NCBI RefSeq assembly: GCF_030684315.1
Contig: NC_081396.1
Span: 2,108,001-2,172,000 of the forward strand
Length of the DNA stretch: 64,000 nt
Origin: Stegostoma tigrinum
Taxonomy: Eukaryota
Direction of reading: 5' to 3'
Positions 1 to 64,000 of this stretch are shown one piece after another. The translations under genes were made by a program, and so were the position numbers. How positions within the stretch are numbered: the stretch's first letter is position 1; each line of letters begins with the position of its first letter. The notes under the pieces were generated by a model that saw only the letters and a list, made by a program, of their open reading frames with translations, was not told where the DNA came from and did no database searches.

Positions 1-797
1 AAAATTTTCAAGCTCTCATTAATTGGCTCCTCTATTACAAGTTCCCCCATATTTGACATAATTATATTTGTGAAATACAATTCGCAGAAAAAATTGCTTC
101 AGAATTATTCGGAGCAGCAATTGCACATCCTATCACAGCATGTCACTTTATGTTGCAAATATCACAGGAAAATTAGTGAACAAGTTTAATCCGAAGAAGA
201 ATGAGATATTGCGAAAAAAAAGTTCTAAAAGGGACTTCTGAAAGAAGGGGACAGAAGTAGAACCGCTGAGTGGAGAACTCCAGTGATTTGGGCTTTACTA
301 GTTAATCTGTTCCTGACAGAGTTGAAAGTATCAATGAAAGCGATGCACGGGAGACATCAGCACAGTTAAGAATAGAATTCAGGCAGTTGTATGATGGTGC
401 AGGAACATATGTGGAGAGAATCTGGAGCATGTGAAAACTCAAAGGACCAGATTGGTCATCGCTAATGAGGATGCAACGTTCATGAAGGTTTGTGGGTGAC
501 AGTATATCTGGGGCTTCAAATAAATAGGTTCATGAGCACCACATTATTCCATTCATTCTAAGGTAAGAAGTTGGTTCAGGAAATTTTCTAAGTGATGAAA
601 CAGCGATGTCAATTCTTGTGACTTATTGCATTGATAGAGTTTTGACGCTGCATTGGATGTCAATCACTTGTCAGTTTTTCCACAACAGGCAGAGACTTGA
701 AGTGGCAAGGGGTTGGTTGAAAATTGTTTCATAAAAGATTGTATGAAGGATGTTTGGAACCAGTTCCATCATGTCTTTCTCTTTTGATCTCTCACAG

Positions 798-1699
798 CCA
801 ACTTGCTGGCTATCATAATCCTATCTCGAGGACGATGCGGTCTTTCCCGATGCATCACTTTCTACCAGATGACGATTGCAGTCACTGATTTTCTTGTCAT
901 CATCACTGCGGTAATCTTCAACCGAATCAGCCGCATCTACTTCCGACAAAGTGTTTTGTCGACCACTCCTGCGTGCACTTTCAGCGTTTTGCTGGCCTAT
1001 ATCATTCGGGATTGCTCAGTCTGGCTGACTGTCGCCTTTACCATTGACCGTTCAGTGGCCATCTGCTTCCAGAATTTGAAGACCAGATACTGTACAGTGA
1101 AAACTGCATCTTTGGTCATCGGAATAATCTCTGCCCTGTGTTGCATCAAGAACATCCCATCCTACTTTAGCTATGAACCCTTATACATCTTCGATGAGGT
1201 ATCCTGGTTTTGCAATGTTAAAGCCAACTTCTATATTTGGCCACCTTGGCAGGCTTATGATTGGTTCTTCCAGATCTAAACTCCTTTTCTCCCATTCTTT
1301 GTCATTCTGATGCTTAATACCCTGACAATGAAACAAATCCTAGCAGCCAACAGAGCTCGCAGCAGATTCCAAGGTGCAGAGATGCAACAAGACCCAAAGA
1401 TGGCCAACCGCAGGAGGTCTATTATTCTTCTGTTCACCATCTCTCTCAGCTTCCTCCTACTGTGGGCACCTCTTGTCGGGCATTTCATTTTTACACAGCT
1501 TAAAGCGAAGAGCTACTTTGGTGGTCTGAATTTCAGTGATCCGCAGTATATCTTCCAAGAGATGGCCAACGTTCATCACTTACAAAGTTCCAGCAACAAC
1601 GTCTTTATTTATGCAATCTCTCAGAATACGTTTCGACAGGAGCTAAAGATCATTCTGATATACCCCTTTGTCATCCTCATCAATTGTTTTAAGCAGTGA
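798..1699 (+). pseudogene. GPR139-like class A GPCR, main exon, copy A (in-frame TAA at 1277-1279; exon 1 lies upstream of the window)
   Basis: Acceptor ctctcacag at 797. Reads ANLLAIIILSRGRCGLS...CSVWLTVAFTIDRSVAIC...RRRSIILLFTISLSF...NNVFIYA. ORFs 803-1279 and 1310-1699 share a frame and are split by one stop. Confidence 0.88.
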
Positions 1700-2019
1700 G
1701 AGGAGAGATTGCAATAGAGAGAGTGCATGAAGCTGAACGTAGATAAAGACCAAAGTACGCTATCAGAAGCTGATAAGATGCCACTGACTGCTCCGAAACC
1801 AACACAGGCGATTGTTTAATCCGAGATGATTGGCACTAATACAGAAAACTACCAGAAGATAGAGATGTACAGCCAGAGACATACACAGAAACCCGGGCTC
1901 CACGGTGTATCCTCAGTGGGTAGATACAGTTTTATTTCATCACATGGACTGTTCGAGGATTCTTTCAGCATTACATTGACAGTTTAAAACCATACTCGTC
2001 AGAAAGCACGTATTTATGT

Positions 2020-3400
2020 CTGTGCATTGACGTGATTACACTGATTTTTCGGAGAACTTTACCAGCCGCTCGGAGGACAACCAATATGTTGTCATTATTT
2101 AATGATGGTGAGAGGGATAAACAATAAATTTTCAGACCAGTCTCTCTAAGTTCAGTGGTGGGGAAAATTCCGGAATCAGTTCTGAGAGATAGAAATAATG
2201 TGCACTTGCAGAAGTAGAGATTAACTGAGAACAGAGAGCAGGGTTTTGTGAAGGGGAGGTCACAGCTGACCCAATTGATTGCATTATTCGAAGCGGTGAA
2301 TAAGTGTGTAGAGGTGAGCATTGCATTTGGTAGGGCTACTTGGACTTCAGTGAGGAGTTTGATCAGTTCCCCCATAGGAGACTCAGAACCAAGGTACGAA
2401 TCCGTGGAATTTAAGGAGTTTTCGCTGTTTTGATGCAGAAATGAGTGAGGGACAGAAACCAGTGTGTGTGCTTCAGTGTGCCCTTGAGACTGCTAGCCTG
2501 TTTTTAGTGGGTTCTGCAGGGATTAATGTTGGAAAGCTTCTGACTGCAGCTTATATAAACGTTTTAAACATGAGTGTTCCGGGTGTTGATCAGTGATTTC
2601 TTGAATGATTTGGAAATTTGTGACATGAAAAATGGCGGGAAAGATAGTCTCAGATTTGAGGAGGAGATTGATGGGAGTGTCAGATCGACTGACCAGAGGC
2701 AAAGGAAATTCGAACTTCATAAATGTGAGATATTGCACGGGGACAGGAAAAAAAACAAGGCAAGTGAACACATGAGGACTCATAGGACATTGGGAAGTGC
2801 TAAATACCAGTGAAATATTTGCATGCATGACCATTGATCCTTTTATGTGATGGGGTAGTTACAAAAGTAAATGGGATACTTGCTTTTATTAACAGAATTG
2901 TAGAGCTTAGAGTAGTGAGGTCATAACGAAATTGCATTATGATAGGCCACAGGTAAATTATTGGTTTCAGTTTTTGAATCCTTAATAGAGAAGGAATTGA
3001 TTTGCTCTCGAGATTTTGCAGAGGAGATTTGGTACCTGTTGACTGGGCTGGGGGTTCTTAGATATAAAGAGAGTATGGATTTCCTTTGGAGTAGAGAGGA
3101 CTGGGGCATAAAGGTCGGCATATATGAAATTATAAGGGTTGTGGGTCGAAAGGACAGGCATGGATGTTTCCGATTGTTTGACATTTCAATGCATGAATGT
3201 CAGGTAAAACGGAACAGGTACAGAAAAAATGCGAAGAAATTTTTCAGCCAGAGGATTTTCAGAACCCAAATTGTCTTGGAGGGTGTCAAGCCAAAAGTCT
3301 TGATAATATTCGATAAATGTTTCCACATGCACCTTTGATCGAAAGTCATTCAAGGCAATTGAAAAAACTGTTCAAACGTGAGATTGGAATAGTTCAATGC
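2020..3400 (+). mobile_element. Degenerate CR1-type LINE (RT to 3' end)
   Basis: Broken frames read RPVSLSSVVGK..ES.LRDR, GFVKGRS.LT.LI, DFS and KFFSQR. Boundaries approximate. Confidence 0.8.
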
Positions 3401-3519
3401 TCCTCATTGAACAGTACAGTTTTGATGGTGCAAAAGACGTTTTGCTGTGCTGTAAACGGCTTTGACTGTATGACTCTGTATATCAATATGCGTGTGACTG
3501 TGTCTAAACGTCTGTTTGT

Positions 3520-3561
3520 GCACTCTCGTGCGTGTGTGCGTGTGCGTCTGTGTGTGTGTGT

Positions 3562-3610
<49 letters not shown>

Positions 3611-3735
3611 TGTGTGTGCGTGTGTTTTTCTTTGTCTTTGTGAGAGAGCAAAATAGAGAGAGAGAGAGAGTGGGGAGAGAGATGGGTAGATAAATAGAGA
3701 TAGATAGAGAGAGAGAGAGACAGAGAGAGACAGTC
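3520..3735. repeat. (TG)n microsatellite followed by (GA)n/GATA repeats
   Basis: Directly visible; the homologous TG tract in copy B is the N run 40501-40651. Confidence 0.97.
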
Positions 3736-4786
3736 TCTCTCAGAGTTGGCTGAGATAAAAGTTACAACGGTTAGAAAGCTTCATCTGGGGTGGCTGTCGA
3801 TAGATCAATCAGGCCACAGTTTATTTCCTGATTATATCACCTGATATATTTTGTGGTCCAGTGCCAGACTCTGGCATATTTTAGCTGCTACACTCGCACA
3901 ACTTGGCACAAAAAGGCCAGCAAAATATAGGGCCATACAGTGCATATTTATTATGCTCCTGAAGCTCCTCTGTGAAATAAATTTTAGAAAATTTTTTCTT
4001 CATCCCCGACACTTGTGGAGGATTCCAATAATGTAAATGTGGGCTGCATGTCTGGGGGCTGTATGTATCAGTGTAATATGCAACATCTCTATGTTGTCTC
4101 AGAGGAGCAGGTCATCGATGCCACTGTCACTTCTGTTCCAAAGTTTTTGAGCAGAGCGATGATTCACAGAGTCTCCGTTATTTGGATCTGAAACAATTGA
4201 GAATTTATGCTTCCTTTTTTGCCTCTAATAAATAAGAACACTGGGTTCATGGAATGCCCAAGTTTGGTGCTTTTATAGAGAACTCAGAGTCACGTTAACA
4301 TCACGTACTTGTCAGAAACCCGCCACAAATAAACCAAATGATGAGTATGTGCAATGTGAAATGACTGATGGGTGTTGGGAGGTGATAATTCTAAATTGCA
4401 CACTCACACGTTGCTGAGATCTCTGCGCATGTGTTCAGTTGACCTTCCTGTGTTGCCATTGGTTCGGTGAGACAGCAGTTGGACCTCAGTGGATGGAAAC
4501 AGCTTGAGATAGATTGCAGGCAGATCCCTTACACCCGACATCCAACTCAAATTTTCTCCCTCACAATACAAACACAGCACTCATTGGGAACAACAAATGT
4601 AAAAGTTTTACCACTGAATTAATCTCACACCTAAATATCTCAACTGCCTGCTCACTCACATCCACGCTCACAAGCAAGGGCAGTGTGGTGACTTGGTGGT
4701 TCGCACTGTTGCCCCACAGTGCTTAGAACACAGAACACAGAACAATACAGCACAGAACAGGCCCTTCACCCCTCAATGTTACCCTT

Positions 4787-4820
4787 GCTGACGTTTCGGG
4801 CCTAGACCCTTCATCAGAGA
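4787..4820 (-). ncRNA. Hammerhead-like motif, left arm of copy A
   Basis: Reverse complement of the 10171-10204 motif. Confidence 0.7.
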
Positions 4821-7800
4821 GGGGGATGGGGTGAGGCTTCTGGATTAAATAGGGAGAGAGTGGGAGGCAGACCAAAGATGGAGAGAAAAGAAGATAGGTG
4901 GAGAGAGTATAGGTGGGGAGATAGGAAGGGGAGAGGTCAGTCCAGTGAAGACGGACAGGTCAAGGAGGTGGGATGAGGTTAGCAGGTCGGAGATGGGGGT
5001 GCAGCTTGGGGTAGGAGGAAGGGAAGCGTGAGAGGAAGAACAGGTTAGGGAGGCAGAGACAGGTTGGACTGGTTTTGGGATGCAGTGGGTGGAGGGGAAG
5101 AGCTGGGCTGGTTGTGTGGTGCAGTGGGGGGAGGGGACGAATTGGGCTGGTTTAGGGATGCGGTGGGTGAAGGGGCGATTTTGAAGCTGGTGATGAACAC
5201 ATTGATGCCGTTAGACTGCAGGGTTTCCAGGCGGAATATGAGTTGCTGTTCCTGCAACCTTCGGGTGGCATCATTGCGGCACTGCAGGAGGCCCATGATG
5301 GGCATGTCATCGAAAGAATGGGAGGGGGAGTGGAAATGGTTTGCGACTGGGAGGTGCAGTTGTTTGTTGCGAACCGAGCGGAGGTGTTCTGCAAAGCGGT
5401 CCCCAAGCCTCCGCTTCGTTTCCCCAATGTAGAGGAGGCCACAACGGGTACAGTGGATGCAGTATACCACATTGGCAGATGTGCAGGTGAACCTCTGCTT
5501 AATGTGGAAAGTTATCTTGGGGCCTGGGTTCGGGTGAGGGAGTAGGTGTGGGGGCAAGTGTAGCATTTCCTGCGGTTGCAGCGGAAGGTGCCGGGTGTGG
5601 TGGGGTTGGAGGGCAGTGTGGAGCGAACAAGGGAGTCACGGAGAGAGGGTTCTCTCTGGAAAGCAGACAGAGGTGGGGATGGAAAAATGTCTTGTGTGGT
5701 GGGGTCGGACCTCTATACCCAGAATATTCAGACCCTTCAGCAGCATTTCTCCCTGCGAGTCCTGAAACAGACACTCGTAGCCATGCGCCGGCGCCTCCAC
5801 AGACTGCAATCCAGCCTGCCCCAGCTCAGAGCCTCCCTCTCCCAGAACTGCAAAGGGCCTCTGCTGTTTTTTATTCTCCGCAGGATCCACAGACTGAACA
5901 CCCAGTTTAACTCAGCTTTACTGGACACCAAAAATCGCAAGTACAACAAACTCACTGACCCCTGCCACCCACAAGAGGATTCCTGCGCCTCCCAAATCCC
6001 GAGTCTGTCCCTGCCCCTCCCCGGCCATGCACCCGCCGCCATTGACCATGAGGACACGGCCGGAGACTGCACCGATGACGTCACATCCGCCTCCGCCGGC
6101 CACACCACTTCCGGGACCGCGGCTGCAGTCACCACCTCCACTTCCAGTTACAACACCTCACACACCAGCCTCACCGCAGCTGCTGCCGCCCACCACGATA
6201 CTCCAACCGCCGACGGAAGACAGCCCACGGCCGATGCCGATGGAACCCTGCCCACGGCCGACGACCTCATCGGTCCGCCCACAACCTCCACAGCCAGCAA
6301 CCCCAGAGGAGACAGCCACACTGAACCCTGCCGCATCTTCACCATGCCCCCAGACCTCCGACTGACTGAGGACGAACGGTCAGTCCTTAGTAAGGGGCTC
6401 ACCTTTGTCCCCCTACAACCACACATCAACGAATACCAGTCACGATTGGACATAGAGCATTTTTTCCGCCACCTTCGCCTCCAGGCCTACTTCTTCAAGC
6501 AGGAGCCTGAGCCTCCCTCCACTGACCCCTTCACCCGCTTCAAACACAAGTCCTCCTCCTGGACACCACCCCCAGGCCTCCTACCCTCCTTCGACCTCTT
6601 CATCTCCAACTGCCGTCGAGACATTAACCGCCTCAACCTCTCCACCCCTCTCACCCACTCCAACCTCTCCCCTGCAGAACGGGCAGCCCTCCCCTCCCTC
6701 CGCTCCAACCCCAACCTCACCATCAAACCCCAAGACAATGGTGGCGCAGTGGTAGTATGGCGCACTGACCTCTACATCGCCGAGGCCAGACGCCAACTCT
6801 CCAACACCACCTCCTGCCGCCCACTCGATCATGACGGGTGTGGTGGTGTTGGAGGGCAGTGTGGAGCGAACAAGGGAGTCACGGAGAGAGTGGTCTCTCC
6901 AGAAAGCAGACAGGGGTGGGGATGGAAAAATGTCTTGGGTGGTGGGGTCGGATTGTAGATGGCGGAGGTTTCGGAGGATGATGCGTTGTATCCAGAGGTT
7001 GGTGGGGTGGTGTGTGAAAACGAGGGGGATTCTCTTAGGGCGTTTGTGGCGGGGGCGGGGTGTGAGGGATGTGTTGCGGGAAATACTGGAGACGCGGTCA
7101 AGGGCGTTGTCGATCACTGTGGGGGGAAAGTTGCGGTTCTTGAAGAACTTGGATATCTGGGATGTGCGTGAGTGGAATGTCTTATCGTGGGAGCAGATGC
7201 GGCGGAGGCGGAGGAATTGCGAATAGGGGATGGAATTTTTGCAGGAGGGTGGGTGGGAGGAGGTGTATTCTAGGTAGCTGCTGTAGTCAGTGGGCTTGAA
7301 ATGGACATCGATTACAAGCTGGTTTCCTGAGATGGACACTGAGAGATCCAGGAAGGTGAGGGATGTGCTGGAGATGGCCCAGGTGAACTGAAGGTTGGGG
7401 TGGAAGGTGTTGGTGAAGTGGATGAATTGTTCGAGCTCCTCTGGGGAGCAAGAGGCGGCGCCGATACAGTCATCAAATGTACCGGAAGAAGAGGTGGGGT
7501 TTGGGGCCTGTGTAGGTGCGGAAGAGGGACTGTTCCACGTTACCTACAAAGAGGCAGGCATGGCTGCGGCCCATGCGGGAGCCCATGGCCACCCCCTTAG
7601 TCTGTAGGAAGTGGGAGGAGTCAAAACAGAAGTTGCTGATGGTGAGGACGAGTTCGGCTAGGCGGATGAGGGTGTCGGTGGAGGGGGACTGGTCGGGCCT
7701 GCGGGACAGGAAGAAGCGGAGGGCCTTGAGGCCATCTGCATGTGGAATGCAGGTGTATAGGGACTGGACGTCCATGGTGAAGATGAGGTGTTGGGGGCCA

Positions 7801-10170
7801 GGGAATTGGAAGTCCTGGAGGAGGTGGAGGGCGTGGGTGGTGTCACGGACGTACGTAGGGAGTTCGTGGACCAAAGGGGAGAAAATGAAGTCCAGATAGG
7901 TGGAGATGAGTTCGGTGGGGCAGGAGCAGGCTGAGACGATGGGTCGACCAGGTCAGCCACGGTTGTGGATTTTGGGAAGGAGATAGAAACGGGCCGTGCT
8001 GGGTTGGGGAACAATGAGGTTGGAGGCTGTGGGTGGGAGGTCCCCTGAGGTGATGAGGTCATGAATGGTGTTGGAGATGATGGTTTGGTGCTCGGGTGTG
8101 GGGTCATGATCGAGGGGGCGGCAGGAGGTGGTGTTGGAGAGTTGGCGTATGGCCTTGGCGATGTAGATGTCAGTGCGCCATACTACCACGGTGTCACCAT
8201 TGTCTTGGGGTTTGATGGTGAGGTTGGGGTTGGAGCGGAGGGAGGGGAGGGCTGCCCGTTCTGCAGGGGAGAGGTTGGAGTGGGTGAGAGGGGTAGAGAG
8301 GTTGAGGCGGTTAATGTCTCGAAGGCAGTTGGAGATGAAGAGGTCGAGGGAGGGTAGGAGGCCTGGGGGTGATGTCCAGGAGGAGGACTTGTGTTTGAAG
8401 CGGGTGAAGGGGTCAGTGGAGGGAGGCTTAGGCTCCTGGTTGAAGAAGTAGGCGTGGAGGCGAAGGTGGCGGAAAAACTGCTCTATGTCCAATCATGACT
8501 GGTATTCGTTGATGTGTGGTTGTAGGGGGACAAAGGTGAGCCACTAACTAAGGACTGACCGTGCGTCCTCAGTCAGTGGGAGGTCTGGGGGCATGGTGAA
8601 GATGCGGCAGGGTTCAGTGTGGCTGTCTCCTCTGGGGTTGCTGGCTGTGGAGGTTGTGGGCGGACCGATGAGGTCGTCGGCCGTGGGCGGGGTTCCGTTG
8701 GCTTCGGCCGTGGGCAGGGTTCCGCTGGCGTCGGCCGTGGGCGGGGTTCCGTCGGCGTCGGCCGTGGGCGGGGTTCCGTCGGCGGTTGGAGTATCGTGGT
8801 GGGCGGCAGCAGCTGCGGTGAGGCTGGTGTGTGAGGTGTTGTAACTGGAAGTGGAGGTTGTGACTGCAGCAGCGGTCCCAGAAGTGGTGTGGCCGGCGGA
8901 TGCGGATGTGACGTCATCGGTGGAGTCTCCGGCCGTGTCCTCATGGTCAATGGCGGCGGTGCATGGTCGGTGAGGAGCAGGGACAGACTTGGGATTTGGG
9001 ATGCGCAGGAATCCTCTTGTGGGTGGCAGCGGCCAGTGAGTTTGTTGTACTTCCGATTTTTGGTGTCCAGTAAAGCTGAGTAAAACTGGGTGTTCAGTCT
9101 GTGGATCCTGCGGACAATAAAAAACAGCAGAGGCCCTTTGCAGTTCTAGGAGAGGGAGGCTCTGAGCTGCAGCAGGCTGGATTGCAGTCTGTGGAGGTGC
9201 CGGTGCATAGCTGCGAGTGTCTGTTTCAGGACTCGCAGGGAGAAACTCTTCTGAAGGGTCTGAATATTCTGGGTATAGAGGTCCGACCCCACCACCCAAG
9301 ACATTTTTCCATCCCCACCCCTGTCTGCTTTCCAGAGAGAACTCTCGCTCCGTGACTCCCTTGTTCGCTCCACATTGCCCTCCAACCCCACCACACCCGG
9401 CACCTTCCCCTGCAACCGCAGGAAATGCTACACTTGTCCCGACACCTCTTCCTTCACCCCTATCCCAGGCCCCAAGATGACTTTCCACATTAAGCAGAGG
9501 TTCACCTGCACATCTGCCAATGTGGTATACTGCATCCACTGTACCCGTTGTGGCCTCCTCTACATTGGGAAACCAAGCGGAGGCTTGGGGACCGCTTTGC
9601 AGAACACCTCCGCTCAGTTCGCAACAAACAACTGCACCTCCCAGTCGCAAACCATTTCCACTCCCCCTCCCATTCTTTAGATGACATGTCCATCATGGGC
9701 CTCCTGCAGTGCCACAATGATGCCACGCGAAGGTTGCAGGAACAGCAACTCATATTCCGCTTGGGATCCCTGCAGCCTAATGGCATCAATCTGGACTTCA
9801 CCAGCTTCAAAATCTCCCTTTCCCCCAACACATTCCTAAACCAGCCCAGTTTGTCCCCTCCCCCCACTGCACCACACAACCAGCCCAGCTCTTCCCCACC
9901 ACCCACTGCATCCCAAAACCAGTCCAACTTGTCTCTGCCTCCCTAACCTGTTCTTCCTCTCACCGATCCCTTCCTCCTACCCCAAGCCGCACCCCCATCT
10001 CCTACCTACTAACCTCATCCCACCTCCTTGACCTGTGCGTCTTCCCTGGACTAACCTCTCCCCTCCCTACCTCCCCGCCTGTACTCTCTCCACCTATCTT
10101 CTTTTCTCTCCGTCTTTGATCCGCCTCCCCCTCTCTCCATATTTATTCCAGAACCCTCACCCCATCCCCC

Positions 10171-10204
10171 TCTCTGATGAAGGGTCTAGGCCCGAAACGT
10201 CAGC
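10171..10204 (+). ncRNA. Minimal hammerhead ribozyme-like motif of the Penelope terminus
   Basis: CTGATGA-a-GGGTCTAGGCCC-GAAA-CGTC: both core boxes, stem II and a palindromic ACGT stem III. Minimal hammerheads are an established feature of Penelope terminal repeats. Confidence 0.7.
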
Positions 10205-10941
10205 TTTTGTGCTCCTGAGATGCTGCTTGGCCTGCTGTGTTCATCCAGCCTCACATTTTGTTGTCTTGAATGTTTCATATAACCAGTCCAATGGAGCCCC
10301 GAACATCCTGCCAAGCTAAATGCTTTGCACACCCTGCACGATCTGTCAGCACCAAGAATCGTGCCCCACCAAGGCCCTGCACGATATCCCACTCTTCTCC
10401 ATTATGTTGATCAAGAATTGCTCTTCCACATGTTCTTATGAAAGAACGTAAGGTTAAATAAAAAATAAGAGCATGTGAAATATGAGCCGGAATCGACGCT
10501 TCCAGTGTGCCCCATTGAGATTAATTCACTGCGCAGATTACAGCATCCGGCTAAATTCACTTGGTCCACAGCAGGGCACACGGTGATCACGAAATTCAGA
10601 TCATGAGCCTTTTTTTCTGGAAACAGTGGCAGTCTGAGGATACGAAATGGGTGGAATACTCCAATTCGAGACGATCACACAACATAACGCCTGCTGTTTG
10701 AACTCCTCCAGTTCCAAGCCTGACTAATGCTGACCAATGTTTTTGTTTCTGTTCAAGGTTTTCAGACGGAAACGAAAAGCTTTACCCAACAGTTGTCAAC
10801 TTCTTGATCACAAGTCTGTTTTGTTTGATAAACACTACTGCATTTCCTAGCGTTCATGTTGTTCCCCACTCACACTTCCACATGACTAATTGTCTTACCT
10901 TCCTTGTTTTCACTTGCTGTGTGCTTGCCGCTACCTTTCAG

Positions 10942-11297
10942 AGATGAGTAATAGAGACTCGGTACCCCAGGCAAAGCAAAGAGTCCAAGCACAAGCAGAT
11001 GAAACTTCAACAATCGTTTGCTGTTACCCTGTGTCTAATTCAGCTGCGCTGTATGAAATGTTGTGGTACGGTCAGAACCCATAATAAGCATGTCAGTATC
11101 AGCTCACATTCAGCCGTTATGGATAGAATAAAAAGATTCCCTGCTCTGATCATTACAGTCGGAATCTCAATTCGACTGCAGGGAATTTTCAACTGCCAGT
11201 TAATGATAATTAATTTTCAACTGATTCATTTTCAAATGAATTATTATGCTCTGATATCAACAGTCTATTCGGTACACTCCAATCTCATACAAAAACA
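10942..11297 (+). pseudogene. TRAV: TCR alpha/delta V pseudogene 1A with degenerate 23-RSS
   Basis: Acceptor cctttcag, then MSNRDSVPQ...TIVCCY...MLWYGQNP** ...LMIINFQLIHFQMNYYAL. AACAGTC (11259-65), exactly 23 nt, ACAAAAACA (11289-97). Confidence 0.8.
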
Positions 11298-12712
11298 GAA
11301 CACCTATTAAAATCAAGGATTAGCTCAAGTAAATGCAAGTCATTGCTTGCTTGACAATCTATGCAGGGAATCATAAACAAACATGTACAGAGGGGCAAGC
11401 GTAGTCACTTCACGCACAGTCATTCAGTATGGTCATAATTGACCTGGTCACGTTTTCTACTCACCTCATCATTAATATTTCTCTCTCTTGGTTATCAAGG
11501 CTCAGGCCACTTCAACAAGAAAAATATGATCTGACTCTGCTTTGACTTACTCTTGGCAAAGAATAAAACTACAAACACTCACAATTATCCTTAATTTAAA
11601 ACGAAGAGTCAACAGCATTGCCTATTTCTGGTGCCACATTTAATCCGAACCAGGTAATTCAGCATTATTATTTTTCTGAAGGATTTTATTCACTGTTATT
11701 ATTTCACACCAATAGATGAACATTTTAATATAGGAAGCTAAATGCAGATGGTTTACGAACTGAATTTTCATTATAACAGCCAGTCTGCCTGCAGAAAATT
11801 CCTCTGAGCCCCCTGATCGCCAGTGCACCAAATAACCACGAAACCAGCATCTGCTGTTGCAATCTATATTGTCTTATGTTGATTTGTTAAAACTTCTTTC
11901 TTCATTCACGCTATGGACATTAACATTATTAATACATTTTTCCAGATCTAAAATCAAACGACACGGATTTCGTTTACAGTCCCACAAATTAAAAGATAAA
12001 ATAATAACGTCCGTCTGTGAAACTGAAAAAGCAAATCACTTGAAAATTATCGTGATTGCTGCTCTCTCCACCTTGCACCTTCAAGCATCCCCAATTCCGG
12101 CGGACGGAATGACCCTGATGCCAGAAACGTTTCTTCCTCAGTTTAAACTTCCATTCAGATAAAGTTAAAATACACTGTCACAATTACTGTAAACATATAG
12201 CAATGGAATGTCATACGTAATACCTGTGGTGTTTTGAGACCAGGTCACAGATTGTAAATGCAACCATTACTTTTTTCAAAATATCAGCTGATTGCAGCTC
12301 AGAGTCACCACGCTGATGTCAAATTTAGAGACTGCAGAACACCCCGAACNNNNNNNNNNNNNNNNNNNNNNNNNNNNNNNNNNNNNNNNNNNNNNNNNNN
12401 NNNNNNNNNNNNNNNNNNNNNNNNNNNNNNNNNNNNNNNNNNNNNNNNNNNNNNNNNNNNNNNNNNNNNNNNNNNNNACTTGTTGACTTGATTTGATCAA
12501 CATCATAATTGTTCAGCCGATCTACTTTTCTGCTGAGCCAGAGGATTGGCTGCACGACAGAGCGATACAACCAGGAACAATGGGAGAATGTCTCAAACCG
12601 TTGCTTGGCATTGTTTCTATTCTCACTTAATATCTCATATTGGAAAAAGATTATTTTTCACTTAAAATTTGCTCCTAATTTAACAGTAACAGTGACGATA
12701 ATGTTGACAAAT

Positions 12713-13088
12713 ATGAGGCTGGTGTTGGCTGTTGTTTCTTTCTTACTGCATTTTATGCTCGATTGGAGACAGCAGAACCCATTGGAACAACCATTTGTTG
12801 AAATAACTGTTGAGGAGGCAAACAAAAGTCACACTAAGTTGTATTTTGTATTCAAACACGAAAGCATACTGGTACATTCAACGTCCCAGGCAGTTACCAT
12901 TGAGGCCATTTGAGTGCAGTGTGTCCACAGAAAACTGCCTTACAGATCTACTTTCTTCTTTGCTTTATAAAATTGACAAGATCACCGAACTAACAATCAG
13001 CACAATTTCCTCTTCCAAAAGTGTTATGTATCACTGTGCCCTGCAACCTACACCGATGCAGACATATCACGCATTCCACAAAAGAGCC
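12713..13088 (+). pseudogene. TRAV: TCR alpha/delta V pseudogene 2A (FR1 frameshift, decayed RSS)
   Basis: QNPLEQPFVEITVEE / KVTLSC...AYWYIQRPRQ...ELTISTISSSKSVMYHCALQP. Cys, Trp and YxC are present; the RSS is decayed (tacaccg...acaaaagagcc). Confidence 0.85.
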
Positions 13089-14569
13089 TACCGTGAGACT
13101 GCCCAGTAGAGTTCATCGGAGGGCACCATCACATCAACAAACAGAATTCACTCTGAACAATGAGACAACCATAAAACTTGTCAAAAGGTTATGATGCACA
13201 TAACGCTAGAGAAGAGCAGTCGAGCCTCGCCTGCATAATTAGTCACAGTTAATTCTGTTCATACAACCGATTTGCTTTGTAAATCGTCCTGAAATATTTA
13301 CTGCTATTCCATTCCAATCCTTCTCCAATTGAATCCATCAATCTTCTCTCCGTGCTGCACACAACATTGTAAAATCCTCCAGGTGAGTGGAGAGTACTCC
13401 CATACTTTCATGAGCTCTATGCTGCAGACGGTGACAGGCGTCAAGGAGACAAGATGTGAGATACTCGCTAATTCCTATCTTCTCAACTGCTGGTATAATC
13501 ACACTTATGTGGCTGCTCCAGTGTCTGCGGAAAGGGAACCCCCAGGATGTAGAAAGGGCTCTTTCAGAGAGGCAGTGGTATAGCAGCTCACCAAGAATAG
13601 TTGGGCTGTCTTTTGTTGAAGACGGTAATGTAAACGTTGCTTTAAACTATTCGAGGCGGGTTTGAACAGTATTCAGGCCTTGCTGCATTTGCACACAATA
13701 TCTGCTCAATATTGTACAAACATTAGCAAACAGGCAGACCTCTTAGAACCCAGGTCATAACAATGTAGTCAGTTCCCAAGAAAGGCTGCAAGCTCTCGAA
13801 AGCCCACAGGGCCTGAGAGCAGGGCATCTCTGCTGGCATGAGCCCTGTCAAGGAGCACCACTGAGGTCTGTACTTTCAGTCCCTGGCCAAAGTAGGAGAG
13901 AGTCTCATTGATGAAGTAAGTGAAAATAATGGGTTCATAACACTCGTTTGAGTAACCCCTGCAAACGCATCCTTGGAAAGAGATGACAGAACACCAACAA
14001 ACACTAACTATTTCATCTGTTCGAGATATGATTTGAAAAAGCTGAAATGTTAACCAATTTTATTTGACACATTGTACATGGTCAGGTCTCACGAACAAAG
14101 ATATATCCTGTAGTCCGAGATGTCAGTTGCGACACAGTTAAAATGACAGTTCTGCAAATTATGGTCACAGAAAATGTGCTGCAGTACTATGTCATGCGAT
14201 GCTGTCTTTTAAACATTGACTTTACGTTTCTTCACAAATATTGCGGAATGATTTTGGCTGGATTATTGGTCGATCAGAAAATTCTCATTCATAATTCCAG
14301 CCTGAATTCGGCAAATCACAAGTAGTACATATTTTGCTGCTTGAGGTTGTGTTCCTCAGCAATGTTACTTTTACAAACACGAATCATCAACTGATTATCG
14401 AACACAAAGAAAACAGGATAGGCGCTGAGAAAATATCCGATTGAAATTATGTGACAGGTGCCGTCAGGTGCACCAGAGGAATGATATGAAACAAATCTCC
14501 GTCCACAATCCCTCTTTCCCAATGTCATGGTGCGCCAATTAAGAACAGAATACATTCTCCTGTACTGTT

Positions 14570-14868
14570 CCATAGAATCCCTACAGTATGGAAACAGGAC
14601 CTTGAGTCCAACAAGTCCACGCCAACATTCAAAACGTCCCACCCAGTTCAATCCCCCTAAAACCCACCTGTCCTACACATTCCTGAAAACTTTGGAAAAT
14701 TTAGCATCGCCAATCCACCCAGGCAGCTCATCATTGGACTGTGGCAGGATAACAGAGCACCAACGCAGACAAGGAGAGAAAGTGCAAACTTCACTCAGAC
14801 AGTTGCCCAAGGGTGGAATCGAACCCGGGTTCCTGGAGCTGGCAGTAGTGTTAAACAACGAGCCACTG
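14570..14868 (-). mobile_element. tRNA-derived shark SINE (HE1/V-SINE type)
   Basis: B box GGTTCGATTCC on -, V-domain-like core (gtgcaaact..cagacag on +) and a CR1-like tail ending ggattctatg. Confidence 0.75.
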
Positions 14869-15590
14869 GAATTGCCCCCTGTTCAAAAGAAAATGTCATG
14901 TCATGGAATATACGGCAGGAAGCAGCTACATGATAAATTTCCTCTCGACTGAGGCTGAGTCTGGACAAAACATGCAGGGAATGAATATGAATGTAAGTGT
15001 GGTCCAAGTGGGCTTTCTCTCCCTCTCACTAATCCCTGCAGTGTTGGAAATTTGCCATTTGGTAGTTAATTAAAACAAGATCAAATTGAGACATCTCCAC
15101 GCCGGTAGCAAAAGGACAACAGCATTGTGCAATGACTTACATGAAACATGAAACAACCTGAGCGGCTTTGACACCGCAGATTTTACGAGGATGTTTCCAC
15201 TTCTTGGAGAATCTAAAACTTTCGGACAAGTTTCAAGACATCACCAATCTCAGTGACCCCAGGTAACTGATTTGAGCGAGGTCGTACTGTGTCCTGAATC
15301 CAACAGTGATTGGTTGACTGTTAAGATAAGAAGTGAGAAATCAACGAATCACATCATGGTGGGACGTCCCTCTGTTTCCAAAGAAGTGAAGGTTATCCGT
15401 GGTATGAGCTCAATGTCTTATATAAGACGAAAACTGTCGGAGTCTTTCGGTGTACTGGTGTTGTCATAACTCACAGCCAGAAGGTTCTGCGTTTGAGTCA
15501 CGTACAATCGGTGGAAGATAAGATTTCTAAACAGATTAAACAGAAAATATTAAGACAAAGTTCCATCTTTTTTGTTTTTAGTTTGATCAG

Positions 15591-16041
15591 ATGAAAACTG
15601 ATGTCATGGGTACCCTGAGAACATTACTGATAATCGTTACTATTCTGCATGGTGAGGCTGAACTAAAACCAGCACTGAGTATTATTTTGGTTACATTTAC
15701 TGACATGCTTTCAACAACTTTTTCAAATTTGTTACAGGAACGAGTAGTCAAGATTCAGTTTTTCAGAGCCCACCTCATTTATCGGCAGAGGAAGGACAAA
15801 TGGTAATGTTGAACTGTAGTTACGAATCGTCGGGTGCTCCTATTCTCTTCTGGTACGTCCAGTATCCTGGGGAAGCTCCGAGATATTTACTGAAGAGGTA
15901 CAAGAATGAAGACGCGGACAGCTCACCAGATTTCCGTGACCGGTTTTCTGCCAATTTGGACAAAGTCAATAAAGTGGTTCCTTTGAGAATTAATGAAATC
16001 CGTCTGTCTGACTCAGCCAGCTATCACTGTGCTATGAGTAA
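15591..16041 (+). CDS. TRAV: Apparently functional TCR alpha/delta V segment, copy A: leader exon 15591 (or 15606)-15651, V exon 15738-16041
   Basis: Leader MGTLRTLLIIVTILH-g|gtgag, 86-nt intron, tacag|GTSSQDSVFQSPPHLSAEEGQMVMLNCSYESSGAPILFWYVQYPGEAPRYLL...RFSANLD...LSDSASYHCAMS. Open frame followed by an intact RSS. Confidence 0.95.
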
Positions 16042-16080
16042 CACACTGATACAGAGACCCAGACAGCCCGAACAAAAACC
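16042..16080 (+). other. 23-bp-spacer recombination signal sequence
   Basis: CACACTG + 23 nt + ACAAAAACC (consensus nonamer). Confidence 0.96.
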
Positions 16081-16329
16081 TGAAAGGCTCTCTTCCCTCC
16101 CTTGTCTGTATCAGATCTATAACTTTTACTACGAATTGTTAATATGATCAAAACCACAGTACAAAGAGCACATCACATTTTGGAACTCTTTCGATTGTGC
16201 AGAATGCAGGTCATTCAACATAAACTGCCTGCTTCAAGCAGCTGCGAGTTTTATTCATGGTCAGCGAGCAACTCGTTTAATAGAATGTTGTGGTAGTGTT
16301 ACCATAACAGTTTACCATAACCCATCAGT

Positions 16330-16605
16330 AACTGAAATCAAAGATAAGCTGCATTGAAAGAAAACACCCGATGGACACTTCTATTTTGCACAGAGCGTTC
16401 GTGTGTGGAATGAATTGCCAGCAAATGTGGGTACAGTAACAGTGTTTAAAAGACATTTGTTTAAACACTTGGATGATGAAAAAAAGTGATTAGGGATATA
16501 GGACAAGCACAGTCAGTTGGGAAAAGTTTAGTTTCGGATTACGCTCGATGTAGACAGTTTGAAACGAAGGGTCTGTTTTCGAGCCATGTCAGTCGGTTAC
16601 TCTAA
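16330..16605 (+). mobile_element. CR1 3'-end fragment (also ~55250-55520)
   Basis: ttgcacagagcg..tgtggaatgaattgccag..tttaaaagacatttg..gaagggtctgttt resembles a CR1 tail. Confidence 0.6.
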
Positions 16606-17008
16606 TTGAATACAAAAGCAGTTTCACTATCATTAACTGCTCCAAAGCCGCTTCGTTGTTCAGTCAAGTTAATTTCATTCCAAAATTGATAGATCAATGG
16701 ATGCTAAAGGAAACAATTGTCGTAAAGCTGTCAAGTTTGTGAGAGTTGTACAAACTTCACTGAGTGCAACGGCAAGTTCAGTGAACTAAATGACCTTCTG
16801 CAGTTCCTGTTTTCAACGTTGTATTGACAATAGATCTGACGTAATGGACTGGAGAACAAAGCAACTGTGAGATGATTGGAGGCACATTTGCGAATCTGTC
16901 AGAAATATCCATCTGGCAGGGAGACAAGATATGACTCAATGTCAGCTCTGAGATGAGCCAATTCAGCTTCATCTCGCTCTCTGCATTTCTGCCATCAGTT
17001 CTGCAAAC

Positions 17009-17540
17009 TTGTCAACCCTTATTTTTTCCTCATCCCTCACTGCTGTAGCCCTTTTAACTGGTAAGATCTTAAGTTGAAAAATGCAAACCTTTCATCGACA
17101 CTCGTCTTATCAGCATTTCTCTCTATTTTCAACAAATTCCCTGGCCTTGATGATATTAATTAGAATAAAACACAATTGCGGGCCTTTATATAAAAATTAC
17201 TTCTTTTTTATGTAGATGTTAAATGTGCAGACTCTGTATCACAGAAGCAGATTAAAATGATACAGTTTGAAGGAGACTTAGTGACGATTAATCTCAGCGG
17301 TTCTGCCTGAGCTGAAAACTGTTGCTTACAATTGTATCGTCAGGATATTGGTAAATCTCCTACATTCCTTTACTACATCCATACTTTTGGCGATGTTTCC
17401 AGGTCAAAATGGCGTTGGACTTAGGTTTTCTGCATTTCTGGACATTTCGGAAACTGAGGAGAATTTCACCATTGGTGAGCTGTGGCTGTCTGACTGCAGT
17501 CCATGACTGTGGGCGGAAAAACACTGCAGAGACAAAAACC
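17009..17540 (+). pseudogene. TRAV: TCR alpha/delta V pseudogene 4A: leader 17009-17060 (start is TTG), V exon 17216-17519
   Basis: (L)STLIFSSSLTAVALLT-g|gtaag...tgtag|DVKCADSVSQKQIKMIQFEGDLVTINLS..*..LQLYRQDIGKSPTFLYYI / GVGLRFSAFLD...FTIGELWLSD / AVHDCG, then AACACTG and ACAAAAACC. Only fragments appear in the ORF track. Confidence 0.88.
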
Positions 17541-18739
17541 AAAATGAACTTTGTATTAAAACATTATTGCAACGGTCGGAAAGTGAGAAAACTCTGGACA
17601 AACTTCAGTTTTATAAATATTACCAAAATGAACTGAATTCATATCAATCTAGATCGTTGGTAAGCCAAGAGCCACAGATGCAACATTGAGTAAAGTGGCT
17701 TCTGATCTCTTAAGATTGCATACATTCCAAATACAAATTGAAAGTTGTGATTAGAGAATGTGCTCCATTTTGTAAATTAGATGTATCAGAAAAGCAATTC
17801 TCCCCGAATTATCTGACATGGTGAATCAGCAGTTCACAACGGGACACTAAACAAAGTTCACTTGGTCGTACGAATGATGTAGGATGAAAAATGATCTCAA
17901 AACTACCATTTGAATTCACGAACCAGCTAAAGCCACAGTGCAGGTCTGGCTTTCTCAGCTTTTCCCGTAACCTGAGGTTTGGTGACCACCAGGAGAACCA
18001 ACACCAGTAGTCTCTCGAAGTAAAGAAGACCTCTGTGGTTCTCCAGGACTGTACACTTTTATTTACATATTTGGTAAATGGAGAAGGAAATGAAAAGTAT
18101 CATGGAATGCTCTCGACAAGGAGAACAAAGAGTTTGCTTTTATATGGACTTGTATTTAATGGTTTCAGATAACTCAAAGGGGTTCTAATATTTTGTCGCA
18201 AACATGAGCATCAAGTTTTCACTTTCGATTTTCGATACAGTTGGCTACTTGATAATCTGTATCGGAACCCTGAACACACCACAGATATCCCAATTCAATG
18301 TTCTTTTTTTCTCTACCTCCGTGGTCACCAGTCCCTTATGCTACTTTGGAGTAGACCCTATCCACACTTTCGATCATGAACCCATACTTCTTGATGTCTG
18401 CAGGTGCCTTTAACATTGAACGGTATTCAATCAGATTATTTTAATGATGCAGATATTACCCAAATGGCAAGCTGCTCAATGCTGATATTTCAAACTAAAA
18501 CATACTTCCAACTTTGTTGTGAATTTCACTTTCGAAATAACGATAAATTGTATGGCTGCTTCCAGAACAGTTGTGAAAATTCTCAGAAATTCCCAAGAAA
18601 AACGCTGTCATTTCATTCCCTGGAAAGTTGATACAATTATCAAAACCAGTGTTCGGTGTGAATGATTTCGCATCTTGTTGATTTGGATTGTGCTTGGTCT
18701 TCGCATGCACAGCTACGTGTCTCACCTGCTGTTCCAAAG

Positions 18740-19132
18740 ACGTCCGAATAGGCAGCAGCTGTGACCCAGAAACTTTCAGTCGTTCTTGCAGAAGGGTTTA
18801 TTTTTAGTTTTCTCTCTCTCGTTTTCGAGGCTAATTTGGACAATAATAGATCGCGGTATCAGACAGCTGCAACTCCGAGATGGTTAATTGGTGCAACTTG
18901 TCTGCTAGCTCAACTGTGTCAGAAAACCTGGTCTGAGGGAAATATGCTTTAAATGAGTCTCCGTCGCTTGTGCTCCTCCAGAGTATGAACTCTGGCAGTC
19001 TTCCTGGGTTTGATATAATGAGTAAAAGCTTTGGCAGTTTAGGTGCAGTTTAAAGCCAAGTATTTTACCTCTGCCTGTGTGAGCAAGGAATCCCACAGTG
19101 TAAAGAGTTTCCATTGCTCAGATGTGAAAAGT
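18740..19132 (+). pseudogene. Possible highly decayed V relic (also 57658-58050)
   Basis: AAVTQKLSVVLAEG...RYQTAATPRWLI...AMYF (copy B)...CVS; perfect CACAGTG at 19094, 23 nt, then a weak gtgaaaagt. Confidence 0.35.
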
Positions 19133-20924
19133 GTGATTTAAAAAAATGCTAGATTAAATATTGAAGTGATGATGAGAGTTCACAGTCACCCATCCAGAAA
19201 ACAAACAAAAGAAGTTTGCAATTGGAGCCCCAAGAAAATCGCTTTTGGCCACCTGGCCCATTTGTGTGTGTGTAAGCCTTCCCCACGTCCAGTCATACTA
19301 AAAGCAAATCCTTCCATCTACTTTGTTCGCGTGGGCATGTCGAGATTACATTTAAATGTCTCATTGCAGTTCTCCTCAACTCCTCGTTATGCCGCTCAAG
19401 CAATATTTGATGAAAACTCTGGCTGAAGATGTTTCTTCTGAATTCCTTATTTGATCTATTCGGGAACAAAAATCTGAAACCTCCTTCAGGGAAGCATCCT
19501 CTCAAAGTCTACCCTGTCATCATTTTTTTCGTCATTTAAACACGTATTCCAGATAACTCACTTGTCTTCTCATTAACAGAAAAATAAAGAATGGGGTATA
19601 AGCACGGATTCCGAGTTGATGTTATTTTCAATGCTGATTGATCGCTGGAAATAGCTTTATAGGTGTCACAATAGTCCTTCTGTAAGAACCTGCTCACAAT
19701 ATCTCAAGTCCATCCAAAAAACAGGCCATTCTCCCTTTAATACGAATACTTTGATTTTGTTTCAAATTTGTTCACAGAGAAAGTAAATCCGAATGAAAGC
19801 ACTAAACTTCTTACCGACAATGAAGTTCACGTATATCAGAGTGGGAATGAAGAGTTGCATCACTCTGGGATTCGAGAGGCCTTCATGTACCTTGGTAACT
19901 GATAGACCATAGAGCAACAAAAACTGCAAGAATTGGCTGAGATTCTTCTGATGTCACGTACTGAAGAAAATGCAATGTAATGAGCTCAGATCATTGCACC
20001 AGATTTGTCTGATACCAATTCGGTAACCACAAAGCCTGTGTTTATTTTGGAGAACTGTGATATTGCGAATACATTTCACTGACCAGAGAGAAAGCCGAGT
20101 AAATGTAGATAGATTGTTTCTATCTGAGTTGAAAAACAGTGAGATCTCTAACTGAGATATAGCTAGCTCACAAACTGACTGGAGCGACATTTCACTCTCG
20201 AATTGACATTAAAGATGTTGGATCTCCAGTTAATGAGAGAGACAGATTGCTCCCTCTACTTTAGAGATATATTGTTCTTTTATAGAACTGACAGACATTT
20301 TGATGTCTTACTATCCAAACTGCTTTTACGTGTAGGAATTTCGGTCGTCCAAGAAACAAGATAAAATGAATTGATTTGGAAAAATAATACAGCTTTTTTA
20401 AAATGATTTGGATCTTATTATACTGTATAAATCTCAATATCGGGGACAATGGAAGTACAATCAGTGTTAACTTTCAGGAAAAAAAAGATATTCATATAAT
20501 GGAAATTATCTGCCAAATTGCGGAATGTGAGAAAAAGCTATGTGAATGTAACTGATTACCCCACTCTTTCAGAGAGCAGGCATAATAAAACGTTAGAATG
20601 GCCTCAATCTTTATTAAATTTGACTCTGATTCTTGGTTATTTATCCCTTCTCTAACTATTTGCTACTCAGTGACTCTGACACGAAGGGAACACGTCGGCC
20701 ACAGCTGTCTCAAAATCCATTCGCCTCGGATATAGCTGAAGTGCATTACAAACTTTCTGTTCTCATACAGAGCAGCAATTTCATTCAGGGCCATGTCTGT
20801 TGCAGTCTTGCATTCAGTTCCGTTTATTGCTTTCACTCTGGCCCACTATCTCTGCTTTGTATTACTTGGGAGATTGTTGCAACGATCACTATTTGTTGTT
20901 CAGTGGAGCCATGATGTGCTAGTG

Positions 20925-21830
20925 TTGGGCTGAGGTGGACAAGTTTAAAATATATAACACCAGGTGACAGTCCAAATGGCTTATTTGAAATCACAAGCGT
21001 TCTTAGCGCTGCTTCTTCATCAGTTGCAGTGAAGAGAAGTACACAGGCACAGAGTAATCAAAATATCACACGAAAGGAGTGAGTGGAGTGTTGGCAGACT
21101 GGATAAGTCTCTGCAGGTGATAAAAAAAAGTCAGTCGGTGTGAATAAAGTAGCAACAGCTGAAAAAAATGTGAACGGTTAAAGAATAATCCGATTAATTG
21201 GGACAGAAAGATTGCTTCAAACAATATTAGAATTATGTGGTGCTGAAGACCAATGAAATGAGTGGAATAACATGATAGGTACGAAGGTCGCATGTCGAGA
21301 GTCTAACCAAAGTAACAAGTGATCTAAAATTGTGAAAATTAATTAAGATAGTGATCATAACAAGTCGTCGAGATGATGGCGTCAGAACAGAGCAGTAAGG
21401 AAGATTTTGCAGATGTGGAACAGTGTGGTATGATTGCATGAAGAGTGGCATGAACTCAAAAACACGGTTGAGGCTGTATTTACGTGTACAAAACTTTGCT
21501 GTGAGTTTCTGCTCAGCAATACAGCATTGTCAGGTATCTCAAAAGCGACCTTGGATGAGGCTTATTAGAAGATCAGATGCTAATAGTCATTGACCATTGA
21601 CGCATCCCCTGACTGGTGGATGGAGTTGGGAGGTCGGTTGGGGGGGTGGCATTCCAGTCTGTTGATTGATCTGCAGTGCCCATTCATCCGTTGGCAGAAA
21701 GTCTGCATGCTGTTGCCAATATACAATTCTTCAGGGCGTCTTTGCATGCAGCGTCTGTTTTATTTGACAACATTGACCAAATCACATGAGTGTCTGTCGT
21801 GCATGTGATGGCTGCTGTTGCCATGTGTGA
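20925..21830 (-). mobile_element. Old relic of a second Penelope family (also ~59845-60750)
   Basis: Minus strand reads HSCDLVNVV...C.Q..PE.LYIGNSMQTFCQRMNGH (GIY-YIG); decayed CTGATGA..GAA hammerhead near 20995-21025. Confidence 0.75.
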
Positions 21831-22294
21831 CAGCCGAATCCATTTCGACTATCTCTGAAATAATTTTGAAAAATGGAGACACAACATTGTTTGTCGACAT
21901 TTCTTCTGTAACACTGAACTATCTTTCCTAAAAGCCTATCGTCCAGATCAGTGAGTTTCTTTACACCGACAGACAGTTCACTCCCTCCCAGCCTCCAAGC
22001 ACGACTGGTGACACAAGGCCGTGAAGTAAGACCAGCTTCGACTCTTGCACTCCACAATTCCTGACGTTGTTGCTCAGGGTTTTGAGGAAAGAGCTTTGCC
22101 CTTAGTTAATTTGATTTGATTTGGTTTCACTGGAGGGAGCGATCACCAGCAGTGTCATTTGAAGGTCAGTGGCTGGACATTGAAGTGCAGGTGAGGGACA
22201 AAGAAAAATCAACAAAAAGAGCTAGAAATCTCTAATTCACTGTTTTTAAGGATGGTAGAACCTGAAAACCACTTTTGTTTGCGAATTAAGTATA

Positions 22295-23170
22295 TGTGTC
22301 TCACGAACGGAGGAGAGCCAAGTGAAGATGATGATCGATGAGTTTGGGGCAGTGAGTATTTTCTACATGGACTTCAGTAAGGCCTTTGACAAAATCCATG
22401 GAGACAAAATCCACTGCTGCATCCTTCTCGATCTTCTTCTTCACTTCTCTCCACCAAGTTGGTGAGACACGACCTCGCCTTCACAAAACCATACTGCCTC
22501 TCGCTAATATGCCCACTGATCTGCAGTTGGGAGTAATTCCTGCCTTGAAGAATACTCTCCAATAATTTGCCGGCCATTGAAGTAAGGCTCACACGCTCGT
22601 AATTAGATGGATTAACTCTCGCACCCTTCTAAAACGACGAAACAACTTTGGTTATTCGCCAGTCCTCTGTGATCTCCCCTGTAGCCAGTGAGAAGACAAC
22701 TATTTCCCTCAAAGTCCCAGAAATTTCCTCCCTTGCTTCTCTCGGTATTCTGTTGTGTATCCTGCCAGGCCCTGGGGACTTGTCTCCCTTCAAGTTTTAC
22801 AATATCCCCAGATACCTCCTCACTTTTGCTCTCAACATGACCTCAACTTCAGACCCTTCCCCAGACTCATCATCCGCCATGTCCTTCTCTGTGATGAATA
22901 CTGACGTAATGTACTAATTTAATATCTCGCTGACTCTCTTTGGATCCACACTTAAATTCCCTTTCCAGGCCTGGACTGAGCCAATCCTCTGCCTGGGTAC
23001 CTTATTGCACTTTACGCACGGATGAAAATCCTTGGTATGTTCTTTATTGCTTTTGGCAAAAGTCTTGTTATCCTTTTAGCTCTCCTGACTCCTTGCTTAA
23101 GCTTATTTTGACTTGCCTTGTCTTCCAAACTTGCTTCATGTGTTCCCAGCCTCCAAGCCTTCATAAATCC
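22295..23170 (-). mobile_element. CR1 RT fragment with an inverted short piece at its left end (also ~61215-62090)
   Basis: SLTSMAGKLLESIL...QYGFVKARSCLTNLVE on -; ..YMDFSKAFDK on +. Confidence 0.8.
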
Positions 23171-24640
23171 TTCAGAACTGACGCAAGTGAAATTTTTTGG
23201 GTGTTATTCTGTACTGAGTGGTCGAGCAGAGCACAAAAGAAGGTCGTGAAAGTTAGAAGGTGAAGGAGATCAAAGGAGGCTGAGAACATTTGGATCAGAG
23301 ATATAGAAAGTTGGTAACAGCAGAAAAGAACATACAAACATGGAGTGCTACCTATGTGTGTGTGTAAGGATGGTTCCAGGCATAGAGCGGGGGAACCACA
23401 ACAGAAAGAAAGAGAATTCCAGCAGTGCACAACTTGATGGTCGACAGAAGTTCAGGTGTGAAATGGAAATTGACCGTAGTTCGGGATAAAATATTCCTGA
23501 CAATGTAAGGGCCTGTGGAAACATAAGCTGGCAGGCTAGTAGTATGTGGGAACGAAATTAGCAGCGATGCAAACCTCATTTCGGTAAAATCACGAGAATA
23601 AATATTGAAGTACGAAAGAGAGATGAAACACAAACATCATTAAAAACATAGTAAATTAGATAAAGACAATTAAACAGACGCCCCCATTGTGAGCTTGCCA
23701 TGTTTCAGCACGGTGGTGACGAAGTGAATCTCTTCCCACAGTCCGTGGTGACAAAGTGATTCTCTTCCCACAATCCGTGCAGGTGAAGAGTGCCTTCCTG
23801 GGTTGATAGTACCAATGTTATTTCTGCAACAATTTGATTGAATTGAATTGAGTTCATTCCTACATACTTCAACATTTCTCCACGTTAAGACTGTGTTTCT
23901 GTTTCGACAGATCAATCATTTGACTGAAGACTTGTTGAAACAAGAAACGAATGGGCAGTTTCTCACAAATTTGAACGGGGCTTTGTCCTCCCGTGTTCCA
24001 AAACAGATGACTTCCAAATAATGATATAATAGGCGACTTCACCTGATCCTGTTGGAACGTTTCGTCAATTTTCAATCGATCCGTCAATTTCCGATCTTCC
24101 CCTTCTTATTAACTGTGAAAATCATTTTAAACAGAAGATCAAAACTTCTGATGTTTTAATATATTTTGCTAGAAGCAACCAGGAAGTTCTGAAGAAAAAT
24201 AAATTGGCTTTCAACGTTTACACTGCTTTGTCTGATCAGAGGTTGCCAGAACTATTGCGTTTCATATCTCTATTTTTTTTCTGTTTGTTTTATTTTATGA
24301 AAATGGGATATTAATACCGATGATGTAGACAGAGGTGAGTAGTGCGCAGAAGAGTAAAGCTGGCGCAAAAGAGAGCAATTAAATAAAATGAGGCGGGTAA
24401 ACTGTTGTTGATAGCGATTCAGGGAAGGAAATAAGCTGTTTCGATGAATTGGGGCTACGAATGGCTGAAAATGATCTGGCTCGATGCTCTGGTGTTTGCC
24501 TAAAGCCTTGTCCAGACACACAACGCATGTACAGTTTCGCCCCGCTGAGCATGGTGCTTTTTTCGTCCATTTTCAAAACTGATCACATTCCATGAGCGAT
24601 TCATTGAACAACTCCATCGGTCAGAAATCCTAATTCTCTG

Positions 24641-25086
24641 TGTCAAGTTCGTTTTTGGAGACCCTCACGGATTTGCTGCAATAACAAGACACTGACCTGT
24701 TTAGAAAAACACGGATCATTTTATTACAGAGCAAGTACAAGCTGTGGAGAATCACTGGACTGAACCCGGCACAGAGTGCAGAGTTTCGCAGGTAATTCTC
24801 CTCGAGCAGCGGATAAGTCCCCACTTTTCATACTTTACAAAAGACGTGATACATAAATCGATTTGACAATTTACAATGACATGATGCATAAAACAATTAC
24901 GACAATAGACAAAAACAGGATACCAAGCAATTATTACATCAACAACATAAAAGACCAGGATGCAGTATCGATTGCTCGTGAAGTAGCTGCCAATGCGAGG
25001 AGGCGATTTTGAGTTGTTGTCCGGGACAGGTTGTGATTTCAAGTTGCCAGTGTGTCTGGCTAGTTCAAAGTCAGTGCCCTGGCCCC
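24641..25086 (-). repeat. ERV 3' LTR (portion shared with the 5' LTR)
   Basis: Begins tgtcaagttcg on + (the ..CA end on -); aligns with 30023-30434. Confidence 0.9.
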
Positions 25087-28000
25087 TTTGTCAGCGACAG
25101 AAGTTACATGCTTTGCAGGTTTCAAACCTTTACAAATTGTCGTCATTGTGCTGTTCCCCAGGGCGCAGAGTCCACATATAAGGTAATTCCGATTTTTTTT
25201 GCGGCCACCACCCCAGGGGAGCCTCCCAAGCTGACAGTTCCCAGGAAGTCGTATTCTCAAGGAAAAGCCCAAGGCAATCGGGTTCCGCCATGCAGAGCAA
25301 GACTCCCATCTCAAGAAGCATGTGACAATTCGCCGTTGAGTTCGTGCTTGTTGGGGACAAGGGACTGTGAGGGGCCCAATGGTCCCAGCACCAAACGGTG
25401 CTGGCAGATTTGGATTAGCATTTATGAAGGTCCCGTTAAGGAGGAAAACGAATCCCTTTTTTAGCCTAGTAGCAGGTAACAGACTCACATATTTCTTGAT
25501 AGCTCCTCCAGGAGGATTGGCTCTTATATGGATGGAAGCTTGGGGAGTTAAATGGAAATTACCCGTTGTCTTTTTTTTATATTGTTGCTATTGCAATCCT
25601 CACAAGTCCACTGTATGCCCGGGGTCACAGTTATTGGCTTAGTTTCCAAGCAAGGGTAGTTCAACAATCCTCCTCTCGTGGTGCAATTTCTGTTTGTGCA
25701 CCGATGGGGCCAGGAAACATTTTGGGGGTGATTAGTAACTCGAGCATGCACACAACAAGTACCAGATCCATTAAAGCAAAACGGATAGCTGTTGGGACTT
25801 GAACAGTTAGCCCCGTCCTTCTCATGCCCAGGTCTCGTGTCCCCACAACCAGAGAGACCACTAACGACCAGTTTCACACATGTACCCTGCACACCCCTCG
25901 TCCAAGTTCCCCTCTCCCTTCTGCAAGGCTTACTGGAATACTCTCCTTCATAAAGCTGAGCTTTAGAGTTCCAGGCAGGTGTTGCAACAAATACCACTTC
26001 TCCGGACCGTGCTAGTGGGTAATATGCTGTCCGATTCCCGTGCAGCTGGACGTGTGTTCTATAAAACAGATTGTTCTGCTGGCCATGCATGGGCAGAATA
26101 ACATTCAGTCCAAAGGTTAACCGCACGCTGATGAGGAAATCCATCATTTACAGTCACTTAGGTGGATCCAGCTATTCTGTCCGTCATCTTGAAGAGCGGT
26201 TGGAGTCTGAAGAAGCACATTGGGACAGTCCTTTCCACCTTTGTCCAAGCTTGGAACGACCCCAGTCCCAGACAAGTACAAAATCTCCGATCTGCGGCCA
26301 CAAAGATTGATCCTGAATCTCGAGGTATTGTTCCAGTGTCTGTGAAGGTGGTCTGAAGGTGCATTTCACCTGCGAATGGAGAAACTTTAAAGATGATGTT
26401 AGTTGTCGGAAGTATCTTTGCACTTCTTCTCCCATCACATTGAGGTTAATTTGGGTGGGTGGGCTGACATTGGCCTCCCATGGTGTTCTGCTGGGTCGGC
26501 CATAGACTATTTCCGCTGCTGAGAACCCGGTAGTAGAGTGGTGTGCTATTCGCATGTGATACAAGGCTCGTGGAAAATCCTTTAACCAATTAAGGCCGGT
26601 TTCTGATGTCGACGTGGTCAGTTTAGTTTTAATTGTTCCATTAGCTCTTTCCACTATCCCTGCTGCCCGAGGGTGGGAGGCACAGTCGAATTGTTGTTGA
26701 ATGAGTAATCAGGAACATAGTTCCTGATTAATTTTCCCGAGAAAGTGAGGGCCGTTGTCCCAACTAATTTGTTGCGGTACTCCAAACCTTGCTATTACTT
26801 CGGTAAACAACAGTTTTACTACTGTTGAGGCTTTGTTGTTTGTCATTGGTAAAGCCTCTGTCCATCTCCTGAATCCATCTGCAAGGACAAGACAATATTT
26901 ATAACAGTTTACGCGCGGCAGTTCAATAAAATCTAGCTGAATGCATTCAAAAGGTTCACCTGCAAGGGTGATTTTCAACGTGAGGATCTCACCCCCTGAC
27001 CCACATTGTTTTGCTGGCATGTGGGACAAGATACTCTCCGAGATTGTGCTGCCTCAGTCAGTCTGGGGTTCCAGCAGTACGGAGCATAATACCACTCATT
27101 CCATCCTTGACAAGGTGGGTGTCAGAATGCAGACAGTCAACAAGCATAGGTAATAAAGTATCAGATACACACACTTGGCCGACTGGGGTAACCCAAAGGC
27201 CAGCGGACGCAAAATGCAAATATCCATGCGCCTTCCAAATATTCTTTTCAGAAGCAGGGGCGTCCCCCTGTAAGTGCCGAACAGTGACCATATCTGACAT
27301 GACCGTCTTGTCTGAAGTCGTGTGATGTACCACCAGCTTAGTCATAGAGAATATAATAAAGGTTTGGTCTGCAGCAGACTGTTTAGTAGCCCGATCTGCG
27401 CGAGCGTTGCCCCAAGTGACTCTAGAATCAACAAAGGCATGGGCCGTGCATTTGATCATAGCCAATTGTTTCGGGAGGAGGATTGCCTGAAGGTTTTTAA
27501 CAGACAGGGAATTGTGGATGGGTGTACCTGACGACGTTACAAATCCACACTGGGTCCGGAGAGGGGAGTGGGGCATCAGAAAGGTCCGGGCAGGGAGAGG
27601 TCAGGAATTGGTTCCTCAGCAGGCAGTCATGTGGACGTTCGCTCAGAAATGCTGCTGGGTTAATAGTGGAGCAGGAAGCGATAAGGAACAAATCGCAGGG
27701 AGAATCTGGGAACAAGGAGGATAATGCCTGAGCTACAGTGTCCAGACGAGTGGAGTATTCGGCAACTAGTTGTTATAATTCAAGTTTAAAGGGCCTATTG
27801 TCACCCTATCAGTGTCGGTATGATGTCTGTGCGTGTGTAAGTGATGGGAGGACCACAAGGTGTAGGACAGCCTCAATACCCACTCCACAAGATGATTGCT
27901 ATCAGATAGGAGTAAGGGCAACAGGGTGAATACACAGGAGGAACCTCTGCTCTGTGTCATGTCTCATTTGCACAGTGTCACAATATCCCATTTACCAAAC

Positions 28001-30000
28001 TGAACCAGGGAGGCAGTATGGGCACTAACATTGCAATGGTGTCCGGAACGGAGAGAGACAGGGGCAGGAGGGGAAGAAAACTCTCGTTTGTTGAAAAAAT
28101 TACCAAGCAAGAGTTGGATTTATACATGCTCAAAATAAATTAACCAAATTTACCATACACAAAAATCAGAAATTCTTGGGTAAAAAAATTAATTAATGTT
28201 GCAGGTGGGCCCTAGGACCCAGCGGAGCCACAGCTGTCGGAGAAACCTCAAGTTTCAGGACGTGTCGATTACCTGGAGATGTGGTTGTGAATTTCAAAAC
28301 AGTCGCGTGTGCCATTGATAGAACGGCGCTATCCTGCCTTAAAGCACGGGCGGGGGGCAGAATTTCATGGTGCTGCAGATCTCGAATGGTTTCTGGTACA
28401 GTAAACAGGTATTGGTGGGTCGAGTAGGCTGGAACCGAGACTAATGTTTTCCCGGGCTTCTCTTATGGGTTTTAAAAGGATCCTGTCGTCCCTCTTTTTG
28501 TTCACGACCGGTCTGGTCTGCGTCATGTTTGTCTGTTCAGTTTTGGATCGGGTACGACAGGAGATAGGGTCTGCACAAGTTTGTCGGGGGATTCATGTGG
28601 GCTGACTACTGAAGGGCTTGGGGATTCTATAGGAGGTTTGGTTTGGTCAGCGTACGGCGGCGGTTGCTGGGACTGATGGCAGTGTTGGGGTGCCTGCAGA
28701 TGTAGATTGGCCAAGGGCGGTTAGGATTGTGGAGGGTGTAGTGGTCCCGATGGGAAAGAGGGGTCCTTCCTCAGGCGTCCTCGTCTTGTTCATCTGTGTC
28801 ATAAATTTGGAACAAGATCGGCATGCCAGATATGTCAGGAGGTACCTCCATTTTTATTTTGTTTTCTGCCTACCGCTCTAGCCCCCGTTCTTTGTCTCGT
28901 TGTTCTTTCTCCTGCCTTTCTTGGGTAACACTTTCCCTTTCATTATCTCATGATCCTCACACTGCAGTTTTAAAGTTTCCCCTCATCATCACAGGCACTG
29001 ATCCCTCTCCAAATGGCCAGTTTTGATTTGTCAGTCAGCTCCTCAGCTCTCTTTCCCAAAAATGACATTAACCCTTTCCATCTCCTCCCTGTATGGCATG
29101 TCCATCGTGCTTCTTCTGCTTTAGTACATAAATCTATATCCCACGTTGCCCCCATTGGCCAATTATCATTTCCCAATTTTTTGTATAAGCATGCTGACAG
29201 ACGTCTGTACTCTACTTCATTTTTGGGGTCACCCTGGCATAACCGATGTAAAGGACTGCCGACACACTACTTATCCAGTGTTTGTCCAATTTTTGCCTTT
29301 TGCTGTTCTTTTTTATTTCTTAGCACTTTCACTTTTTACTATCTCTATATACTGCAGCAGAGTCCTTTGTCTCAACACCCACTTCAGTGTCCTGACCTAC
29401 ACGTGGGGTATTTGTCCTCTTAACAACTGGTCTAAGCCAGGGTGGTTGAAACAGACAGACACTGTAACTACTCTATACCTCCGTCTTCTACTAACCCCAC
29501 TCCCTTTTCCCTCTTGCCCGACACAGGGTTCACCACCCCCCCACCCCCCGACCCCGGTCACCAGGGGAAATCTATCCTCCGGGATTTTAAAAATTACCAG
29601 TTATCTGACGTGAGGACTCTAACCCCGGCCACCGGGGGATTCTAACCTCCCGGATTTATTTACTCAGTTATCTGCCCTGGGGGCTCTAACCCCGGCCACT
29701 CGGAGACTCTAACCTCCCGGATTTCTTGAAACAGTTCCACCGGGGTCTCGAACCTCCCGGATTTCTTTACTCACCTGGGGACTCGAACTTCCAGGCTTTA
29801 CTGATTTAGCAGTCATCCAAGACCATGAGTTGTCTCGGGTTCCATCAGTACAGAGCCACGCAGGGGCAAGGAGTCGCACGGGTGGCAGGTTAGTGAGAGA
29901 GACCAAGGTGAATCGTACCTTGCGGGCCCATCCGTCTCACTGCACCGACACGCGAACGATCACTTATTCAGCCCTCCACGTGATACTGCTGTACATTTTG

Positions 30001-30020
30001 GAACCCTGCTCGTTGCGCCA
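30001..30020 (-). promoter_or_regulatory. Primer binding site complementary to tRNA-Ser(UGA)
   Basis: Plus strand gaaccctgctcgttgcgcca versus the vertebrate tRNA-Ser(TGA) 3' end GAACCCTGCTCGCTGCGCCA (from memory, 1 mismatch); 2 nt from the LTR end. Confidence 0.85.
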
Positions 30021-30022
30021 AA

Positions 30023-30434
30023 TGTCAAGTTCGTTTTCGGAGACCCTCATGGACTTGCTGCAAAAACAAGACACTGACCTGTTTAGAAAAAAACACAAAT
30101 CATTTTATTGCCAAGCAAGTACCAGCTGTGGAGAATCACTGTACTTCACCCGGCACAGGGTGCAGAGTCTCGCAAATAATTCTCCCTGACTAGCGGACAG
30201 TCCTCGCTTTTCATACTTTACAAAAGACATGATACATAAAACAATCACGACAACAGACAAAAACAGGATACCAAACAATTATTACATCAACAACATAAAA
30301 GACCAGGATACAGTATCGATTGCTCATGAAGTAGCTGCTAATGGCAGGAGGCGATTTCGAGTTGTTGTCGGGGACAGATTGTGATTTCAAGTTGCCAGTG
30401 TGTCTGGCTAGTACAAAGTCAGTGCCCTGTCCCC
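30023..30434 (-). repeat. ERV 5' LTR, probably truncated on the U3 side
   Basis: Adjacent to the PBS; similarity to the other LTR stops at gtgccctgtcccc. Confidence 0.9.
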
Positions 30435-32194
30435 AATGATATTGAACTGTTGGCGAAATTCAGCATGAATCTGTAGAACACCTTTCAAAGGACAGTCATT
30501 GGAATTGGAACATTTCATGTTTCTGTCTTTATTATCCTGCCATTGTCGTTGTTCTCTCCAACATCTCTTGGTTTAATAAACGTCTGGAATGATTCCTGGT
30601 TATTTATATGATAGAAACTAAGCGCAGCCGAATCTTTCTGCTATGGATTGGGATTACCTTTAAAACACTTAAAATCACAAGGATTTCATTATTATAACCA
30701 GAACAAGTTTTAGCAGGGGTTTAACGAGAACATTAAGAAAGACTAAGCAAAGTTACAAATTGTAAAGAAAAAAAAACAGACATGAGGGCATTCACATTAG
30801 ATCAAATACCATTAAATAGTGATAAAGAGAGGAATGAGGCTCCTTCAGAATGAACAGCGACTGCCACAATCATTGGTCCCGACTGCAGAGGTGGAGAGCA
30901 ATGATGTTTCACTGGACTGACCGTTGGACTGGTCGGATTGTCCCGAGGGAGGTCACGGGCTCTACTCTCTGCAGTTTAAAAAAGCGGGGAATGAACGCAT
31001 CACACAGAGAAATTCTCTCTCGGGTTCAACTGAAACAATCGTCAGAAAAGGCTGTTGCAGAAATTCTTTCTTTATCTCTGTGAGAAATTTTGTTTGTCAT
31101 CTAAGTATTCTCACTGGACTATATCATCTTTTAATCCAGTCCTCAGTTCCAAGACTGAATGAAGCCACCAGGTCAGCTGATCATTTTTCTTGATCAGACG
31201 TTTGACCAAGTTCCCACGAGCTGCTCAGCAGTAAGTCATCACCAGCAAGTTTGAAGTAACGTAAGGATGGGGCATGGCAGGAGAAAGAGAAAGTGGTAGT
31301 GGGGATCGTGGATTCAGAGAGGTTGGTATCGGTTATTCTAGCATGTCAGATCCACATTCTTTGTGAAACGAATTTCTCAAATAGAATCGCTTAAGGATGG
31401 CTGCAGGGATCACTGACAGAACACGTCGCCATCTTCAGCCCCATTGCTGCGTATTGGGAAAATGTGGGAGTGGTTTGCAAAACCAGCTGACAGAGCTGGT
31501 GAAATGACATACCACTGCAAAAACCTGAACATGGAGGGGTTTACTGCAAACTGATTGAGCTCTTCAAATACCTCAGCATCGTGGAATTGCTGAGTGTGAC
31601 ACCGAGCACAGAAGGATTTGAAAATGAAACTGAGCGGAATGGGAATGAAAACCACAGTGACTAGGAGTACGTATATGTTATGCAAAAAGCTGACCATCCT
31701 GAGGATTACATACACAGTGATACAGAGCACAGAGAAGGAGCTAAACGAAATCATAGTTTCAGACGTTTGTCGAGCTTGACTCTGAGCCCAAGGTTGGGGT
31801 GGGATAAGAAGGATGATTTGTCGCCATGATCTGCTCAATTTAATGGTATTTATAAATTTTATCAATGCAGACCTTATGGAGGAAATATGTTGTTCACTGG
31901 AAGAATCCTAGTCATCACATAACCCAGCGTTTGTGTAACCTGCTGCATCGTTGCACACTGTCCCTGGAAAATCAATCAGTCAAGGAGATCGCATGCTTTA
32001 TTTGGCACAAAAGGTGGATTCATCAATAACTTGTGTCTTCTAATACGACAAGTATTGTAAGAGGGAAAGTGTGTGTTTGGACTATAGCAAACCGCAAGGG
32101 TCAGGGACTGATTAATTTCCACATTCATTGGGGTCAGGGAGGTCGTGGACATGCAAAGTGAATAACATGCCTCAGTGTTGTATGTGCATGTACA

Positions 32195-33960
32195 ATATAC
32201 AAAAGTACAAAACAGAATGGGCCTTTCGGCCCACGACGTTGCATCAAACATAACTCAAAATGAAACATTCATTTCTCCCGACCACTGGTCGACATCGCTC
32301 CATTCAATGCATATTCATATGCTAATCAAACAAAATCCCCTGGTTGTCATTACATTATCTGTCTCATCTACCACCCCTGGTATTGTGTTCCAGACTCCTA
32401 TAACCCTCAAAGAAAATGCCTCTCGCATCTGCATTGAACTCTCTCCTCTCATCTCAATGCCTCCCGGTGTTATATATTTTAACTCTGAGAAATAGATTCT
32501 GGTCTTCAACCTGATCTATGCATCTCATAATTTTGAAGACTTTTATCGAGTCGCCCCTCAAGATTCTGCACTCAAGAGAAATCAAGCCCAGTTTGCTCTA
32601 GCTTCTCCTTATTACTCATTCTCTCTCATGCAATAGCATCATGGTGAGCCTCTTCTGCACTCTCTGCAAAGCATGCACACCCGGTCTGCAATGTGAACAC
32701 GAGAATAGAATGCAATAAGCGCCCAAAACAATGTCTTACAAAGTTGCAACATGTCATCCTGACTCTTCGATCAATTTCCCAGACCAATAAAGGCAAGCAT
32801 GCCACGTACCTTCTTTACCACCATATCTATTTGCGTGGCCACTTTTCGCAGGCGAGAAACTTGAAATCCAAGTTCGTTCTGTAGACAAACGTTGTTCAGA
32901 GTCCTGCCACTAACTGTGTACTATTCCTCAACATTTGTTCTTACAAACTACAAAACTTCACATCCACCAGATAAAACTCCATTTGCCATTTCCCTTCCCA
33001 AATCTGCAAATGATATATATTCTGCTGAATCCTTTGACAAATTCTACACTGTACACAATTCCAACGGTCTTTGTATTACGTGCAAACTGACGAACCCACA
33101 CCCACCATTAGTTTCGTCTCAGTTCTTTAGCTAATACATTTATGTACATAATATATAACTCATACAATACATCTACATTTAAATCTAAGTCATTTAAATA
33201 TATTACAAACAGCAGATGTCCCACTGTGGATCACCACACAATACTAATCGTCACTGGCCTCCAAACTGAAAAATATTCTTCCAAATCTACACTGCCCTGA
33301 CAATGGGCAAGCCTATTGCGAATTCAAGTGAACGTTCATCTGAATTTCCTTTACAACAACTGCATGAGTGACCTTTTTGATAGCCTTAACAAAATCCATG
33401 CTCCATCCACTGCTCTAACTTTATCGATCACCTTTGTCACCTCTTCGAAAAAATCACTTCAGATGTGACCTGCCCTGCCCATAGTCATGCTGATTGCCCC
33501 TAATTCCACCATTTTTTTTTGCCAAATGTGTTTAAGCCCTATCCGTTAGAATTTTCTCCAATATCTTTTCAAACACCAATGTGAGACACTCTGGTCTGCA
33601 GTTTCCGGGATTATCTTTCAACCATTCTATGACAGAGAACCAATATTAGCTCATCTCCAGTAATATGGGGCCTCTCCATTGGCTATCAAGTATACACCGA
33701 TCGTAGTTTAGGTCCCTGAAATCTGTTTTTGCCTCTTTAACAGTCTGCAGCAGATATTGTTGGACCCTGGGGACTTAACTAACTTACAGCTCTTCAAGAT
33801 AATCAACACCACATCTTTCTTGATCACAAAATGTCCTGGCATAGGAGTATGTTTCACACTCTCAATGTCCTTCTCCTGGATGAATACGGATGCAAAGCAC
33901 ATATTTATGATCTCACCCAAATTCTCTGTCTCCGTACACAACTTCCGTCTTTTATCCTTG
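32195..33960 (-). mobile_element. Degenerate CR1 LINE with internal deletions
   Basis: GEIINMCFASVF..EKD, KSPGSNNI..RLLK and FSLRVIGVWN.IP on -; tail aacagaatgggcctttcggccc on +. Confidence 0.8.
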
Positions 33961-36397
33961 AGTGGTGTTGGATTCTCTGACTGTGTCTATAGGATGAATT
34001 CGGATTATTTTTAACACGACTTATCAACACGAAATCTTGATTTTAATTGTTGTTTCTAGTCTTTTCTTTAAGAAAGATAAATCCAAACAAATATTCCAAC
34101 ATCAGTGACACATCTGGTTTTCGAATCCATATTTCCAAATGTGGTCCATGTGCATTCTATCACTGGTCCAGGAAGCTCCGAGCCCAGCTAATTCTGAACT
34201 TTATATTACACTCAATCTTCTGAACATGCACAAACAATTTGCTGATTTTGACAGCACCAATATTTATATGTCACATATAATCCTGCATTCCTTGCTCAAT
34301 CCTGTTGTTTGCCTGTTCGACCCACTTCAGGTGTCAGTGGTTCTCTTCTGTTGAAATGTAATTGGTATATAATTATATTTCTCTTAAAATATCCGCCTAT
34401 TCGTTTAGTAATAATTGACGTGGAGACACTCATAAGTATGTTTTTTTTAATTCATTGCACTTAAGCTATACATCATTTAAAATATTTTTATTCAATCACT
34501 TCCTGGTTCTGCATATTCAGAGAAGAGAGTTCCAAACTGTTCAGACGCTTTCAGGATACTAATGTTTGCTGGAAACTCTTTCAGCCACAGCCTACACCAT
34601 CGTAGATCATGTATGATCATGTAAAAATTGGAAGCTCCGAAGGACATTCTGCCCCCAAGCCGGCTCTGCCATTGTGTATAATGGTGCCTGATACTCCCAT
34701 TGCTGATTGAATATACCGATTTGCCCGGGTGAGGAACTGTTCAAAAATGCACAAGTAATTCGATATCTTCTAGAAAATCGGGCAGATTGTTACGCAATGA
34801 ATCTAGAAACGTTCACTCTCTGCATAATAGATACTCAATAGCAGAAGTATGGACCGTCTACAGGATGCACTGCGTAAACATATAAAACTGGAACACGGCT
34901 GAAAATCTCCGAGCATATCAACAAATTTTGTTTATTGTAGGAACAAACGATAATTATTTGAATAGCAGAAGTGGTTCCGTTTTAGTAAGTCACCAGTCTT
35001 TTTGATACTTTGCTTATGCGTGTCACCTTGATACATGATTACATCTGTGCCTCCAATAGTGTTTTCCCAGGTAAGTGCTACTTTACAAGCAGTATCTCCT
35101 TCGCTGCGAAGTTTTCTTATTGGAGCTAAATATAATGTCAGCTTTAGCACTTTGAATGGGGCCCGATCCCGTACTCTATCTAACTTCTTATGCATATAAC
35201 TGCGCTTTTTCTCTTAATGTTTCACCAGCTCATGATTCCCACGGGTCGAGTCGGTGCCCCCTGAAACAACACAATGATCACGCAATTAATAAATGATCAA
35301 GATCCTATTAATGTCTGCATAACAATTGATTCTAATTGCACTGATTGCCGAATCTGATCCTGTCTCTGTGTGCATTATACCTTGTGGATTTCTGCAGTTA
35401 TAACTGAATTTAGAACTATTTATTTCATGAGACTGGACACTGAACCAGCTGGCACGATGATAGCTGTGTCATTGGTTGTGCTGAACTTCGCTTCACCAAT
35501 TGTCTTTTTCTTTTTGTTGATATTACGTACACTCTGTCTCTGTTAACAATAAGCCACAACATGTCTCTGCTTCTTTTGAACCAGAATACATCTGAGTTGT
35601 TGTTTCTCTCGGCTGTGTCAATGGCATTAATTGTTACTGAAATGTTACAGACCTCTTTTGACGTTTCGCAAATTGTGTCCTTGTGCACATTCCAGATGAT
35701 TTTATCCCATTTGCTACTGCACCAGATGATGAATATTTCTGCAATACATGAAACAAGCTTATGTTGCAGTATTAAATATTGACACCGGTCAACTATTCCT
35801 GCTACAGAAGCTCTGAACAGAAGCTTCACCACTTGCATGGCCTTCCTGCACTTCCGATTGATCTCCTCAAATGAAGGATATTTTTCAGGCTCACATTGGT
35901 CAAAGTTTGCACCTGAGAGTCACCTCCACGTTCAACTGAAATTTTATGGAATTGTTTGAGCAGTTTCTTCGCATTTGGCACTGGAACATAAATTAATAAA
36001 CACAAAGGATGAAGCACATTGACGCTGAAAATAGAGATTAAACTGAGAAATAAGATAAATGAGAATTGGGGAAGAAAAAGTTCTTATGATGGGGACCCTG
36101 TTCAATGTTTTCCATTGGTGGATTTAATTGACAAAGACTGAAAGTCATGTTCTGGGAAGTTGGACGAACAAAGAAATTACAACGAGATTGCCAAAAAAAT
36201 GAAATATAATCATTTATTTTCGTGGAAGGCAAGAAGTAGTGAATTAATCTGCTTGTGCAGCGAAATGTCAGTAAGAAGCTTGTTGTGTCTTAATTGTCCC
36301 TCAAGAGATTATCGCTCAAAATAATTGAGGGCCCATTTGAAAGTGCCACAGAGGAAACTTCCACAGCAACAACAGCTCCTACAGTTTATGAAAGACG

Positions 36398-38688
36398 ATG
36401 CACGAACCAGTCATTGCCCCCTTCTTTGTCATTTGTTGTTTAATTCTCGCTGTGTTTGGTGCCCCTGGTAACGCACTCATGCTTCAGAAAATTATTTTTG
36501 TAATTGTGTATTTCCAGAAATATATTCTTTCCCTTTCAGGATTTGGCAGAATTTTTGCAACATGCAGCATTTCCAGTTTAAGGGAATCCAACTGGTCTCC
36601 AGTGTGTATAATAGTTTATGGGACACTATCTGAGCTGTGGCAATTCATCGTGTATTACTGAAAATTTGATTTTTATGAAAGCCAATGCGTTCTTGAATGT
36701 CAAATGTTCTGTGCTTACAAAAAAAATAGTCTCTTATACGCTGAATGACGAATTGTGATGATTGAGCATGCATGATTATTAAGCTGCACTATTGCCATAT
36801 CCCAAATTGCATTCCAATTGAGCAAAATGAAACTTGGCGTTGTAGTCCATTGTAGGATTAATAGTTTATCAGAATGCAGCAAAATCTCGTTCTGACCATG
36901 TATCATATCTGGAGTTCCCAATAATCGTGGCATTGTTCATGTCATTTTCGGAATAACTTAGATGTTCGTTTAAAAGTGTGAATATGCAAAATTTTCAAGC
37001 TCTCATTAATTGGCTCCTCTATTACAAGGTCCCCCATATTTGACATAATTATATTTTTGAAATACAATTACCCAGAAAAAATTGCTTCAGAATTATTCGG
37101 AGCAGCAATTGCACATCCTATCACAGCATGTCACTTTATGTTGCAAATATCACAGGAAAATTAGTGAACAAGTTTAATCCGAAGACGAATGAGATATTGC
37201 GAAACAAAAGTTCTAAAAGGGACTTCTGAAAGAAGGGGACAGAAGTAGAACCGCTGAGTGGAGAACTCCAGTGATTTGGGCTTTACTAGTTAATCTGTTC
37301 CTGACAGAGTTGAAAGTATCAATGAGAGCGATGCACGGGAGACATCAGCACAGTTAAGAATAGAATTCAGGCAGTTGTATGATGGTGCAGGAACATATGT
37401 GGAGAGAATCTGGAGCATGTGAAAACTCAAAGGACCAGATTGGTCATCGCTAATGAGGATGCAACGTTCATGAAGGTTTGTGGGTGACAGTATATCTGGG
37501 GCTTCAAATAAATAGGTTCATGAGCACCACATTATTCCATTCATTCTAAGGTAAGAAGTTGGTTCAGGAAATTTTCTAAGTGATGAAACAGCGATGTCAA
37601 TTCTTGTGACTTATTGCATTGATAGAGTTTTGACGCTACATTGGATGTCAATCACTTGTCAGTTTTTCCACAACAGGCAGAGACTTGAAGTGGCAGGGGG
37701 TTGGTTGAAAATTGTTTCATAAAAGATTGTATGAAGGATGTTTGGAACCAGTTCCACAATGTCTTTCTCTTTTGATCTCTCACAGCCAACTTGCTTGCTG
37801 TCATAATCCTATCTCGAGGACGATGCGGTCTTTCCCAATGCATCACTTTCTACCTGGTGGCGATTGCAGTCACTGATTTTCTTGTCATCATCACTGCAGT
37901 AATCTTCAACCGAATCAGCCGCATGTACTTCCGAGAAAGTGTTTTGTCCACCACTCCTGCGTGCACTTTCAGCGTTTTGCTGGCCTATATCATTCGGGAT
38001 TGCTCAGTCTGGCTGACTGTCGCCTTTACCATTGACCGTTCAGTGGCCATCTGCTTCCAGAATTTGAAGACCAGATACTGGACAGAGAAAACTGCATCTT
38101 TGGTCATCGGAATAATCTCTGCCCTGTGTTGCATCAAGAACATCCCATTCTACTTTATCTATGAACCCTTATACATCTTCGATGAGGTGTCCTGGTTTTG
38201 CAATGTAAAAGCCATCTTCTATATTTGGCCAGCTTGGCAGGCTTATGATTGGTTCTTCCAGATCTAAACTACTTTTCTCCCATTCTTTGTCATTCTGATG
38301 CTTAATACCCTGACGATGAAACAAATCCTAGCAGCCAACAGAGCTCGCAGGAGACTCCAAGGTGCAGAGATGCAACAAGTCCCAAAGATGGCCAACCGCA
38401 GGAGGTCTATTACTCTTCTGTTCACCATCTCTCTCAGCTTCCTCCTACTGTGGGCACCTCTTGTCGGGCATTTCATTTTTACACAGCTTAAAGCGAAGAG
38501 CTACTTTGGTGGTCTGAATTTCAGTGATCCGCAGTATATCTTCCAAGAGATGACCAACGCTTCTTCAGTTACTAAGTTCCTGCAACAACGTCTTTATTGA
38601 TGCAATCTCTCAGAATACGTTTCGACAGGAGCTAAAGATCATTCTGATATACCCCTTTGTCATCCTCATCAATTGTTTTAAGCAGTGA
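36398..38688 (+). pseudogene. GPR139-like GPCR, copy B: exon 1 36398-36467, exon 2 37786-38688; TAA at 38265-38267 and a +1 frameshift near 38559
   Basis: MHEPVIAPFFVICCLILAVFGAP-g|gtaac splices in phase 1 to cacag|cc aac ttg, giving GAPANLLAVIILSRGRCGLS (TM1). Confidence 0.88.
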
Positions 38689-39009
38689 GAGGAGAAATTG
38701 CAATAGAGAGAGTGCATGAAGCTGAACGTAGATAAAGACCAAAGTACGCTATCAGAAGCTGATAAGATGCCACTGACTGATGCGAAACCAACACAGGCGA
38801 TTGTTTAATACGAGATGATTGGCACTAATACAGAAAACTACCAGAAGATAGAGATGCACAGCCAGAGACATACACAGAAACCCGGGCTCCACGGTATACC
38901 CTAAGTGGGCAGATACAGTTCTATTTCATCACATAGACTGTTCGAGGATTCTTTCAGCATTACATTGACAGTTTAAAACCATAATCGTCAGAAAGCACGT
39001 ATTTATGTC

Positions 39010-40390
39010 TGTGCATTGACGTGATTACACTGATTTTTCTGAGAACTTTACCAGCCGCTCGGAGGACAACCAATATGTTGTCATTATTTAATGATGGTGA
39101 GAGGGATAAACAATAAATTTGCAGACCAGTCTCTCTAAGTTCAGTGGTGGGGAAAATTCCGGAATCAATTCTGAGAGATAGAAATAATGTGCACTTGCAG
39201 AAGTACAGATTAACTAAGAACAGAGAGCAGGGTTTTGTGAAGGGGAGGTCACAGCTGACCCACTTGATTGCATTATTCGAAGCGGTGACTAAGTGTGTCG
39301 ATGAGAGCATTGCATTTGGTAGGGACTACTTGGACTTCAGTAACGAGTTTGATCAGTTCCCCATAGGAGACTCATAAACAAGGTAAGAATCCGTGGAATT
39401 TAAGGAGGTTTCGCTGTTTTGATGCAGAAATGAGTGAGGGACAGAAACCAGTGTGTGTGCTTCAGTGTGCCCTTGAGACGGCTAGCCTGTTTTCAGTGGG
39501 TTCTGCAGGGATTAATGTTGGAAAGCATCTGACTGCAGCTTATATAAACGTTTTAAACATGAGTGTTCCGGGTGTTGATCAGTGATTTCTTGAATGATTT
39601 GGAAATTTGTGACATGAAAAATGGCGGGAAAGATAGTCTCAGATTTCAGGAGGAGATTGATGGGAGTGTCAGATCGACTGACCAGAGGCAAATGAAATTC
39701 GAACTTCATAAATGTGAGATAATGCACGGGGACAGGGAAAAAAAAAAGGCAAGTGAACACATGAGGACACATAGGACATTGGGAAGTACTAAATACCAGT
39801 GAAATATTTGCATGCATGACCATTGATCCTTTTATGTGATGGGGTAGTTACAAAAGTAAATGGGATACTTGCTTTTATTAACAGAATTGTAGAGCTTAGA
39901 GTAGTGAGGTCATAACGAAATTGCATTATGATAGGCCACAGGTAAATTATTGGTTTCAGTTTTTGAATCCTTAACAGAGATGGAATTGATTTGCTCTAGA
40001 GAATGTGCAGAGGAGATTTGGTACCTGTTGACTGGGCTGGGGGTTATAGATATAAAGAAAGTATGGATTTCCTTTGGAGTATAGAGGACTGGGGCATAAA
40101 GGTCGGCATATATGAAATTATAAGGGTTGTGGGTCGAAAGGACAGGCATGGATGTTTCCGATTGTTTGACATTTCAATGCATGAATGTCAGGTAAAACGG
40201 AACAGGTACAGAAAAAATGCGAAGAAATTTTTCAGCCAGAGGATTTTCAGAACCCAAATTGTCTTGGAGGGTGTCAAGCCAAAAGTCTTGATAATATTCG
40301 ATAAATGTTTCCACATGCACCTCTGATCGAAAGTCATTCAAGGCAATTGAAAAAACTGTTCAAACGTGAGATTGGAATAGTTCAATGCTC
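39010..40390 (+). mobile_element. Degenerate CR1-type LINE, copy B
   Basis: ORF 39144-39377 reads VGKIPESILRDR...GFVKGRSQLTHLIALFEAVTKCVDE...DFS. Confidence 0.8.
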
Positions 40391-41692
40391 CTCATTGAAC
40401 AGTACAGTTTTGATGGTGCAAAAGACGTTTTGCTGTGCTGTAAACGGCTTTGACTGTATGACTCTGTATATCAATATGCGTGTGCCTGTGTCTAAACGTC
40501 NNNNNNNNNNNNNNNNNNNNNNNNNNNNNNNNNNNNNNNNNNNNNNNNNNNNNNNNNNNNNNNNNNNNNNNNNNNNNNNNNNNNNNNNNNNNNNNNNNNN
40601 NNNNNNNNNNNNNNNNNNNNNNNNNNNNNNNNNNNNNNNNNNNNNNNNNNNGTGAGAGAGCAAAATAGAGAGAGAGAGAGGGGGGAGAGAGATGGGTAGA
40701 TAAATAGAGATAGATAGAGAGAGAGAGAGAGAGACAGAGAGAGACAGTCTCTCTCAGAGTTGGCTGAGATAAAAGTTACAACGGTTAGAAAGCTTCATCT
40801 GGGGTGGCTGTCGATAGATCAATCAGGCCACAGTTTATTTCCTGATTATATCACCTTATATATTTTGTGGTCCAGTGCCAGACTCTGGCATATTTTAGCT
40901 GCTACACTCGCACAACTTGGCACAAAAAGGCCAGCAATATATAGGGCCATACAGTGCGTATTTATTATGCTCCTGAAGCTCCTCCGTGAAATAAATTTTA
41001 GAAAATTCCATCTTCATCCCTGACACTTGTGGAGAATTCCATTAATGTAAATGTGGGCTGCATGTCTGGGGGCTGTATGTATCAGTGTAATATGCAACAT
41101 CTCTATGTTGTCTCAGAGGAGCAGGTCATCGATGCCACTGTCTCTTCTGTTCCAAAGTTTTTGAGCAGAGCGATGATTCACAGAGTCTCCGTTACTTGGA
41201 TCTGAAACAATTGAGAATTTATGCTTCTTTTTTTTTCTCTCATAAATAAGAACACTGGGTTCATGGAATGCCCAAGTTTGGTGCTTTTATAGAGAACTCA
41301 GAGTCACGTTAACATCACGTACTTGTCAGAAACCCGCCATAAATAAACCAAATGATGAGTATTTGCAATGTGATATGACTGATGGGTGTTGGGAGGTGAT
41401 AATTCTAAATTGCACACACACAAATTGTTCAGATATCTGCGCATGTGCTCAGTTGAACTTCCTGTGTTGCAATTGGTTCGGTGAGACAGCAGTTGGACCT
41501 CAGTGGATGGAAACAGCTTGAGATAGATTGCAGGCAGATCCCTTACACCCGACATCCAACTCAAATTTTCTCCCTCACAATACAAACACAGAACTCATTG
41601 GGAACAACAAATGTTAAAGTTTTCCCACTGAATTAATCTCACACCTAAATATCTCAACTGCCTGCTCACTCACATCCACGCTCACAAGCAAG

Positions 41693-42215
41693 GGCAGTGT
41701 GGTGACTTGGAGGTTCGCACTGTTGCCCCACAGTGCTTAGAACACAGAACACAGAACAATACAGCACAGAACAGGCCCTTCACCCCTCAATGTTACCCAA
41801 TCTGTGAACTAATCCATGCCCCTCCCCCTACACCATCCCATCATCATCCATATGCTTATCCAAGGACTGTTTAAATGCCCCTGATGTGGCTGAGTTAACT
41901 ACATTTGCAGACAGGGCGTTCCACGTACCACTACGCATTTTCAATATCCACGTGAGGGAGCTGTATGATGTTTGCACATTCTTCTCATGTTTTTGTGGGT
42001 TTCCACCGGGTGTCCCAGTTTCAACCCACAGTCCTCAGCTTTGCAGGATAAGTAAATAAGCAATGCTAAATTCTCTGTAGTGGCCATGAAAAAGTAGGCA
42101 AGGGGAATTAGCAATGGGAAATGCAGAGATAGGGTAAGGGGGATGGATCTAGGTGGGAAGCTCTTCATAGAGTTGGCGTGGATTTTTTGGGCTCAATGGC
42201 TTTTTTGTACACTGT
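41693..42215 (+). mobile_element. Shark SINE interrupted by a reverse CR1 tail (41740-41935)
   Basis: Head ggcagtgtggtgac..cactgttgcc.cacag; body tgtttgcacattc...gggtttcc.ccgggtg; (agaacac)n tail. Only the head and part of the tail remain in copy A (4677-4784). Confidence 0.65.
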
Positions 42216-42689
42216 ACGCAGTCTCCAGTGAATGGATCAGCAGCTCGTGGCGTCACACAGCACACAACTGCTTCGAAACAGACAACTGTCAAAACCCAAA
42301 ATGAAAGCAAAGTGCCGGGAAAAGGACAATAAAGTTGCGTTAAAAGACGTTTCCACTACTTTTGAAGAACGACCAAAAATGCTAAAATGTTTGCACAATC
42401 AAATCAGCCTCATTGAACGCAACGGATATATATAACTGAAAAAAGGAAACAGTTCCAGAAACCAGAAAAAGCTTCTGATAACAGAATGACGCCTCAGTAA
42501 AGTAAAGTGCTTGTTTTGAGGCCTCACCAAACTAGTAGGGCTTGAATGAAATCTTTCTGGGATGAAATACATGAGATACAATAACCTCACAGTTCAGTTT
42601 CTGAGAAAAGCAAGGTCTTTGCAGATTTGAATGGAGACATTTCAACAGTGCAACCACATCTCAAAGTTCAGTTCCATGCAAAATTCAGA

Positions 42690-42972
42690 AGTAGAATCCG
42701 TGCAGTGTTGGGACAGGCCCTTCAGCCGAACTAGTCAACAACTGCCCTCAAAGCCTCTCATCCAGACACATGCCCCGATTCTACGCATCTCTACCCCCTA
42801 TATCCTATTTAGAATGGCCAATTCAACTCGCTTAATCAGCTCTGGACAGCGGGACGAAATCCATACAGACACACGGTGAAGTGCAAACTCCACACAGACA
42901 GTCGCCCAAGTTGGGACTGAACCCGGATGTGTACTTTTGTGAGACAGTGCTTACCGCTGGGCCACTGTACCG
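42690..42972 (-). mobile_element. Shark SINE
   Basis: gtgcaaactccacacagacagtcgccc V-domain core on +. Confidence 0.7.
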
Positions 42973-42975
42973 CAC

Positions 42976-43046
42976 AGAAAGGACAGGATTTGATCCTGCC
43001 ACTTCACACGTACAAAGCAAGCTCTCGGTAATTTGAGCTAATTCCC
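42976..43046 (-). pseudogene. Decayed tRNA-Ala-like pseudogene
   Basis: Minus strand GGGAATTAGCTCAAATtaccGAGaGCTtGCTT...GGATC resembles vertebrate tRNA-Ala GGGGAATTAGCTCAAATGGTAGAGCGCTCGCTT (from memory). Confidence 0.55.
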
Positions 43047-43400
43047 TTAACCTTGCAGCTGATTGCAACTGAGCTGTTCACTTTTACCAGTCACGTCTAA
43101 CTCAAATGAATGATTTAACTTTGCAAGTTTGACACAGATTGATGACTGCTGCTGGAAATGATAGATTGCATGTAAAAAAGAAATCAGTTGCCCAGACTTC
43201 ATTCTCTTCATGACGATTGGATAATCTAGTGTTCTGCCTCCTGCAGGTCCATTTTTCCATCAAAAAATCACAACCTTCCCCACCCAGATGAATGTGTCAT
43301 ATGAGAGATAATGGGAACTGCAGATGCTGGTGAATCCAAGACAACAAAATGTGAGGCTGGATGAACACAATAGGCCAAGCAGCATCTCAGGAGCACAAAA

Positions 43401-43434
43401 GCTGACGTTTCGGGCCTAGACCCTTCATCAGAGA
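43401..43434 (-). ncRNA. Hammerhead-like motif, left arm of copy B (a second copy with core CCGATGA at 43840-43873)
   Basis: gctgacgtttcgggcctagacccttcatcag on the + strand. Confidence 0.7.
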
Positions 43435-46400
43435 GGGGGATGGGGTGAGGGTTCTGGAATAAATAGGTAGAGAGGAGAAGGCGGACCAAAGATGGAGAGA
43501 AAAGAAGATCGGTGGAGAGAGTACAGGCGGGGAGGTAGGGAGGGGAGACGTCAGTCCAGGGAAGACGGACAGGTCAAGGAGGTGGGTTGAGGTTAGTAGG
43601 TAGGAGATGGGGGTGCGGCATGGGGTAGGAGGAAGGGATGGGTGAGAGGAAGAACAGGTTAGGGAGGCAGAGAGAGCTTGGACTGGTTTTGGGATGCAGT
43701 GGGTGGAGGGGAAGAGCTGGGCTGGTTGTGTGGTGCAGTGGGGGGAGGGGACGAACTGGGCTGGTTTAGGGATGCCAAGATAATAAAATGTGAGGCTGGA
43801 TGAACACAGCAGGCCAAGCAGCATCTCAGGAGCACAAAAGCTGACGTTTCGGGCCTAGACCCTTCATCGGAGAGGGGGATGGGGAGAGGGAACTGGAATA
43901 AATAGGGAGAGAGGGAGAGGCGGACCGAAGATGGAGAGTAAAGAAGATAGGTGGAGAGAGTATTGGTGGGGAGGTAGGGAGGGGATAGGTCAGTCCAGGG
44001 AAGACGGACAGGTCAAGGAGGTGGGATGAGGTTAGTAGGTAGCTGGGGGTGCGGCTTGGGGTGGGAGGAAGGGATGGGTGAGAGGAAGAGCCAGTTAGGG
44101 AGGCAGAGACAGGTTGGACTGGTTTTGGGATGCAGTGGGTGGGGGGGAAGAGCTGGGCCGGTTGTGTGGTGCAGTGGGGGGAGGGGACGAACTAGGCTGG
44201 TTTAGGGATGCAGTAGGGGAAGGGGAGATTTTGAAACTGGTGAATTCCACATTGATACCATGTGGCTGCAGGGTTCCCAGGCGGAATATGAGTTGCTGTT
44301 CCTGCAACCTTCGGGTGGCATCATTGTGGCACTGCAGGAGGCCATGATGGAAATGTAATCTAAAGAATTAGAGGGAGCGTGAAAATGGTTTGCGACTGGG
44401 AGGTGCAGTTGTTTGTTGCGAACCAAGCGGAGGTGTTCTGCAAAGCGGTCCCCAAGCATCAGCTTGGTTTCCCCAATGTAGAGGAGGGCTCAACGGGTAC
44501 AGTGGATGCAGTATACCACATTGGCAGATGTGCAGGTGAACCTCTGCTTAATGTGGTAAGTCATCTTGGGGCCTGGGTTAGGGGTGAGTGAGGAGGTGTG
44601 GGGGTAAGTGTAGCATTTCCTGCGGTTGCAGGGGAAGGTGCCGGGTGTGGTGGGGTTGGAGGGCAATGTGGAGCGAACAAGGGAGTCACGGAGAGAGAGG
44701 TCTCTCTGGAAAGCAGACAGGGGTGGGGATGGAAAAATGTCTTGGGTGGTGGGGTCGGACCTCTACACACAGAATATTCAGACCATTCAGAAGTGTTTCT
44801 CCCTAGGAGTCCTGAAACAGACACTCGCAGCCATGCGCCGGCACCTCCACAGACTGCAATCCAGCCTGCCGCAGCTCAGAGCCTCCCTCTCCCAGACCTG
44901 CAAAGGGCCTCTGCTGTTTTTTATTGTCCGCAGGATCCACAGACTGAACACCCAGTTTTACTCAGCTTTACTGGACACCAAAAATCTTCAGTACAAAAAA
45001 CTCACTGGCCCCTGCCACACACAAGAGGATTCCTGCGCCTGCCAAATCCCGAGTCTGTCCTTGCCCCTCGCCCACCATGCACCCGCCGCCCTTGACCATG
45101 AGGACACGGCCGGAGACCCCACCGATGACGTCTCATCCGCATCCGCCGGCCAACTGCTTCCGGGACCGCTGCTGCAGTCACCACCTCCACTTCCAGTCAC
45201 AACACCTCACACACCAGCCTCACCGTAGCTGCTGCCGCTGACCCCGATACTCCAACCGCCGACGGAACCCCGCCCACGGCCGACGCCGACGGAACCCTGC
45301 GCACGGCCGACGCCAACGGAACCCCGCCCACGACCGACGACCTCATCAGTCCGCCCACAACCTCCACAGCCAGCAAGCCTCGAGGAGACAGCCACACTGA
45401 ACCCTGCCGCATCTTCACCATGCCCCCAGACCTCCCACTGACTGAGGACGAACGGTCAGTCCTTAGTAAGGGGCTCACCTTTGCCCCCCTACAACCACAC
45501 ATCAACGAATCCCAGTCACGATTGGACATAGAGCAGTTTTTCCGCCACCTTCGCCTCCACGCCTATTTCTTCAACCGGGAGCCTAACCCTCCCTCCACTG
45601 ACCCCTTCACCCGCTTCCAAGACAAGTCCTCCTCCTGGACACCACCCCCAGGCCTCCTACTTTCCCTCGACCTCTTCATCTCCAACTGCCATCGAGACAT
45701 TAACCGCCTCAACCTCTCCACCCCTCTCACCCACTCCAACCTCTCCCCTGCGGAACGGGCAGCCCTCCCCTTCCTCCGCTCCAACCCCAACCTCACCATC
45801 AAACCCCAGACAATGGTGGCGCAGTGGTAGTTTGGCACACTGGGGGATTCTCTTAGGGCGTTTGTGGCGGGAGCGGGGTGTGAGGGATGTGTTGCGGGAA
45901 ATATGGAAGACGCGGTCAAGGGCGTTGTCGATCACTGTGGGGGGAAAGTTGCGGTTCTTGAAGAACTTGGATATCTGGGATGTGCGGGAGTGGAATGTCT
46001 TATCGTGGGAGAGGATGCGGCGGAGGCGGAGGAATTGGGAATAGGGGATGGAATTTTTGCAGGAGGGTGGGTGGGAGGAGGTGTATTCTAGGTAGCTGTG
46101 GGAGTCAGTGGGCTTGAAATGGACATCGATTACAAGCTGGTTTCCTGAGATGGAGACTGAGAGATCAGGAAGGTGAGGGATGTGCTGGAGATGGCCCAGG
46201 TGAACTGAAGGTTGGGGTGGAAGGTGTTGGTGAAGTGGATGAATTGTTCGAGCTCCTCTGGGGAGCAAGAGGCGGCGCCGATACAGTCATCAAATGTACC
46301 GGAGGAAGAGGTGGGGTTTGGGACCTGTGTAGGTGCAGAAGAGGGACTGTTCCACGTTACCTACAAAGAGGCAGGCATAGCTGGGGCCCATGCGGGTGCC

Positions 46401-48986
46401 CATGGCCACCCCCTTACTCTGTAGGAAGTGGGAGGAGTCAAAACAGAAGTTGCTGAGGGTGAGGACGAGTTCGGCTAGGCGGATGAGGGTGTCGGTAGCG
46501 GGGGACTAGTCGGGCCTGCGGGACAGGAAGAAGCGGAGGGGCTTGAGGCCATCTGCATGTGGAATGCAGGTGTATAGGGACTGGACGTTCATGGTGAAGA
46601 TGAGGTGATGGGGGCCAGGGAATTGGAAGTCCTGGAGGAGGTGGAGGGCGTGGGTGGCGTCACGGACGTAGGTAGGGAGTTCGTGGATCAAAGGGGAGAA
46701 AATGGAGTCCAGATAGGTGGAGATGAGTTCGGTGGGGCAGGAGCCGGCTGAGACGATGGTTCGACCAGGTCAGGCACGGTTGTGGATTTTGGGAAGGAGA
46801 TAGAAACGGGCCGTGCTGGGTTGGGGAACAAAGAGGTTGGAGGCTGTGGGTGGGAGGTCCCTTGAGGTGATGAGGTCATGAATGGTGTTGGAGATGATGG
46901 TTTTGTGCTCGGGTGTGGGGTCATGATCGAGGGGGCGGTAGGATGTGGTGTTGGAGAGTTGGCGTCTGGCCTCGGCGATGTAGAGGTCAGTGCGCCATAC
47001 TACCACAGTGTCACCATTGTCTGGGGGTTTGATGGTGAGGTTGGGGTTTGAGCGGAGGGAGGGGAGGGCTGCCCGTTCTGCAGGGGAGAGGTTGGAGTGG
47101 GTGAGAGGGGTGGAGAGATTGAGGCGGTTATTGTGTCAACGGAAGTTGGAGATTCAGAGGTCGAGGGAAGGTAGGAGGCCAGGGTGTGGTGTCCAGGAGG
47201 AGGACTTGTCTTGGAAGCGGGTGACGGGGTCAGTGGAGGGAGGGTTAGGATCCCGGTTGAAGAAGTAGGCGTGGAGGCGAAGGTGGCGGAAAAACTGCTC
47301 TATGTCCAATCGTGACTGGCATTCATTGATGTGTGGTTGTAGGGGGACAAAGGCGAGCCCCTTACCAAGGACTGACCGTTCGTCCTCAGTCAGTGGGAGG
47401 TCTGGGGGCATGGTGAAAATGCGGCAGGGTTCAGTGCGGCTGTCTCCTCTGGGGTTGCTGGCTGTGGAGGTTGTGGGCGGAGCAATGAGGTCGACGGCCG
47501 AGGGCGGGGTTCCGTTGGCGTCGGCCGTGGGCAGCGTTCCGTTGGCGTCGGCCGTGGGCGGGGTTCCGTCAGCGTCGGCCGTGGGCTGGGTTCCGTCGGC
47601 GGTTGGAGTATCGTGGTGGGCGGCAGCAGCTGCGGTGAGGCTGGTGTGTGAGGTATTGTAACTGGAAGACGAAGTGGTGACTGCAGCAACAGTCCCGGAA
47701 GTGGTGTGGCCGGCGGATGCGGATGTGACGTCATCGGTGGGGTCTCCGGCCGTGTCCTCATGGTCAATGGCGGCGGGTGCATGGTCGGGGAGGGGCAAGG
47801 ACAGACTCGGGATTTGGGAGGCGCAGGAATCCTCTTGTGGGTGGCAGCGGCCAGTGAGTTTGTTGTACTGAAGATTTTTGGTGTCCAGTAAAGCTGAGTA
47901 AAACTGGGTGTTCAGTCTGTGGATCCTGCGGACAATAAAAAACAGCAGAGGCCCTTTGCAGGTCTGGGAGAGGGAGGCTCTGAGCTGCGGCAGGCTGGAT
48001 TGCAGTCTGTGGAGGTGCCGGCGCATGGCTGCGAGTGTCTGTTTCAGGACTCGCAGGGAGAAACTCTTCTGAACGGTCTGAATATTCTGGGTGTAGAGGT
48101 CCGACCCCACCACACAAGACATTTTTCCATCCCCACCCCTGTCTGCTTTCCAGAGAGAACTCTCTCTCTGTGACTCCCTTGTTCGCTCCACACTGCCCTC
48201 CAACCCCACCACAACCTGCACCTTCCCTGCAACTGCGGGAAATGCTACACTTGCCCCCACACCTACTCCCTCACCCGAACCCAGGCCCCAAGATAACTTT
48301 CCACATTAAGCAGAGGTTCACCTGCACATCTGCCAATGTGGTATACTGCATCCACTGTACCCGTTGTGGCCTCCTCTACATTGGGGAAACCAAGCTGATG
48401 CTTGGGGACCGCTTTGCAGAACACCTCCGCTTGGTTCGCAACAAACAACTGCACCTCCCAGTCGCAAACCATTTCCACTCCCCCTCCCATTCTTTAGATG
48501 ACATGTCCATTATGGGCCTCCTGCAGTGCCACATTGATGCCACCCGAAGGTTGCAGGAACAGCAACTCATATTCCGCTTGGGAACCCTGCAGCCTAATGG
48601 TATCAATGTGGACTTCACCAGCTTCAAAATCTCCCTTTCCCCCACCGCATCCCTAAACCAGCCCAGTTCGACCCCTCCCCCCACTGCACCAAACAACCAG
48701 CCCAGCTCTTCCCCTCCACCCACTGCATCCCAAAACCAGTCCAAGCTGTCTCTGCCTCCCTAACCTGTTCTTCCTCTCACCATCCCTTCCTCCTACCCCA
48801 AGCCGCACCCCCATTTCCTACCTACTAACCTCATCCCACCTCCTTGACCTGCCCGAATTCCCTGGACTGACCTCTCCCCTCCCTACCTCCCCGCCTGTAC
48901 TCTCTCAACCGATCTTCTTTTCTCTCCATCTTTGGTCCGCCTCCCCCTCTCTCCCTATTTATTCCAGAACCCTCACCCCATCCCCC

Positions 48987-49020
48987 TCTCTGATGAAGGG
49001 TCTAGGCCCGAAACGTCAGC
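48987..49020 (+). ncRNA. Hammerhead-like motif, right arm of copy B
   Basis: ctgatgaagggtctaggcccgaaacgtcagc. Confidence 0.7.
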
Positions 49021-49757
49021 TTTTGTGCTCCTGAGATGCTGCTTGGCCTATTGTGTTCATCCAGCCTCACATTTTGTTGTCTAGAATGTGTCATATAACC
49101 AGTCCAAAGGAGCCCCGAACATCCTGCCAAGCCAAATGCTTTGCACACCCTGCACGATCTGTCAGCACCAAGAATCGTGCCCCACCAAGGCCCTGCACGA
49201 TATCCCACTCTTCTCCATTATGTTGATCAAGAATTGCTCTTCCACATGTTCTTATGAAAGAACGTAAGGTTAAAAAAAAAATAAGAGCATGTGAAATATG
49301 AGCCGGAATCGACGCTTCCAGTGTGCCCCATTGAGATTAATTCACTGCGCAGATTACAGCATCCGGCTCAATTCACTTGGTCCACAGCAGGGCACACGGT
49401 GATCACGAAATTCAGATCATGAACCATTTTTTCTGCAAACAGTGACAGTCTGAGGATACGAAATGGGTGGAATACTCCAATTCAAGACGATCACACAACA
49501 TAACGCCAGCTGTTTGAACTCCTCCAGTTCCAAGTCTGACTAATGCTGACCAATGTTTTTGTTTCTGTTCAAGGTTTTCAGACTGAAACGAAAAGCTTTA
49601 CCCAACAGTTGTCAACTCCTTGATCACAAGTCTGTTTTGTTTGATAAACCCGACTGCATTTCCTAGCGTTCATGTTGTTCCCCACTAACACTTCCACATG
49701 ATTAATTGTCTTACCTTCCTTGTTTTCACTTGCTGTGTGCTTGCCGCTACCTTTCAG

Positions 49758-50113
49758 AGATGAGTAATAGAGACTCAGTACCCCAGGCAAAGCAAAGAGT
49801 CCAAGCACAAGCAGATGAAACTTCAGCAATCGTTTGCTGTTACCCTGTGTCTAATTCAGCTGCGCTGTATGAAATGCTGTGGTATGGTCAGAACCCATAA
49901 TAAGCATGTCAGTATCAGCTCACATTCAGCTGTTATGGATAGAATAAAAAGATTCCCTGCTCTGATCATTACAGTCGGAATCTCAATCCGACTGCAGGGA
50001 ATTTTCAACTGCCAGTTAATGATAATTAATTTTCAACTGATTCATTTTCAAATGAATTATTATGCTCTGATATCAACAGTCTATTCGGTACACTCCAATC
50101 TCATACAAAAACA
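49758..50113 (+). pseudogene. TRAV: TCR V pseudogene 1B
   Basis: Duplicate of 10942-11297; RSS at 50075-50113. Confidence 0.8.
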
Positions 50114-51622
50114 GAACACCTATTAAAATCAACGATGAGCTCAAGTAAATGCAAGTCATTGCTTGCTTGACAATCTATGCAGGCAATCATAAACACACAT
50201 GCACAGAGGGGCAAGCGTAGTCACTTCATGCACAGTCATTCAGTAAGGTCATAATTGACCTGGTCACGTTTTCTACTCACCTCATCATTAATATTTCTCT
50301 TTCTGGGTTATCAAGGCTCAGGCCACTTCAACAAGAAAAATATGATCTGACTCTGCTTTGACTTACTCTTGGCGAAGAATAAAACTACAAACACTCACAA
50401 TTATCCTTAATTTAAAACGAAGAGTCAACAGCATTGCCTATTTCTGGAGCCACATTTAATCCGAACCAGGTAATTCAGCATTATTATTTTTCTAAAGGAT
50501 TTTATTCACTGTTATTATTTCACACCAATCGATGAACATTTTACTGTAGGAAGCTAATTGCAGATGGTTTACGAACTGAATTTACATTATAACAGCCGGT
50601 CTGCATGCAGAAAATTACTCTGAGCCCCCTGATCGCCAGTGCACCAAATAACCACGAAACCAGCATCTGCTGTTGCAATCTATATTGTCTTATGTTGATT
50701 TGTTAAAACTTCTTTCTTCATTCACGCTGTGGACATTAAGATTATTAATACATTTTTCCAGATCTAAAATCAAATGACACGGATTTCGTTTACAGTTCCG
50801 CAAATTAAAAGATAAAATAATAACGTCCGTCTGTGGAACAGAAAAAGCAGATCACTTGAAAATTATCGTGATTGCTGCTCTCTCCACGTTGCACCTTCAA
50901 GCATCCCCAATCCCAGCGGACGGAATGACCCTGATACCAGAAACGTTTCTCCCTCAGTTTAAACTTCTGTTCAGATAAAGTTAAAATACACTGTCATAAT
51001 TACTGTAAACATGTAGCAATGGAATGTCATACGTAATACCTGTGGTGTTTTGAGACCAGGTCACAGATTGTAAATGCAACCATTACTTTTTTCAAAATAT
51101 CAGCTGATTGCAGCTCAGAGTCACCACGCTGATGTCAAATTTAGATACTGCAGAACCCCCGTACNNNNNNNNNNNNNNNNNNNNNNNNNNNNNNNNNNNN
51201 NNNNNNNNNNNNNNNNNNNNNNNNNNNNNNNNNNNNNNNNNNNNNNNNNNNNNNNNNNNNNNNNNNNNNNNNNNNNNNNNNNNNNNNNNNNNNNNNNNNN
51301 NNNNNNNNNNNNNNNNNNNNNNNNNNNNNNNNNNNNNNNNNNNNNNNNNNNNNNNNNNNNNNNNNNNNNNNNNNNNNNNNNNNNNNNNACTTGTTGACTT
51401 GATTTGATCAACATCATAATTGTTCAGCGATCTACTTTTCTGCTGAGCCAGAGGATTGGCTGCACGACAGAACGATACAACCAGGAACAATGGGAGAATG
51501 TCTCAAACCGTTGCTTGGCATTGTTTCTATTCTCACTTAATATCTCATATTGGAAAAAGATTATTTTTCACTTAAAATTTGCTCCTAATTTAACAGTAAC
51601 AGTGACGATAATGTTGACAAAT

Positions 51623-52007
51623 ATGAGGCTGGTGTTGGCTGTTGTTTCTTTCTTACTGCATTTTATGCTTGATTGGAGACAGCAGAACCCATTGGAACAA
51701 CCATTTGTTGAAATAACTGTAGAGGAGGCAAACAAAAGTCACACTAAGTTGTATTTTGTATTCAAACACGAAAGCATACTGGTACATTCAACGTCCCAGG
51801 CAGCCTCCACAGTTACCATTGAGGCCATTTGAGTGCAGTGTGTCCACAGAAAACTGCCTTACAGATCTACTTTCTTCTTTGCTTTATAAAATTGACAAGA
51901 TCACCGAACTAACAATCAGCACAATTTCCTCCTCCAAAAGTGTTATGTATCACTGTGCCCTGCAACCTACACCGATGCAGACATATCATGCATTCCACAC
52001 AAGAGCC
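51623..52007 (+). pseudogene. TRAV: TCR V pseudogene 2B
   Basis: Duplicate; retains WYIQRPRQPPQL (9 nt missing in copy A). Confidence 0.85.
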
Positions 52008-53488
52008 TACCGTGAGACTGTCCATTAGAGTTCATCGGAGGGCACCATCACATCAACAAACAGAATTCACTCTGAACAATGAGACAACCATAAAACTTGT
52101 CAAAAGGTTATGATGCACATAACGCTAAAGAAGAGCAGTCCAGCCTCGCCTGCTTAATTAATCACAGTTAATTCTGTTCTTACAACCGATTTGCTTTGTA
52201 AATCGTCCTAAAATATGTACTGCTATTCGATTCCAATCCTTCTCCAATTGAATCTATCAATCTTCTCTCCGTGCTGCACACAACATTGTAAAATCCTCCA
52301 GGTGAGTGGAGAGTACTCTCATACTTTTATGAGCTCTGTGCTGCAGACGGTGACAGGCTTCAAGGAGACAAGATGTGAGATACTCGCTAATTCCTATCTT
52401 CTCAACTGCTGGTATAATCACACTTATGTGGCTGCTCCAGTGTCTGCGGAAAGGGTACCCCCAGGATGTAGAAAGGGCTCTTTCAGAGAGGCAGTGGTAT
52501 AGCAGTTCAGCAAGAAGTGTTGAGCTGTCTTTTGTTGAAGACGGTAATGTAAACGTTGCTTTAAACTATTCGAGGCGGGTTTGAACAGTATTCAGGCCTT
52601 GCTGCATTTGCACACAATATCTGCTCAATATTGTACAAACATCAGCAAACAGGCGGACCTCTTAGAACCCAGGTCATAACAATATAGTCAGTTCCCAAGA
52701 AAGGCTGCAAGCTCTCGAAAGCTCACAGGGTCTGAGAGCAGGGCTTCTCTGCTGGCATGAGCCCTGTCAAGGAGCTCCACTGAGGTCTGTACTTTCAGTC
52801 CCTGGCCAAAGTAGGAGAGAGTCTCATTGATGAAGTAAGTGAAAATAATGGGTTCATAACACTCGTTCGAGTAACCCCTGCAAAGGCATCCTTGGAAAGA
52901 GATGACAGACCGCCAACAAACACTAACTATTTCATCTGTTCGAGATATGATTTCAAATAGCTGAAATGTTAACCAATTTTATTTGACACATTGTACAAGG
53001 TCAGGTCTCACGAACAAAGATATATCCTGTAGTCCCAGATGTCAGTTGCGACACAGTTAAAATGACAGTTCTGCAAATTGTGGTCACAGAAAATGTGCTG
53101 CAGTACTATGTCATGCGATGCTGTCTTTTAAACATTGACTTTAAGTTTCTTCACAAATATTGTGGAATGATTTTGGCTGGATTATTTGTCTATCAGAAAA
53201 TTCTCATTCATAATTCCAGCCTGAATTCGGCAAATCACAAGTAGTACATATTTTGCTGCTTGAGGTTGTGTTCCTCAGCAATGTTACTTTTAAAAACACT
53301 GATCATCAACTGATTATCGAACACAACGAAAACAGGATAGGCGCTGAGAAAATTTCCGATTGAAATTATGTGACAGGTGCCGTCAGGTGCACCAGAGGAA
53401 TGATATGAAACAAATCTCCGTCCACAATCCCTCTTTCCCAATGTCATGGTGCGCCATATAAGAACAGAATACATTCTCCTGTACTGTT

Positions 53489-53787
53489 CCATGGAATCCC
53501 TACAGTATGGAAACAGGACCTTGAGTCCAACAAGTCCACGCCAACACTCAGAACGTCCCACCCAGTTCAATCCCCATAAAACCCACCTGTCCTACACATT
53601 CCTGAAAACTTTGGAAAATTTAGCATCGCCAATCCACCCAGGCAGCTCATCATTGGACTGTGGCAGGATAAAAGAGCACCCACGCAGACAAGGAGAGAAA
53701 GTGCAAACTTCACTCAGACAGTCGCCCAAGCTTGGAATCGAACCCGGGTTCCTGGCGCTGGCAGTAGTGTTAAACAATGAGCCACTG
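53489..53787 (-). mobile_element. Shark SINE, copy B
   Basis: Duplicate of 14570-14868. Confidence 0.75.
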
Positions 53788-54508
53788 GAATTGCCCCCGT
53801 TCCAAACAAAATGTCATGTCATGGAATATACTGCAGGAAGCAGCTACATGATAAATTTCCTCTCGACTGAGGCTGAGTCTGGACAAAACATGCAGGGAAT
53901 GAATATGAATGTAAGTATGGTCCAAGTGGGCTTTCTCTCCCTCTGACTAATCCCCGCAGTGTTGGAAATTTGCCATTTGGTGGTGAATTAAAACAAGATC
54001 AAATTAAGACATCTCCACACTGGTAGCAAAAGAACAACAGCATTGTGTAATGACTTACATGAAACATGAAACAACCTGAGCGGCTTTGACACCGCAGATT
54101 TTACGAGGATGTTTCCACTTCTTGGAGAATCTAAAACTTTCGGACAAGTTTCAAGACATCACCAACCTCAGTGACCCCAGGTAACTGATTTGAGCGAGGT
54201 CGTACCGTGTCCTGAATCCAACAGTGATTGGTTGGCTGTTAAGATAAGAAGTGAGAAATCAACCAATCACATCATGGTGGGACGTCCCTCTGTTTCCAAA
54301 GAAGTGAAGGTTATCCGTGGTCTGAGCTCAATGTCTTAGATGAGACGAAAACTGTCGGAGTCTTTCGGTGTACTGGTGTTGTCATAACTCACAGCCAGAA
54401 GGTTCTGCGTTTGAGTCACGTACAATAGGTGTAAGATAAGATTTCTAAACAGATTAAACAGAAAATATTAAGACAAAGTTCCATCTTTTTTGTTTTTAGT
54501 TTGGTCAG

Positions 54509-54959
54509 ATGAAAACTGATGTCATGGGTACCCTGAGAACATTACTGATAATCGTTACTATTCTGCATGGTGAGGCTGAACTAAAACCAGCACTGAGTAT
54601 TCTTTTGGTTACATTTACTGACATGCTTTCAACAACTTTTTCAAATTTGTTACAGGAACGAGTAGTCAAGATTCAGTTTTTCAGAGCCCACCTCATTTAT
54701 CGGCAGAGGAAGGACAAATGGTAATGTTGAACTGTAGTTACGAATCGTCGGGTGCTCCTATTCTCTTCTGGTACGTCCAGTATCCTGGGGAAGCTCCGAG
54801 ATATTTACTGAAGAGGTACAAGAATGAAGACGCGGACAGCTCACCAGATTTCCATGACCGGTTTTCTGCCAATTTGGACAAAGTCAATAAAGTGGTTCCT
54901 TTGAGAATTAATGAAATCCGTCTGTCTGACTCAGCCATCTATCACTGTGCTATGAGTAA
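54509..54959 (+). CDS. TRAV: Apparently functional TCR alpha/delta V segment, copy B: leader exon to 54569, V exon 54656-54959
   Basis: Same as copy A except R>H and S>I in FR3. Confidence 0.95.
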
Positions 54960-54998
54960 CACACTGATACAGAGACCCAGACAGCCCGAACAAAAACC
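54960..54998 (+). other. 23-bp-spacer RSS
   Basis: CACACTG + 23 nt + ACAAAAACC. Confidence 0.96.
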
Positions 54999-55926
54999 TG
55001 AAAGGCTCTCTTCCCTCCCTTGTCTGTATCAGATCTATAACTTTTACTACGAATTGTTAATATGATCAAAAACACAGTACAAAGAGCACATCACATTTTG
55101 GAACTCTTTCGATTGTGCAGAATGCAGGTCATTCAACATAAACTGCCTGCTTCAAGCAGCTGCGAGTTTTATTCATGGTCAGCGAGCAACTCGTTTAATA
55201 GAAAGTTGTGGTAGTGTTACCATAACAGTTTACCATTACCCATCAGTAACTGAAATCAAAGATAAGCTGCATTGAAAGAAAACACCCGATGGACAATTCT
55301 ATTTTGCACAGAGCGTTCGTGTGTGGAATGAATTGCCAGCAAATGTGGGTACAGTAACAGTGTTTAAAAGACATTTGTTTAAACACTTGGATGATGAAAA
55401 AAAGTGATTAGGGATATAGGACAAGCACAGTCAGTTGGGAAAAGTTTAGTTTCGGATTACGCTCGACTTAGACAGTTTGAAACGAAGGGTTTGTTTTCGA
55501 GCCATGTCAGTCGGTTACTCTAATTGAATACAAAAGCAGTTTCACTATCATTAACTGCTCCAAAGCCGCTTCGTTGTTCAGTCAAGTTAATTTCATTCCA
55601 AAATTGATAGATCAATGGATGCTAAAGGAAACAATTGTCGTAAAGCTGTCAAGTTTGTGAGAGTTGTACAAACTTCACTGAGTGCAACGGCAAGTTCAGT
55701 GAACTAAATGACCTTCTGCAGCTCCTGTTTTCAACGTTGTATTGACAATAGATCTGACGTAATGGACTGGAGAACAAAGCAACTGTGAGATGATTGGAGG
55801 CACATTTGCGAATCTGTCAGAAATATCCATCTGGCAGGGAGACAAGATATGACTCAATGTCAGCTCTGAGATGAGCCAATTCAGCTTCATCTCGCTCTCT
55901 GCATTTCTGCCATCAGTTCTGCAAAC

Positions 55927-56458
55927 TTGTCAACCCTTATTTTTTCCTCATCCCTCACTGCTGTAGCCCTTTTAACTGGTAAGATCATAAGTTGAAAAAT
56001 GCAAACCTTTCATCGACACTCGTCTTATCAGCATTTCTCTCTATTTTCAACAAATTCCCTGGCCTTGATGATATTAATTAGAATAAAACACAATTGCGGG
56101 CCTTTATATAAAAATTCCTTCTTTTTTATGTAGATGTTAAATGTGCAGACTCTGTATCACAGAAGCAGATTAAAATGATACAGTTTGAAGGAGACTTAGT
56201 GACGATTAATCTCAGCGGTTCTGCCTGAGCTGAAAACTGTTGCTTACAATTGTATCGTCAGGATATTGGTAAATCTCCTACATTCCTTTACTACATCCAT
56301 ACTTTTGGCGATGTTTCCAGGTCAAAATGGCGTTGGACTTAGGTTTTCTGCATTTCTGGACATTTCGGAAACTGAGGAGAATTTCACCATTGGTGAGCTG
56401 TGGCTGTCTGACTGCAGTCCATGACTGTGGGCGGAAAAACACTGCAGAGACAAAAACC
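55927..56458 (+). pseudogene. TRAV: TCR V pseudogene 4B
   Basis: Duplicate of 17009-17540. Confidence 0.88.
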
Positions 56459-59400
56459 AAAATGAACTTTGTATTAAAACATTATTGCAACGGTCGGAAA
56501 GTGAGAAAACTCTGGACAAACTTCAGTTTTATAAATATTACCAAAATGAACTGAATTCATATCAATCTAGATCGTTGGTAAGCCAAGAGCCACAGATGCA
56601 ACATTGAGTAAAGTGGCTTCTGATCTCTTAAGATTGCATACATTCCAAATACAAATTGAAAGTTGTGATTCGAGAATGTGCTCCATTTTGTAAATTAGAT
56701 GTATTAGAAAAGCAATTCTCCCCGAATTATCTGACATGGTGAATCAACAGTTCACAAAGGGACACTAAACAAAGTTCACTTGGTCGTACGAATGATGTAG
56801 GATGAAAAATGATCTCAAAACTACCATTTGAATTCACGAACCAGCTAAAGCCACAGTGCAGGTCTGGCTTTCTCAGCTTTTCCCGTAACCTGAGGTTTGG
56901 TGACCACCAGGAGAACCAACACCAGTAGTCTCTCGAAGTAAAGAACACCTCTGTGGTTCTCCAGGACTGTACACTTTTATTTACATATTTGGTAAAAGGA
57001 GAAGGAAATGAAAAGTATCATGGAATGCTCTGGACAAGGAGAACAAAGAGTTTGCTTTTATATGGACTTGTATTTAATGGTTTCAGATAACTCAAAGGGG
57101 TTCTAATATTTTGTCGCAAACATGAGCATCAAGTTTTCACTTTCGATTTTCTATACAGTTGGCTACTTGATAATCTGTATCGGAACCCTGAACACACCAC
57201 AGATATCCCAATTCAATGTTCTTTTTTTCTCTACCTCCGTGGTCACCAGTCCCTTATGCTACTTTGGAGTATACCCTATCCACACTTTCGATCATGAATC
57301 CATACTTCTTGATGTCTGCAGGTGCCTTTAACATTGAACGGTATTCAATCAGATTATTTTAATGATGCAGATATTACCCAAATGGCAAGCTGCTCAATGC
57401 TGATATTTCAAACTAAAACATACTTCCAACTTTCTTGTGAATTTCACTTTCGAAATAACGATAAATTGTATGGCTGCTTCCAGAACAGTTGTGAAAATTC
57501 TCAGAAATTCCCAAGAAAAACGCTGTCATTTCATTCCCTGGAAAGTTGATACAATTATCAAAACCAGTGTTCGGTGTGAACGATTTCACATCTTGTTGAT
57601 TTGGATTGTGCTTGGTCTTCGCATGCACATCTAAGTGTCTCACCTGCTGTTGCAAAGACGTCCGAATAGGCAGCAGCTGTGACCCAGAAACTTTCAGTCG
57701 TTATTGCAGAAGGGTTTATTTTTAGTTTTCTCTCTCTCGTTTTCGAGGCTAATTTGGACAATAATAGATCGCGGTATCAGACAGCTGCAACTCCGAGATG
57801 GTTAATTGGTGCAACTTGTCTGCTAGCTCAACTGTGTCAGAAAACCTGGTCTGAGGGAAATATGCTTTAAATGAGTCTCCGTCGCTTGTGCTCCTCCAGA
57901 GTATGAACTCTGGCAGTCTTCCTGGGTTTGATATAATGAGTAATAGCTTTGGCAGTTTAGGTGCAGTTTAAAGCCATGTATTTTACCTCTGCCTGTGTGA
58001 GCAAGGAATCCCACAGTGTAAAGAGTTTCCATTGCTCAGATGTGAAAAGTGCGATTTTAAAAAATGCTAGATTAAATATTGAAGTGATGATGAGAGTTCA
58101 CAGTCACCCGTCCAGAAAACAAACAAAAAAAGTTTGCAATTGGAGCCCCAAGAAAATCGCTTTAGGCCACCTGGCCCATTTGTGTGTGTGTCAGCCTTCC
58201 CCACTTCCAGTCATACTAAAAGCAAATCCTTCCATCTACTTTGTTCTCGTGGGCATGTCGAGATTACATTTAAACGTCTCATTGCAGTTCTCCTCAACTC
58301 CTCGTTATGCCGCTCAAGCAATATTTGATGAAAACTGTGGCTGAAGATGTTTCTCCTGAATTCCTTATTTGATCTATTCGGGAACAAAAATCTGAAACCT
58401 CCTTCAGGGAAGCATCCTCTCAAAGTCTACCCTGTCATCATGTTTTTTTCGTCATTTAAACACGTATTCCAGATAACTCACTTGTCTTCTCATTAACAGA
58501 AAAACAAAGAATGGGGTATAAGCACGGATTCCGAGTTGATGTTATTTTCAATGCTGATTGATCGCTGGAAATAGCTTTATAGGTGTCACAATAGTCCTTC
58601 TGTAAGAATCTGCTCACAATATCTCAAGTCCATCCAAAAAACAGGCCATTCTCCCTTTAATACGAATACTTTGATTTTGTTTCAAATTTGTTCACAGAGA
58701 AAGTAAATCTGAATGAAAGCACTAAACTTCTTACCGACAATGAAGTTCACGTATATCAGAGTGGGAATGAAGAGTTGCATCACTCTGGGATTCGAGAGGC
58801 CTTCATGTACCTCGGTAACTGATAGACCATAGAGCAACAAAAACTGCAAGAATTGGCTGAGATTCTTCTGATGTCACGTACTGAAGAAAATGCAATGTAA
58901 TGAGCTCAGATCATTGCACCAGATTTTTCTGATACCAATTCGGTAACCACAAAGCCTGTGTTTATTTTGGAGAACTGTGATATTGCGAATACATTTCACT
59001 GACCAGAGAGAAAGCCGAGTAAATGTAGATAGATTGTTTCTATCTGAGTTGAAAAACAGTGAGATCTCTAACTGAGATATAGCTAGCTCACAAACTGACT
59101 GGAGCGACATTTCACTCTCGAATTGACATTAAAGATGTTGGATCTCCAGTTAATGAGAGAGACAGATTGCTCCCTCTACTTTAGAGATATATTGTTCTTT
59201 TATAGAACTGACAGACATTTTGATGTCTTACTATCCAAACTGCTTTTACGTGTAGGAATTTCGGTCGTCCAAGAAACAAGATAAAATGAATTGATTTGGA
59301 AAAATAATACAGCTTTTTTTAAATGATTTGGATCTTATTATACTGTATAAATCTCAATATCGGGGACAATGGAAGTACAATCAGTGTAAACTTTCAGGAA

Positions 59401-62400
59401 AAAAAAGATATTCATATAATGGAAATTATCTGCCAAATTGCGGAATGTGAGAAAAAGCTATGTGAATGTAACTGATTACCCCACTCTTTCAGAGAGCAGG
59501 CATAATAAAACGTTAGAATGGCCTCAATCTTTATTAAATTTGACTCTGATTCTTGGTTATTTATCCCTTCTCTAACTATTTGCTACTCAGTGTCTCTGAC
59601 ACTAAGGGAACACGTCGGCTACAGCTGTCTCAAAATCCATTCGCCTCGGATATAGATGAAGTGCATTACAAACTTTCTGTTCTCAGACAGAGCAGCAATT
59701 TCATTCAGGACCATGTCTGTTGCAGTCTTGCATTCAGTTCCGTTTATTGCTTTCACTCTGGCCCACTATCTCTGCTTTGTATTACTTGGGAGATTGTTGC
59801 AACGATCACTATTTGTTGTTCAGTGGAGCCATGATGTGCTAGTGTTGGGCTGAGGTGGACAAGTTTAAAATATATAACACCAGGTGACAGTCCAAATGGC
59901 TTATTTGAAATCACAAGCGTTCTTAGCGCTGCTTCTTCATCAGTTGCAGTGAAGAGAAGTACACAGGCACAGAGTAATCAAAATATCACACGAAAGGAGT
60001 GAGTGGAGTGTTGGCAGACTGGATAAGTCTCTGCAGGTGATAAAAAAAAGTCAGTCGGTGTGAATAAAGTAGCAACAGCTGAAAAAAATGTGAACGGTTA
60101 AAGAATAATCCGATTAATTGGGACAGAAAGATTGCTTCAAACAATATTAGAATTATGTGGTGCTGAAGACCAATGAAATGAGTGGAATAACATGATAGGT
60201 ACGAAGGTCGCATGTCGAGAGTCTAACCAAAGTAACAAGTGATCTAAAATTGTGAAAATTAATTAAGATAGTGATCATAACAAGTCGTCGAGATGATGGC
60301 GTCAGAACAGAGCAGTAAGGAAGATTTTGCAGATGTGGAACAGTGTGGTATGATTACATGAAGAGTGGCATGAACTCAAAAACACGGTTGAGGCTGTATT
60401 TACGTGTACAAAACTTTGCTGTGAGTTTCTGCTCAGCAATACAGCATTGTCAGGTATCTCAAAAGCGACCTTGGATGAGGCTTATTAGAAGATCAGATGC
60501 TAATAGTCATTGACCATTGACGCATCCCCTGACTGGTGGATGGAGTTGGGAGGTCGGTTGGGGGGGTGGCATTCCAGTCTGTTGATTGATCTGCAGTGCC
60601 CATTCATCCGTTGGCAGAAAGTCTGCATGCTGTTGCCAATATACAATTCTTCAGGGCGTCTTTGCATGCAGCGTCTGTTTTATTTGACAACATTGACCAA
60701 ATCACATGAGTGTCTGTCGTGCATGTGATGGCTGCTGTTGCCATGTGTGACAGCCGAATCCATTTCGACTATCTCTGAAATAATTTTGAAAAATGGAGAC
60801 ACAACATTGTTTGTCGACATTTCTTCTGTAACACTGAACTATCTTTCCTAAAAGCCTATCGTCCAGATCAGTGAGTTTCTTTACACCGACAGACAGTTCA
60901 CTCCCTCCCAGCCTCCAAGCACGACTGGTGACACAAGGCCGTGAAGTAAGACCACTTCGACTCTTGCACTCCACAATTCCTGACGTTGTTGCTCAGGGTT
61001 TTGAGGAAAGAGCTTTGCCCTTAGTTAATTTGATTTGATTTGGTTTCACTGGAGGGAGCGATCACCAGCAGTGTCATTTGAAGGTCAGTGGCTGGACATT
61101 GAAGTGCAGGTGAGGGACAAAGAAAAATCAACAAAAAGAGCTAGAAATCTCTAATTCACTGTTTTTAAGGATGGTAGAACCTGAAAACCACTTTTGTTTG
61201 CGAATTAAGTATATGTGTCTCACGAACGTAGTAGAGCCAAGTGAAGATGATGATCGATGAGTTTGGGGCAGTGAGTATTGTCTACATGGACATCAGTAAG
61301 GCCTTTGACAAAATCCATGGAGACAAAATCCACTGCTGCATCCTTCTTGATCTTCTTCTTCACTTCTCTCTACCAAGTTGGTGAGACACGACCTCGCCTT
61401 CACAAAACCATACTGCCTCTCGCTAATATGCCCACTGATCTGCAGTTGGGAGTAATTCCTGCCTTGAAGAATACTCTCCAATAATTTGCCGGCCATTGAA
61501 GTAAGGCTCACACGCTCGTAATTAGATGGATTAACTCTCGCACCCTTCTAAAACGACGAAACAACTTTGGTTATTCGCCAGTCCTCTGTGATCTCCCCTG
61601 TAGCCAGTGAGAAGACAACTATTTCCCTCAAAGTCCCAGAAATTTCCTCCCTTGCTTCTCTCGGTATTCTGTTGTGTATCCTGCCAGGCCCTGGGGACTT
61701 GTCTCCCTTCAAGTTTTACAATATCCCCAGATACCTCCTCACTTTTGCTCTCAACATGACCTCAACTTCAGACCCTTCCCCAGACTCATCATCCACCATG
61801 TCCTTCTCTGTGATGAATACTGACGTAATGTACTAATTTAATATCTCGCTGACTCTCTTTGGATCCACACTTAAATTCCCTTTCCAGGCCTGGACTGAGC
61901 CAATCCTCTGCCTGGGTACCTTATTGCACTTTACGCACGGTTGAAAATCCTTGGTATGTTCTTTATTGCTTTTGGCAAAAGTCTTGTTATCCTTTTAGCT
62001 CTCCTGACTCCTTGCTTAAGCTTATTTTGACTTGCCTTGTCTTCCAAACTTGCTTCATGTGTTCCCAGCCTCCAAGCCTTCATAAATCCTTCAGAACTGA
62101 CGCAAGTGAAATTTTTTGGGTGTTATTCTGTACTGAGTGGTCGAGCAGAGCACAAAAGAAGGTCGTGAAAGTTAGAAGGCGAAGGAGATCAAAGGAGGCT
62201 GAGAACATTTGGATCAGAGATACGGAAAGTTGGTAACAGCAGAAAAGAACATACAAACATGGAGTGCTACCTATGTGTGTGTGTAAGGATGGTTCCAGGC
62301 ATAGAGCGGGGGAACCACAACAGAAAGAAAGAGAATTCCAGCAGTGCACAACTTGATGGTCGACAGAAGTTCAGGTGTGAAATGGAAATTGACCGTAGTT

Positions 62401-63558
62401 CGGGATAAAATATTCCTGACAATGTAAGGGCCTGTGGAAACATAAGCTGGCAGGCTAGTAGTATGTGGGAACGAAATTAGCAGCGATGCAAACCTCATTT
62501 CGGTAAAATCACGAGAATAAATATTGAAATGCGAAAGAGAGATGAAACACAAACATCATTAAAAACATAGTAAATTAGATAAAGACAATTAAACAGACGC
62601 CCCCATTGTGAGCTTGCCATGTTTCAGCACGGTGGTGACGAAGTGAATCTCTTCCCACAGTCCGTGGTGACAAAGTGATTCTCTTCCCACAATCCGTGCA
62701 GGTGAAGAGTGCCTTCCTGGGTTGACAGTACCAATGCTATTTCTGCAACAATTTGATTGAATTGAATTGAGTTCATTCCTACATACTTCAACATTTCTCC
62801 ACGTTAAGACTGTGTTTCTGTTTCGACAGATCAATCATTTGACTGAAGACTTGTTGAAACAAGAAACGAATGGGCAGTTTCTCACAAATTTGAACGGGGC
62901 TTTGTCCTCCCGTGTTCCAAAACAGATGACTTCCAAATAATGATATAATAGGCGACTTCACCTGATCCTGTTGGAACGTTTCGTCAATTTTCAATCGATC
63001 CGTCAATTTCCGATCTTCCCCTTCTTATTAACTGTGAAAATCATTTTAAACAGAAGATCAAAACTTCTGATGTTTTAATATATTTTGCTAGAAGCAACCA
63101 GGAAGTTCTGAACAAAAATAAATTGGCTTTCAACGTTTACACTGCTTTGTCTGATCAGAGGTTGCCAGATCTATTGCGTTTCATATCTCTATTTTTTTCT
63201 GTTTGTTTTATTTTATGAAAATGGGATATTAATACCGATGATGTAGACAGAGGTGAGTAGTGCGCAGAATAGTAAAGCTGGCGCAAAAGAGAGCAATTAA
63301 ATAAAATGAGGCGGGTAAACTGTTGTTGATAGCGATTCAGGGAAGGAAATAAGCTGTTTCGATGAATTGGGGCTACGAATGGCTGAAAATGATCTGGCTC
63401 GATGCTCTGGTGTTTGCCTAAAGCCTTGTCCAGACACACAACGCATGTACAGTTTCGCCCCGCTGAGCATGGTGCTTTTTTCGTCCATTTTCAAAACTGA
63501 TCACATTCCATGAGCGATTCATTGAACAACTCCATCGGTCATAAATCCTAAATCTCTG

Positions 63559-64000
63559 TGTCAAGTTCGTTTTTGGAGACCCTCACGGATTTGCTGCAAT
63601 AACAAGACACTGACCTGTTTAGAAAAACACGAATCATTTTATTACAGAGCAAGTACAAGCTGTGGAGAATCACTGGACTGAACCCGGCACAGAGTGCAGA
63701 GTTTCGCAGGTAATTCTCCTCGAGCAGCGGATAAGTCCCCACTTTTCATACTTTACAAAAGACGTGATACATAAATCGATTTGACAATTTACAATGACAT
63801 GATGCATAAAACAATTACGACAATAGACAAAAACAGGATACCAAGCAATTATTACATCAACAACATAAAAGACCAGGATGCAGTATCGATTGCTCGTGAA
63901 GTAGCTGCCAATGCGAGGAGGCGATTTTGAGTTGTTGTCCGGGACAGGTTGTGATTTCAAGTTGCCAGTGTGTCTGGCTAGTTCAAAGTCAGTGCCCTGG
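63559..64000 (-). repeat. ERV 3' LTR, copy B (runs off the window)
   Basis: Nearly identical to 24641-25082. Confidence 0.92.

What the first reader, a model, noticed from the sequence alone, without database searches (positions are those of the whole stretch)
798..64000. Tandemly amplified cassette coupling a GPR139-like GPCR with TCR alpha/delta V segments
Seen: each ~37-39 kb unit has one two-exon GPR139-like receptor and 4-5 V segments, all on the same strand. Established: non-immune families are embedded in or beside TCR loci elsewhere (trypsinogens in TRB, olfactory receptors beside mammalian TRA/D), and GPR139-like genes are expanded in cartilaginous fish. Inference: the GPCR family and the V repertoire expand together here. 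If rearrangement is deletional, V-J joining would remove the downstream GPCR copies, giving T-cell clones different GPCR complements. Both visible GPCR copies are broken, so plain hitch-hiking is equally possible.
Basis: partly seen in the sequence, partly recalled or inferred. Interest (0 to 1): 0.8.

Follow-up and report, generated by a model that had tools for sequence, protein, structure and literature searches.

The report
Dead receptor copied with shark TCR-segments
In this shark DNA a block of at least 25 kb occurs twice, each copy holding one intact T-cell-receptor V segment, five dead ones and a broken cell-surface receptor gene, and the receptor likely rode along as an already dead passenger, much as digestive-enzyme genes do in bird T-cell-receptor loci.

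Summary
The duplication is in the sequence: 22.6 kb aligned, 2.2% divergent, offset 37-39 kb. Each copy has one GPR139-like receptor gene and six V-like segments, not 4-5 on one strand. Four face +, two face -, and only one is intact (leader, open frame, 23-bp RSS). Both receptors share one stop, copy B adds a frameshift, and A versus B dN/dS is 0.93, so the gene was likely dead before it was copied. Contigs from related animals mostly lack that stop, but their closest copy carries a different one. Intact close relatives occur in epaulette and bamboo sharks, and accession order suggests the family sits on the TCR alpha/delta chromosome in epaulette and white sharks. Best reading: an ordinary V-region homology unit with a passenger gene, like the duck PRSS2+V-beta unit. 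Clone-specific GPCR loss has no support here: the copies are dead, no J segment is in the window, and 15 of 23 epaulette V segments face opposite to C. The scan noted GPCR/V mixing before, elsewhere on this scaffold (e1-9161493, e1-9188581, e1-8593286). The receptor family itself, not described in the papers searched, is the more interesting object.

The parts
1..25082 (+). Copy A of the duplicated block (starts before the window)
   Evidence: self-BLAST; divergence by block
36988..64000 (+). Copy B of the duplicated block (runs past the window end)
798..1699 (+). GPR139-like GPCR pseudogene A, exon 2; premature stop at 1277-1279 (codon 160, Tyr in intact relatives)
   Evidence: (PF00001)
36398..36467 (+). 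GPCR B exon 1 (ATG, 23 codons, GT donor); matches the N-terminus of intact relative P0134
37786..38688 (+). GPCR pseudogene B, exon 2; same stop at 38265-38267 plus a one-base frameshift near 38560
3975..4190 (-). V0-A, heavily decayed V relic (weakest, 12.7 bits); limits approximate
10938..11270 (+). V1-A, V pseudogene with several stops; decayed 23-spacer signal lacking the leading CAC
12740..13060 (+). V2-A, V pseudogene, decayed signal; limits approximate
15606..16080 (+). V3-A, intact TRAV/TRDV-type segment: leader 15606-15651, V exon 15738-16041, RSS 16042-16080 (heptamer CACACTG, 23-base spacer, nonamer ACAAAAACC)
   Evidence: (V-set E 7e-17)
17206..17540 (+). V4-A, V pseudogene with stops and a frameshift
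18807..19100 (-). V5-A, inverted V pseudogene; 50% over 56 aa to a Chiloscyllium V domain (P0166); no signal left
40989..41204 (-). V0-B relic; limits approximate
49754..50085 (+). V1-B pseudogene; limits approximate
51650..51977 (+). V2-B pseudogene; limits approximate
54524..54998 (+). V3-B, intact: leader 54524-54569, V exon 54656-54959, RSS 54960-54998; two amino-acid differences from V3-A
56118..56457 (+). V4-B pseudogene
57731..58020 (-). V5-B inverted pseudogene
4787..10270 (.). Back-to-back Penelope-like retroelement copies in A (GIY-YIG domain, weak hit E 4e-4); the arrangement differs in B (43336-49082)
24641..30434 (-). Decayed LTR retroelement with an integrase domain; its two LTRs differ by 9.3%, while the LTR copy in B (63559-64000) differs from A's by 0.2%, so it predates the duplication

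Best explanation
This is a segmental duplication that copied a GPCR gene, six V segments and several retroelements together, likely inside the V-bearing part of a carpet shark's TCR alpha/delta (antigen-receptor complex) chromosome, and the GPCR was likely already dead and rode along as a passenger. Shown: the duplicated block, its contents and the lesions. Inferred: unequal crossing-over among similar blocks made the copies and left them mosaic (divergence falls from about 3% to 0.1% along the block). Also inferred: GPR139-like genes and V segments are old neighbours on this chromosome, so any large duplication there catches both, and each then follows birth-and-death. The only possible gain is a second copy of V3, which RAG would likely join to a J (or D) segment by deletion or inversion. 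At most a dead GPCR copy would then differ between T-cell clones as a result of these two units.
For: The same stop is at codon 160 in both copies. A versus B GPCR has 19 nonsynonymous and 6 synonymous differences, dN/dS 0.93, Fisher p=0.81 against neutrality. 5 of 6 V segments per copy are dead and mutually 34-47% alike. Retroelements were copied too, and the LTR element is older than the duplication. In coded runs of a related 'organism A' (2 samples, 1 study), contigs fall into classes of about 98-99%, 93-96% and 89-91% identity over both the V region and GPCR exon 2 (displayed records only). There, the 98-99% class lacks the window's stop but carries another stop 13 codons earlier in 3 of 4 runs, which points to repeated independent loss. 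Precedents: duck TRB has three copies of a PRSS2+V-beta1 homology unit (PMC5278385); chicken V-beta genes are duplicated with trypsinogens (PMC10055752); bovine TRBV homology units run 7-31 kb (PMC2685407); near-identical germline alpha/delta V segments occur in nurse shark (PMC5931798).
Against: The GPCR's closest relatives are intact and recently multiplied. The tree places copy A in a 16-row clade (SH-aLRT 100) of Hemiscyllium and Chiloscyllium proteins, and the nearest cluster has 10 members, so the lineage is not dead everywhere. Copy A alters only 5 of 85 highly conserved columns, a number reached or passed by 19 of 120 annotated relatives, so the loss is recent. In organism A the window's stop is absent from all covering depth in 3 of 4 runs (15.1 of 21.5 in the fourth), and the frameshift is likewise absent. 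A shared stop could also come from gene conversion after the duplication. The dN/dS test has only 25 sites. No J or C segment is in the window, so placement in the working locus is inferred.
Confidence: 0.68

Rival explanations
1. The block multiplied because extra GPCR copies were favoured (a chemosensory-type birth-and-death family), the V segments were the passengers, and the two copies seen here died afterwards or were homogenised with a dead copy.
For: Close relatives are intact and recently amplified in epaulette and bamboo sharks. Five of six V segments are dead. Related animals lack the window's two lesions in most covering contigs. A homeodomain-plus-O/E-like motif lies about 100 bases before exon 1 (pattern made after seeing the site, so weak).
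Against: A shared stop and neutral divergence since the A/B split. The closest copy in organism A has its own stop. The only intact gene in the unit is V3.
Confidence: 0.15
2. A and B are two haplotypes of one polymorphic locus placed end to end by the assembler (false duplication).
For: Part of the block differs by only 0.1-1%. No contig spans the junction. The whole genome was not available. Immune loci are often highly polymorphic (own knowledge).
Against: Much of the block differs by 2.5-4.8%, with different retroelement arrangements. Several identity classes of the same stretch occur within single samples of organism A. The substitution spectrum (225 transitions, 280 transversions) resembles that of natural differences in the reads (437 and 478 in run X1) rather than random error.
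Confidence: 0.1
3. One reading: GPCR and V segments form a selected cassette, and deletional V-J joining gives T-cell clones different working GPCR sets.
For: GPCR and V segments were copied together. The family likely lies among V segments on the AgRC chromosome in other sharks. Any gene between a used V and its J is lost in deletional joining (established mechanism, own knowledge).
Against: Both GPCRs are dead. V segments face both ways in the window and in published loci: 15 of 23 epaulette TCR V rows beyond the C gene and 5 of 9 stingray TCR V rows face opposite to C-alpha (counted by eye from Table S1), so many joins would be inversions that keep the DNA. No J segment is in the window. 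Mammalian OR genes sit among TRAV genes too (PMC4574546); I know of no T-cell role for them (own knowledge).
Confidence: 0.05

Closest known systems
Avian TRB homology units of a V-beta segment plus a trypsinogen gene (duck: three PRSS2+V-beta1 copies, PMC5278385, passages read; chicken: PMC10055752, passages read, citing Zhang et al. 2020, title only)
   Same: A non-immune gene and V segment(s) copied together as a tandem unit inside a TCR V region.
   Different: TRA/D rather than TRB; the passenger is an orphan GPCR and is dead in both copies; the unit is larger (at least 25 kb) and holds six unrelated V segments in both orientations.
Olfactory receptor genes among mammalian TRAV genes (human OR10G2, OR4E2; mouse Olfr1507-1509; PMC4574546, passages read)
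   Same: Class A GPCR genes lying between V segments of the TRA/TRD locus.
   Different: A different GPCR branch: the nearest solved structure is GPR139, and no olfactory receptor is among the 32 sequences matched. The passages read place the mammalian ORs at the 5' edge and do not describe them as part of duplicated units.
Elasmobranch antigen receptor complex, AgRC (Flajnik et al. 2025, PMC12227049; sections 6, 15, 19 and Table S1 read)
   Same: TCR alpha/delta V segments and pseudogenes scattered over megabases in both orientations.
   Different: The paper's text and both supplements never mention these GPCRs (figures not seen); Table S1 lists only antigen-receptor genes, psmb5 and VSIG1.
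GPR139 / GPR142 (human GPR139, PDB 7VUG and 9M42; binding site PMC5430874, abstract read)
   Same: Nearest solved relative of the family profile (E 5e-19, next receptor 3e-12); W6x48 and N7x38 are kept.
   Different: Only E 1e-4 for the single sequence; F3x33 is Tyr and H5x43 is Asp in the family profile (Phe in this clade); many copies per shark genome. 'GPR139' is an automatic label, not orthology.

Membership tests
Functional TCR alpha/delta V segment (V3) | Leader exon, intron with GT/AG, open V exon with the conserved Cys, Trp and Cys | tested here: met
Functional TCR alpha/delta V segment (V3) | 3' RSS with a 23-base spacer | tested here: met
   one mismatch in the heptamer, none in the nonamer, against the recalled consensus; 2 such sites in the window, one per copy
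Functional TCR alpha/delta V segment (V3) | Closest named relatives are TRAV/TRDV | tested here: met
   3 of 8 hits named TRAV, none named otherwise; most single-domain hits are TCR alpha, though multi-domain antibody constructs rank first; best shark match 56% to an unnamed Chiloscyllium model. Alpha versus delta not resolved.
Functional TCR alpha/delta V segment (V3) | Linked to D/J/C segments and found rearranged in transcripts | not testable with these tools
   no J segment in the window; no genome held
Functional V segment (V0, V1, V2, V4, V5) | Open frame and intact RSS | tested here: not met
   stops, frameshifts, decayed or missing signals
Chondrichthyan 'probable GPR139' receptor family | High similarity and placement inside the family tree | tested here: met
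   77-79% to Hemiscyllium and Chiloscyllium proteins; nested in a clade with SH-aLRT 100
Chondrichthyan 'probable GPR139' receptor family | Intact 7TM reading frame (working gene) | tested here: not met
   stop in TM5 in both copies, frameshift in B
GPR139 orthologues | High identity to human GPR139 | tested here: not met
   E 1e-4, 25 bits
GPR139 orthologues | Agonist-site residues F109, H187, W241, N271 | tested here: not met
   2 of 4 kept, 1 conservative, 1 changed (read from the printed alignment)
GPR139 orthologues | Activation by Trp/Phe; brain expression | not testable with these tools
   needs assay or RNA data
TCR V-region homology unit with a non-immune passenger | Direct repeat holding both V segment(s) and a non-immune gene | tested here: met
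TCR V-region homology unit with a non-immune passenger | Lies inside the working TCR locus | tested here: inconclusive
   indirect only: accession adjacency in other sharks and unchecked scan notes

The most novel reading that the evidence does not exclude
The elasmobranch TCR alpha/delta V region doubles as the breeding ground of a large, undescribed GPR139-related receptor family: V-region duplications multiply the receptors, and V(D)J joining removes intact, lymphocyte-expressed copies so that T-cell clones differ in their GPCR set.
Probability: 0.05. Interest if true: 0.85.

Novelty: new member of a known kind. Interest (0 to 1): 0.3.

Why it matters
As it stands, it extends a pattern known from bird TRB and mammalian TRA/D (non-immune genes among V segments, sometimes copied with them) to sharks. 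It is also a direct case of a GPR139-like gene and V segments being duplicated as one block. It flags a large shark receptor family that the recent AgRC description does not mention and that likely shares that chromosome in at least two shark orders. If the family proved chemosensory, it would parallel the olfactory receptors in mammalian TRA/D. If intact copies were expressed in T cells and lost by rearrangement, that would be a new kind of somatic variation, but nothing here shows it.

Tried and rejected
The whole genome was not held, so the scaffold, the J/C position and the unit count could not be examined. Sequencing-run search: no RNA holder listed; this is no evidence on expression. Bisulfite run X5 gave only 106 laid reads and was not used. 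Summed contig depth was not used as a copy number. Word-based protein searches with V3 found only 8 and 1 hits, none named as shark. A weak V-like score of 5.6 at 43031-43162 is within shuffle noise and was dropped. Apparent ORFs at 31410-31907 and 35425-35919 gave only sub-threshold Pfam hits, and nothing there scored above the controls with the V or GPCR profiles. A scan for 12-RSS plus FGxG found 8 loose signal-like sites and no J. The low transition/transversion ratio was considered as a sign of sequence error and rejected. The tree left out 4 of the 120 hits (1 unnamed, 2 EukProt models, and none other by design: P0081, P0092, P0095; P0001 was added) and used the quick method. Assigning each A/B amino-acid difference to one lineage was not done, so the order of events rests on the shared stop alone. 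Look-ups of earlier findings near the window, by sequence and by relatives returned nothing. The Atlas search only returned the same automatic family names and FMRFamide-receptor-like clusters. The species was not determined: the nearest proteins are from carpet sharks; earlier notes say zebra shark, untested here.
Full report
OBSERVATION. Self-comparison shows one long direct repeat: 1-25082 matches 36988-64000, with offsets of 36,987 to 38,918. Over 22,571 aligned bases there are 505 substitutions (2.2%). Divergence is uneven: 2.5-3% on the left, 4.8% in the Penelope-like block, 1.4% on the right and 0.2% in the last LTR; per kilobase it runs from 6.2% to 0. The stretch 25083-36987 is seen once, because its partner would lie outside the window. 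So at least 25 kb is shown to be duplicated, and a 37-39 kb tandem unit is inferred.

THE GPCR. Each copy holds one class A GPCR gene (PF00001); a profile of 120 relatives finds no other relic above the controls. Copy B has a 70-base exon 1 (36398-36467), a 1.3-kb intron and exon 2 (37786-38688); exon 1 of copy A would lie before the window. Both copies have the same stop at codon 160 of exon 2, where intact relatives have Tyr, and B also has a one-base frameshift near 38560. A and B differ at 19 nonsynonymous and 6 synonymous sites (dN/dS 0.93; p=0.81 against neutrality), as expected if the gene was dead when copied, though 25 sites is a small sample. The protein search returned 502 relatives; the best are Hemiscyllium proteins at 70-77%. 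A quick tree of 130 rows puts copy A in a 16-row clade (SH-aLRT 100) otherwise made only of Hemiscyllium and Chiloscyllium proteins, many of them near-identical recent copies. The name GPR139 is an automatic label. The single sequence matches human GPR139 at E 1e-4 and the family profile at 5e-19, ahead of other solved receptors. Of the four agonist-site residues named in the abstract of PMC5430874, W241 and N271 are kept, F109 is Tyr, and H187 is Asp or Phe. It is therefore a GPR139-related family, not a GPR139 orthologue. Its relation to the fish and coelacanth 'GPR210' sets of PMC6504862 (section read) was not tested.

THE V SEGMENTS. A profile built from 305 V domains finds six V-like segments per copy at 12.7-136.6 bits, against at most 5.9 in 8 shuffles and 4.6 in the reversed window. 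Four are on + (V1-V4) and two on - (V0, V5). Only V3 is intact: leader, GT/AG intron, open V exon and an RSS with a 23-base spacer. Its two copies differ by two amino acids and no silent site. Its named relatives are TRAV-type, and its best shark match is 56%. The six segments are only 34-47% alike, so they are an old mixed neighbourhood, not products of this duplication. No J segment was found. The block also holds Penelope-like elements and a decayed LTR element whose LTRs differ by 9.3%, while the A and B copies of one LTR differ by 0.2%, so the element is older than the duplication.

RELATED ANIMALS. Four coded runs (organism A, two samples, one study) hold 0.38 of the words of the V region. 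Their contigs fall into identity classes of about 98-99%, 93-96% and 89-91% both over the V region (24 displayed records) and over GPCR exon 2 (32 displayed records). This fits repeated duplication of both parts, but the contigs are short, do not link them, and the 88% cut-off hides older copies. The window's stop is absent from all covering depth in X2, X3 and X4 and from 15.1 of 21.5 in X1. B's frameshift is absent in full in X2-X4 and in 10.1 of 18.9 in X1. However, the near-identical class carries a different stop at codon 147 in X1, X3 and X4, and not in X2's one covering contig. This branch thus seems to have been lost more than once, while other copies are open at these sites.

WIDER NEIGHBOURHOOD. 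Flajnik et al. 2025 (PMC12227049; abstract, sections 6, 15, 19 and Table S1 read; supplementary PDF searched only; figures not seen) place the AgRC on chromosome 27 of white and epaulette sharks, with V segments over megabases. Neither the text nor the supplements mention these GPCRs. The four white-shark GPCR accessions I looked up (XP_041031385, 387, 402, 519; one 20.4-Mb sequence) lie 27-161 numbers from UrIg2 on chromosome 27 (XP_041031358). Two epaulette GPCRs (XP_060677699, 701) lie on a 5,136,515-base scaffold, which fits the TCR alpha scaffold whose last listed V ends at 5,118,634. The closest relatives carry neighbouring accessions on both sides of UrIg2 (XP_060677870). This is inference from accession order and length, not a coordinate look-up. 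The hits cluster on one sequence in several species (6 of 6 in Cetorhinus, 10 of 12 in Rhincodon, 5 of 6 in Stegostoma, 7 of 11 in C. punctatum), but some lie on other, large chromosomes, so the family is not confined there. Earlier, unchecked scan notes report GPCR/V mixing from 0.74 Mb before to 3.1 Mb after this window. One of them found no joint copying; this window shows that it does occur.

HOW IT MOST LIKELY WORKS. Shown: a duplicated block with one intact V, five dead V segments, a dead GPCR and retroelements. Inferred: unequal crossing-over in a region where the two families are old neighbours. The uneven divergence suggests later exchange between copies. The possible gain is one extra V3. 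Established (own knowledge): RAG joins a 23-RSS V to a 12-RSS J or D by deletion if they have the same orientation and by inversion if not. In Table S1, 15 of 23 epaulette TCR V rows beyond the C gene (Ig-TCRV rows and one nested V left out) and 5 of 9 stingray TCR V rows face opposite to C-alpha (counted by eye), so deletion cannot be assumed. Even under deletion towards the right, use of V3-A would remove only the dead GPCR B from these two units.

COMPARISON AND NOVELTY. The arrangement works like the duck PRSS2+V-beta1 homology unit (PMC5278385, passages), the chicken V-beta/trypsinogen duplications (PMC10055752, passages) and bovine TRBV homology units of 7-31 kb (PMC2685407, passages). 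GPCR genes among TRAV segments are known in mammals (PMC4574546, passages), and near-identical germline V segments are known in nurse shark (PMC5931798, passages; supplements listed, not read). I found no paper on the shark receptor expansion or its link to TRA/D in five library searches or in term searches of PMC11979771 and PMC12294341. The library lacks most subscription papers, so this absence is weak.

VERDICT. Observation partly confirmed; hitch-hiking is the best reading (0.68); new member of a known kind; interest 0.3. The clone-specific GPCR idea remains possible only through intact copies elsewhere in the locus (about 0.05).

Noticed in passing
window 36291-36306 (+): A homeodomain-type TAATT next to an O/E(EBF)-like site about 100 bases before GPCR B exon 1: one match in the window, 0.05 expected, 4 of 100 shuffles reach it. 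The pattern was made after seeing the site and from a recalled consensus, so it is only a lead towards olfactory-type regulation.
   Followed up: partly
window 16042-16048 and 54960-54966: The V3 heptamer departs from the recalled consensus at one position. Several shark V gene models that read through their signal show the same Thr-Leu translation there, so it is probably a common shark variant.
   Followed up: partly
window 15738-16041 (+) and 18807-19100 (-): Chiloscyllium gene model P0166 joins a V3-like and a V5-like domain in one reading direction, whereas V5 is inverted relative to V3 here; this suggests a local inversion in one lineage.
   Followed up: no
window 4787-10270 and 41798-49082: Back-to-back Penelope-like copies differ between A and B (B has extra pieces and a 1.5-kb stretch absent from A) and diverge faster than their flanks (up to 6% per kb), suggesting continued rearrangement or conversion after the duplication.
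   Followed up: no
window 24641-30434 (-): Decayed LTR retroelement with an integrase domain and a primer-binding-site-like sequence beside the right-hand LTR; LTRs 9.3% apart.
   Followed up: partly
window 16000-25082 versus 54900-64000: A/B divergence falls from about 3% to 0.1-1% towards the right end, as expected from gene conversion or a mosaic of more than two units.
   Followed up: no
A versus B alignment and reads: Transversions outnumber transitions (280 versus 225; 478 versus 437 in run X1), unusual for vertebrate DNA by my recall.
   Followed up: no

Follow-up and report, generated by a model that had tools for sequence, protein, structure and literature searches.

The human Y palindrome P6 has arms of about 100 kb that are >99.9% identical, with mean conversion tracts of 2 kb and a GC bias; its arms diverge more slowly than its spacer, and conversion is commoner there than inversion (PMC3723533; this and the other sources given by PMC number are cited for the parts of them that were accessible). 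Conversion between the two LTRs of a retrotransposon (PMC7251063) and homogenisation of neighbouring Alus (cited in PMC3670932) have also been described, and intergenic inverted repeats of Caenorhabditis have arms up to 99.7% identical, for which the accessible text proposes selection (PMC1803023). Insertions of Penelope-like elements (PLEs) are reported to contain a partial tandem, an inverted truncated copy, a one-sided tail of 30-40 bp and a target duplication (PMC8557442), the first three of these also according to the available part of PMC3846280, and a CX2-5CxxC linker motif defines the Neptune/Nematis clades (PMC8557442, in part). Our literature searches joining Penelope with palindrome, inverted repeat or gene conversion found no report for Penelope palindromes, most subscription papers being beyond our reach.

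The window, the whole 64,000-nucleotide stretch of Stegostoma tigrinum DNA analyzed here, is a tandem duplication with a period of about 37-39 kb (1-25082 versus 36988-64000). A broken 7-transmembrane receptor gene is present in each unit, along with a Penelope-like palindrome and a T-cell-receptor alpha/delta-like V exon (unit A: 15704-16147, with a 23-bp-spacer signal at 16042-16080; unit B: 54622-55065, with its signal at 54960-54998). Divergence between the units falls from 2.9% (87/3040) to 0.8% (79/9561) at about 15520, just before the V exon (12478-25082 compared with 51389-64000), a drop that probably reflects a subsequent event between the units, either a long conversion or an unequal crossover. 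Transversions equal or outnumber transitions in six of the seven segments compared between the two units. LTR-like direct repeats (24641-25086 and 30023-30434; 83%) flank broken retrovirus-like frames, and Pfam gave no hit on three such frames inside 24641-30434. The flank at 49152-49340 occurs as three types in public short-read contigs (0, 5 and 18 differences), and thus more than two paralogous units probably exist.

In copy A, the left arm (AL, 4787..6835, plus strand) contains the 3' end of a minus-strand element followed by a plus-strand N-terminal ORF and the start of the RT, its outer end having been removed by a deletion. The spacer (6836..8102, minus strand) contains a broken RT core, and the right arm (AR, 8103..10268, minus strand) contains the start of the minus-strand ORF and the plus-strand linker, GIY-YIG domain and 3' end. 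A third copy of the RT-EN linker (121 bp; 6832..6952, minus strand) sits at the centre junction of A and is missing from B. The right target-site copy of A (10268..10280, plus strand) has one mismatch to that of B, and the left one is gone with the deletion. The insertion in copy B spans 43303-49083 between target-site copies of 12-13 bp (43290..43302 and 49084..49096, both plus strand). It consists of a one-sided 34-bp tail (43303..43336, minus strand), an extra 3'-end copy of about 440 bp (B0, 43337..43775, minus strand) in partial tandem with the left arm (BL, 43776..45842, plus strand), a spacer with the RT core oriented as in A (45843..46919, minus strand) and the right arm (BR, 46920..49083, minus strand). 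The junction of BL with the spacer is without 256 bp that A has across its centre junction (6768-7023), and A is without a counterpart of the B flank 41799-43302 and of the left end of B.

The spacer and inner arms align to the shark PLE protein P0001 (69% identity; precomputed PF00078), which identifies a PLE-type RT, and the closest named proteins of the element come from sharks and rays. The endonuclease is of the GIY-YIG type, with a VVY...YIGET motif and 123 relatives, some of which have PF01541. Pfam scans of broken element fragments found no family in four of four, those over the broken element and ERV-like frames found none for seven of nine proteins, and Rfam gave no match at the gathering score. 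Between RT and EN, AR carries CNRRKCYTC, a CX2-5CxxC motif, which marks the Neptune/Nematis type and not Penelope/Poseidon in the strict sense. The partial tandem of B0 and BL, the inverted truncated copy, the 34-bp tail and the target duplication of 12-13 bp together form the layout of an EN+ PLE. Family depth in this organism lies 3-5 orders over flank depth, which shows great abundance but is not a copy number, and an exact-motif search for family DNA returned no matches in viral contigs and none in metagenome contigs. Near each 3' end lies a putative minimal hammerhead-like core with a small stem (folding z about 0); the core in BL (43829-43884) has one substitution, and AR, BR and B0 are identical over its 56 bases. 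The left end of A (4784-4787) stops 3 bases past the predicted hammerhead cut site, with a 2-base filler, which may be chance.

The same right junction and right target-site copy mark A and B as descendants of one insertion, and the four arms go back to one source, since letters that are rare in the family are common to all four (columns 1118, 1173, 1484 and 1191). We read the palindrome as formed at insertion, with which the target duplication enclosing the whole of B agrees. Each arm contains 1.1 kb of ORF antisense to its own 3' end, with the same junction (5709/5710), and a 121-bp overlap lies at the centre. Because this antisense ORF is present in both arms, the template was likely an already rearranged copy; it was likely produced by reading through an older head-to-head insertion, beginning in the short arm of that insertion, and this would agree with the idea of an antisense template in the accessible part of PMC3846280. 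If A and B were instead independent insertions, or if each left arm had been made from its own right arm after the duplication, sharing within a copy would date from birth. Penelope insertion by itself copies a single template into two similar arms (PMC8557442 and PMC3846280, in their available parts), the left ends and centre junctions differ between A and B, and a tree of the whole arms pairs them by copy. Even so, we find a birth origin very improbable and already largely refuted: right junction and target duplication are identical in A and B (the one mismatch aside), tail and target duplication enclose all of B, A and B both have the derived state in three of 13 spacer rows, and every difference at the ends amounts to one simple deletion. 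Furthermore, side-specific derived alleles (columns 1277 and 2114-2118) and alleles present in three arms contradict a single tree.

Alignment of the four arms (AL 4787-6835, AR 8103-10268, BL 43776-45842, BR 46920-49084) gave 1971 ungapped columns, 228 of them variable: 190 singletons (AL 49, AR 34, BL 63, BR 44), 8 three-state columns and 30 two-by-two sites. Among these 30 informative sites, 15 group the arms by copy (AL=AR, BL=BR), 8 by side and 7 crosswise (AL=BR, AR=BL), and one 1-bp gap common to two arms is also crosswise. A preliminary description of this DNA had listed variants present in both arms of B and missing from both arms of A, and every variant that it quoted was found in its place. 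It had also described markers that changed sides, found in the left arm of A and the right arm of B, and a deviation from the left-to-left and right-to-right likeness predicted by simple duplication. From the outer to the inner end of the arm the classes run side, copy, cross, copy, side. The outer side block covers columns 225-545 (with one by-copy site inside, at 522), the first by-copy block columns 691-727 and the crosswise block columns 828-1011, with six successive sites and the gap. The second by-copy block (columns 1032-1956) has eleven sites interspersed with two side sites and one cross site, two of these three non-copy sites falling in a tandem repeat. The inner side block covers columns 2114-2118; in the side-specific cluster at the inner end (6744..6748, plus strand) the left arms keep GGAVV and the right arms have a common derived GDT. 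This clustering of classes was significant over all 30 sites (P-value = 0.0018), over 28 sites after exclusion of two in the 27-bp tandem repeat (P-value = 0.0002) and over 22 sites after neighbours within 5 bp were merged (P-value = 0.010).

Recurrent mutation at hot sites could mimic such sharing. Four by-copy sites (of 15) involve a CpG in at least one arm, and the L of HLRLVRN, itself a CpG change, is found in 15/119 related proteins and is a weak marker alone. Simulations without exchange argue strongly against this explanation: 15 by-copy sites were reached in 0/1500 runs at each of four rate settings (0/6000), down to a gamma shape of 0.25, with by-copy means of 1.1-2.9 and a maximum of 10, and seven crosswise sites appeared in 0 to 2.4% of runs. 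The classes also lie in blocks and many of the shared changes are rare transversions, and we regard the chance of homoplasy as negligible, the idea being refuted unless rate variation goes far beyond that modelled. The whole-arm tree pairs the arms by copy, and AU tests rejected the side tree both over the full arm (p 0.04) and in two tracts picked after seeing the data, columns 551-780 (0.019) and 1021-2100 (0.011); on such post hoc tracts, successive tracts prefer different trees. The preliminary description had proposed a four-arm alignment with trees as its check, and by that measure the side tree falls overall and in two tracts, but it is the one preferred by the outer tract, non-significantly (AU p 0.10).

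Derived states were polarized by the family majority in public short-read contigs (organism F; 40 of 354 rows), mapped on BR and part of AL, so that the site classes are covered unequally. The 25 BR arm rows comprise 15 changes found in BR alone (at one of them BL has changed differently), three derived in BL and BR, one in AR and BR, two in AL, AR and BR, one in AR, BL and BR, and three in all four arms. For the letters derived in BL and BR, the remainders in run X15 were 21/422,075, 36/14,262 and 39/43,157. In a second polarity set, where the absence of a row is unreliable, one of six rows is derived in AL and AR (position 5716; remainder 10/19,003). Of 115 related endonuclease proteins, two have the L of ETKLMLG and one has the M. 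At columns 1163, 1871, 1881 and 1912 the A state is derived, as judged more weakly from related proteins of other subfamilies at 60-85% identity. Two columns separated by 3 bp (1912 and 1915) show one change specific to A and one specific to B, each in both arms of its copy. Right-arm alleles that predate the duplication are unmoved at columns 1277 and 2114-2118 and stand in the left arm of one copy only at columns 1192, 1339 and 1511. In each copy, then, new alleles of its own have become fixed in the two arms, and older right-arm alleles are unmoved or half-spread, a pattern of patchy conversion. Changes at the polarized by-copy sites (13/15, counted by hand) were 9 G/C to A/T, 2 A/T to G/C and 2 C to G, in a small sample from a GC-rich source with some weak polarities. 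B0 and BR have four common letters missing from AR and BL.

Outside donors, either paralogous units with palindromes or cDNA or DNA of the family, might instead have overwritten patches of the arms and made most of the mosaic. Contigs contain at least three types of right flank, and at three sites a single left arm (BL or AL) retains the family letter against a derived letter in the remaining arms. In a comparison of five copies over 371 columns, 17 singletons belong to the outer part of BL. The pLTR of a PLE is nicked by the element's own protein (PMC11167929, accessible part), and the AL=BR run described below shows that exchange may cross units. However, such donors would bring common alleles, whereas the tested by-copy alleles are nearly absent from the family; in addition, the family depth of the spacer is far above that of the N-terminal arm region, yet the spacer has diverged only to the level of the flanks. 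We give this explanation a small chance.

The extent of exchange between the arms is limited. Within a copy, the arms differ by 5.3% (AL-AR) and 6.5% (BL-BR), and between copies by about 5.4-5.5% (AR-BR) and about 7.1-7.2% (AL-BL), so that same-copy arms (5.3%, 6.5%) are not closer overall than AR and BR (5.4%). Spacer and near flanks differ between A and B by 2.5-3.3% (spacer 3.3%), which is exceeded by the between-copy divergence of the arms (P-value 0.008 and 1e-5). The spacers of A and B are also more alike than the two arms of either copy. Decay of CpG was rejected as the cause of this faster divergence, non-CpG divergence still being 5.9% and 4.2% versus 3.0%. Over 1971 columns, arm identity is 94.7% in A and 93.5% in B, below the >99% of a homogenised palindrome of the sex-chromosome type. 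Derived alleles are present in both arms of one lineage, as they are in sex-chromosome palindromes, but the arms do not diverge less than the spacer. The proposal of homogenisation as in sex-chromosome palindromes therefore does not hold, with arms at 93.5-94.7% and not >99.9%, and diverging faster than the spacer; the word overstates a patchy exchange that leaves the arms 5.3% and 6.5% apart.

Significant identical runs were found in only two of the six arm pairs, BL-BR and AL-BR. The BL=BR run of 190 bp (44807..44996, plus strand, versus 47863-48052) carries rare B-derived alleles and was matched in 0/3000 permutations; it is the clearest candidate for a conversion tract. The longest AL-AR run was 100 bp and not significant (P-value 0.29), and a P-value of 0.003 for an AL-AR fragment is inflated because the fragment spans the tandem repeat excluded elsewhere. 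In the outer 495 columns, AL and BL have 21 and 22 private changes versus 13 in AR and 10 in BR, roughly double, in a stretch beyond the range of the conversion model given below (columns 551-2137); the outer part of BL may come from another subfamily. Private changes of BR form clusters at 47131-47185 (8 in 55 bp) and 47655-47691 (6 in 37 bp). At the second of these, a contig from run X16 differs from BR at exactly six letters, a count by which these changes may be of recent origin or an error of the assembly.

The crosswise block lies at 5513..5695 of AL (plus strand; six sites and one gap, ~200 bp), with counterparts at 9296-9479 in AR, 44562-44745 in BL and 48114-48295 in BR. At its start lies the AL=BR identical run of about 152-153 bp (5420..5570, plus strand, versus 48238-48388; 14/3000, P-value 0.005). 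Within the block, AL and BR differ by 3.0% and AR and BL by 3.4%, which equals the age of the duplication and fits a true swap; a perfect run of 152 bp inside such a block has a P-value of about 0.03 at 3.3% divergence. Most of the polarized crosswise letters are derived in AL and BR (by the loose-end consensus and the linker copy), and only column 932 looks derived in AR and BL. The evidence from the AL=BR run leans towards a later conversion between AL and BR. The spacer has the same orientation in both copies, not the two orientations of a flip-flop; a single flip is thereby excluded, and the block needs two inversions or some other route. Conversion or flipping after the duplication had been suggested: arm-to-arm conversion is supported by rare derived alleles in both arms of A and of B, and simple flipping is not supported, given the common spacer orientation. 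In our judgement, which is all that these weights express, conversion between AL and BR falls a little short of an even chance as the source of the block, two successive inversions are somewhat unlikely, and recombined or collapsed haplotypes converted in opposite directions are unlikely. The perfect AL=BR run would fit between-copy conversion at least as well as two inversions.

An assembly artefact, through mis-polishing, mis-joining via shared stretches or the collapse of two haplotypes, would account for the mosaic differently. Four of the 21 public runs listed contain half of our 911 words, the best matching only 52-57%, and none of the tested runs has these haplotypes; the four are short-read contigs from at most two samples of one study and appear to represent other haplotypes than the assembled one. 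Among the matches listed there is no contig across a whole arm and no long exact arm contig, the A-type letter at 49369 is found in all mapped contigs, and both identical runs are about one short read in length. Record 28 of run X18 reaches across the point where 3' end and ORF are joined, but it has 28 letters to one side, too few to count as bridging, and its five differences fit BR or another arrangement equally. The window has three N runs, all outside the Penelope-like elements. Against an artefact, misplaced reads would erase private alleles or draw letters toward the family majority, whereas the 190 singletons are still present and the alleles in common are rare ones. The remainder, which is not letter-specific, is near single-locus depth at some shared sites, which suggests that those letters exist in organism F, and a swap by collapsed haplotypes would still require real conversions. 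Furthermore, the load of private changes tracks copy and not side: B arms have 51 versus 33 in A arms (P-value 0.06), and the B spacer has 21 versus 8 in A, of 36 with 7 unpolarized (P-value 0.02). Because arms and spacer of B both carry more private changes, the arms are assigned to the right copies. The idea that the by-copy block arose because AR and BL had traded places was rejected on the same count, 33 versus 51 following copy and swapped labels giving 43 versus 41 (P-value 0.06 only). We accord an artefact a slight probability.

Taken together, these results favour, with a probability of roughly 70%, arms that exchanged short patches by arm-to-arm gene conversion after the tandem duplication of one insertion. 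At insertion the two arms would have been the same or almost the same; later damage to one of them, either a break or a stalled fork, would be repaired on the inverted arm 1-5 kb off, in short tracts (boundaries down to 12 bp apart) that would never catch up with mutation, and the crosswise block would take one further step beyond conversion within a palindrome. A conversion-only model fits the numbers of by-copy sites, of side and cross sites together and of singletons (120 best runs out of 6000; columns 551-2137), with a median of 0.62 conversions per site per lineage (5-95%: 0.17-1.28) and wide ranges of tract length (18-456 bp) and of the arm mutation-rate multiplier (0.9-2.1); under it there would be no clear need for a higher mutation rate in the arms. 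Conversion within palindromes gave at least six crosswise sites in 0/120 accepted and 2/6000 runs overall. A more far-reaching reading makes Penelope head-to-head insertions self-editing palindromes, whose 2-kb arms, ~94% alike, convert near the scale of point mutation and toggle by repeated inversion, the crosswise block then having been left by an inversion that was later reversed. We find this doubtful; were it true, the very many shark insertions would offer a natural assay, across the genome, of how diverged inverted repeats recombine, and dating of Penelope insertions by arm identity would be undermined.

Conversion between arms is a known process, and it is milder here than the title of the preliminary description says. 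The locus offers a clean four-arm example in which short, fairly diverged inverted repeats left by a retrotransposon swap sequence with no evident function to preserve. Given such exchange, the likeness of the two arms is a poor guide to the age of a Penelope insertion, just as LTR identity is for LTR elements. The present evidence comes from the assembled sequence of one locus, and because the family is so abundant, the count of by-copy, by-side and crosswise sites could be run genome-wide.

Compared with known systems, the palindromes are most like Neptune/Nematis EN+ PLEs in composition and layout, as described in the accessible parts of PMC8557442 and PMC3846280: they share the RT, the CX4CxxC linker and the C-terminal GIY-YIG domain, and also the partial tandem, the inverted 5'-truncated copy, the one-sided tail and the target duplication, but differ in that both arms contain 1.1 kb of ORF antisense to their 3' ends. 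Like P6, they have inverted arms around a single spacer, alleles found in both arms of one lineage and, probably, conversion as a commoner event than inversion, but here the arms are of 2.1 kb and 93.5-94.7% identical, the tracts are short and the arms diverge faster than the spacer (PMC3723533, in part). Kilobase arms, a short spacer, a symmetry that outlasts the sequence and a proposed conversion are shared with the Caenorhabditis repeats, as far as the available text goes (PMC1803023), although here the element is dead and its symmetry is decaying. As in LTR pairs and Alus, repeats made by retrotransposition have later swapped patches, which distorts dating based on identity (PMC7251063 and PMC3670932, in part); unlike LTRs, which are direct repeats (PMC7251063), those described here are inverted and Penelope-like, and their tandem duplication provides a four-arm test.

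Follow-up and report, generated by a model that had tools for sequence, protein, structure and literature searches.

We find that an insertion of a Penelope-like element (PLE) in Stegostoma tigrinum carries the same inversion junction, J1, on both of its long inverted arms, within a single pair of short direct repeats. The insertion, here called B, lies in the window, as we call the whole 64,000-nucleotide stretch analysed (NCBI RefSeq GCF_030684315.1, contig NC_081396.1, positions 2,108,001 to 2,172,000), and has a paralogue, copy A, in the same window. The repeated J1 is the only unusual feature, the rest following the published norm for PLEs. From this anatomy we infer, with a slight lean in its favour, an insertion of the standard head-to-head kind, with a single switch of template from one of the element's own arms to the other at or soon after insertion; we lean this way because the central junction, J2, lies inside the arm homology, because only one long cDNA is needed, and because the arms recombine.

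Self-comparison places the inverted arms of B at 43776-45842 (2067 bp) and 46988-49083 (2096 bp), 92% identical by blastn in a gapped alignment, and between them a spacer of 1145 bp that encodes RT, in keeping with the arms of ~2 kb and RT spacer of ~1.2 kb described in a first-pass annotation of this DNA. The domain order given there, 3' end/GIY-YIG (-), N-terminus (+), RT (-), N-terminus (-), GIY-YIG/3' end (+), agrees with tblastn of full-length relatives (Table 1). The reported 13-bp direct repeat, GAATGTGTCATAT, is likewise exact at both ends and flush with both element termini; its first base is assignable to the element end (…TCTTG), leaving 12 bp unambiguous. A 12-mer match in the corresponding 17-nt windows was seen in 0 of ~200,000 random flank pairs, and the 13-mer is probably a target-site duplication (TSD). 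Copy A was said to keep the right 13-mer, and does so with one mismatch. The 15-mer across J1, GGGGTCGGACCTCTA, occurs four times in the window, once in each arm of A and B, as had been stated of an inversion junction common to both arms, and the layout of inverted arms, spacer and J1 on both arms is present in both copies. The left end is longer, as described, by 34 nt rather than ~40, and a 439-bp direct repeat of the 3' end, adjoining the inner pLTR, had been overlooked there; of the pLTRs, the right one of B is nearest to this outer copy, with 13 differences over 366 columns.

Table 1. Features of insertion B and of its paralogue, copy A, in window coordinates.
Feature	Position	Strand	Remark
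Copy A, paralogue of the same insertion	4787..10267		left end and left flank deleted
J1 in copy A	5709/5710 and 9281/9282		
Central junction J2 and third linker copy, copy A only	6832..6952	-	J2 at 6835/6836
Right target repeat of copy A	10268..10280	+	one mismatch
Left copy of 13-bp direct repeat, probable TSD	43290..43302	+	12 bp unambiguous
34-nt tail, left end only	43303..43336	-	
Outer pLTR, 439 bp, 5'-truncated	43337..43775	-	hammerhead core motif 43404-43431
Inner pLTR, different subfamily	43776..44211	-	hammerhead motif 43843-43870, one core base changed
Left-arm linker (Cx4CxxC) and GIY-YIG endonuclease, frameshifted	44212..44759	-	
J1, left copy (44759/44760)	44751..44765	+	
Duplicated N-terminal ORF part, begins ~78 codons into ORF	44760..45842	+	P0039 residues 79-153
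Single-copy spacer, RT core and thumb	45843..46987	-	left border is a 257-bp deletion removing J2
Right-arm N-terminal ORF part, naturally contiguous with RT spacer	46988..48099	-	
J1, right copy (48099/48100)	48094..48108	-	
Right-arm linker and GIY-YIG	48100..48646	+	Pfam PF01541, E 0.0059, below curated cut-off
Right pLTR without tail	48647..49083	+	hammerhead core motif 48990-49017
Right copy of 13-bp direct repeat	49084..49096	+	

Judged by its sequence, the element is a dead PLE, probably of Neptune type, the clade being read from the linker motif. For what follows we divide it into a (N-terminus), b (RT), c (the first 121 bp of the linker) and d (the rest of the linker, GIY-YIG and pLTR). 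Tblastn of P0016, which carries Pfam RVT_1 and GIY-YIG, tiles all four segments at 40-59% identity; a Pfam search of the window's RT pieces alone gave no match. Three features of EN+ PLEs were found here: RT followed by a C-terminal GIY-YIG in one ORF, a pLTR in partial tandem with an inverted 5'-truncated copy, and a tail of 30-40 nt at one end, in this case the left. The linker motif CNRRKCYTC, in ORFs 44490-44762 and 9279-9680, conforms to the Cx2-5CxxC pattern between RT and EN that is described for Neptune and also for Nematis (available text of PMC8557442), and the vertebrates sampled in a 2026 preprint contained Neptune and Poseidon only, according to the part available. The element resembles the Neptune clade in its RT, linker motif, C-terminal GIY-YIG and vertebrate host, and differs from it in being a dead copy, broken and 5'-truncated, that lacks ~78 N-terminal codons (the match to P0039 starts at residue 79). 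Naiad and Chlamys were considered and rejected, as they need an N-terminal endonuclease and the EN here is C-terminal. At J1 itself, one copy truncated ~78 codons into the ORF meets another truncated in the linker; such a head-to-head joint between two 5'-truncated copies is ordinary for Penelope.

A regular expression finds the hammerhead core motif in five of five pLTRs; an Rfam search returned no match, and the motifs fold no better than shuffled sequences (z 0.05-0.70). Minimal dimeric hammerhead ribozymes have been described (PMC4209133). Among the matches listed, the nearest named proteins come from Stegostoma and Rhincodon, at 86-89% identity. A 27-bp tandem array in the N-terminal coding region (8629-8838 and 47446-47655) varies in copy number among the arms, and P0007, a Rhincodon "prostatic acid phosphatase-like" protein, ends in the N-terminal sequence of this element, probably through an annotation fusion.

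Copies A and B lie in a tandem duplication of 37-39 kb whose shared flanks differ by 0.5-2.9%. Divergence between the units (1-25082 against 36988-64000) is patchy, at 2.2-2.9% to ~16500 and 0.5-1.35% thereafter, which suggests that conversion has taken place between them. The order in copy A is rc(d) rc(c) J1 a J2 rc(c) rc(b) rc(a) J1 c d. In its centre, the N-terminal part runs to 6835, where c follows on the minus strand and continues naturally into RT. If the block rc(c) J1 a is taken away, what is left is rc(d c b a) J1 c d, the arrangement published as standard, in which one end bears a tail and a TSD is present. The arm/spacer border of B (45842/45843) corresponds to a deletion of 257 bp relative to A (A 6768-7024); B's centre is evidently a later deletion, and it is copy A that retains the original J2. 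Measured on B, 1.6 or 2.0 kb of left end and flank is missing from A. Copy A also has a stop-free frame of 464 codons (5564-6958, +) that spans J1 and J2 and is probably incidental.

Microhomology at J2 extends to three of four bases, and the right side of the junction falls within the arm homology, which is what the template-switch model requires. Within the 3315-bp unit, the two borders of J2 are the only places where the 9-mer CCACACCCG is found; 2.5e-5 of position pairs have a 9-mer in common. Self-priming at J2 through this repeat was rejected because the repeat is direct and not complementary. The middle linker copy shows 6-10 differences in 121 bp and the arm copies 2-6, too few to date the switch.

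Under the template-switch explanation, a long and a short 5'-truncated cDNA would have been joined head to head at J1 during insertion. A strand ending at the c/d border of the left arm would then have invaded the right arm by homology and been extended across J1 and over 1.12 kb of a. At J2 it would have rejoined the other end via microhomology, with the 9-nt repeat helping the rejoining and possibly tethering the ends. The tandem duplication of the 37-39-kb unit would have come later, then repeated conversion from arm to arm; later deletions would have cost A its left end and B its J2, and the foreign-subfamily pLTR in B would represent a further template or a later insertion. A homologous switch at inverted repeats followed by a microhomology joint is the two-step route described for DUP-TRP/INV-DUP rearrangements (available portions of PMC11293582). 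Those rearrangements, so far as the same portions show, share with copy A, explained in this way, one inverted-repeat switch, one microhomology junction and a triplicated segment (here c, 121 bp); the present case differs in its kilobase scale, in the use of a retrotransposon's own inverted ends as substrate and in its copy-number pattern, which is not their three-tier one. Inverted duplications formed by self-annealing at the ends of L1 insertions (bioRxiv 10.1101/2024.12.14.628481, in the part available) are similar in starting from a free 3' end, in their short microhomology and in lying within the TSD; there the duplicated sequence is genomic flank copied via small hairpins, and here it is element sequence with a 1.27-kb loop. 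Of the origin proposed in the first-pass annotation, a single TSD-bounded insertion with a fold-back step accords with these data; L1-style twin priming does not.

In a 5' inversion made by L1-type twin priming, an internal, inverted stretch of the element meets the target at one end. The right two thirds of the unit, rc(c b a) J1 c d with its 121-bp overlap, do resemble a 5' inversion with duplication, as would be expected if J1 came from twin priming on a single RNA and the left arm from a fold-back of its own. We nevertheless consider such an origin quite improbable: it does not fit because the 3' terminus of the element adjoins the target at both ends, and neither target end meets an internal inverted position. 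The left end, moreover, begins with the tail, the normal start of reverse transcription in the available text of PMC11167929, and the fold-back part is already contained in the template-switch explanation.

The arms of the insertion demonstrably exchange sequence. Divergence among the four arms is 5.3-7.1% over 1971 columns, and is no lower between orthologous arms than between the two arms of a locus; the spacer diverges by 3.35% between A and B. Among 29 informative sites, 15 group the arms by locus, 8 group orthologous arms and 6 pair them crosswise. Simulations without exchange gave means of 3-4.8, with a mean of 3-4.4 by-locus sites and a maximum of 10 in 1000 runs, compared with the 15 observed, and the site patterns are clustered along the arms (p 0.004). 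The crosswise class does not exceed simulated homoplasy (P 0.08-0.29). In addition, two non-family bases in GIY-YIG are common to both B arms and absent from both A arms.

We polarised the arm sites by the near-fixed family base in contigs, taking 25 sites from the best-supported 40 of 430 rows. Deviations are shared by all four arms at 4 of these, by three arms at 5, by the two right arms (AR and BR) at 1 and by both arms of A (AL and AR) at 5, two of the latter being gapped in BL; the other 10 are found in AR only. The 15 shared sites fit arms that were separate before the duplication, with ~70-75% conversion per locus, in a model with one parameter that ignores conversion before the duplication. 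Eight of the nine listed deviations in the spacer are common to A and B, and the insertion is therefore clearly older than the duplication.

These arm differences also bear on whether the structure might be an assembly or chimeric-read artefact, which we regard as extremely unlikely because the arms have diverged and two paralogues exist. A fold-back read would yield identical arms and not arms differing to this degree; two paralogues that have diverged both contain the structure, and in three of four runs right flanks of the A type and of the B type occur at 10380-10518. No contig spanning the stretch, no piece bridging J1 or J2 and no row on B's deletion or an empty site is among those listed, an absence that is no evidence either way.

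The sequences of the junctions fit equally well a second-generation retrocopy, which we hold to be possible but distinctly less probable than the template switch. Here a read-through RNA of an older inverted copy, with J1 already upstream of its pLTR-ORF junction, would have served as template; both target nicks would have primed cDNA at two internal start sites (with and without the tail), and both cDNAs would have crossed J1, stopped after 2.1-2.5 and 3.4 kb and been joined head to head at J2. The identical J1s, the one-sided tail and the TSD would all be explained by a single normal reaction. What is available of PMC11167929 describes reverse transcription starting internally at two sites, which bound the tail, with both target strands cut and extended, and active copies in which an inverted repeat lies upstream of the partial tandem are described in the accessible text of PMC2377424.

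We compared this possibility with family contigs from four runs (two samples of one study; three bisulfite runs left out) aligned to copy A 6700-10800. The family is very abundant, with 244,000-334,000 contigs per run, and contig depth drops ~100-fold from GIY-YIG to the N-terminus: long cDNAs are rare in this Penelope family. The template-switch model needs one long cDNA only, whereas the retrocopy needs two, from a rare transcript, and does not require J2 to lie inside the arm homology. A point in its favour is an opposite-strand family joint in the linker, 6908/6993, within 45 nt of the linker breakpoint of J1. One contig per run carries it, in four of four runs, at 40-130x the depth of flank contigs, so that inversion joints can be multiplied, apparently elsewhere in this genome; the depth is no copy number, and the runs represent two samples of one study. 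On the other side, one metagenome scan for J1 and one for the N-terminal start, in collections other than shark ones, each gave no match, and no protein among the matches listed (the best 150 of 2637, plus 3 and 7) has its best stretch across J1, which together weigh little; the polarised sites call for no changes private to a parent.

The same contigs bear on the alternative offered in the first-pass annotation, a palindromic master element in which the whole 5.8-kb unit is mobile and forms a subfamily. The whole unit does lie between one TSD pair with a pLTR at each end, and we found no support beyond this for such an element, which we judge improbable: A and B share their flanks and belong to a segmental duplication, no second locus turned up in the collections searched, the ORF is broken and lacks its 5' end, and three of the four bases common to all four arms are rare in family contigs. 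At these four sites the depth of non-family bases is 0-18, 0-21, 34-166 and 654-3992, by a count that is incomplete; depths of 0-21 at two of these sites equal about 0-2 single-copy contigs, and the last site, 6739, leaves some room.

The unit is not, as its sequence reads, the product of a single template, because one pLTR of B is foreign and both copies were changed later by deletion and by arm-to-arm exchange. We assign the inner pLTR of B to a different subfamily because its states, a 3-bp deletion among them, match P0001 and not the other four pLTRs; ~5-7% of family depth at 9999 carries the deletion. It would be either a later insertion in B or the trace of a second template.

Each tandem unit also carries one immunoglobulin V-set ORF (15704-16147 and ~54620-55000; Pfam E 3.8e-17), with an RSS-like signal with a 23-bp spacer after it, at 16042 and 54960. 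We take these, from their motifs, to be likely T-cell-receptor V segments and the unit to be part of a V array. An insert resembling an LTR retroelement or endogenous retrovirus, its ORFs broken, occupies 24641-30434 between repeats at 24641-25086 and 30023-30434 that are 87-93% identical, and includes an integrase core (Pfam rve, 26709-27053). A 7TM receptor ORF at 37776-38600 has a stop at 38267 and a second copy near the window start.

The available text of PMC8557442, PMC3846280, PMC2377424 and PMC8969392 treats as usual in PLEs the partial tandem, an inverted copy with a truncated 5' end, a tail of 30-40 nt on one side and the TSD, and the remark in the first-pass annotation that inverted termini are known for Penelope is well founded; the ends of this element are ordinary because inverted ends, tail and TSD are all published for PLEs. 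Complex EN+ PLE insertions in the accessible parts of the first three sources share with ours the head-to-head inverted 5'-truncated copy, the partial-tandem pLTR and the 30-40-nt tail; they also have a TSD and a hammerhead motif in the pLTR, with which the probable TSD and the core motifs here agree. Compared through their figure legends, they differ from it in that here an identical junction occurs twice and an N-terminal kilobase is duplicated inside the arms. The probable TSD is 12-13 bp here, compared with 8-10 bp in A. vaga PLEs in the text available. The permuted halves of A. vaga Pen3 are similar in that the 5' and 3' parts of one element overlap and are inverted; they stand on detached contigs, for which the available part of PMC3846280 reports neither flanks nor a TSD nor a repeated junction. 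Rearranged copies with long inverted repeats are mentioned in the part available of PMC3681739. We found no PLE with a repeated inversion junction in the literature covered, which is the text and legends of mostly open-access papers.

What we describe is a single dead insertion, which shows no sign of being functional or mobile and is a modest twist on a known pattern. Its arms indicate that the inverted arms of a Penelope element behave as a small palindrome with heavy arm-to-arm conversion, and the minor-subfamily pLTR inside the left arm of B may record one Penelope homing into another. The integration cycle of Penelope is partly known, and complex copies are among its few in vivo records; this insertion poses a clean two-way choice between a local template switch and a retrocopy of an inverted parent. 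Were the retrocopy true, Penelope inversion junctions would be heritable units that breed nested palindromes, and the insertion would be a genomic read-out of the model of internal initiation with two cDNAs, so far in vitro only.
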